From Candidatus Saccharimonadota bacterium (GTDB lineage: Bacteria; Patescibacteriota; Gracilibacteria; Absconditabacterales; Absconditicoccaceae), in assembly GCA_030429145.1 (NCBI GenBank), contig JAUIDC010000001.1, forward strand, positions 600,001-632,000: DNA of 32,000 nt, written 5' to 3'. Below the pieces are notes generated by a model, which saw only the letters and a program-made list of their open reading frames with translations, did no database searches and had not been told where the DNA came from. Made by a program: the position numbers and the translations under genes. Shown here in pieces: positions 1 to 32,000 of the stretch (positions are counted from its first letter, which is position 1; each line of letters opens with the position of its first letter).

Positions 1-123
1 CTTGTTTGCCGTCCAGCTTATTTTCTCTCGCTTGGCAAAGCTATCCAACGCTAAAAACCCCGCATTGTGGCGGGTATTCTCATATTTCTTTCCTGGATTC
101 CCTAGTCAGACAATTAGTTTCAT
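1..123 (-). CDS. pth: peptidyl-tRNA hydrolase, N-terminal part (gene runs off the window start)
   Basis: Reverse translation from ATG (121-123) gives MKLIV[TGA][35 protein letters not shown]. This is the canonical Pth N-terminus (GLGNPG...TRHN.GF), with the first Gly of GLGNPG encoded by TGA at 106-108. Confidence 0.85.
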
Positions 124-132
124 CACTGAGGA

Positions 133-2568
133 TTACTCCATAACATAAAACTCCATGATATCTCCTTCGAGGATTTTCTTGCTGACTCTGACTTTCATAC
201 CACACTCGTAGCCAGCTTGAATTTCGTCTACGTTCTCCGCTTCACGTTTGAGAGAGGTAACCTTACCCGTTGCATAGATCTCTGCCTCTTCGCCTTCACC
301 GTGTCGGATTCTAAATGAGGCTCCATTTTTGATCTTGCCGTCGATAACCTTTCCACCGATAATCATTTCTTTCTCTTTCTTGTAGAAGATACCGAGCACT
401 TCAAGTTTACCAAGGTATACTTCTTTCTCTTCGATCACGATCATACCCTGAAGAATTTGCTCGATATAATCAGTCATCTCATAGATGATATCGTAGTTTT
501 TTACTGTCGTTTTCATCTGTTCCGCTTTCTTGGCAAGCGAAGCAGTGATAGTCGTGTTGAAACCAAGGAGGAGGGCGTTTGACGCCTGTCCAAGAGAGAG
601 GTCACTGTCTCCAAAATTACCTACATCAGAGTGAACGATCTTGATAGAAAGATTTTCTGGTACCTCAATATTTTCGATAGCATATTTGACTGCCTCGAGA
701 GAGCCGTACGAGTCTGCTTTGAGGATCAGGTTGAGCTGTGCGTCATCTCATGATTGGATCTTTGACATGAGCTGAGCGAGTCCACCTTCGTCTTGCTTCT
801 CTTTCTCTTTTTCAAGGATCTTTGAGATTTTGTTTTGTGCTTCACGCTCGTTGTTTACCACTTCTGCAACACGTCCCGGTTCTGGTACATCACTGAGACC
901 GAGAATCATCACAGGATCTCCACCTTCCACATGTTTTGTCTCTTTTCCTGTCCGGTCGAGCATCTTTCTTACTTTTCCATATGTGTTGTGAATCATCACA
1001 ATATCTCCGACATTGAGTTTTCCGGTGAGAAGGAGAATAGTTGAGAGGACACCCTGTTTGCTATCTTTTGTTGCTTCAAGAACAATACCAACACCATTTC
1101 TTGTCGGATTGTACTTCAGTTCAAGCATCTCAGCGTGTAGTGAAATCGTTTCGAGAAGCTCGTCTACGCCTTGTCCAGTCATGGCAGATACAGGGACGAG
1201 AGGGATATTTCCTCCCCAGTCCTCAGGAGTGAGGCCGTGCTCAGCGAGTTGACCTTTGATGTTGTCTATATTGCCTGTTCCTTTGTCTATCTTCGTGATA
1301 GCAACAATGATAGGTACTCCTGCATCCTTTGCATGATTGATAGCTTCTACTGTTTGTTGCTTGATACCATCGTCAACAGCGATAACAATAACAACAATAT
1401 TTGTAATCTTCGCACCACGTGCACGAAGAGACGTGAAAAGTTCGTGTCCTGGAGTGTCGATGAAAGTGATCTTTTTATCGTTATGTTCAATTTGAGACGC
1501 TCCGATAGACTGCGTGATACCACCAGCTTCTCCACTCACAACATTCGTTTGTCTGAGGTGATCGAGAAGCTTTGTCTTACCATGATCGACGTGACCCATG
1601 ATAGTGACAACAGGAGGTCTTTCTTTGAGGTTTTCTGCTTCTTTGTCAGCAGCGAGTATCGCATTGACGTTTCCTTCTAGCATATCATCCACTGAGATGC
1701 TTGTTGCCTCCTTTCTTACCTTGACGCCGAGCTCTTCGCCAATAAGGTTTGCTGTATCAAAATCGATAGATGAGTTGATGTTCACCATAATTTTATTTTG
1801 AAGAAATTTCTTCATGAGCTCATTGAACGATACACCCATCTTTTCAGAAAACTCTTTCACAGTAATGCTATCACCAATGATGATTTCCTGTTTCTTCACA
1901 AGATTGCCTGATACACCGGCTTCTTTTACTGGTCTTTGTACTGGGATAGACTGCTCTGCAGGAGCTGCTTTTTCTTTCGTTGGAGCAGCTCATTTGCCGT
2001 GAGGTTTTCCTTTGTATGTTCCTTGTGAAAATGAGGTATTAGAAAATGTGTGAAAGGTTTTTCCTGCACTTTCTGATTTCTGAGGAGAGCGTCTTTCGAA
2101 ATTTTTCCTCTCAGGACGTGCTGCGTCTCAGCGCTCTGATCTCCCTTTCTTCTTTGGAGAGTCTTTTCTTTCACTGATGGGAGCTGAGAGGATGACTCTT
2201 GCATTTCCAAAAGAGACCTTGATTTCTTCTAGAGTGTCAGCCTCTTTTGCTGGAGCAGCTTCTTTCTCTTCTGTTGCTACCTCTTCTTTTTTGTCTTCGT
2301 CTTTTGGAGAAAATCCAAGTCATGAGAGAAAGTCGTCGCCACTAAAGAGTTCATCTCCCTTGAGCACTTTATCATCATCTTTCTTAGAGTCTTTTGTAGC
2401 TGCTTTTTTCGCTGAACTTCCAAGTTCTTTTTCGATAAGAGGCCACTCTTCGTCTTTGAGGTTCACAGCTCTTGAGCTAAGCGCCTTTCCTACGACCTTT
2501 TTATAAGCAACGGCGAGTTCTTCTCTCGTTATCTGTAGATCTGATAAAATATCGTTAATTTTTGGCAT
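133..2568 (-). CDS. infB: translation initiation factor IF-2
   Basis: ORF-track pieces 133-516, 748-1899 and 2320-2676 are in one frame, and so is the untracked 1900-2319 stretch. In-frame TGA at 748-750, 1990-1992, 2128-2130 and 2320-2322. GTPase motifs [13 protein letters not shown] and ITKID. Lys/Glu/Ala-rich N-terminal linker. Likely start [18 protein letters not shown] at 2566-2568. True stop TAA at 133-135. Confidence 0.92.
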
Positions 2569-2658
2569 ATAACAAAAATAGGTAACTAAAAATAATAATA
2601 AGGCTATGTATATGGTTTTTTCGAGGGAATACAAGCGGAATACCATAGGTAATAACTG

Positions 2659-2686
2659 TTGCATACGCCCTCTCAATCACTATACT
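2659..2686 (+). promoter_or_regulatory. candidate sigma70-type promoter for cca
   Basis: TTGCAT (2659-2664), 16-nt spacer, TATACT (2681-2686), about 33 nt upstream of the cca ATG. Lies in the divergent infB/cca intergenic region. Pattern match only. Confidence 0.3.
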
Positions 2687-2718
2687 GACCTCAGCAATTT
2701 ATATTGTGCAGATTTTCT

Positions 2719-4389
2719 ATGCATATAGAGGATATCGCTTATCTCAACTGACATCTTCATGAGCTTGCCGGCTACACTTCAGGCAAGCAACTTTTTGTTG
2801 TTGGTGGAGCAGTTCGTGATATTCTTCTTGGTATCAACAAAGAGCCGAAAGACATTGATATGACACTAGCTGGAGAGCCAGATGTTATATTCGCTGCATT
2901 GGAGCAGGCGTCTCGTGACGACTATTCGCTCTTTCGTACAGAGAAATTTGGTACGATGACGATGATTGACAAAAAGACAGAGGTCTCTTATGAGCTTACA
3001 CCATTTCGTGAGGAAGGGGGATACGAAGATCATCGTCATCCTGATCAGATCGCTTGGTCAAACTCTCTTTTAGCAGATGCAAAGAGAAGAGACTTTACTA
3101 TCAATTGTATCTACTATACATTTGTTTCCCGTGGGAAGAGTGCTTCATCAAGCTCATCAACTGTTGACCAAGAGAAGCTGATCAAAGAGCTTAGTAAGCA
3201 TGGATGGTACTACCAAGCAGATTGCTCTCTGCTTATAGTACAGCAACACGAGTTGATTGAAAAGTTATTTGCTGATGGGATATTTCAGGGGGAGGTATTT
3301 GATGCGTGGGTAGAAGAGAGTGATGTGGAAATAAAAGGTGACGTAGGGATTTTGATAGATCCATTTTTTGGTATACAGGATTTGTATAAGTGAGTGCTTC
3401 GTGCTGTAGGGGATGCAAACAAGAGATTTCAAGAGGATGCACTTCGTATATTGCGTGCTGTGAGGATAGTAAATATACTCAATCAAAAGCTTGAACAAGG
3501 TAATTTTGACTTTGAAAAAGAGACCTGGCTTGCGATGAAAGAGCAGCATGCGTTGGTGCCTGGGTTGGCGAAGGAGCGTCTGCATCAGGAGATCGAAAAA
3601 GTGTTCAGAGGAAATAATCCATTTGGATGGGTTGCGCTTATTGATGATATTGGGTTGCTTGCAACGCTATTCCCTGCGTTAGCTGTCAACAAATACGATG
3701 AACAGCCTGTGCGTTATCATCCGTTCGATACGTATTCGCATACATTGTTGACTCTCTGGCAGTTACAGCAGATTAATGACAACTACCTTGTGAAGCTTGG
3801 AATGCTCTATCATGATGTCGGCAAGAAAGATCAATATGCAGCATATGCAGAAGCGACGACGAAAGAAGAGATAGAAGAGATTCATCGTGGTGAAGCAAAT
3901 CATGTTATTTGTGGGCCTGAGTATGCTGCGAGAGATTTTCGTGCTTTAGGATTTTCAAATAAGGAGATAGAAGAGATTCAGTTCTATATTGCATATCATA
4001 TGAGACCTGGACAGATATTGACTGCGAACAAAGAGAATCAACTCAAGAAGGTTCGCAAACTACTATCAGAACATGGGTATGAAAGAGTGAAAAATCTCTT
4101 TGATATTACCGTGGCGGATAGGAAGGGGCAGTTCAATCCATTGCAATCCGACGAGGTGGAGTCGGTACAGCATCTTTATGTTCTCCTTGATAAACTCTAT
4201 AATGAGGAAGGACAGTTCACTATGCGTGAACTGGCTATAGACGGGAATGTTCTTATGGAAGAGTTTGATCTCTCTCCTGGTCCACAGATCAAAGAGCTCC
4301 TCGATAAGGCATTTGACTGGGTGCTTTCAGATATTGCAGCAAGAAATTCCAAAAAAACTATTCTTTCTTATTTACGCTCTCAAGAATAA
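2719..4389 (+). CDS. cca: CCA-adding enzyme / tRNA nucleotidyltransferase with C-terminal HD domain
   Basis: MHIEDIAYLN[TGA]HLHELAGY..LFVVGGAVRDILLG...DIDMT (pol-beta NTase motif). The conserved K-[TGA=G]-VLRAVGDANKRFQEDALRILRA follows. HD region ...MLYHDVGK. In-frame TGA at 2749-2751 and 3391-3393 joins ORFs 2860-3393 and 3394-4389. Stop TAA. Confidence 0.88.
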
Positions 4390-4401
4390 TCATATACTCT
4401 T

Positions 4402-6960
4402 ATGGAAAACGCACATCATACAAAACGTTCCCGTTCTAGTTGGATAGGGAGACAACCCAAAAATCTCCGAAAACATATTGTCTACTCGGTTCTTTACTCT
4501 CCACGATATGGCAGGACACTGTTGGCTATGGCTATTTTTTTGATTGTCATGAAAATGCTTCTCGTGCACGAAGCGTATGGGGCGGCACTTATAGGCGAAA
4601 CGGTAGTGAAAACGGTGATGAATTATGTGAGTATCCTTGCGAGCGATTTTATGATAGTGGGACTTATTTTTGTCGGAGCATTTCTCAATGCGGTGATTCG
4701 TAGAAAACGATTTAAGCGATACGTGAATATTACGGCATTGTTACTTATGCTTTTGTATGTGAGTGATATGTTCTCTATCTACTATTTTCAGAGTAGGTTC
4801 TACCTGATGGACCTACTACAGTTTTTTTCATTTAAAAATGGAGCAGGATATGTGCTCTATCCGTTAGCGTGGAGTATCCTTTTTATTACCATCTTATTTG
4901 TCTTCTTTTTGATGGTACAGAAATGGTTTCCAGTGATTCGCAGAAGAAACATGCACCTGAGGGCAGCGTTGGTGTTCTTTGCTATGTGTGTCCTGTTTAG
5001 TGGTGTTAACTTATTGAGCAATACCGATTTTCACTTCCGTAATAATGTGTTGGCAATCAACATCCAAGAGATTGTGGCTGTGGCATCAGCAAATGATAGA
5101 GATGCTTTGCCAGGAAGGGAGATCCAGTCATATGAGAGCTACTTTGTACCGATGGTTGGGCAGAAGAGACAAGGGGATGTGATTGTGCTTTTTGCTGAGT
5201 CTTTCTCCACAGTAGATTCTAAGAGGTCGGGAGGAATACACGACTATCTGACAGGTTTTGATACCATAGCGGCCGATGGTATCACCTATACCAATTTTAT
5301 TGCCAATGGTTGTACCTCAGAGACAGCGCATATTGCATTGTTGCAGGGAATCGAACCATGGGAGGTCCTACAGGGTTCGTCGGAAGACTATAAGAACTAT
5401 AAGGCGTATACAGAGTCCCTCCCTCAGTTTTTCAATGGATTGGGTTATGAGACCGTGTTTGTGAGTACGGCGCCGCTATCGTTTCTCAACCAAAGAGAGT
5501 TCTTGAAAGAAACGGGCTTTTCGAAGATAGTCGGTGAGGAGGCATTTGCCGGAACACAGCAATATGTCTTCAACGCGGCGCCGGATAAAGCCTTGTACGA
5601 CAAGGCGTTACAGATAGTGCGCAACAAAGATCAGCAGAAGCCGCTCTTCCTTTCTCTGCAGACGATCTCTTCGCATAAGCCTTATAACTCGCCAGATGGT
5701 ACAAGTGAGCGTGCAGCTTTTGCCTATTCAGATGCTCAGCTTCTCTCATTTTACGAGCAGCTGAAGGTAGACTGATTTTTCAAACATGGTACGCTCATAG
5801 TTGTGGGAGATCATAGAAAAATGGAACCGCTCGAACGTGAGGAGTTTCAAAAATTCGGAACGAGTGCTAACGGAAGAGCTGTGTTGGCCGTCGTGTGACC
5901 TCACATTGCGAAAGATGCATATCATGAAGATGTATTACAGCATATTGATCTCTTTTCGTCACTAAAATATCACTATGGTACTGGACAGATCTCACTCAAC
6001 AGTCGCTTCAATGATGTGTTTGGGAACTATCAGTGAAGAAAACAGGCAGTCCGCTACTGCCAGTATGTGGAAAGACAATATATAGCAACTGATAAGGATA
6101 ATGACTCTTGGACTATTAGCGCAACGACAGATAGATTAAATCTTGCCTATATCAATGCCTATAAAAAATTTCAGCAATACACAGGAAGTCTCAGCAAAGA
6201 CATGGCAGAGATAGAGAAACTGAAGCGTGAAAAAGGTCTCGTTATCATCTGACATCAGTGAGCGCCGATGATAGAAGCACCAAATAGTTACTCAAGTTTT
6301 ATGCGTGCGAAAGAGCAGTGAGCGGATGGTATCGAGTTCGATATCTCTCTCACAAAGGACAACTATAGCGTCGTACTACACGGTCCTGATATCGGTCGTA
6401 CGCAATGTAAACATAGCGAAGGCAAAAGAAATGTTGCTGAGTTTACACTCAAAGAGCTAAAAGACAACTGTAAGCTCTTCAATGGTGAGCCAGTGTTGAC
6501 ACTCACGGAGGCGCTACAAAAAACACAAGGTCAGTTCCAATACTATTTTGTCGATGTGAAGGTGTTTGACCAAACAAAAGTGGAGCAACAAATGAAAGAT
6601 GTTGTCGAGACAGTGAAAAAACTTCGTATGTCAGACGAGACAATTATATCCAGCTATGATTTTACGGGAAATAGAGCCTTGTGAGTATTTGGAAAAAGGA
6701 TGACACTCGCATGGGACACCTTTGATTCGAGCGAATATCTTGCTATGAATGATGCACCATATCAGTACTTTATGTTGCCATATATGTCGTATGAGCCTTA
6801 CATGGTTGAGTATGTCAGAGCTCACGGAAAGGAGCCTGTCGCTTATACTATCAACAACGTACAGGATGTGAAAAAACTCTATGATATGGGTGTCAAAATC
6901 ATCATGACAGACAACATACCTATGATCATCGAGTGGCTGAGAAGTGAACAAAATCAGTAA
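4402..6960 (+). CDS. membrane-anchored LtaS-like sulfatase (alkaline-phosphatase superfamily) fused to a C-terminal glycerophosphodiester phosphodiesterase (GDPD)-like domain
   Basis: One frame joins ORFs 4402-5775, 6067-6252, 6493-6684 and 6700-6960 through seven TGA codons (5773, 5896, 6034, 6250, 6259, 6319, 6682). N-terminus is multi-TM. Sulfatase-type motifs: LFAESFS, NGCTSETAHIALLQG, SSHKPY, GDHRKMEP. The GDPD-like tail starts around 6235: VII[G]HQ[G]APMIEAPNSYSSFMRAKEQ[G]ADGIEFDISLTKDNYSVVLHG...IIMTD. Stop TAA. Confidence 0.75.
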
Positions 6961-7033
6961 CTCGTGTTGTAGTATGAGGGGCTTTCTCTATTATCTACTC
7001 GTAGTGGTTATTTTATCAAATGAGTAGATTGTT

Positions 7034-7423
7034 ATGAGTACTATTTTCTCTCGTATCATTGCTGGTGAGATACCAGCACAAAAAGTCTATGAGGATGATC
7101 GTCTGATCGCCATCTTGGATATCAACCCTATCCAAAAGGGACACACGTTACTCATTCCCAAAAAGCCTTACAGATGGCTTGAGGAGTGTGACGACGAACT
7201 TATTGCTCATCTTTTTCTCACAGCTAAGGAGTTGATGATCAATATGAAACAAACATTGGGCTGCGAGTATGTTCACCTCAATGTAGAGGGTGTCGATGTG
7301 CCACATGTCCACGTTCATCTCATCCCTTCTACGACTGCAGAGAAAAATGGTCAGTGGAACCATGTATCATATGCGGAGGGAGAAATGGAAGCATATCAGA
7401 AAAAATTAGCAATGAATATTTAG
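7034..7423 (+). CDS. HIT-family (histidine triad) nucleotide hydrolase/transferase
   Basis: 129 aa. MSTIFSRIIAGEIPAQKVYEDDRLIAILDINP...GHTLLIPKK and the histidine triad HVHVHLIP. Stop TAG. Confidence 0.85.
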   Translation: MSTIFSRIIAGEIPAQKVYEDDRLIAILDINPIQKGHTLLIPKKPYRWLEECDDELIAHLFLTAKELMINMKQTLGCEYVHLNVEGVDVPHVHVHLIPSTTAEKNGQWNHVSYAEGEMEAYQKKLAMNI

Positions 7424-7455
7424 TTGGTTACCCATAACAAGCGATGTCAGTAAAA

Positions 7456-7896
7456 ATGGATGTGGTGCTCTTACAGAGCGTGAAATGACTGTGAAATAAG
7501 GATGATATTGTTGCTGTGGCAGTGCCATATGCGAAAAATGTGTTGTTTCCACAAGGCAAGGCAAAAGCTGCAGATAAACAGGCTATGGATGCTATGAAAC
7601 AGAAGCAGCAAAAGAAGCAAAAACATGCCGAAGAGTCGCAAGAGGCGTTTACTTCTCTCCAACAATGGGTTAAGGATGGTGGTATTGTGAAAATACACAA
7701 GAATGCTACGCCACAGGGGCATCTCTATGAGAAGCTTTCAGTAAAAGATATCCAACACGCCATCTACGAGATATGCGAGATATCTATCCCTACTGATTGG
7801 ATTGTGCTCGATGAAAAAGTGAATATGATCGGAGATCATCAAGTGGTGGTAACCTATAACAAAAAAACTATCAAACTCTCTCTTACTATACAATAA
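7456..7896 (+). CDS. rplI: 50S ribosomal protein L9
   Basis: MDVVLLQSVK[TGA]L[TGA]NKDDIVAVAVPYAKNVLFPQGKAKAA matches the L9 N-domain (MKVILLEDV.NLGKKGD...GYARN.LIPKG.A). The second TGA (7492-7494) sits on the conserved LG. The C-terminal domain corresponds to ORF 7516-7896. Alternative start ATG at 7444. Confidence 0.85.
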
Positions 7897-7921
7897 ATTT
7901 ATTACTTATTTCTCGTCTTGT

Positions 7922-9475
7922 ATGAAAAAAATTATAACACTTATCTCTACTGCTGTACTTTTCTCGGCGACGACCTTTGCAGCTGGGGAGATGACTATGA
8001 GTGAACCAAAAGAGGATAAAAGACCAGTCTCTATGAGAGAGTTCTTTACCGAATTTTGTGAAGAAGTGGGTTACGGAGTCCCTGAAGTTTCTTTGCAGAT
8101 TGATTTGAGAATTCCTGGGGTAGAGCGTCAGGACGTTCTCTATAGTGCTTTGCAGAAGTGTGTCTATCTTGGTTTTATCCCCAACAGTAGAGTAAACTAC
8201 AGATGGGATGCAACTATCACACCAAAATTCATCAATATCTTTGTGAGTAAGTATCTTCATATAGATCCAGACGTCAATGAGGACGAAAATGTTGTTACTC
8301 GTACACAGCTCAGAAATATGATGAGAAGCATCCCTAACTATAAGATGCTGATGTCGCTTGGTGAAGTAAGTAGTTGGTGATCAAACGGTAATTATGCAAG
8401 TCCGCTTATCAGAGCAGATGGATTTGCCATCTTGTCTCAAGTCTACCTGTTGCTCAAAACAGAGTACCGAGACAGTGATAAGGTATCGGATAAGTCTCTC
8501 CTGGAATGAGCTATCAAGGGTATGGCTGATGCTGTCGGTGATGTGAATACGCAGTATTTCCCACCTGCTGAAGCAGAGCAATTCAATGACCAGCTCAATG
8601 GTAGCTTCGAATGAATAGGTGCGTATCTCGAACTCATTCGTCCAGGTGAAGTTATGATTACTTCTGTTATCAAAGACTCTCCAGCGCAGAAGGCAGGCCT
8701 TCTACCAAATGATCGTATCACTAAGGTTGATGAGTATGAGATAGCAGAAAATGATTCGCTACAGGCTATCATCGCGAAGATCAAATGACCTGCAGGCACC
8801 ACAGTGGAACTCACTATCAGACGTAACGGTGCTGTGAGAGTGATACCTGTGAAGAGAGCAGAGATTATCATCGATATGATAGAGTATGAACTTAGAAACA
8901 ATATCCCTGTTATCAGTATCTACTCGTTCGGGTGGGGCGTAGCTACAGAGTGGAATAAGATTATCGAATCGAATAAATCTGCTATCCAGCGTGCAGGAAA
9001 AATCATTATTGATCTGAGAAATAATCCGGGAGGAAGTCTCGGAGATGTGGCTCAGATGCTCGGTGATTTCGTGCCAGCGGGAGAGCCAGTGGTCTATACG
9101 ACTACCAGATACTATGATGAGGCTATCGCTTCTGACTGACGCGATACTATAGACTTTTCGAAGATCAAAATAGTTATACTGATCAACGAGGCTACCGCGT
9201 CAGCATCTGAAATCATGGCTGGTACGATAAAAGACTATATGCCTAATAACACAACGCTTATTGGTCAAACTTCGTTCGGTAAGGGTTCTGTGCAGTATCT
9301 TCAGCCACTCGCTGATAATAGTAGTTTCAAGGTTACCATCGCTCATTGGTATACAGGTAAGACAAGGCAAGCTATCGATGGTGTTGGTATCAAGCCAGAC
9401 ATTGCTGTAGAACTTGATCATGAACAATTGAAGCAGGGCTATGATACACAGATGGCTGCTGCCATGAGACAGTAA
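7922..9475 (+). CDS. carboxy-terminal processing protease (S41 family, PDZ-containing), secreted
   Basis: Joins ORFs 7922-8380, 8804-9139 and 9215-9475 through five in-frame TGA codons. Signal peptide MKKIITLISTAVLFSATTFAAG. FE[TGA]IGAYLE. PDZ segment SPAQKAGLLPNDRITKVD. IIDLRNNPGGSL. ILINEATASASEIMAG...GQTSFGKGSVQ. Stop TAA. Confidence 0.88.
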
Positions 9476-9504
9476 AACACTACATAAGATAATCTCTATG
9501 ATAC

Positions 9505-9535
9505 AAAAAAGACTGGGACAATGCCCAGTCTTTTT
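9505..9535. terminator. bidirectional rho-independent terminator between convergent genes
   Basis: AAAAAA-GACTGGG-acaatg-CCCAGTC-TTTTT. A perfect 7-bp GC-rich stem flanked by an A-run and a T-run, lying between the S41 protease (+) and the 9556-11031 gene (-). Confidence 0.8.
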
Positions 9536-9555
9536 GTTATTCTTATTGAGAGTAA

Positions 9556-11031
9556 TTACTGAATTACGATGCCTTGAGCAAACTCATTCCATGAAGCTGC
9601 ATTTGATCTGATGATAAAGACTTTTTCTTCATCAGCAGTTTGTGTAACGATATAGTCAGGAAGAGCTGTTTGTATCTCTTCTACCGTTTGTCTTGTAACA
9701 CATTCGAACAGTTCAACACCTGGACTAACTGACTCATTTTCCATGTCAGCATATGCTTTTACCTGAATATTTACGTAGCAGTCAGTGCCTACGAGATCAA
9801 AGTCTTCAGTCACATTGACACCTTCGAATGCGATTTTCTGTGAAGGAAAGAAGACAGAATAGTTACCTCTGTTTGAGACAAAAAGGTAACCAGTCGATGT
9901 AGGGCCAGGTACTTGGCCTACGCTCTTTGGTGTTTCCGACTGTCCGTTTCCATTGCTTGTTCCTTCTCCGTTACTCCCATTGCTTCCGGTCTCAGAACCT
10001 CCGGCGGTTTCATTGCTGATAATATAGCTAGAGAGTGTGAATTTTTCCTGATGTTCACCAAATGTCATATCAACTGTACAAGTCACTTTTTTGTCGTCGG
10101 TATCTGTACCTTCGATGACAGTTGTTCGAGTATTTCCTTTTGCTGTCGTTGTCTGGTTCGTGATGTTAGATAGTCTTGATGTCGCATTGTAGCAGTAGTT
10201 TTTTGCTTGTGATGATATGCGAGATTGGATGTAGGCATTATCAATAGGATAAATGTATGATGAGATCTTATAGAAGAATGCATCTTTTGGTACATTTATC
10301 ATGTAGCCGATGTTTGCATTGCTTGCGAACCACTTACTTGATTCTGTCATCTTATAGAAGGTGATACCTTGTGTATTCGTGAACTGGTCACCAGCATTTG
10401 CAGACGCAATGATTTGCTCACAGTTTTTGAGAGGATCACTCTTTTGACATGTGAAGAAGCTGACAGTGATCATATCTCCGCTCGCGCTTGAAGCAGGATC
10501 AGCGATAGTGATAGTATCATCTGCAACAACAACACTTAACGGAGTAGGGTGAGAACTCACATCTACGAAAAGATTTCCGTTAGGGATATATGTCTTTGCT
10601 GTCGAAAGATCTGTTGTCAACTCTGCATTTTCATCAGATGTGATGAAAGAGACATCGATAACGTACATGTTATCATCATAGCTTTTTACTGTTCCTTTTA
10701 CAGAAACCGAACCATTGTAGTTACCGATAGCTGTTTTTGTGCTAATAAGACCAACTTCCTCGTTGCTTGCTAGCTTCAGCAAATATGAGTATTTCACTGG
10801 ATCTGGAGACTCTTCGATATCACCAGTCAGGATAACCTCTTTTCCTACATACATGTTTGTAAGCAGACTCTTACCGTTGATGTTGTTGCCGGTTCCTGTC
10901 ATATTGTTATTTTTCTCGATTTTTGATCCTGTTTGTTGCAAATATCGCAATCCGAGAGCGATAACTGCGAGTACTAAGATGACGGCTACCAAAGGTGCGC
11001 CTTTCTTTTTTCTTCTTTGTCTTATAGGCAT
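9556..11031 (-). CDS. hypothetical signal-anchored extracytoplasmic protein (491 aa)
   Basis: Uninterrupted ORF with ATG start and TAA stop. N-terminus MPIRQRRKKKGAPLVAVILVLAVIALGL has a basic patch followed by one TM/signal anchor. Internal low-complexity linker TAGGSETGSNGSNGEGTSNGNGQSETPKS. Scattered Cys residues. No motif I recognise. Confidence 0.7.
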   Translation of the reverse strand: MPIRQRRKKKGAPLVAVILVLAVIALGLRYLQQTGSKIEKNNNMTGTGNNINGKSLLTNMYVGKEVILTGDIEESPDPVKYSYLLKLASNEEVGLISTKTAIGNYNGSVSVKGTVKSYDDNMYVIDVSFITSDENAELTTDLSTAKTYIPNGNLFVDVSSHPTPLSVVVADDTITIADPASSASGDMITVSFFTCQKSDPLKNCEQIIASANAGDQFTNTQGITFYKMTESSKWFASNANIGYMINVPKDAFFYKISSYIYPIDNAYIQSRISSQAKNYCYNATSRLSNITNQTTTAKGNTRTTVIEGTDTDDKKVTCTVDMTFGEHQEKFTLSSYIISNETAGGSETGSNGSNGEGTSNGNGQSETPKSVGQVPGPTSTGYLFVSNRGNYSVFFPSQKIAFEGVNVTEDFDLVGTDCYVNIQVKAYADMENESVSPGVELFECVTRQTVEEIQTALPDYIVTQTADEEKVFIIRSNAASWNEFAQGIVIQ

Positions 11032-11147
11032 TGTGATAAGGTTCTGTTACAGATAAAATTCTGCCTCAATGCTACTTATTTTTCGATAAGTTTGCAAGGC
11101 TAAAGCGAGTAAATCATATTTACAAGTACAGAAAAAATATGAATGGT

Positions 11148-11435
11148 TTACCCCGTTTGAATGCTGAAATACTTAATAACAAGAAATATAATGATAGCAG
11201 TGACTAAGAAGTCAATAATTCTCGCTAGTAGTTTTCCATAGAGTATTCCTCTAAATGAAAGGTCGTGTAGTTTATCTATTTTTAGTCTTTTCATCGTAGG
11301 CGCCAGGATGGCAGGTGTAAAGAAGTCTTCGATGATAGATTTTACCACTTCACTTACTTTTGCAGCAACAAGTAAACCTATTGCGATGCCGATGATGTTG
11401 TTTTTCATGACAAAATCGATAAATTCCTGTAGCAT
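11148..11435 (-). CDS. mscL: large-conductance mechanosensitive channel, short form (95 aa)
   Basis: MLQEFIDFVMKNNIIGIAIGLLVAAKVSEVVKSIIEDFFTP aligns with MscL TM1 (KEF.EF..RGNVVDLAVGVIIG.AF..IV.SLV.D.I.P). TM2 is IIDFLVTAIIIFLVIKYF. The protein ends shortly after TM2. Stop TAA. Confidence 0.8.
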   Translation of the reverse strand: MLQEFIDFVMKNNIIGIAIGLLVAAKVSEVVKSIIEDFFTPAILAPTMKRLKIDKLHDLSFRGILYGKLLARIIDFLVTAIIIFLVIKYFSIQTG

Positions 11436-11470
11436 AACTGTTTTTTACCAAATAAATACTTTTTACCTAT

Positions 11471-11905
11471 ATGTCTTTATCGACTAAAAACAAGTGGAAT
11501 CGGAAAACATCGCTGTGGATCATCATCCTTGCGGGAGCGGATCTGCTGAGTAAGTACGTCATTTTTGAAAGAGGGCTTGAAGTCCCGTTTATTCATCCGG
11601 TTATCAATGGTTTTGGTGCGTGGTCGTTACCGATTGCTACACGGATACTTGTAGCTGCATCAATCATTATCACTATCCTGCTCGTCGTACTGTACAGGAA
11701 AAACTACATGTCGCATCGGTCTTTCATCTTCTTGTTTTCAGGTGCACTTGGTAATCTATATGATCGCTTAATCTTCGAAGGAGTCAGAGATCGAATCCAA
11801 ATAGGAGAGTTTCCTGTATTCAATATCGCCGACATACTTATAACCATAGGTGTCTTGCTACTGATTATGGAATACAGAAAACAAAGTAGGGCATGAAGAC
11901 ATTAA
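11471..11905 (+). CDS. lspA: lipoprotein signal peptidase II
   Basis: Four TM segments. GALGNLYDRL and FPVFNIADILITIGV carry the two catalytic Asp motifs of LspA. The TGA at 11894-11896 is read as Gly, so the real stop is TAA at 11903-11905. Confidence 0.82.
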
Positions 11906-11936
11906 TTATTTATCATTTCAACATTGTCATATATTC

Positions 11937-12872
11937 ATGGAAAAACTTATCATTATAGGATCAGGACCTGCAGGTCATGCTGCTGCTATCTACGCATGAC
12001 GTGCTGACCTTAAACCGCTTATGTTCGAAGGATTTTATGCGGCGGGTGTCGCCGCAGGTGGTCAATTGACCACAACTACCGATGTAGAAAACTATCCGTG
12101 ATATGTCTCGATTGGAGGTATAGAGTTGATGGAGAAGATGCGTGAACAGTCTCTTCATTGTGGAGCAAGGATTGAGACCAAGACAGTAGATAAGGTAGAT
12201 TTTTCGACAAGACCGTTCAAGGTATTTGTAGGAGATGAGGTGCATGAGGCTCAGTCGGTTATTGTTTCAACGGGAGCAACTGCGAAGCGTATGGGTGTGC
12301 CAGGTGAAGAGAAATTTTGGCAGAAAGGCATCAGTGCGTGTGCTGTATGTGATGGTGCTTTACCAATCTTTCGTGATCAGCCTATCGTTGTCGTTGGAGG
12401 AGGAGATGTAGCATGTGAAGAGGCTTTGCATATGACTAAGTTTGGTTCTCGTGTAACGATGCTAGTAAGACGTGATGAGATGCGTGCGTCAAAGGCGATG
12501 CAGGAGAGAGTGAAAAACAATCAAAAGATCACCATCATGTGGCATACAGAGCTTGTCGAAGCTCTTGGAGAAGACACATTGCAACAGGTGAAGATCGTTA
12601 ACAATCAGACTCAGGAAGAGAGTATGATAGAAGCAAAAGGTCTTTTCTACGCTATTGGTCATACGCCAAATACGGCATTCTTGGAAAATCAGGTTGAACT
12701 TGATGCATCTGGATATATAAAAACGCAGCCAGGGACGACTAAAACAAGCGTCGAAGGTGTCTTTGCTGCCGGAGACGTGCAGGATCACGTCTATCGTCAA
12801 GCTGTCACCTCAGCCGGTACCGGTTGTATGGCAGCGTTAGATGCTGAGAGGTGGTTAGGAGAGCAAGAGTAG
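11937..12872 (+). CDS. trxB: thioredoxin-disulfide reductase
   Basis: [20 protein letters not shown][TGA][11 protein letters not shown]...[14 protein letters not shown][TGA]Y. Redox-active [21 protein letters not shown] site. [11 protein letters not shown] at 11997-11999 and 12099-12101 (the conserved ENxPG Gly). Extends ORF 12126-12872 upstream. Stop TAG. Confidence 0.92.
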
Positions 12873-12878
12873 TAAGTG

Positions 12879-12905
12879 AAACAGTCTGTTACAGGCTGTT
12901 TTTTC
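12879..12905 (+). terminator. rho-independent terminator after trxB
   Basis: AAACAGTCTGT-ta-ACAGGCTGTTT hairpin (one G.U pair) followed by TTTTTC, 7 nt after the trxB stop. Confidence 0.6.
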
Positions 12906-13053
12906 TTAAAATAACATTTAGACATGTTTTGTAAAAATAGTCAATGCTTTTTGCTCATATTTTAGCCTCTTTTTCCCTTGGTTTTGGTAGTTTAAAGCGG
13001 TATATGTATACTTAAGAAAAGCCATTATTTACTACTCAGAAACAAAAAAATAG

Positions 13054-16000
13054 ATGACACTATGTACCGACAAGCTTGCACAGGTGCTCCAGACGACTGA
13101 TGGACTCAGAGAGGACGTCATTTCTGGTACAGTAACGATAGGTGAACTTGCGACAAAGGCGTGGGGCAACGATCTGAAAGCTCAGTGTTATAGAGAGCTC
13201 CCTTCATACGAGATCTATGATTTTGTCTCGTCGTTTACTGGTAGTGCTGTAGCGCCTGCAAGTGGGCAGACGACAGATATTCCACAGGCAGGCTGATTTT
13301 CTCTTGGTGCTGTGTCTGACTTTTTCAGTGGGATGATGAGTGGTCTTGATGGTAGTATGCAGGAGTATTTGAGTATAGCTGGGTGGATAGTAGCAGGATT
13401 AGTATGATTGGTTGTTCTCTTCAAACTTGTAAGATATATGCTCATTTTCCTCTATGATGTGCTTAACAACCGACGTATGGTCTATGTACGCATCGTACTG
13501 CCTCGTGGTGATGACAAACTCTCTCGTGAGCACGCGAGAGATGTCGCAAAAGACATGAAAGAAAAAATTTCACGTATGGGGCAGGTCTATGATGCACTGC
13601 ATAAACTTGGTGAGTCGTCATTTTATGAGTCGGCACTTCGTTGGGTGTTCCGTAAACCAAAGGTGTCGCTTATCTGGCACTATGAAAATGGACTTTTGTA
13701 CTGTATCATGGGTGTCTATCCAGAGTATAGAAAGATTGTAGAGTCGAGTGTAGCCGCTCAGTTTCCTGATGCGTCTATTGAACTTTTGGAGAAGAGACCA
13801 AGATTTTTCTCGAAAAAATACTATGATATTACTGTGATGGAAGAAGAGAAACATCAGGTGTTTCCTATTAAAACCTTTAAACAAATGCCAGACGATCCGA
13901 TTAATAATATTGTGGACACGATGGGGAAGATGTCTTCAGAAGATACGTTTACGATGGTTATGCCGATTAAGCCGGTAGGTGATCGTTTCAACAGAAAGGC
14001 ACAAAAGTGGGCAACTGGGCTCTATAGAAGAGATAAATTTTACATGAGAAAGGGGAAGACTTCATGGAAGTGGTTTTTCCCACCATATTGGATTATTGCT
14101 TTTATCGGTTTCCTTATGAGATCAGGTTCGACGAAAAAAGAGGAGAAGATGGATAGAGAGACAATCCAAGCAGGAGGTAAAGACCTTGTTCGTATGACGA
14201 AAGCCGAAGAAGAGGCTCTCAATGTTATGGGTGAAGAGGCTGGTAAACATGCTTTTGATACGGGTATTATCCTCATTTCCTCATCAGACAGCAAGGAACG
14301 TACATCGCAAAATATCGATAATATGATATCAATCTTCACGATCTATCGTGATGAGTTCAACAATGAGCTTGATAACAATGAGTTCCTTTCCGATGCTCTC
14401 GGGTTCTTCTTCAAGCCGCTGTGGAGATTCGCAGCGAGATTTTCACTGCCACACTTCTTCTTTAAGAAGAGTATCATGACACCAAATGCGCTGACATCGC
14501 TCTTCCATTTGCCAGATGGTATGTACAATCATGCACCTATTATCAAATGGCTTGACTATAAGATGCTTGCACCACCTGACAATCTACCGCATCTCCAAGA
14601 GCCGACAGATTATATTATCACTGGAAAGGTTGCAGAAGACTATCTTGATGGTCAGGTAAGTAGGATTCTCGAAAAGGCGTCACACTGGGCAGTCGGTGAG
14701 AAAGAAGAAACAAAGACAGAGTATCTACCATATACACAGTGATACAAGCCGCAGGCTTGAGAAAAGGTGATAGAAAAAGATGGAAAGAGATATATAGAAA
14801 AGACTACAACTGAGAAAAAGAAAGGTCTCCGTGTGTTTAAGGATGGTGTATTATTGGGTATTAATATTTATCGTAATACCTATACGCCTATCTATATGAT
14901 GAAGAAAGATAGAACAAGACATCACTATATTATCGGTAAGTCTGGTACAGGTAAGTCGGTATATATTGAGATGATGGCGCGTCAGGATATCTGGGCGGGC
15001 AATGGTTGTTGCGTGATTGATCCGCATGGTGACTTAGTAGAAAGTATTTTGAAGTACATCCCGAAGGAAAGAGCGAAGGATGTCGTCTACTTTGATGCTG
15101 GAAATGAGGAGCGTCCTATGGGACTCAATCTTTATGAGATTAGTTCGACTGATGAGTCAGATCGTGTGGTGAATGATGCGACAGAGATGTTCTTGAAGAT
15201 GTTCGGTCCAGAGATCTTTGGTCCACGTATTCAGGAGTACTTTAAGTATGGTTCATTGACGCTCCTTGAAGACCTGGAAGATCCAGCGACGTTGATTGAT
15301 GTGCCAAGACTATTTACTGATGAGGTATTTAGAGAGTATAAGGTAAAGAAAGTGAAAAACCCGGTAGTAAAAAACTTCTGGGAAAGAACATATAACAATA
15401 TCGGCGAACGTGAAAAGCAGGAGATTATTCCATACTTTACTTCGAAGTTCGTATCGTTTATTACGAACTCACTTATCCGTAATATTATCGGTCAGACGAA
15501 ATCTGCATTTGATTTCAGAGAGATAATGGACAATGGTAAGATTCTTCTTGTGAACTTATCGAAGGGTAAGATTGGTGAGCTCAATGCTCAGCTTCTTGGT
15601 ATGGTGCTTGTGTCGAATATTTACAATGCTGCTATGTCTCGTCAGGATATCGATGAGAAGGATCGTAAGGACTTCTATCTGTATGTGGATGAGTTCCAGA
15701 ACTTTGTAACCAATACGTTTGCAGATATTCTTTCCGAAGCTCGTAAATATAAGCTGTCACTTATCATGGCGCATCAGTATATCGCACAGCTTGATGGTGG
15801 AGCAAGTAATAACATTGGTGAAACTGCCGGTGGAAAGAAATCGGTGAAAGATGCTGTCTTTGGTAATGTGGGTACGATGCAATCATTTAAGATCGGTGCA
15901 CAGGATGCAGAGTTCTTGGAGAAGGAGTATGCACCGGTACTGAGTGCGCAGGATATCGTATGAATAGCGAACTATAAAGCATATATTAAGCTGAACATCA

Positions 16001-16305
16001 AAAATACTACATCACGTGTCTTTAGTATGAACTCGATCTGGACAGAGGATTATAAAAATAAGAAAGCTGCAGAGATCCTTATGGAATATAGTGCAAAGAA
16101 ATACGGACGTAAGAGAGAGTTTGTCGAGGCTGAAATCCAGGCAAGACTTGGTATCCTTGCGGACGAGCGTCATGCAGAAGATCTCAAGAAAATGTTGCCA
16201 GCTGAGGAGATTCATCCAAAGACGCCAATTGAAAATGTTCCTGAGGAGGTACATGAGCAGCAACAGGCGGAGGCTAAAGCGAAAGCTCAACAATCGGAGG
16301 AGTAA
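13054..16305 (+). CDS. membrane-anchored VirD4/TraD-like (type IV coupling protein family) P-loop ATPase with a large uncharacterised N-terminal domain, 1083 codons
   Basis: ORFs 13054-13296, 13408-14742, 14767-15963 and 16027-16305 are in one frame, joined by TGA at 13294, 13405, 14740, 14758 and 15961. TM segment IAGWIVAGLV[G]LVVLFKLV. Walker A HHYIIGKSGTGKS. DPHGDL. RPMGLNLYE. Walker B FYLYVDEFQNF. SEARKYKLSLIMAHQYIAQL. FGNVGTMQSFKIGAQDAEFL. Stop TAA at 16303-16305. Confidence 0.8.
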
Positions 16306-16327
16306 TGCTATAAACTGGACTATTAAG

Positions 16328-16359
16328 AGGAGGAGACAATATGATCTCCTCTTTTTTTA
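16328..16359 (+). terminator. rho-independent terminator after the VirD4-like gene
   Basis: AGGAGGAGA-caatatga-TCTCCTCT stem followed by a T8 run. The ATG at 16341 that the ORF track uses as a start lies inside the loop. Confidence 0.75.
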
Positions 16360-16394
16360 TTGCAACAAATAAACCTTTTCATACACTCAATATC

Positions 16395-17366
16395 ATGAAA
16401 TTCGATGTTGTTATCCCAACTAGAGGAGAACTAAAAACCCTTACATCTCTTTTTACTGCGCTCAATGCGCAGACGCTCATGCCTGAGCGTGTTTTTCTTG
16501 TGTTTGACAAGGAGATGAGTGATGAGCAACGAGAGCAGTTTGGTAAAGAAGCGTGTGGGGTGGCGAGTGACGAGATCGCGAAAAGACTGATGCCAGTTAC
16601 TAGTGTAACGCATGATTTTCAACCAGGAAGAGGAGCAAGCTATGCAAGAAACTATGGATTGGATCTAGTAGAGTCTCCATACCTGTACTTCCTAGATGAT
16701 GACAATGTATTTGATTCAGACTTCTTTGCCAAGTCTCTTCAGGAATATCAAGCTCATGAAAACCATGGGACGACTCTCTACTCGCCAACAGTCGGCCGGC
16801 GCCAGACAGATCATGTGCAGTCAGTTGGTATCAGACAGTTTCACTACCGACTGGGCCGGCCAGAACCTATCATGGGCTGATGAAAGGTGAAAGCCTTTCG
16901 TGCTTTCCTCAATCTCTTTAGAAAGACTCCGCAAGAGACAGATTTCCATCTCCCACAGATGATAGGCGGCAATTCTTTGTTTGGTAAAACGGCGCATTTC
17001 AGACATCTACGCTTTGATGAACGCATGCCATTTGTCTTTGAAGATCTTGATATGACAAATAGACGACATCGCATGATCTGACCAATTCTTGTAAGTAAGA
17101 CAAATATCATTCACCACATGGAGAGAGACAAAACTTCTCTAGAAAGATCATTTATCGCTACTGTAGATGGAGCGTATCAGAAATCTAAAAACCGTATCAT
17201 TTTTGTGAAAAACAACGCGACTCGTTGGCAAAAGATACAATTTTTTGGAATAGGGCTATGGATAAGCACTTTGCGGTTTTCTCTCTTTATTGTGTTAGTA
17301 GGTCGTCATAAGCGAAATGCGCTCAAATGACTGTGGAAGTGAGTGATGGATTGACTAAATGCGTAA
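16395..17366 (+). CDS. family 2 glycosyltransferase
   Basis: MKFDVVIPTRGELKTL..LNAQT, then ARNYGL and FLDDDNVFD (DxD). ORFs 16341-16880, 16887-17081 and 17118-17330 are in one frame, joined by TGA at 16878, 16881, 17079, 17328, 17340 and 17352. True stop TAA at 17364-17366. Start chosen at 16395 because 16341 lies inside the upstream terminator. Confidence 0.78.
16878..16883 (+). other. tandem in-frame UGA-UGA (Gly-Gly) inside the GT2 gene
   Basis: ...cct atc atg ggc TGA TGA aag gtg aaa... in the GT2 reading frame. Confidence 0.8.
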
Positions 17367-17430
17367 AATCAGTTGCATTTTACCTGCTTTTTTCTATCAT
17401 CGCATCTACGTGTAACAAATCAAAGATCGT

Positions 17431-17503
17431 GGGACTGTAGCTCAGTTGGTAGAGCAAGAGCCTCTTAAGCTCCTGGTCCAGGGTTCGAATCCCTGCAGTC
17501 CCA
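17431..17503 (+). tRNA. tRNA-Lys(CUU): tRNA-Lys, anticodon CUU
   Basis: Hand-folded cloverleaf. Acceptor GGGACTG/CAGTCCC. D arm GCTC-AGTTGGTA-GAGC. Anticodon arm AGAGC-CTCTTAA-GCTCC (U33, CTT, A37). Variable loop TGGTC. T arm CAGGG-TTCGAAT-CCCTG. Discriminator A. CCA not encoded. Confidence 0.9.
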
Positions 17504-17565
17504 AATCAAAATAGCTGTCAAAGGCTGTTTTTTGTTTTATATGTCTAGATAATGACAAACAACCT

Positions 17566-17593
17566 TTGATTTTCACATTGGAATTGTTATTAT
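17566..17593 (+). promoter_or_regulatory. candidate sigma70-type promoter for tRNA-Trp
   Basis: TTGATT (17566-17571), 16-nt spacer, TATTAT (17588-17593), about 25 nt upstream of the tRNA 5' end. Pattern match only. Confidence 0.3.
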
Positions 17594-17617
17594 CTCTCAA
17601 CGTATCTATAGAAATAT

Positions 17618-17692
17618 AGGACCATAGCTCAGTGGTAGAGCGGGAGTCTCCAAAGCTCCGCGTCGGGAGTTCGATCCTCTCTGGTCCTGCCA
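17618..17692 (+). tRNA. tRNA-Trp(CCA): tRNA-Trp, anticodon CCA (3' CCA encoded)
   Basis: Acceptor AGGACCA/TGGTCCT. D arm GCTC-AGTGGTA-GAGC. Anticodon arm GGAGT-CTCCAAA-GCTCC (U33, CCA, A37). Variable loop GCGTC. T arm GGGAG-TTCGATC-CTCTC. Discriminator G, then CCA. Confidence 0.9.
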
Positions 17693-17696
17693 TAAA

Positions 17697-17721
17697 ATAT
17701 GACTTCATGTCATGTTTTTTT
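17697..17721 (+). terminator. possible terminator after tRNA-Trp
   Basis: ATATGAC-ttcat-GTCATGT (7 bp including one G.U) followed by a T7 run. The stem is AT-rich and weak. Confidence 0.4.
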
Positions 17722-17793
17722 GTAAAATTAATGTTAATTTATGATGAAATTGTTATAGTGAGGAGATAGCTTTTTATTAATGCGTATATTTAG

Positions 17794-18366
17794 ATGAACA
17801 AACTAATCATAACTGCGCACCCAAATCCACATGGATTTACACATAAGATAGCCGAGAGATTTGTGAAGGTGTCAGAGGAAAAAGGGCATGAGTGTTATGT
17901 GATGAATCTGTACTGCGATGAGTGGAAGCAGGATTATCTCATGCTCGGAGAAGACAACAAGCCACTCGCAGACCCGAAGAAAGCAGCAGTGCAAGAGAAG
18001 ATAAAATGGGCAGATGAGCTTGTGTTTATTTTTCCACTTCGACGATTCGATGCACCAGCTGTTTTAAAAAACTGGCTTGATGTGAACATGACAACAAAGT
18101 TTGCATATATATATAGACCGGGCAACTTGCTACCTCAAAGACTATTGCTTGGTAAAACAGCAAGAGTGATCTTTACTGCTGGTGCGCCGTGACGAGTACT
18201 TTGGACCTGAGGTTTGATGCTTTTGTTCACGTGGTTCTTCACAAGGATGTTTTATACAGGACTGTCTTTGCTCTCATGGACACCATTTGGAAAGGTTCCG
18301 GTAAGGAGATCGCTCGAGGAAAGAGAAAAAATGCTTGCAAAGGTAAGGAGAATCGCTAGTAAATAG
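17794..18366 (+). CDS. flavodoxin-fold NAD(P)H dehydrogenase (quinone)-like oxidoreductase (Flavodoxin_2 type)
   Basis: MNKLIITAHPNPHGFTHKIAERF... then WADELVFIFPL..FDAPAVLKNWLD, typical of the NQO/KefF/YwrO-type fold. TGA at 18190 and 18208 is read through. True stop TAG at 18364-18366. Confidence 0.7.
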
Positions 18367-18396
18367 ATGTTTTATATTTTTATGTAACAGTATATT

Positions 18397-18819
18397 ATGA
18401 AAAGATTTCATAAAGGGTGTGCAGGTATATTGATCGTGCGCCTCGTTATAGGTGCGGTATTCCTTTATCACGGTATCACAAAACTTCTTATGCCTGCTGC
18501 AGGTATGATGGAGTTCGTTGGTGGTGCTGCTACTAATATGGGACTCACATTCTTCTCAAATGAAACATGGTTCTGGATTGTTGCTATCGCTGAAACTGTT
18601 GGTGGTGCTATGATCGTACTTGGTCTTTGTACTCGCTGTGCGGCTACAGTTCTTGGTATCGTTATGCTTTTCGCTATCAATACGAAGGGATGGGCACTTC
18701 CTCAGGCAGAACTTGACTACGTTCTTCTTGGTTCGCTTATCGCTCTTCTTTTCTCAGGAAGCAAGAGATACAGCCTTGATCATGCTATGTGCAAAAGCCG
18801 TGAGGTGGACACACACTAA
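18397..18819 (+). CDS. DoxX-family membrane protein
   Basis: 140 aa with four TM segments. LIVRLVIGAVFLYHGITKL is the DoxX signature region. Stop TAA. Confidence 0.75.
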   Translation: MKRFHKGCAGILIVRLVIGAVFLYHGITKLLMPAAGMMEFVGGAATNMGLTFFSNETWFWIVAIAETVGGAMIVLGLCTRCAATVLGIVMLFAINTKGWALPQAELDYVLLGSLIALLFSGSKRYSLDHAMCKSREVDTH

Positions 18820-18845
18820 GCGACATCTTGTCTATAATTTCGGGA

Positions 18846-18870
18846 GGCTCGGCATTTTGCCGAGTTTTTC
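18846..18870 (+). terminator. rho-independent terminator after DoxX
   Basis: GGCTCGGC-atttt-GCCGAGT followed by TTTTTC. Confidence 0.65.
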
Positions 18871-18927
18871 TATAGCAAAAAAGAGTAAATCCTCTATACT
18901 GACGAGAGATTTATCTATTCTGTATTC

Positions 18928-19188
18928 ATGATGAAAAAATTGTGGTTTAAAAGAAAACTCTATGGATGGTGACGATATCCTGTTTCTTGGGAAGGATGGG
19001 TGACGACGCTTGTGTATGCTGGTCTACTTATCGGGTTGGCATCTACTATCGACGAAAATTCAACAAATCGTGAAGTCGCACTTATCTTTATTCTTCCACT
19101 TATTATCCTTACCGCTGCATTTATACGCATTGCCTCGCAAAAAGGTGAGAAACCAAAGTGGCAATGGGGAAAGAGAAAGGAGGATTAG
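18928..19188 (+). CDS. small membrane protein (86 aa)
   Basis: MMKKLWFKRKLYGW[TGA]RYPVSWEGWVTTLVYAGLLIG... with two TM segments and a basic C-terminus. Extends ORF 19000-19188 upstream through a TGA at 18970-18972. The YGWG..P..W.GW opening resembles a widespread small-membrane-protein family that I cannot name reliably. Confidence 0.55.
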
Positions 19189-19211
19189 TTTTTATTTTTT
19201 GTTCTTAATCT

Positions 19212-21075
<1,864 letters not shown>

Positions 21076-21096
21076 TTTACGACTGATATTATCAAT

Positions 21097-21378
21097 ATGA
21101 GTGAGTTGCACTTGAAAGATATATTATTGTCAGAGGGTTTCCCAATAGTTTATGAATGGCATGATGAACCTGGGACAGTATATCCATTACATTCGCATCA
21201 GCACAAAGTAAGTTTCTATGTAATTCGTTGATCAGTTACATTTCATTTTGATTGAGCTGAGAAGATTATAACCTCAGGACAAAGATATGACGTACCAATT
21301 AAGATAGAACACTCAGCATTAGTATGACCTGAGGGATGTGATTATGTCGTGTGACAAATGAATGAGAACGATGCATAA
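21097..21378 (+). CDS. cupin-domain protein (93 aa)
   Basis: Absent from the ORF track (four in-frame TGA codons in 93 codons). MSELHLKDILLSEGFPIVYEWHDEPGTVYPLHSHQHKVSFYVIR[G]SVTFHFD[G]AEKIITSGQRYDVPIKIEHSALV[G]PEGCDYVV[G]Q. Cupin motifs H.H...G and P....H. Stop TAA. Confidence 0.7.
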
Positions 21379-21380
21379 AA

Positions 21381-21405
21381 AAGAGCCAATGCTTGGCTCT
21401 TTTTC
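21381..21405. terminator. bidirectional rho-independent terminator
   Basis: AAGAGCCAA-tgc-TTGGCTCTT flanked by AAAAA upstream and TTTTCTTTT downstream. Lies between the convergent cupin (+) and flippase (-) genes. Confidence 0.75.
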
Positions 21406-21407
21406 TT

Positions 21408-23009
21408 TTAGTCTCTTTCGCTACTTGCGATGTATGATCAGCTATCTGCGACTTCATCGTAGGTGATACCTTTCATGACTGTTTTGAGTGGCTTGTAGGC
21501 GATAGCAAGGAGGAGTCCATTGATTGCAACTCATCGTAAGATGAGCCTAAGATAATCATTGTAAGCGATCGTCTGTACAAAGTTAGTAAATCGCCATGCT
21601 CATCATCATACTATCAGGACACTTCCTATGAGGATGGTGAAATATTTCCATGAAAAACGCAGTGAAACGCGCTTCCGCTTTGCCACCAAAAGGCTTCACA
21701 GCAAATAGAGTACCTCCATGAGTATCTGGGTCACAATACCTCCTACAATAGCATATTTAGGTATTACAATCGCTCCAACTATCATACCGATGATCACACC
21801 AAAGGCGTTTACTTTCAGTAGATGATTATTGAGTCAGGTAGATACGAACATGAAATTGTAGATTTGCTTCGCAAAGCTTAAGAGCATGGCAACAGCGAGC
21901 CATGGTAATATGAAGTCCGAACCGAATCAGTCTACAAACTGAGATAAGAACTCGCTCCCACTTACGAGGTAGATGATGTTGCTGTTGAATATCCGAAAGT
22001 TTGCGACAAAGATCATTCCTATCCAAAGGACAAAGATGAGAAGATTGCCAAAGCTTTTGCGTTTTAACTCATCAGAGTAGGCTGTCACTTTGTGGATGAT
22101 ACTGTTTCCAAGTGATGATGGAACAATAAGGAGTATTTCCATAAGGGCTGAAGCTACCGCCCACATACCAATATATGCAAAGCCGTCCTTTGTTGGGAAG
22201 AAAATACCAAGTAGTATCATCACTCAGAGAGTATGCAAACTACTGAGACAGTATGCGAATCCGTACTGCCAGTTATCTTTGATGATCTTTCGCGTGAATC
22301 ACCGATCTGCTTTGAGCTTCAACTTAATATGCTTGTTACTTATCCTTCGGACGTACCGTCACTGTACAGCAGCACTCACGAGGACTGAGCCTATCATCAG
22401 TAAAAATGCAGTAAGTGAGTACTCTGTTGCGACTGAAAAGTCTGGATTATTGTAGACTCGTACGATACCAAGAAGTACGAGAATTTGAAATATCCTTGCA
22501 AGTGAGAGCGCGATACTCACATGTTTCATCCCCCAGAAAAGCTGAAGGGGCAGCTGCAATATCCCTGCAGTCATAAAACTAGCGGAGAAGATCATACCAA
22601 GAGGGAGACCTCGCATAAGGAACGGATTGTCTGTATATGCTGGGATGAAATATGCGATAAGCAGAGCAGTCAGATAGACGATGGTGATAGTGACAAACCT
22701 CGACATCACAAACTTCCCATAGTAGCCCTCGATCTCTTTTTTCCCTTCTCATTCAGGGAGCTGTCACTCTTTCAGGCGTAATTTCTCTTTGATGCCTCAG
22801 ACCTTATTGAGTGCTATCACATAGAGCCCAAAGTCAGCAAAGGCCGATCGGATAGCGAAGTATTTCAATATCGTTGAATAATCTCCATATCTGAGTGGTC
22901 CTAGGTACGGTGTCATGATCTTTACCACCAAAAAACCGCCAAGAGCGGATATGATACGGCCTAATATCTGCCAAAATGCATCTTTTACAACGAGTTTATA
23001 TGAGGACAT
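21408..23009 (-). CDS. MOP-superfamily oligosaccharide/polysaccharide flippase (Wzx/MurJ-like), 533 codons
   Basis: ORFs 22797-23009, 22359-22709 and 21927-22223 share a frame. I traced that frame down to the first non-TGA stop, TAA at 21408-21410. At least 13 in-frame TGA codons. Polytopic membrane protein. The N-terminus MSSYKLVVKDAFWQILGRIISALGGFLVVKIMTPYLGPLRYGDYS resembles the polysaccharide-biosynthesis-protein family. Confidence 0.7.
21600..21608 (-). other. three consecutive in-frame UGA codons (Gly-Gly-Gly) inside the flippase gene
   Basis: Plus strand tca tca tca at 21600-21608 reads GTA TGA TGA TGA GCA TGG on the minus strand, in the flippase frame (..LIV-G-G-G-AWRF..). Confidence 0.7.
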
Positions 23010-23010
23010 A

Positions 23011-23589
23011 CTATGATTTATTGAGTAAGAGTTTTTTCTTGTTGCTATAGTAGAGAATTCATATGAAAGAGAGAGAGGCTGCTATTATCATGATATAGAT
23101 GAGAAAATCAAATCCGAGGAAAGTCACGGCAATTCAACCTACGATGGCAGCAAGTCAATTAACGATGTCTTGGCTTCATTCATAGAGTCATCGCTTAAAT
23201 ATTGCACTTTCTTTCGAACTATTCTCTTCGAGTTCTTCATCAAATATAGGATTGGCCATCGCATTTCCAAGGGCTATTACTACTTGAGTAATAAAGAGTG
23301 TGATGATGTTTCCTACTATTAAATATAGTGCAATACCGATGAGCCAAACAAATCGTCAGCCTGTGAGCAATAACTGTCTATTTCTATCTGCCCACTTCAA
23401 ACGATGAATAAGTATGGTACAGATTCCTGACGTAATCAGGAAAATAGCCATTGCACCCGATGCATCTAAGATGTCTCCACCGATATCTTGTACGAAGATA
23501 GCGTAAATAGGCAGAAGAATTCCTTCTGCGAATACAGAGCAACTGTAAGCATAAATGAGGAGTTTATGCATATGTAGGCGCTTTTTCAT
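23011..23589 (-). CDS. polytopic membrane protein, possibly half-size MFS-like (192 aa)
   Basis: ORF 23356-23589 extends through six in-frame TGA codons to TAG at 23011-23013, 1 nt before the flippase start. Hydrophobic throughout (…PIYAIFVQDIGGDILDASGAMAIFLITSG…). The family assignment is a guess. Confidence 0.5.
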
Positions 23590-23640
23590 CTGAAGAGAGT
23601 ATCATCAAATAAATTGTTATTAATGTATGAAAACAGATAG

Positions 23641-23664
23641 AAAAAAAAAGAGCTAGAAGCTCTT
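23641..23664 (-). terminator. rho-independent terminator after the Nudix gene
   Basis: On the minus strand, AAGAGCT-tct-AGCTCTT followed by a T9 run. The hairpin overlaps the Nudix TAA (23663-23665). Confidence 0.7.
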
Positions 23665-24139
23665 ATTTTATTTGCTCGTGACTCTTGATTTTTCCATCTT
23701 CAGAGAAGTGAAATATATACTCAAAATACTCTCCATCAAACATTCTCGGCATCCGATAGATGTCATCGTCCCACATTTTATCATATGGGATCTCATCTAC
23801 ATCAAACCATTGAGACAGAAGCTCATCAGTTTCCTGAAAGTCACCTGTGTAGTCCTTGATGACAAATACATGAGCCTCTTGATCTCGGTCTGGTTTGTTC
23901 TCGTAGTAGAGTTTATTGATACCGACATGTTTAAAAGAGTCTTCTGGCAGATCAATGCCGGTTTCTTCTTGTAGTTCTCTTTTCGCAGACTGAAGAAGAG
24001 TCTCTTCTCATTCGATCTTTCCACCAGCGCCATTCCATTTACCGAGAGAGATAGTAAACCCAGAGTTGGTTTTCTTTTTGGCGCAGAGGAGTACTTGGCC
24101 CTGAGGGTTAAATACGTAGATGAGTGAAGTTTGTTGCAT
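23663..24139 (-). CDS. Nudix hydrolase (MutT-like)
   Basis: Missed by the ORF track, which reports 23797-24144 in a different frame. MQQTSLIYVFNPQGQVLLCAKKK...LGKWNGAGGKIE[TGA]EETLLQSAKRELQEETGI is a complete Nudix box GX5EX7REUXEEXGU, with TGA (24008-24010) on the conserved Gly. 158 aa. Stop TAA. Confidence 0.85.
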
Positions 24140-24159
24140 CTCAATGAGTCATAAATAAA

Positions 24160-26112
24160 CTATTTCTTCTCAGCTTTCTTCAACTCGCCACGATGTTCTT
24201 CTATGATTTTTTCGAGAGTAGCTTCTGCATTTTCAGATTCGTTCATCACTTTTTCAAACTCTTCTTTAGTGAGATATTCCTTTTCATAGAGGACATCTGC
24301 AAGCTTGTCGATAAGTTCTTTATTTGCGAGTAGGATGGCTTTTGCTCTTGTATAGGCATTTTCTATGAGCTCTTTCACTTTCATATCAATAAGCTCTGCC
24401 GTTTTTTCAGAGTATGGTTTGTAGAGCTGATATTCTGAGCTTCCTTCTTTTGTTGCATAGGTCAAAGTTCCTAGTTCTTCGTCCATGCCGTATTTCGTGA
24501 TCATATCTACAGCAATCTTTGTCACTCTTTCAAAGTCGTTTGCTGCACCAGTCGTAATATTTTCCTTACCGAAGAATATTTCTTCTGCGGCACGTCCACC
24601 GAGTAGGCCAACAAGTTCATCTAAGAACTTTGCTTTGCTATGAAGATATTTGTCTTCTGTCGGCATCATCCATGTGACACCAAGTGCCATACCACGAGAT
24701 ACAATAGATATTTTTTCTACTGGATCAGACTCAGGGAGATGGAATGCAGTAACTGCATGTCCTAGCTCATGATATGTCACGATCTTCTTCTCCTGATCTT
24801 TCAGAGATTTAATTTTCTTCTCTGGTCACATTACCATCTTTTCAAGACCATAGTCGAGGTCTTTATTGGTGATAGCAGTTCTATTGTCCTTTGCAGCTTT
24901 AAGGGCAGCTTCATTGAGGATAGTCTCTATGTCCGCACCAACAAATCCACTTGTTTTACGAGCAAGCGATTCGATATCGGCACTCTTGTCAAGCTTTTTA
25001 TTTTGTAGATGATACTTGATGATAAGTACTCTTTCCTCAAGAGTAGGACGTCCAACCATCACCTTACGGTCAAATCTTCCTGAACGCATGAGTGCAGGAT
25101 CGAGTGTGTCCGGTCTGTTTGTTGCAGCAATGACGATCACGCGGGTATCTTTGTCGAACCCGTCCATTTCTGTCAATATCTGATTGAGCGTTTGTTCTTG
25201 CTCTTGGTGACCACCAGTAAATCCAGAGCCACGTCTTTTACCTATTGCATCGATCTCGTCGATAAAAATGATAGCAGGAGCTGCAGCTTTTGCCTTATTG
25301 AAGAGCTCTCTTACTTTTGCTGCACCCATACCAACGAGCATTTCCATAAACTCTGAACCACTTGCAGAGAAAAACGGTACATTTGCCTCGCCTGCAACAG
25401 CTCTTGCCAGTAGTGTTTTACCGCTACCAGGCTGTCCATAGAGAAGTACTCCTTTTGGTACACGAGCACCAGCTCTTGAGAACTTGTTAGGATTTTTGAG
25501 AAATTCCACAATCTCAACAAGCTCTTCTTTCGTCTCTTCCATACCTGCTACATCAGCAAATCTGGTCTTCACATCTTTTTTGCTACTGAGCTTTCCAGCC
25601 TGTATCTTAAATGGCATACCACCACCTTTTGGTCACATGAAGCGTAGAAACACTAGCGCAATGATGACAAAGAAAAGGAGTGGCAAAATGGTCTCAAGGA
25701 ATAGTTTTCACCATACATTTCCTTCTTCACTGGCTGCGGTAATGATAGTGCTACCCGTTACTGAGATACCGAGATCTTTGAGCTCTGTCATCATGGGCTT
25801 CTGTGACGAGAAGACATTGTAGTAAGTAACTTTTACATCACTATTGAATGTCATCAAAGGTATATCAGCCTCCTTGTCTATCTTCTGATATCCTTCCAGT
25901 TTCGTATCATTGATGACTTTTACTCTTTCAAATGTCCCACTTTGGAAAACTGCAAGCCACTCTGTGAGATCCATCTCTTTCGTCTCTTCAACTCTTACTA
26001 GTCTTTTTTGACCAGTTGCATCCGTATTTATCTCAAAACTAGAATTGGCAAAATATAATACTACCGTAACTACCAACGCAAATATAATAAACCAACGAAA
26101 TCCTTTTTTCAT
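24160..26112 (-). CDS. ftsH: ATP-dependent zinc metalloprotease FtsH
   Basis: ORFs 24160-24780, 24826-25617 and 25708-26157 share a frame. TGA at 24826 (VM-G-PEKK), 25633 and 25708. Two TM segments. Walker [19 protein letters not shown]. Walker [13 protein letters not shown] region [20 protein letters not shown]. Zinc site HELGHAV. Start chosen at [15 protein letters not shown] (26110-26112), with an alternative at 26157. Stop TAG. Confidence 0.93.
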
Positions 26113-26198
26113 TCGCTCGACTAAACTAACAACTAAATAATGTGATCCATCGCACATGTTTCACTATAGATAAATAGCAGAGCATTGCAAGCGAGCAA

Positions 26199-26228
26199 TA
26201 AAAAAACTGGGCTACAAGAATAGCCCAG
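26199..26228 (-). terminator. rho-independent terminator after the 26239-26553 gene
   Basis: On the minus strand, CTGGGCTA-ttcttg-TAGCCCAG followed by TTTTTTT (the plus-strand A-run at 26199-26206). Confidence 0.7.
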
Positions 26229-26238
26229 CCAAATTTTG

Positions 26239-26553
26239 TTACATAGTGGTGACAAGAAACATTACTCCCTTGATTTCAATGGTGATACCCACCATGTATC
26301 CGGCTTTCCAAGCACTGGATTTTTTGTGTGGAAAGACCGAGTGATTGGTAGTAATCAATCCTAACTTATGAAGATAGTAAAGGATTGCTAGTGAGGTGAA
26401 AAACCAACCATGGATGATGCCAAAGACAAATTCATATAATTCACTGTCGGCATCTATGTCTGTATCTTTGATGAGATGGAGAGCAATTGCTCCTAGCCAA
26501 CCACGTCTGAGTATACTCAGATGTAAAACTGCCAAGAAGTACAATAAATGCAT
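26239..26553 (-). CDS. small hypothetical membrane protein (104 aa)
   Basis: Intact ORF, ATG to TAA. Three hydrophobic segments (MHLLYFLAVLHLSIL, FGIIHGWFFTSLAILYYL, MVGITIEIKGVMFLV). Followed by its own terminator. No recognisable motif. Confidence 0.5.
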   Translation of the reverse strand: MHLLYFLAVLHLSILRRGWLGAIALHLIKDTDIDADSELYEFVFGIIHGWFFTSLAILYYLHKLGLITTNHSVFPHKKSSAWKAGYMVGITIEIKGVMFLVTTM

Positions 26554-26642
26554 GTCTTTTGTTTTTAGTATAGAGGATAATAATTACTCATTTTATGAAG
26601 TCAATGATTGATTTTCGTCTATCAATCCGTATCATTGCTTTC

Positions 26643-27245
26643 ATGACATACAATCCATACGACCACTATTTCAAACAGGCAAAGAAGTCCGGCTACAAGG
26701 CGAGGAGTGCTTTCAAGTTAGAAGAAATAGACAAGAAATATAAGATTTTTGATAAGAATGTGAAAACAGTCATGGATATTGGGTGTTCGCCAGGTTCCTG
26801 GCTCCAATATGCAAGTGATGCTATGAAGAAAAATAGGATTAAGAATCCGTTAGTAGTTGGTTTTGATATCAAGCCTGCTACAGTTGAGATTCCTGATGTG
26901 CATCGATATGTGCAAGATATCCAAGATACAGAAGCTGTCGAGAAGATTATGGCAGGACATGGAGTAGAAAAATGTGATGCTATCATCTCTGACATGGCGC
27001 CAAACACGATCGGATTTAAGGATATTGATGCGATCAGAAGCATTGAGCTACTTCGTACTACTTTGCCACTATATGAAAAATTTCTTAAAGAGGGAGGCAA
27101 AGCTGTCATCAAAATCTTCATGTGACCTGGCTTTGAAGAGTTCCTTTCTGAGTTCAGAAAGCTCGTTGGTAGCAAAAATGTCAAAACCTTTAAGCCCCAG
27201 GCAACGAGAAAAGAGAGCAAAGAGACTTACATAGTGAAGTTTTAG
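26643..27245 (+). CDS. rlmE: 23S rRNA (uridine-2'-O)-methyltransferase RlmE/FtsJ
   Basis: MTYNPYDHYFKQAKKSGYKARSAFKLEEIDKKYKIF. SAM motif VMDIGCSPGSWLQY. ISDMAPN. VIKIFM[TGA]PGFEEF (conserved Gly of F.G.G). TGA at 27123-27125. True stop TAG at 27243-27245. Upstream alternative start at 26595. Confidence 0.85.
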
Positions 27246-27976
27246 TCTATATCAGGAAGAGCAAATTGGTCGTATACTTGCTTGTCGGTCATGTCCCAGG
27301 CTTTTTCTACATCTTCAGGAAAGAACTTTACTGCATTTGGTTGAAAATATTGCCATTGTAGAAAACTAAATTTTTGTCTTAGACGAGCAGTGATAATGAC
27401 AATGACGGCATTGGGTCTGTTGGTTAATTTATTTTCAGTAACGTGGATAGAGCAGAACTTTCCAGCATCAGGATGACCAAATGGTCAAGGAAACTCAATT
27501 TTTTCATAATAACCACCGTTTCCGTCTTCATCCCATATATCAACATTGTTTGCCTCATTAATTTTGTCTCAGTATTCTGGGGTAACATCATATATGTATT
27601 CGGGATGCTGTAGGAAAAGAATCCTGTCAATAGGCTGTCATTCACCCTTGTCAGCACTGATCTTAGCATTCTTAATAAAAGAGAGCATCTCTCTTTTTGC
27701 ATGCCTTTGTTGGAGCTCTCCTCCTGTATACAATACAGTGAGTATATCGAGATAGTCTGCTAATTCTTCCATGTTATTGGGGTCGAAAGAGCGATATGGT
27801 TTCTCATATTCTCATTTCCATACCATGCTTAACTCTTTCAAAACGCTCTTTATCTCTTCCTTTTGTTCAGGCGAGAAACGCTCAAAGTTCAGTAAGAGCT
27901 GAGAGACTGTGTTTGCACTATGACCCTCATGGAAATCCAACTTTCTCTCTTTGTTGGTTGATCTAGGTGTGTTCAT
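27242..27976 (-). CDS. hypothetical soluble protein (about 244 aa from ATG 27976, about 267 aa if TTG 28045)
   Basis: ORF 27812-28045 continues in frame through TGA at 27812, 27638, 27569 and 27485 to TAA at 27242-27244. ...EQKEEIKSVLKELSMVWK[G]EYEKPYRSFDPNNMEELADYLDILTVLYTGGELQQRHAKREML...WDEDGNGGYYEKIEFP[G]PFGHPDAGKF...NAVIVIITARLRQKF. No TM segment and no motif I recognise. The tracked ORF 27424-27702 is in a different frame and looks spurious. Confidence 0.55.
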
Positions 27977-28056
27977 TCTTGTGGGTGATGTATAAATATC
28001 AAAGATAGTACTTTTATTTAGAGATAAGTCAATACTCTCTTGCAAATGTCTTACGC

Positions 28057-28689
28057 ATGGCTACAATTGCGTTTCTCATTTATTTTTGCACGATAGGGTT
28101 GATGCACGAAGGTCTGTTTCAAGCGTTAGGAGATTCTCGTAATGTCTACTTGTCGACACAGCTTTCTTTTGAGCAGAGCAATGCGTTAATAGGTACTAGA
28201 CAGCAAATTCTAGAGAATTTTGGAGAAGAACAGATAAAAGAATTGCCGTGGGTGCATCATTTGACTCGATCGTTTTTGGGTACGAAGAGTGCGGAGCAGT
28301 TGAAAGATTTGCATGATAGACTAGTGAAAGTCTGGCCGGAGTTGAAACATTATCATGTCGCTTTCCATAAACTTGGACGATTTCGTAGCTTTGTGAACAA
28401 TAGACCCATCATTTTTCTCGAGCCATCAGAGCAAGTAAACAAGGAGAGACTGCTAAAATTTCGACAGGCACTCAGGATGGATGAGTGGAGTCCAAAAATA
28501 TCGATAGATGACTTTTCACCACATATTACTTTAGCGCAGCTGGCAGAAAGTACTGAAGATCAGCTTGTAGAGGCATTCTTGGCAGAAAATCCTCATCTTG
28601 CACATGAGATATATCCATCTCTCGATACCTTATATTTCCAAGGGAAACATGATAAAACGAAGATTTCTGTACAGATTGTGCAGTCGTAA
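28057..28689 (+). CDS. 2H-phosphoesterase superfamily protein (2'-5' RNA ligase / LigT-ThpR-like)
   Basis: Two H-x-T/S motifs in the right spacing and context: WVHHLTRSFLG and FSPHITLAQL. An internal start at 28102 (MHEGLFQAL...) is equally plausible. Stop TAA. Confidence 0.7.
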   Translation: MATIAFLIYFCTIGLMHEGLFQALGDSRNVYLSTQLSFEQSNALIGTRQQILENFGEEQIKELPWVHHLTRSFLGTKSAEQLKDLHDRLVKVWPELKHYHVAFHKLGRFRSFVNNRPIIFLEPSEQVNKERLLKFRQALRMDEWSPKISIDDFSPHITLAQLAESTEDQLVEAFLAENPHLAHEIYPSLDTLYFQGKHDKTKISVQIVQS

Positions 28690-28756
28690 TCTCTTGCAAA
28701 ACCCTAGGTAATCATTACTATTTCGCTTAGATTACTCACTCACTTACTTACTGCTT

Positions 28757-30088
28757 ATGAAAATTGGACTTATTGGAGCTACCAATGTCGGGAAGTCGAC
28801 ACTATTTAACCGTTTACTCGGGAGTTTTCGTGCAATTGTCACGGATATTCACGGTACAACAAGAGAGCTCCTTCGTGATCACTCTATCCTTTCTGATCTT
28901 GCTGGTACAGAGCTTATAGATAGTCCCGGACTGGATAACTTTGAGCAAGAGATTCCTTATATTCAAAAGATTATTGCAGAAGCCGATCTGCTTCTCTTTG
29001 TTGTTGATGGCAAAAAGGGGCTTACTTCAAAGGAGGAGAAGATTCATGATATGATCCTTTCTCAGGGAGTAAAAGATAAGACGATTTTGGTGGTGAACAA
29101 ACTAGAAGGGAATTTTATTGATAAGAAATACACGCTTGCGTTGACCGACTATTATTCACTTGGTTATAAGCATATTGTTGGTGTTGCTGCAAAGCATGGT
29201 GAAAATATTGATATCTTGTTGGAAGATATTCAGCAATTGAAAGAGGTCTACAAACTTGATGAGTCAAAACTGGAGGAAAACCTCGAAGAGGATGTTATTA
29301 ATCTGGCTATTGTCGGGAAACCAAATGCTGGAAAATCTTCACTACTAAACTTTCTTGCAAAGGACGCTATTGCACACGTGGACGACAAACCGGGAACGAC
29401 GCTTGACTATATCACGACCGATATTACTATCGGAAAACAACTATACAGATTGTATGATACCGCAGGTATTCGCCGTGGGGCGAGGGCAGCGCAGTTAGAA
29501 AAAATTGCGTGGGAGAAAACATTTAAGATGATAGAGTATGTGAAGCCTTTGGTTATTATGATGATAGATATTACCGAGTCGATTACGCATATGGATATGA
29601 AGATTATTGGTGATATGATTCGTTTTCATGTGCCGATTATTATCGTGGTGAACAAGGTTGATCTCGTGTCAAAAAAGGAACTGGAACAGAAGATGGAGTT
29701 GATAGTGAAATATCTGGAGATGGCAAAGTGGATACCGATTGTACCGATTTCTGCTAAGGAGGGGACAGGTGTTGCGCAGCTTTTCAGTTTTATCAAGAAG
29801 ATCTATGCTGACATGGGTATGCGTATCACTACTGCACAGCTTAACAAGATCCTTGGTGAGGCAATGGTGAAAAATCCACCGCGTTTTCCGAAAAACAAGA
29901 TCTGTCGTTTGTATTATGCCTCACAGGTGAGTAATCATCCGCCCAAATTTCTGATGTTTATTAACTCCTTGGAGAAGAGGAACTTTGCGTTTACGAGGTG
30001 GCTTGAAAATGTGATTCGTCGTTCGTTTGGTTTCGTAGGAGTACCTCTCATTATTGAGTTTAAAGAGAAAGAGGATAGACATAAGTAA
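28757..30088 (+). CDS. der: ribosome-biogenesis GTPase Der (EngA), tandem GTPase domains plus KH-like C-terminus
   Basis: G1 motifs GATNVGKSTLFNRL and GKPNAGKSSLLNFL. DSPG and DTAG. NKLE and NKVD. C-terminal ...PKFLMFINS...YLENVIR-type tail. 443 aa with no in-frame TGA. Confidence 0.92.
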   Translation: MKIGLIGATNVGKSTLFNRLLGSFRAIVTDIHGTTRELLRDHSILSDLAGTELIDSPGLDNFEQEIPYIQKIIAEADLLLFVVDGKKGLTSKEEKIHDMILSQGVKDKTILVVNKLEGNFIDKKYTLALTDYYSLGYKHIVGVAAKHGENIDILLEDIQQLKEVYKLDESKLEENLEEDVINLAIVGKPNAGKSSLLNFLAKDAIAHVDDKPGTTLDYITTDITIGKQLYRLYDTAGIRRGARAAQLEKIAWEKTFKMIEYVKPLVIMMIDITESITHMDMKIIGDMIRFHVPIIIVVNKVDLVSKKELEQKMELIVKYLEMAKWIPIVPISAKEGTGVAQLFSFIKKIYADMGMRITTAQLNKILGEAMVKNPPRFPKNKICRLYYASQVSNHPPKFLMFINSLEKRNFAFTRWLENVIRRSFGFVGVPLIIEFKEKEDRHK

Positions 30089-30149
30089 TCTTGTAATAGG
30101 AGCCCCGTTCGACTATAGTGCAGGTAGTTTTATCACATTATCTTTATAG

Positions 30150-30791
30150 ATGAAAGATATCAATTTTTACCGCGTCTTCAAGGACGACGGTCTAAAACTC
30201 GGCTGGAAACACGCAAAAAAAGATTTCTTTTTCTTTTTGCAGGTGTTTGTGCTTGTTGGGATAGCAAGTGCGATTCCTATGATTGTCAATTGGATATATG
30301 GTATGCCATTTGATACTCCAAACTTTGGCGATGTGATCTCGACATTGTTGAGTCTTATATTTAGCTTTGGTATGATCAAAATTTTCATCCATTTTGTTCG
30401 TAAGGGGAAGGCAGATCTAAAGGATTTGCGAAATCATGACTGGGTGCGTTTTCTTCGGTGGTTTTTGACGAGAATAGTGACAGCTGTTCTTATCGGAGTA
30501 GGTATGGTATTGTTGATTGTCCCTGGTATCTACGTTGCTGCAAGACTCTATCTCTATGAGTACTATGTGGTAGACCAGAAGTTAAATACGATAGAGGCTA
30601 TCAGTGCAAGCTGGGAGGTGACAAAAGGTCATGTATGGCAGATCATTGGTATTGGACTGTTATCTTTTGGTATTCTGTTGTTGGGAACGCTCGCGCTTGG
30701 TATTGGTCTTCTTTGGGCTATACCGACAGTGAAACTTGCCCAGGCTACGCTCTATAAGAAGCTGACTTCACATGATGAGTATCTAGCGTAA
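30150..30791 (+). CDS. hypothetical polytopic membrane protein (213 aa)
   Basis: Intact ORF, ATG to TAA, with about five TM segments. The layout resembles DUF975/YciC-like integral membrane proteins, but I cannot confirm a family. Confidence 0.6.
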   Translation: MKDINFYRVFKDDGLKLGWKHAKKDFFFFLQVFVLVGIASAIPMIVNWIYGMPFDTPNFGDVISTLLSLIFSFGMIKIFIHFVRKGKADLKDLRNHDWVRFLRWFLTRIVTAVLIGVGMVLLIVPGIYVAARLYLYEYYVVDQKLNTIEAISASWEVTKGHVWQIIGIGLLSFGILLLGTLALGIGLLWAIPTVKLAQATLYKKLTSHDEYLA

Positions 30792-31201
30792 TGCGTGCAT
30801 TGAGCTGGAAAGAGCCATACGGCTCGCTCATGCTCTGCGGAAAAATAGAAACAAGAACCCGGTCAACGAACTATCGCTGACCGGTTTTGCTATGCTGCAG
30901 TCAGAAAGGGTATACTGATAAGGAGCTGCTGCAGTGAGCAGGAGAGAAACAGTATGGGCGTATCAAGCAAGCGCTAGGTGGCAGAGAACTGCAGCATGGC
31001 CACGCTATCGCCGTAGGCGAGCTGATAGAGTGCAGGCCGATGAGACCTGAAGACGCCGATGCCTGCTTCGTTGACTATCGTCCCGGCCTGCGATGTCATG
31101 TCTATACCAATGTGAAACCAATCCAGCCCATTCCCTTTAAAGGTGGGCAGAGGCGAAAGAAAATCGATGAGAATATATTGCTACAGATCAGGTATCTATA
31201 A
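30791..31201 (+). CDS. ASCH-domain (PUA-like fold) protein, 136 aa
   Basis: Absent from the ORF track (two in-frame TGA codons). MRALSWKEPYGSLMLCGKIETRTRSTNYR[G]PVLLCCSQK...HGHAIAVGELIECRPM resembles the ASCH pattern (W..L...GKK.ETR.W.T.YRG.LLIHA). The start ATG overlaps the preceding TAA (TAATG at 30789-30793). Stop TAA at 31199-31201. Confidence 0.65.
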
Positions 31202-31206
31202 TAGAA

Positions 31207-31233
31207 AAACTCTCCAAGCGGAGAGTTTTTTTT
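31207..31233. terminator. bidirectional rho-independent terminator
   Basis: AAACTCTCC-aagc-GGAGAGTTT followed by TTTTT, with an A-run upstream. The T-run overlaps the TAA (31232-31234) of the convergent DUF2231 gene. Confidence 0.8.
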
Positions 31234-31756
31234 ATGGTAAGAACTGCATAATTACTTTTACCATCGGATCAATTTCTGGTCAGTAGACCATGGCTCCACC
31301 AAGAGCTCAGGTGATGGTCAAAGCGAGAAGTCAGCCAATAGCAAGTATGTACAGTACGCCACTTCTTTTATAGAGAAAAGCTATCTTTTGTAGCAATCTA
31401 TGAGCCCAGCTACCTATCATTTTTGCCCCTAAAGAGGTCCTTACACCATCATACAATATCCACTGTGAAACATATCCCAACGTTGCCAACCCATAGAGCC
31501 AGTTTGAGAGATTACCAAAGTTTTCGTGTCGTTCAAGTATTCTTTGGGCGCCGTACCCAGCGTCTTCCATTGCCTCGCCTGAGGAAAGAGCAGCTTGTAT
31601 ACCAACCCATCCTACAACGATGAGAAATAGCTTAATATATCGAACAGTTCTATTGTGTCTCACCTTGGGAAAGAGAGATGCTATTTCAAGGAGGCTATAT
31701 ATGGTAAGTAGAGCAATGGGGAAGTGTACAACGACAGGATGGATTGTATCGAACAT
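31232..31756 (-). CDS. DUF2231-type membrane protein (174 aa)
   Basis: MFDTIHPVVVHFPIALLTIYSLLE is the DUF2231 HP..VHFPIAL signature. ORF 31331-31756 extends through TGA at 31331, 31301 and 31274 (...LAIG-G-LLALTIT-G-ALGGAMVY-G-PEIDPMV...) to TAA at 31232-31234. Confidence 0.7.
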
Positions 31757-31862
31757 GAACTAATAGAAAATATATAAAATGGAAAGTTTATAAAAAACAA
31801 ACAATACTTTCCTATCTATACGTAATTGCTACTAAATTACAAAAAATTTTTCTATAAATAAA

Positions 31863-31894
31863 ATAGTATGCCCGTTTATGTGGAGACATACTAT
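31863..31894. terminator. 8-bp inverted repeat, possible terminator for a gene entering from the right edge
   Basis: ATAGTATG-(16 nt)-CATACTAT with T-rich sequence on both sides. The long loop makes it a weak call. Confidence 0.3.
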
Positions 31895-32000
31895 TTTGTG
31901 AGTGTTTTTAGTTGGGGATGTTTTATCTTATGGATTACTCCATAACTACGATAATCCAGGGATATTTGGCATACCACCTGATCAACCACCAAGCATACCT

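Follow-up and report, generated by a model that had tools for sequence, protein, structure and literature searches.

Apparent use of UGA for glycine and of CGA and CGG for tryptophan in a housekeeping stretch of a UGA-recoded Patescibacteria genome

With respect to the stretch of 32,000 nt analysed here (henceforth the window), the question arises in which genetic code its genes are written. If TGA is read as a sense codon, the gene map of the window comprises 31 genes (the partial pth counted) and is 93% coding, with 80 in-frame TGA codons spread over 23 genes and eight genes without any (Table 1). This agrees with the 70 to 80 that the initial annotation had estimated and with the five that it had placed in the gene of the 1083-aa ATPase, where exactly five were counted. 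The 30 closed genes end in TAA (23) or TAG (7) and never in TGA, in line with its claim that UGA is not used as a stop. In a greedy non-overlapping ORF set, table 11 yields 49 ORFs with a mean length of 172 aa and 79% coverage, as opposed to 30 ORFs with a mean of 339 aa and 95% coverage when TGA is sense; making TAG or TAA sense instead results in means of only 178 and 184 aa, respectively, and in no comparable gain. The gain from TGA as sense exceeds chance. In addition, Pfam domains span the TGA positions and support the gene identities.

In the public table-11 gene call on identical Logan contigs (found with the HIT-family protein as query; the exact Der protein is also present on a Logan contig), the window genes are fragmented. 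The pieces into which infB had been noted to fall (133-516 / 748-1899 / 2320-2568) and the three noted for ftsH are fragments of this very call, proS is shortened to 349 aa, and csaA, the cupin gene, the Nudix gene and the gene of the 136-aa protein are missed, as had been anticipated.

Table 1. Genes and tRNAs of the window with their in-frame TGA, CGA and CGG codons
Feature	Coordinates	Strand	TGA, CGA and CGG codons	Matches and remarks
pth, 5' part, runs off window start	1..123	-	1 TGA (106-108), 1 CGA	full gene on L151
infB (IF2)	133..2568	-	4 TGA, 1 CGA, 1 CGG	Pfam GTP_EFTU, IF-2, IF2_N
CCA-adding enzyme / poly(A) polymerase family with HD domain	2719..4389	+	2 TGA	Pfam PolyA_pol, PolyA_pol_RNAbd, HD
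membrane sulfatase-GDPD fusion	4402..6960	+	7 TGA, 4 CGA	Pfam Sulfatase + GDPD
HIT-family protein	7034..7423	+	0	Pfam HIT
rplI (L9)	7444..7896	+	2 TGA	Pfam L9 N + C domains
S41 C-terminal processing protease with PDZ	7922..9475	+	5 TGA, 1 CGA	Pfam Peptidase_S41, PDZ
491-aa hypothetical, N-terminal hydrophobic segment	9556..11031	-	0 TGA, 2 CGA	weak SusF_SusE match, sub-cut-off
mscL	11148..11435	-	0	Pfam MscL
lspA (signal peptidase II)	11471..11905	+	1 TGA, 1 CGA, 3 CGG	Pfam Peptidase_A8
trxB	11937..12872	+	2 TGA	
1083-aa DUF8128 / TraG-TrwB-like P-loop ATPase	13054..16305	+	5 TGA, 1 CGA	Pfam TrwB_AAD_bind, TraG-D_C; DUF8128 label from Logan gene call; at least 596 relatives in metagenomes
family-2 glycosyltransferase (GT2)	16341..17366	+	6 TGA, 4 CGA, 3 CGG	Pfam Glycos_transf_2
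tRNA-Lys(CUU)	17430..17504	+		ARAGORN, Rfam
tRNA-Trp(CCA)	17618..17692	+		ARAGORN, Rfam
flavodoxin-like NAD(P)H quinone reductase	17794..18366	+	2 TGA, 3 CGA	Flavodoxin_2
DoxX membrane protein	18397..18819	+	0	Pfam DoxX
86-aa hypothetical membrane protein	18928..19188	+	1 TGA, 1 CGA	ORF only, no family match
csaA (tRNA_bind domain)	19212..19550	+	3 TGA, 1 CGA	
proS	19531..21075	+	1 TGA, 2 CGA	Pfam tRNA-synt_2b, ProRS-C_1
small cupin	21097..21378	+	4 TGA	Cupin_2 with TGA = Gly
Polysacc_synt (flippase-like) membrane protein	21408..23009	-	14 TGA, 7 CGA, 4 CGG	Pfam
192-aa MFS-like half-size protein	23011..23589	-	6 TGA, 2 CGA	Pfam MFS_1, half of profile
MTH1-like Nudix hydrolase	23663..24139	-	1 TGA, 1 CGA, 1 CGG	PDB MTH1 homologs
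ftsH	24160..26112	-	3 TGA, 0 CGA/CGG	
104-aa hypothetical membrane protein	26239..26553	-	0	ORF only
rlmE (FtsJ)	26643..27245	+	1 TGA, 1 CGA	Pfam FtsJ
244-aa hypothetical protein	27242..27976	-	4 TGA	no family match
LigT/2H-phosphoesterase-like	28057..28689	+	0 TGA, 3 CGA	Pfam 2_5_RNA_ligase2
der (EngA)	28757..30088	+	0	Pfam MMR_HSR1 x2, KH_dom-like
DUF975 membrane protein	30150..30791	+	1 CGA, 1 CGG	Pfam DUF975
136-aa protein, putative ASCH (label of the initial annotation)	30791..31201	+	2 TGA, 2 CGA, 1 CGG	
DUF2231 membrane protein	31232..31756	-	3 TGA, 2 CGA	Pfam DUF2231

The meaning of the three codons discussed in the following rests on conservation, codon exchange with relatives and profile scores. 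On these grounds, the reading of UGA as Gly and not Trp, terminating no gene in the window, is well supported. Over 37 TGA columns, Gly had the best likelihood, with Asn, Arg and Trp lower by 13, 23 and 36 nats, respectively; the underlying model is a crude BLOSUM proxy, which correctly identified the residue of 12 control codons. The TGA codons of 15 recoded relatives lie opposite window Gly in 274/435 cases, a profile that is the same as that of their GGA codons (156/251), and UGA makes up 11% of the Gly codons of the window (80/710).

Eight motifs had been proposed in which a TGA replaces an expected Gly codon, and all eight codons, including those considered below, are indeed in-frame TGA. 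The expectation is borne out in Pth at position 6 (TGA 106-108, 'VGLGNPG'; Gly in 5/5 PDB Pth), in L9 at position 17 (TGA 7492; Gly in 5/5 PDB L9, the column of the other TGA, 7486, being N/H), in TrxB at position 55 (TGA 12099; Gly in all PDB TrxR homologs shown and in 5/5 loci, the column of the second TGA, 11997, being A/G/S) and in FtsH at position 429 (TGA 24826), where 61 loci have Gly 54 times, TGA five times, all in recoded relatives, and Leu once. In CsaA, Gly is found in all PDB alignments shown at TGA17 (19260) and in all but one at TGA63, and the column of TGA78 is G/A. The RlmE column (TGA 27123) is mixed: E. coli FtsJ and Trm7 have Gly, whereas Spb1 has Ser. Two of the motifs turned out not to be diagnostic: TGA44 of the Nudix protein (24008) lies opposite Thr/Glu/Asp, the canonical Gly corresponding to the following residue, which is Glu in the window protein, and TGA 3391 of the CCA enzyme lies opposite Lys/Arg in solved structures. 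With respect to profiles, tRNA_bind (csaA) scores 58.6 bits with TGA = Gly versus 49.5 with TGA = Trp, and DUF2231 scores 26.4 bits with TGA = Trp. The cupin label holds with TGA = Gly (Cupin_2, 30.1 bits) and is lost with TGA = Trp or masked, and the ASCH label found no Pfam match under any translation.

Two other readings of UGA have to be weighed against this. Under table 4, the code of Mycoplasmatales and of a number of insect endosymbionts, UGA would mean Trp, which would account for the Trp at TGA columns in many database proteins of relatives as well as for the TGA at Trp or aromatic columns in GT2 (codon 181) and in IleRS (codon 22, outside the window), the latter two also counting against UGA = Gly. 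However, the DNA beneath the database Trp residues is TGA or GGN, these Trp being spurious because gene callers fall back on table 4, and GGN columns of the query carry the same G/W mixture. Together with the 9 bits that Trp costs in tRNA_bind, the loss of Cupin_2 and the anticodon CCA of the sole tRNA-Trp seen, the column statistics, 36 nats in disfavour of Trp, refute this reading, the chance of which is next to nil. The same holds for the standard code, under which the TGA codons would be true stops in a pseudogene-rich region, assembly errors, or sites of selenocysteine insertion or programmed read-through. Nothing but the bare presence of in-frame TGA speaks in its favour, and it is refuted by the 31 genes, which contain 80 TGA codons and yet neither a TAA or TAG in frame nor a frameshift, and by independent relatives having TGA or GGN at the same positions. 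Moreover, the identical sequence was independently assembled in Logan, and an Rfam scan of the window revealed two tRNAs but no SECIS or other element.

The window had been described as being written in genetic code 25, of which the part concerning UGA stands. However, the 41 CGA and 14 CGG codons of the window, which are Arg in that table, behave as Trp; these 55 codons are spread over 20 of its 31 genes. In the flavodoxin-like protein, CGA83-84 (18040-18045, 'PLWWF' motif) correspond to WW, WW, WW, YW and YW in PDB homologs, and CGG129 of the Nudix protein (23753-23755) lies opposite the Trp of 'DDSYWFP' in PDB MTH1 homologs (MTH1 Trp117). In GT2, the closest relative (L148) has TGG in place of five of the seven CGA/CGG codons, and CGA 54, 133, 184, 221 and 240 of Polysacc_synt lie opposite TGG in relatives. 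Compared with recoded relatives, window CGA and CGG face W 16 times and R four times (R in 4/73 cases), as opposed to W twice and R 456 times (456/799) for CGT/CGC/AGA/AGG (p = 3e-24, Fisher's exact test); in turn, the codons of relatives opposite window Trp include CGA 17 times and CGG seven times. Trp is also the best residue over 19 CGA columns (Arg -22 nats) and nine CGG columns (Arg -15 nats), 28 of the 55 codons being placeable in alignment columns, many of two to five sequences. Replacing Arg by Trp raises the scores of Flavodoxin_2 from 92.9 to 106.9 bits (+14.0, CGA), of Peptidase_A8 (lspA) from 73.4 to 80.0 (+6.6, CGA/CGG) and of DUF2231 from 28.4 to 33.9 (+5.5, CGA). The columns of the three CGA codons of IleRS, located on the same contig outside the window, have W+R in 115/120, W in 82/120 and W+R in 120/120. 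CGA108 of lspA corresponds to Phe in PDB LspA, as does CGA80 of CsaA in all PDB alignments shown, and the columns of CGA71 and CGA136 in the LigT/2H-phosphoesterase-like protein, with few homologs, mix W and R.

Some observations count against Trp, namely the basic homolog columns at codon 140 of the ATPase (K/L/R/H), at codons 445 (K/K/R/S) and 240 (K three times, W once) of Polysacc_synt and at codon 325 of GT2 (CGC, AGA, GAT), and the Polysacc_synt, DUF975 and tRNA_bind scores, from which Trp at CGA/CGG takes away between 0.7 and 5 bits (5 bits for the generic Polysacc_synt profile). They would fit plain NCBI table 25, with UGA = Gly as the sole change, CGA and CGG staying Arg, and the Trp columns being substitutions or alignment noise. 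Given the likelihoods and the scarcity of Arg opposite CGA/CGG, this is very improbable, the more so as Arg would be needed at the invariant Trp of flavodoxin 'PLxWF', IleRS 'NWYxR' and MTH1, and as TGG and CGA/CGG freely replace one another in relatives. The mixture of clear Trp columns with a few basic ones might also reflect an ambiguous or intermediate state, in which CGA and/or CGG are read as both Trp and Arg via competing tRNAs or mischarging, or in which one codon alone is fully reassigned; the case for CGG is built on nine columns only, and according to Shulgina and Eddy (PMC8629427) ambiguous translation cannot be excluded. However, frequent Arg would be costly at the CGA-CGA 'WW' motif and the invariant Trp columns of IleRS, and every one of the basic columns lies at a site of poor conservation, at a membrane interface or in a linker, which renders such a state unlikely.

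We therefore favour, with a probability of about 0.8, a code in which UGA would mean Gly and CGA and CGG Trp, the rest being standard, in an ordinary housekeeping stretch of a UGA-recoded member of the Patescibacteria. Only UAA and UAG would terminate, and CGU, CGC, AGA and AGG would stay Arg. The source is an uncultivated bacterium of GTDB class JAEDAM01, most likely of the Absconditabacterales/SR1.

As to decoding, the tRNA-Trp(CCA) of the window (A1:U72, G73, 5-bp anticodon stem, CCA encoded) reads UGG only, and tRNA(UCA), tRNA(UCG), tRNA(CCG) and prfB were not found in about 50 kb of this genome. One relative (L068) has a tRNA(UCG) with G73 and G1.U72 and without A20. Judging from the literature and this relative, not from the genome itself, UGA would be read by tRNA-Gly(UCA), with RF2 lost, and CGA and CGG by tRNA(UCG) and tRNA(CCG) carrying Trp identity elements (G73, no A20) and charged by TrpRS, with tRNA-Arg(GCG) reading CGU and CGC.

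In practice, table 11 fragments most genes and table 4 would put Trp at 80 Gly sites of the window, whereas with table 25 Arg would wrongly appear at 55 Trp sites in 20 of 31 genes, because CGA and CGG behave as Trp here. If they are Trp, the tryptic peptide 'ELVFIFPLWWFDAPAVLK' would stay intact; if they are Arg, trypsin would cut within 'FPL-R-R-FDAPAVLK'.

Table 4 is used by Mycoplasmatales, Hodgkinia, Zinderia and others, with which the window shares UGA as a sense codon, the expected loss of RF2 and a reduced genome, but its UGA means Gly and not Trp. Table 25, the Candidate Division SR1 and Gracilibacteria code (Campbell et al. 2013, Rinke et al. 2013, cited in PMC8629427), has in common with the window in-frame UGA as Gly and UAA and UAG as sole terminators, and differs in CGA/CGG, Arg there and Trp-like here. 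The closest relatives of the window are SR1/Absconditabacteria and recoded 'Gracilibacteria' MAGs, as the lineage proposed initially (SR1/Gracilibacteria-type CPR) would suggest. Capture of a CGN-box Arg codon by Trp is also known from Anaerococcus and RFN20/Onthovivens Bacilli (PMC8629427, PMC13092985), where, however, CGG alone changed, CGA being Arg and UGA a stop, whereas in the window both codons seem to have changed on a background of UGA = Gly. For Absconditabacteria, finally, Codetta predicts UGA = Gly and CGA and CGG = Trp (Shulgina and Eddy 2021, eLife, PMC8629427), a code restated for Absconditabacterales (PMC13092985); the history of CGG in the sister Gracilibacteria is complicated (Shulgina and Eddy, PMC8629427). 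Compared with that study, the window has a higher GC content (0.41 versus 0.26-0.38 reported for CGA/CGG-reassigned clades), which counts against the reassignment, and more CGA (41 per 10,000 codons versus '<37 in all species', counted there in Pfam-aligned codons), and CGA and CGG already account for 31% of its Trp codons (55/176). However, the same three codons are reassigned to the same amino acids, Arg is encoded mainly by AGA and CGU, and the tRNA(UCG) of a relative shows the Trp-type features used there (G73, no A20, G1.U72); given the match to the Codetta prediction, the code is therefore already known.

Comparison with homologous sequences establishes the predicted meanings of three codons in the window, UGA as glycine and CGA and CGG as tryptophan, the latter being a second reassignment that the initial annotation had overlooked. 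With TGA taken as a sense codon, the 32 kb of DNA (GC 41%) resolve into 31 genes, pth being partial, which cover 93% of the window and carry 80 in-frame TGA codons spread over 23 genes. The stop of the 30 closed genes is TAA 23 times, TAG 7 times and TGA never, in agreement with the claim that UGA is never a stop here. The greedy non-overlapping ORF set comprises 49 ORFs with 79% coverage and a mean length of 172 aa under table 11, as compared to 30 ORFs with 95% coverage and a mean of 339 aa when TGA is read as sense, so that the re-calling of genes proposed as a check came out as expected, and freeing TAG or TAA instead gave no comparable gain in the ORF set of the window. Each of the motif positions quoted by the initial annotation is in fact an in-frame TGA, and the ATPase gene is indeed broken by five of them. 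Pfam domains run across the TGA positions of the window proteins, and Pfam confirms infB, the CCA-enzyme family, sulfatase-GDPD, HIT, rplI, S41 protease, mscL, lspA, trxB, the TraG/TrwB-like ATPase, the family-2 glycosyltransferase (GT2), the flavodoxin-like reductase, DoxX, csaA, proS, Polysacc_synt, the MFS half, Nudix, ftsH, rlmE, LigT-like, der, DUF975 and DUF2231. Selenocysteine and pseudogene readings of the in-frame TGA codons were weighed and dropped.

Positions of the genes, codons and tRNAs discussed in the text (window coordinates unless a locus is named)
Feature	Position	Strand	Remarks
infB, pieces in Logan gene calls	133-516, 748-1899, 2320-2568		
ATPase (DUF8128/TraG-like)	13054-16305	+	1083 aa
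GT2	16341-17366	+	
ATPase followed by GT2	13054-17366	+	order also in relatives L146-L150
GT2 TGA-TGA	16878-16883	+	codons 180-181; codon 181 at 16881-16883
tRNA-Lys(CUU) and tRNA-Trp(CCA)	17430-17692		downstream of GT2
Flavodoxin-like CGA-CGA	18040-18045		codons 83-84
Polysacc_synt	21408-23009	-	
MFS-like ORF	23011-23589	-	192 aa; abuts Polysacc_synt start
ORF without family match	27242-27976	-	244 aa; 4 TGA
ORF initially labelled 'ASCH'	30791-31201	+	
IleRS gene, same contig	L151 13407-16613	-	3.5-6.5 kb left of window start; 14 TGA, 3 CGA
tRNA(UCG) of a recoded relative	L068 13994-14066	-	

As regards the amino acid inserted at UGA, the window proteins were aligned to solved structures with TGA masked as X. 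The TGA of the Pth motif 'VGLGNPG' is opposite Gly in five of five solved structures, as is codon 17 of L9 in 5/5 structures, and Gly is likewise found at the TGA of TrxB 'ENxPG' in 5/5 alignments shown and at CsaA codon 17 in all five alignments shown (codon 63: all but one). In FtsH, the TGA is opposite Gly in the Thermotoga structures and opposite Leu in 2DHR and 4EIW, 2DHR being T. thermophilus FtsH with the engineered substitution G399L. In the set of 61 genomes retrieved by their FtsH, column 429 of the protein holds Gly in 54, TGA in 5 and Leu in 1, and all five TGA genomes are relatives rich in in-frame TGA. Of the 435 TGA positions aligned from 15 recoded relatives, 274 lie opposite a Gly of the window, the same profile as that of their GGA codons (156/251), and Trp is outside the eight commonest partners listed. 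A simple Codetta-like likelihood, computed with one vote per column, BLOSUM62 conditional probabilities and only unambiguous homolog codons counted, returned the right residue for each of 12 control codons. Over the 37 TGA columns it favours Gly, which leads Asn by 13, Arg by 23 and Trp by 36 nats. The tRNA_bind profile scores 58.6 bits with TGA as Gly versus 49.5 with Trp, and Cupin_2 scores 30.1 bits with Gly and is lost with Trp; the 'cupin' of the initial annotation stands when TGA is Gly and has no support under another translation. Table 4 (UGA as Trp) was accordingly rejected on the likelihood deficit of Trp, the drop in profile scores, and the finding of tRNA-Trp(CCA) only in the window.

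Of the motifs adduced for Gly at the outset, those of Pth, FtsH, TrxB, L9 and CsaA proved sound, that of RlmE is mixed (Gly in E. coli FtsJ and Trm7, Ser in Spb1), and two are not diagnostic: the CCA-enzyme TGA is opposite Lys/Arg in solved structures, and the Nudix TGA is opposite Thr/Glu (Asp in one locus), the canonical Nudix-box Gly being the residue after the TGA, which is Glu in the window protein. Mixed residues are also found at less conserved TGA columns (TrxB 21, L9 15, CsaA 78, RlmE 161, FtsH 135 and 160). Since TGA columns are much less often Gly-conserved than GGN columns (11/29 vs 130/194), this suggests that many TGA codons are recent arrivals at weakly constrained sites. The recoded codons are unevenly spread, with 14 TGA and 11 CGA/CGG in Polysacc_synt, no CGA/CGG in ftsH, trxB and der, and no TGA in eight genes; the per-gene unevenness of TGA is not significant after multiple testing (P of zero TGA 0.04 for der and 0.013 for hyp497).

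The window contains 41 CGA, 14 CGG and 121 TGG codons, i.e., 41 CGA per 10,000 codons and 31% of Trp codons being CGA or CGG, and CGA and CGG stand in aromatic or hydrophobic surroundings. The CGA-CGA pair of the flavodoxin-like gene is opposite WW, WW, WW, YW and YW in five structural families, Nudix CGG129 is opposite the Trp of MTH1 'DDSYWFP', and CsaA CGA80 and LspA CGA108 are opposite Phe. GT2 has seven CGA/CGG codons, and at five of them the closest relative, L148, uses TGG. TGG is met in relatives at CGA 170 and 242 and at CGG 153, 173 and 312 of this gene, and columns 153 and 173 hold TGG, CGA, CGG and nothing else at the DNA level; TGG is also met in relatives at Polysacc_synt CGA 54, 133, 184, 221 and 240. 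Pooled against the recoded relatives, window CGA and CGG are opposite W 16 times and R 4 times, in contrast to W 2 and R 456 for CGT, CGC, AGA and AGG (p = 3e-24, Fisher's exact test), and in turn the relatives' CGA and CGG are opposite a window Trp 17 and 7 times, respectively. By the same likelihood, Trp is best for CGA (Arg 22 nats below, 19 columns) and for CGG (Arg 15 nats below, 9 columns and thus fewer than for CGA), which speaks against plain code 25 as initially proposed, whereas CGU, CGC, AGA and AGG come out as Arg, with R or K opposite in relatives. Replacing Arg by Trp at CGA/CGG raises the profile scores of Flavodoxin_2, Peptidase_A8 and DUF2231 by 14.0, 6.6 and 5.5 bits. Further columns come from the IleRS gene on L151, which lies on the same contig just outside the window. 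Its three CGA sites, 'ESVW-W-VF', 'AL-W-EKG' and 'TN-W-YIR', are all Trp columns (among 120 homologs W 93 and R 22, W 82, and W 106 and R 14, respectively). At 10 of the 14 TGA codons of the gene, most homologs have G, or else G and W together make up the majority.

A few codons fit less well. CGA or CGG occurs at columns that are basic in homologs, all poorly conserved, in the ATPase (140), Polysacc_synt (445 and 240) and GT2 (325). With Trp at CGA/CGG, the score against the generic Polysacc_synt profile is lower by 5 bits, which is to be expected as eleven residues at unconserved columns become a rare amino acid, and which does not count as support. In infB, CGA755 had been suspected of lying on a conserved IF2 Arg, but the only aligned datum is a single Lys and the column is uninformative; in IF2 of E. 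coli and Bacillus, Leu/Ile presumably stands here and the conserved Arg comes directly after it.

The TGA-TGA pair of GT2 has its first codon in a Gly column that is GGT in relatives, while codon 181 has TGG as its counterpart in L148 and L146, the two closest relatives, and nothing but W or R in 17 database homologs, and Glyco_tranf_2_3 gains 3.7 bits with Trp there. With UGA as Gly, codon 181 would be a Trp-to-Gly change at a conserved site. Similarly, IleRS has TGA at codon 22, a position taken by Tyr or Phe in 113 of 120 homologs. In such a code, a new TGA arises most simply from TGG by a transition, and both codons are therefore read as missense; some cross-reading between UGA and UGG may nevertheless occur at these two sites. 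A more far-reaching and rather unlikely scenario, which draws on the GC content of 41% and on CGA and CGG making up about one third of the Trp codons, holds that the contig represents a later stage of Arg-to-Trp capture than the lineages described so far, the CGA/CGG at basic sites and the UGA in Trp columns reflecting decoding that is still ambiguous. CGR might then be decoded as either Arg or Trp, and UGA and UGG might be cross-read as Gly and Trp; if true, the contig would provide a natural snapshot of a reassignment under way.

With respect to decoding, tRNA-Lys(CUU) and tRNA-Trp(CCA) are the only tRNAs detected in the window by ARAGORN and Rfam, and about 18 kb of same-genome flanks from two Logan contigs add no other tRNA; tRNA(UCA), tRNA(UCG) and tRNA(CCG) are thus all missing from the stretch covered. 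Likewise, prfB does not occur on the approximately 50 kb of this genome covered, which says nothing on the rest of the genome. From the literature, UGA would be read by a tRNA-Gly(UCA) after loss of RF2, and CGA and CGG by Trp-charged tRNA(UCG)/tRNA(CCG) (PMC8629427). The window tRNA-Trp(CCA) combines A1:U72 and G73 with an anticodon stem of the normal 5 bp, which fits the expectation that UGA=Gly organisms avoid a tRNA-Trp with a 4-bp stem (PMC13092985). The recoded relative L068 encodes a tRNA(UCG) that has G1.U72 and G73 and lacks A20 in its D-loop, the criteria by which Shulgina and Eddy recognised Trp-type tRNAs (PMC8629427), while tRNA-Arg(GCG) of locus L067 has the Arg features A73 and A at position 20. 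The L068 tRNA(UCG) also has a U27-C43 mismatch that leaves an anticodon stem of four pairs only. The two window tRNAs lie next to each other; in L148 both are present about 820 bp apart and not adjacent, and in L146 a tRNA-Lys(CUU) is nearby.

No standard NCBI table is right for this DNA: under table 11 most genes are broken up or lost, with table 4 the 80 Gly sites written TGA become Trp, and with table 25 Arg replaces Trp at 55 sites, catalytic or structural tryptophans among them. The damage predicted for table 11, i.e., broken genes and the loss of csaA, cupin, Nudix and 'ASCH', can be seen in two Logan contigs of run ERR3428547 with identical sequence (_10516 and _30193; 41,063 and 24,458 bp), where infB and ftsH are each called in three pieces and the S41 protease in four, ProRS is shortened, and no gene is called at csaA, cupin, Nudix and 30791-31201. 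Database proteins (P0002-P0019 and P0028-P0147) show a mix of G and W at Gly columns and of W and R at Trp columns; at query TGG columns, 12% of the residues in database homologs are 'R', and GGN columns show 'W'. Where DNA was fetched, the codons beneath these mixtures are TGA and CGA/CGG, and the DNA of these genes is flagged as not translating to the query protein ('translates_to_query: no'). The mixtures are artefacts of the translation of the relatives' contigs with tables 11, 4 or 25. Such mistranslated relatives contaminate alignments, profiles and structure predictions for the clade.

Amongst the other genes, the ORF with the putative label 'ASCH' has no Pfam match under any translation, and the ORF at 27242-27976 has no family match under any translation either. 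The MFS-like ORF matches the first half of the MFS_1 profile only, and either a transporter of half the usual size or a gene that has been cut short may lie behind it. The LigT-like protein had 8 matches in the representative-library search. Relatives of the ATPase in metagenome contigs number at least 596, and the majority come from CPR-like bacteria that are not recoded; of these, 80 loci were taken in, and since almost none is syntenic with the window, they gave few columns for the neighbouring genes.

Compared with GTDB species genomes, FtsH matches best to a MAG (69%), then to a candidate division SR1 bacterium (68%) and a second MAG (65%), followed by two Peribacteria-labelled MAGs and Ca. 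Vampirococcus lugosii (JAEDAM01; 56-57%), and the best named IleRS match is SR1 bacterium Aalborg_AAW-1. The CGA/CGG=Trp trait points to Absconditabacterales (PMC8629427, PMC13092985). The loci L002 and L003 (CAZWWJ01 and CAZACQ01), titled Candidatus Peribacteria, carry 38 and 57 in-frame TGA in the genes that were aligned, mostly opposite window Gly, and hence are either members of the recoded clade or wrongly labelled.

To our knowledge, there is no protein-level proof of CGA and CGG as Trp in Absconditabacteria. Peptides able to test the prediction are the flavodoxin-like ELVFIFPLWWFDAPAVLK, where, with Arg, trypsin would cut after PLR and R, the Nudix peptide '...MWDDDIYWMPR' and the tryptic FtsH peptide spanning 'MVMGPEK'.

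UGA as Gly has been known since 2013 (Campbell et al. 2013, Rinke et al. 2013, cited in PMC8629427), and GTDB class JAEDAM01 (Absconditabacterales, BD1-5) is routinely given table 25. For Absconditabacteria, the Codetta prediction of CGA/CGG as Trp dates from 2021 (PMC8629427), and a 2026 survey treats it as given for Absconditabacterales (PMC13092985). As both reassignments have already been described, the code of the window is of a known kind, and the window constitutes an independent instance backing the Codetta prediction of sense-codon reassignment in Absconditabacteria. With table 25 it shares UGA codons that are in frame, non-terminating and aligned to Gly; however, table 25 leaves all other codons standard, whereas CGA and CGG behave as Trp here. 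With the Absconditabacterales code according to Codetta it shares CGA and CGG at Trp columns and CGU, CGC, AGA and AGG as Arg. From the described Absconditabacteria code the window differs in degree, namely in its CGA usage, in the share of CGA and CGG among its Trp codons, and in its GC content of 0.41, as compared to 0.26-0.38 reported for CGA/CGG-reassigned clades (PMC8629427).

Follow-up and report, generated by a model that had tools for sequence, protein, structure and literature searches.

A single gene read through five UGA codons

The window, by which we mean the whole 32,000-nt stretch of DNA analysed here, carries on its plus strand a gene of 1083 codons that ends with a TAA at 16303 and lies between trxB and a GT2 gene (Table 1). 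Its frame contains TGA at codons 81, 118, 563, 569 and 970 (nucleotides 13294, 13405, 14740, 14758 and 15961), and under translation table 11 it is split into the four open reading frames (13054–13296, 13408–14742, 14767–15963 and 16027–16305) from which the original prediction had pieced together one 3252-nt frame. Translation of the interval bore out that assembly. Long open reading frames across the whole window require TGA to be a sense codon, and the tRNA-Trp of the window has the anticodon CCA. More than 120 full-length homologues align with the protein at 52–88% identity, sequence conservation runs through all five TGA codons in the alignment, and in standard-code CPR relatives both halves fall within uninterrupted ORFs of 800–865 amino acids. 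At the column of TGA970, recoded relatives have G, or W where a database has translated TGA as Trp, and standard-code relatives have N. The locus is one intact table-25 gene in which UGA is read as glycine. A pseudogene, or two or more proteins arising because the TGA codons stop translation, would fit the five in-frame TGAs and the placement of TGA563 and TGA569 inside a poorly conserved inter-domain linker, but we regard the prospect as negligible: TGA is sense window-wide, conservation persists past each TGA, TGA970 sits within the invariant ATPase core, and a stop between 14740 and 14767, named at the outset as the case for two proteins, is contradicted by the full-length homologues and by the fused ORFs of standard-code CPR orthologues.

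The hairpin 3′ of trxB is a probable terminator separating the gene from its upstream neighbour. The intergenic region that follows is AT-rich, as described previously, and its sigma-70-like site (12984–13012, TTGGTA-17-TATACT) matches at 9 of 12 positions, which is chance level. Downstream, a strong terminator had been placed at 16328–16359. A hairpin and U run do exist there and may terminate the gene, but the bases of the hairpin double as the GGAGGAG Shine-Dalgarno sequence and the ATG16341 start of the GT2 gene, and the hairpin is absent from the list produced by a consensus terminator scan. All identified neighbours in the window are housekeeping genes, and a search of the window for conjugation genes found none, in keeping with the original prediction.

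Table 1. Features of the gene and its flanks. P0004 is the orthologue used for full-length structure prediction.
Feature	Position	Strand	Residues	Basis
Hairpin and U run 3′ of trxB, probable terminator	12878..12902	+		dG −13.2 kcal/mol, z −3.9
AT-rich intergenic region with one weak sigma-70-like site	12903..13053	+		GC 0.27 at 12900–13049
Complete CDS, 1083 codons and TAA, five sense TGA (Gly)	13054..16305	+	1–1083	Translation, homologue alignment
N-terminal segment	13054..13362	+	1–103	Alignment A1, P0004 model, charge flanks, P0184 sequence
Single transmembrane helix	13363..13455	+	about 104–134	Kyte-Doolittle maximum 2.40, model helix
DUF8128 domain, predicted alpha/beta	13462..14733	+	137–560	PF26449 on orthologues, AF2 model
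Variable linker with TGA563 and TGA569, then beta-rich segment before the ATPase	14734..14883	+		Gapped alignment columns
T4CP-type nucleotide-binding domain	14884..16158	+	611–1035	Pfam, hhalign, Foldseek
Walker A, GKSGTGKS	14935..14958	+	628–635	K634 and S635 invariant, 70 sequences
All-alpha insertion	15148..15534	+	about 699–827	P0004 model
Walker B, YLYVDE	15676..15693	+	875–880	Motif search, alignment
Disordered acidic C-terminal tail	16159..16302	+	1036–1083	pLDDT below 50, non-conserved
Hairpin and U run 3′ of the stop codon	16325..16358	+		dG −14.8, z −4.1

The C-terminal half is a coupling-protein ATPase

The C-terminal half of the protein is a VirD4/TrwB-type coupling-protein (T4CP) ATPase. 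All five motifs quoted in the original prediction, the Walker A and B motifs among them, were found in the translation, and residues D879, E880, F881, Q882 and N883 are invariant in our alignment. By Pfam scan, the C-terminal half matched TrwB_AAD_bind with 30.7 bits (cut-off 20.5) and TraG-D_C with 25.5 bits (cut-off 22), as had been anticipated; orthologues additionally pass T4SS-DNA_transf. TrwB was the sole match in a sequence search of the PDB. For comparison of folds we used a full-length model of the orthologue P0004, which is 67% identical to the window protein and has an offset of +9 to its numbering. With this model, Foldseek matched TrwB at an E-value of about 1e-12 and a TM-score of 0.60–0.64 over 415–445 columns. 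Profile alignment by hhalign gave a probability of 96.7 over 274 columns against TrwB, as opposed to 82 over 91 columns against the VirB4 protein TrsE and 17 against TrwK.

Other P-loop families fitted less well. An FtsK or HerA identity, which the original prediction had set against its own assignment, is not borne out: FtsK_SpoIIIE gave no match, DUF87 (the HerA central domain) reached 22.6 bits, under its cut-off of 23.2, HerA_C scored an E-value of 0.063, and HerA structures rank beneath TrwB in Foldseek. PADLOC returned only weak HerA and mad8 P-loop matches. None of the VirB4 models (AAA_10, CagE_TrbE_VirB, TraC_F_IV and NCBIfam VirB4) matched at E ≤ 1. The named NCBIfam equivalogs were missed at their cut-offs, the best being SXT_TraD with 41 bits (cut-off 366) and conju_CD1115 with 35 bits (cut-off 250).

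TrwB of R388 (1E9R, 1E9S, 1GKI, 1GL6) is the best profile and fold match to residues about 600–1035, at an identity of only about 17%, and shares with the window protein a P-loop domain, an all-alpha insert and a membrane-anchored N-terminus. Residues 690–818 of the P0004 model form eight consecutive helices between core strands, and nearly the whole TrwB-ΔN70 chain aligns with the model; this predicted insertion appears to correspond to the all-alpha domain of TrwB. The two proteins differ N-terminal to the ATPase, which in TrwB follows a two-helix membrane domain immediately, with no DUF8128, whereas the window protein has one helix and an extra domain of 420 residues. Their genomic settings differ as well: the TrwB gene adjoins that of the relaxase TrwC and works in conjugation, and the window gene has no relaxase beside it.

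The N-terminal half carries DUF8128, with a probably VirB4-like fold

Residues ~130–560 had been described as matching nothing recognisable. They correspond to the Pfam domain DUF8128 (PF26449), an assignment that reaches the window protein via orthologues, at 64–87% identity to it and with precomputed matches, and not by a direct Pfam scan. A profile of residues 137–562 collected 1125 clusters; PF26449 is precomputed for the two high-scorers looked up, P0169 and P0184. A literature search on DUF8128 found no papers. An AF2 model of window residues 119–562, a stop-free fragment, has a pLDDT of 86 and a pTM of 0.78. In the Foldseek search of such a model against the PDB, which had been suggested for this region, the top 14 matches were all TrwK/VirB4 with a probability of about 1.0, at E-values of 5e-5 to 2e-3 and modest TM-scores of 0.32–0.36. 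Against BFVD, the model matched phage G gp156 and also gp155, a VirB4, the latter at an E-value of 4.8e-7. In the full-length P0004 model, strands at 538–607 lead into the ATPase, and the model is collinear with TrwK over 1038 columns, TrwK/VirB4 being its best full-length match. By hhalign, on the other hand, the N-domain profile of the family gave probabilities below 1 against TrsD, TrsE, TrwK and TrwM, and likewise against a five-member VirB4 N-domain profile. From the predicted structures, DUF8128 probably has a fold like that of the VirB4 N-terminal domain. TrwK/VirB4 of R388 (7O41–7O43, 8RTB, 8RTD) has the same order of N-domain and ATPase, and the predicted DUF8128 fold matches its N-domain; the resemblance is not accompanied by sequence-level similarity, however, the VirB4 family models are unmatched, and the ATPase is nearer to TrwB. 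R388 VirB4 also differs from the window protein in not having its own transmembrane helix.

The protein contains one strong hydrophobic segment, in agreement with the single N-terminal transmembrane segment originally predicted. It forms a long helix in the P0004 model and its C-terminal flank is net positive, a placement that puts most of the protein in the cytoplasm. Residues 1–103, probably extracytoplasmic, comprise a helical part with near-invariant C4 and C45, followed by a variable disordered stretch. They occur in Absconditabacteria-type forms, and CPR forms of 800–865 amino acids lack them. Small ORFs flank the gene in other CPR lineages, and the first 136 residues of the Absconditabacteria form could have arisen by fusion with a copy of them; no similarity between the two was found, and the idea was dropped.

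Relatives in phages and on plasmids

The two-domain architecture is not specific to CPR bacteria. It also occurs in the Bacillus phage proteins SPP1 gp32, SPO1 gp27.4 and phage G gp156 and on plasmids of Gram-positive bacteria, and the family matches archaeal plasmids. The phage profile phrog_5156 matched the CPR orthologue P0184 at 1.6e-93, over profile positions 51–818 of 824, and P0004 at 2.6e-64 in two stretches, of which the C-terminal half was the better. The proteins of phrog_5156 have both domains (hhalign probability 85–99 for the N-domain and 97–99.9 for the C-domain) at an identity of about 21–23%. SPP1 gp32 is an early protein that the phage can do without and, unlike the window protein, lacks a predicted transmembrane segment; together with small membrane proteins it has been suggested to build a translocon (PMC6316719). 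In SPO1 and phage G the homologue is paired with a Replic_Relax protein and/or VirB4; in phage G, gp155, a true VirB4, adjoins the homologue gp156.

The plasmid proteins have the same two domains, with hhalign probabilities of 97.6–98.8 (N-domain) and 99.9–100 (C-domain). Two plasmid neighbourhoods were examined. On a 27.5-kb plasmid of B. subtilis (NZ_CP154917) the homologue occurs with a Replic_Relax gene, conjugal transfer genes and an AAA_10 VirB4, and on an Embleya plasmid (NZ_CP108778) the order is PrgI, VirB4, homologue, Replic_Relax, NlpC/P60. Genuine VirB4s score up to 7.7e-116 on AAA_10. The plasmid homologues thus lie inside conjugation clusters (Replic_Relax, VirB4, PrgI/VirB3 and a cell-wall hydrolase), neighbours that the CPR gene has lost. 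These plasmid and phage G neighbourhoods with VirB4 suggest a link between the family and type IV secretion systems (T4SS).

A widespread CPR family away from T4SS genes

That proteins with such an N-terminal extension and an ATPase are widespread in CPR genomes had been suggested in the original prediction, and proved right: the DUF8128-T4CP architecture occurs in CPR bacteria at 598 or more genomic loci, and at least 3790 proteins belong to the family at E ≤ 1e-20. Across CPR lineages the ATPase half is 57–65% identical. NCBI names the orthologues 'type IV secretory system conjugative DNA transfer family protein' or 'TraM recognition domain-containing protein'. One family member labelled as Saccharibacteria proved to be Berkelbacteria-like. 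At 84 related loci, a search of the 10 kb around the gene gave no VirB4-, TrsD-, TrsK- or Replic_Relax-like genes besides the family itself, and no relaxase or mating-pair-formation gene stood beside the family gene in the window or at these loci. The CPR loci are housekeeping neighbourhoods (DnaX, CysS, CorA). In other CPR lineages, small uncharacterised ORFs recur at position −1 (37 loci) and +1 (24 loci); they are absent from the window, have no Pfam domains where present, and showed no similarity to Replic_Relax, VirB3 or the small membrane proteins of SPP1, SPO1 and phage G.

Much of this agrees with a survey by Quinonero-Coronel et al. (2025), in which chromosomal T4CP homologues (t4cp1, VirD4-type) are reported from about 96% of CPR genomes (PMC12102498). 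These homologues number thousands and are encoded away from virB4; T4CP genes near virB4 are 148 of 5,713, a relaxase is lacking, and in the usual layout the T4CP lies hundreds of genes from a virB4-trsD-virB3-virB2 cluster (PMC12102498). Since the survey catalogues CPR T4CPs away from virB4, the window gene is a further member of a catalogued family. Separate virb4 and t4cp1 entries are listed in CPR genomes; among the rows listed, four assemblies are of the Absconditabacteria class (JAEDAM01), all flagged VirB4-positive, and the survey reports that in the Gracilibacteria class the homologues of VirB3 and TrsD are not linked to virB4 (PMC12102498). Roughly 20% of CPR assemblies have no VirB4. 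The gene is thus shown to be an orphan only locally, in the window and at the 84 loci, and the survey reports VirB4 elsewhere in CPR genomes (PMC12102498). In the parts of the survey examined we found no description of DUF8128, of a VirB4-like predicted fold or of phage and plasmid relatives for these T4CPs (PMC12102498).

Only for the CPR T4SS has it been shown that the bacterium carrying the system cannot grow without it (Southlakia; PMC10633639). In Southlakia ML1 the T4SS cluster is essential and a t4cp homologue is non-essential, according to the survey (PMC12102498); this t4cp may or may not belong to the DUF8128 family. In the T4SS cluster of Southlakia ML1, Wang et al. could recognise no coupling protein.

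Discussion

We read the gene as the Absconditabacteria-type orthologue of a chromosomally fixed, CPR-wide T4CP, that is, as a detached coupling ATPase of a dispersed CPR T4SS, and put the chances that this is correct at about even. The protein would form a membrane-anchored hexameric motor like TrwB and serve as the substrate-feeding ATPase of a relaxase-less T4SS whose virB4-trsD-virB3-virB2 genes would sit elsewhere in the genome. Because the predicted fold of DUF8128 is like that of the VirB4 N-terminal domain, it would probably dock onto the inner-membrane platform as VirB4 does, and not via the usual two-helix T4CP membrane domain. Partners could be VirB3/VirB8-type proteins, or the domain could pair with the N-domain of VirB4 or TrsD. 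As there is no relaxase partner, what is moved at the host-cell contact would more likely be protein, or else DNA processed without a relaxase. Several observations weigh on the other side. As to the docking, the TM-scores behind a VirB4-like DUF8128 are modest and come from predicted folds, and profiles gave nothing. As to a part in the T4SS, no T4SS gene lies within 10 kb in the window or at any of the 84 loci. The t4cp homologue of Southlakia ML1 was dispensable where the T4SS cluster was not (PMC12102498), and that cluster showed Wang et al. no coupling protein. High conservation and housekeeping neighbourhoods would also fit a core cellular role.

Such a role defines a second reading, in which the motor acts alone or with small partner proteins, no longer for a T4SS, as an exapted autonomous translocase in some core CPR function, for instance taking up or exporting DNA where the cell meets its host, or handling DNA in an FtsK-like manner during division. 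We consider it unlikely, if worth serious attention. The separation from T4SS genes at the 84 loci and the housekeeping neighbours speak for it, as do a core-gene-like identity of the ATPase half across CPR lineages, the recurrent small ORFs of other lineages and the existence of phage homologues (SPP1 gp32) without a full T4SS (PMC6316719). A non-conjugative role was put forward in the original prediction; exaptation of CPR T4CPs to such a role is already discussed, and left possible by its authors, in the 2025 survey (PMC12102498). The non-CPR plasmid homologues examined, however, belong to conjugation clusters that include VirB4, none of the small flanking ORFs, themselves devoid of recognisable domains, occurs in the window, and FtsK-specific features are absent, with no FtsK_SpoIIIE match.

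A related and more speculative account, which we find rather improbable, is that the family is an intermediate between VirB4 and VirD4 that keeps an ancestral VirB4 N-domain, having become a T4SS-independent core motor in CPR bacteria, and that Bacillus phages borrowed related forms. If true, the motor would move host-derived DNA or protein across a single membrane at the contact between epibiont and host.

The gene could also be the VirB4 signature assembly ATPase of Absconditabacteria and not a coupling protein. Its two-domain layout, the VirB4-like predicted N-domain, the full-length match to TrwK/VirB4 over 1038 columns and the VirB3 and TrsD homologues reported as unlinked to virB4 in the Gracilibacteria class (PMC12102498) are what such a protein might show. 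We hold this to be highly improbable, given that VirB4 models are unmatched at E ≤ 1, whereas true VirB4s reach 7.7e-116, and that the C-domain, with its all-alpha insert, is nearer to TrwB by profile and fold. Moreover, the Bacillus plasmid, the Embleya plasmid and phage G carry the family as a second ATPase beside a genuine VirB4, and virb4 and t4cp1 are separate entries in the CPR genomes listed (PMC12102498). Still less probable, to a degree that makes it scarcely credible, is that the gene is mobile cargo, the remnant of a prophage or of an integrated conjugative element, and not a host gene. Homologues do occur on plasmids and in phages, but the base composition is unremarkable, and neither an integrase nor repeats were found on either side of the gene within the window. 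There are tRNA genes 1.1 kb downstream of it, yet borders of an element did not show up. Orthologues of this strongly conserved protein occur across CPR lineages, and a 65%-identical relative keeps partial synteny, with trxB upstream and GT2 downstream.

The detached coupling ATPase of a dispersed T4SS is therefore the reading from which we would consider the wider meaning of the family. The window gene itself adds one more orthologue to a known family. New here are an extra domain whose fold, as modelled, is probably VirB4-like, relatives in phages and on plasmids, some with informative neighbours (VirB4, Replic_Relax), and a consistent separation from all T4SS genes within 10 kb at the 84 CPR loci. 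CPR bacteria depend on host cells, and their T4SS has no relaxase. A coupling protein normally selects the cargo of a T4SS, so a detached, highly conserved, CPR-wide T4CP is an obvious handle on the substrate of this system, and that makes the family worth experiments.

Genetic code and integrity of the gene

Translated from the window, the coupling-protein (T4CP) gene is a single frame of 1083 sense positions with a TAA at its end, interrupted only by in-frame TGA at codons 81, 118, 563, 569 and 970; under the standard code it splits into the four ORFs and short linkers first described. Across the entire 32-kb window, long ORFs emerge only if TGA counts as a sense codon. Genes for tRNA-Lys(CTT) and tRNA-Trp(CCA) lie 1.1 kb downstream, and no UGA-reading tRNA was found within the window. 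Window-wide sense TGA together with the CCA anticodon of tRNA-Trp fits code 25 (TGA as Gly), not code 4 (Trp).

More than 120 database proteins of 900–1280 aa cover 83–100% of the window protein at 52–88% identity. Invariant alignment columns span every TGA, and the one at codon 970 falls inside the conserved ATPase core, where the aligned residue is N in standard-code relatives and G or W in recoded ones, W being TGA rendered as Trp by the database. In standard-code CPR orthologues, both halves occur in uninterrupted ORFs of 800–865 aa. The gene encodes one protein: a translation stop at 14740–14767, which would give two, is ruled out because full-length homologues, conservation over the TGAs and fused standard-code orthologues all show a single product, and split proteins are thus unlikely. 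Many public Absconditabacteria and Gracilibacteria translations of orthologues (among database homologues P0005–P0120) carry W in place of the G expected from the alignment, and these records appear to have been translated by code 4 instead of code 25.

The C-terminal half is a TrwB-like ATPase

The five motifs quoted in the original prediction are all found in the translation; Walker A (GKSGTGKS) occupies residues 628–635 and Walker B (YLYVDE) residues 875–880. Pfam put TrwB_AAD_bind at 30.7 bits against a cut-off of 20.5 and TraG-D_C at 25.5 bits against one of 22, while DUF87/HerA scored narrowly under its cut-off and FtsK_SpoIIIE gave no match. NCBIfam matches were to T4CP families (TraD, VirD4-like CD1115), far under their cut-offs; others (CedD, TrbC and others), also far under cut-offs, were weak, P-loop-only or chance. 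TrwB, the T4CP of plasmid R388, was the sole PDB sequence match, by the single protein and by a 69-sequence profile. A 155-sequence C-domain profile matched TrwB with a probability of 96.7 over 274 columns, compared with 82 (91 columns) for the VirB4 TrsE, 66 for TrsK and 17 for TrwK, the VirB4 of R388.

The AlphaFold model of P0004, an orthologue 67% identical to the window protein (pLDDT 76.7), superposes on TrwB-deltaN70 with a TM-score of 0.60–0.64 over 415–445 columns and also resembles Cag-beta and, more weakly, HerA. Eight helices between its core strands match the TrwB all-alpha domain. With T4CP models above their cut-offs, and TrwB best by Pfam, PDB sequence, profile and fold, the ATPase is VirD4/TraD-like as first read and does not classify as FtsK/HerA.

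The N-terminal domain probably has a VirB4-like fold

A hydrophobic helix at about residues 104–134, the one transmembrane segment anticipated, has a net positive flank on the C-terminal side, and this orients most of the protein towards the cytoplasm. The first 100 residues, helical with two near-invariant cysteines and then a disordered stretch, are limited to long Absconditabacteria-type forms. Residues 137–560, originally taken for a large unknown domain, are PF26449 (DUF8128), precomputed by Pfam on orthologues.

For a model of window residues 119–562 (pLDDT 86, pTM 0.78), the 14 best PDB fold matches were TrwK/VirB4 chains of R388 (E 5e-5 to 2e-3, probability ~1.0), followed by a match with a probability of only 0.18. 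VirB4 C-domain-only entries and TrwB were absent among these matches, so the likeness is to the VirB4 N-terminal domain. Against a viral library, the model matched phage G gp156, a family member (E 3.8e-15), and phage G gp155 (E 4.8e-7), a genuine VirB4 (phmmer versus TrsE 5.9e-28; AAA_10, P-loop_TraG). The full-length P0004 model had TrwK as its top match, collinear over about 1038 columns; that the window protein is itself the VirB4 of its lineage is nonetheless unlikely, its ATPase half matching TrwB best. TM-scores of the 119–562 model to TrwK are modest (0.32–0.36), and no sequence-profile comparison backs a relationship between DUF8128 and the VirB4 N-domain. The structure search proposed at the outset thus returned a fold match that profiles do not echo, and we regard DUF8128 as probably VirB4-N-domain-like at the level of fold, not as an established homologue.

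Genes and signals around the T4CP gene

Coordinates of the features discussed (L-numbers are compared genomic or phage loci, each with its own coordinates)
Feature	Sequence	Position	Strand	Remarks
Sulfatase-GDPD membrane protein	window	4402-6960	+	852 aa
491-aa protein	window	9556-11031	-	
Hairpin and U run 3′ of trxB	window	12878-12902	+	dG -13.2, z -3.9
T4CP-type ATPase gene	window	13054-16305	+	
Hairpin and U run after T4CP stop codon	window	16325-16356 (to 16358 with U run)	+	dG -14.8, z -4.1
tRNA-Lys(CTT)	window	17430-17504	+	
tRNA-Trp(CCA)	window	17618-17692	+	
267-aa protein	window	27242-28045	-	
Sulfatase-GDPD fusion, RAAC1_SR1_1	L001	1-616		
Small ORF at -1, example	L003	9520-9999		
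Small ORF at +1, example	L003	12863-13525		
Second DUF8128-T4CP paralogue	L042	15612-18539		
Second DUF8128-T4CP paralogue	L045	3587-6163		
Second DUF8128-T4CP paralogue	L047	13972-17193		
SPP1 gene 32	L087	3413-5923		
Phage G gp155-gp156	L088	4243-8385		
SPO1 gp27.4-gp27.3	L089	4536-8073		

Upstream of the T4CP gene, the 150 nt after the trxB hairpin have a GC of 0.27. The strong terminator claimed downstream exists as a hairpin with a U run, but its role is ambiguous: the same bases form GGAGGAG, 6 nt and ATG16341, the strong ribosome-binding site and start of GT2, whose first codons (ATG ATC TCC TCT) lie within the hairpin. A terminator role is plausible but ambiguous, the consensus scan did not list this hairpin, and given the overlap it might also block ribosome access to the GT2 start.

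The housekeeping genes of the window encode IF-2, CCA-adding enzyme, a sulfatase-GDPD membrane protein, HIT, L9, S41 protease, LspA, TrxB, GT2, a flavodoxin-like reductase, DoxX, ProRS, a polysaccharide flippase, NUDIX, FtsH, RlmE and Der, plus the two tRNAs. Those for IF-2, L9, ProRS, FtsH and Der were named by reading the translations, the last three names agreeing with Pfam matches on the corresponding genes of locus L092; the remaining identified genes (CCA-adding enzyme, HIT, LspA, TrxB, GT2, etc.) were assigned by Pfam scans. Neither a relaxase nor a VirB4, VirB6, pilin or integrase gene occurs in the 32-kb window, and a related contig extending the right side by ~9 kb likewise lacks secretion genes. 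The identifiable neighbours are all housekeeping genes, and none in the window is a conjugation gene.

The sulfatase-GDPD protein fuses an LTA-synthase-like sulfatase to GDPD. In the complete SR1 genome RAAC1_SR1_1 the same fusion lies upstream of the T4CP orthologue at a distance of ~10 kb, a hint of loose synteny over long range. The 491-aa protein begins with a hydrophobic helix, has a stretch rich in Ser, Gly and Asn, and contains no TGA codons; its only match, to SusF/SusE, is sub-threshold, and it has no convincing family assignment; the 267-aa protein has no Pfam match and no convincing family.

Distribution and neighbourhoods in CPR

This architecture is widespread in CPR, as first suggested. 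An N-domain profile matched 1125 representative clusters, including many proteins of 800–865 aa with the domain at ~40–400 followed by the T4CP ATPase, and at least 598 loci turned up when one genome was scanned for each species. The best 80 of these are all near-full-length, with record titles from Peribacteria/Peregrinibacteria, Berkel-, Moran-, Uhr-, Magasanik-, Doudna-, Staskawicz-, Portnoy-, Buchanan-, Komeili- and Woese-bacteria, Gracilibacteria, Parcubacteria and others. Not all MAG titles can be relied on: the 'Candidatus Saccharibacteria' record L047 proved Berkelbacteria-like by its closest named relatives, and L006, L047 and other TPA MAG loci titled 'uncultured Gammaproteobacteria', 'Bdellovibrionales' or 'Candidatus Saccharibacteria' encode typical CPR proteins. 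The ATPase half is 57–65% identical between the window protein and the closest of these loci, a degree of sequence conservation expected of a core gene.

We clustered ORFs around orthologues in RAAC1_SR1_1, one 65%-identical relative, two standard-code CPR contigs and the 80 genome loci. The 65%-identical relative keeps trxB upstream and GT2 downstream; across the set, the 10 kb around the gene contain nothing like VirB4, TrsD, TrsK or Replic_Relax, and DnaX, CysS and CorA recur. In many standard-code CPR lineages, small conserved ORFs recur at −1 (37 loci; 141–174 aa, two sequence clusters) and +1 (24 loci; about 218 aa). They are absent from the window, have no Pfam or other recognisable domains, and may be partner proteins. 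Three CPR loci carry a second DUF8128-T4CP paralogue downstream of the first copy (adjacent in L045, otherwise within ~3 kb), of 860–1070 aa with ~40% identity in the ATPase half and a long C-terminal extension; it would fit the roughly two T4CP matches per CPR genome reported.

Relatives in phages and plasmids

Outside CPR, PHROGs phrog_5156 matches a CPR orthologue full-length (1.6e-93). By tblastn, 88 phage records match, nearly all Bacillus phages, including SPO1 gp27.4, SPP1 gene 32, phage G gp156, CP-51 and JL; by profile, both domains are homologous to phage proteins (N-domain probability 85–99). Phage SPP1 does not require gp32, an early protein that has been proposed to form, together with small membrane proteins, a translocon (PMC6316719). 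SPO1 gp27.3 is Replic_Relax and in phage G a VirB4 lies immediately upstream; in these lytic Bacillus phages the homologue and one or the other form a conjugation-like mini-module.

Matches to 265 plasmid records span Bacillus, Streptomyces, Staphylococcus, Clostridium, haloarchaea and Sulfolobus. A 27.5-kb B. subtilis plasmid has, after the homologue, a Replic_Relax gene, conjugal transfer genes and an AAA_10 VirB4; the order on an Embleya plasmid is PrgI/VirB3, VirB4, homologue, Replic_Relax, NlpC/P60. These contexts indicate that, outside CPR, the family provides a monoderm conjugation module with its coupling-protein-type ATPase. The gene in CPR is a chromosomal descendant shorn of those neighbours; that it is a mobile-element remnant is unlikely, with no integrase or repeats flanking it in the window and orthologues across CPR lineages.

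Role of a detached coupling protein

A published survey found 5,713 VirD4-type T4CP homologues, of which only 148 lie near virB4, in 2,918 of 3,035 CPR genomes, with VirB4 in 2,417 genomes and almost no relaxases (Quinonero-Coronel et al. 2025, PMC12102498). In its Table S3, one or two t4cp1 usually lie hundreds of genes from a virB4-trsD-virB3-virB2 cluster, and its Table S1 marks at least four Absconditabacteria-class (JAEDAM01) assemblies as VirB4-positive. An orphan CPR coupling protein is therefore an already known observation, and the 'orphan' of the original prediction stands as detached from T4SS genes but not as necessarily lacking a T4SS in the genome. In Southlakia, the T4SS cluster is essential, and neither a coupling protein nor a relaxase can be recognised in it (Wang et al. 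2023, PMC10633639).

The analysis shows that the gene and its catalytic motifs are intact, and establishes its domain composition and the distribution and contexts of its family. How the protein oligomerises and docks, and what its partner and cargo are, is inferred. The most likely reading, in which we place about even confidence, is that the protein would be a membrane-anchored hexameric T4CP-type motor serving the dispersed, relaxase-less CPR T4SS, docking through its VirB4-like N-domain in place of the usual two-helix domain. Its main rival, an exapted core translocase independent of the T4SS, draws on the housekeeping contexts and the very high conservation, and on the reported non-essentiality of the Southlakia ML1 t4cp in the survey, which considers exaptation possible (PMC12102498); we think it possible but rather doubtful beside a T4SS-serving motor.

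The finding was real and correctly read in outline, and the window gene is a new orthologue of an already catalogued family (Pfam DUF8128; CPR T4CP homologues). The wider question, raised before this gene, is the role in CPR of a universally retained, detached coupling protein.
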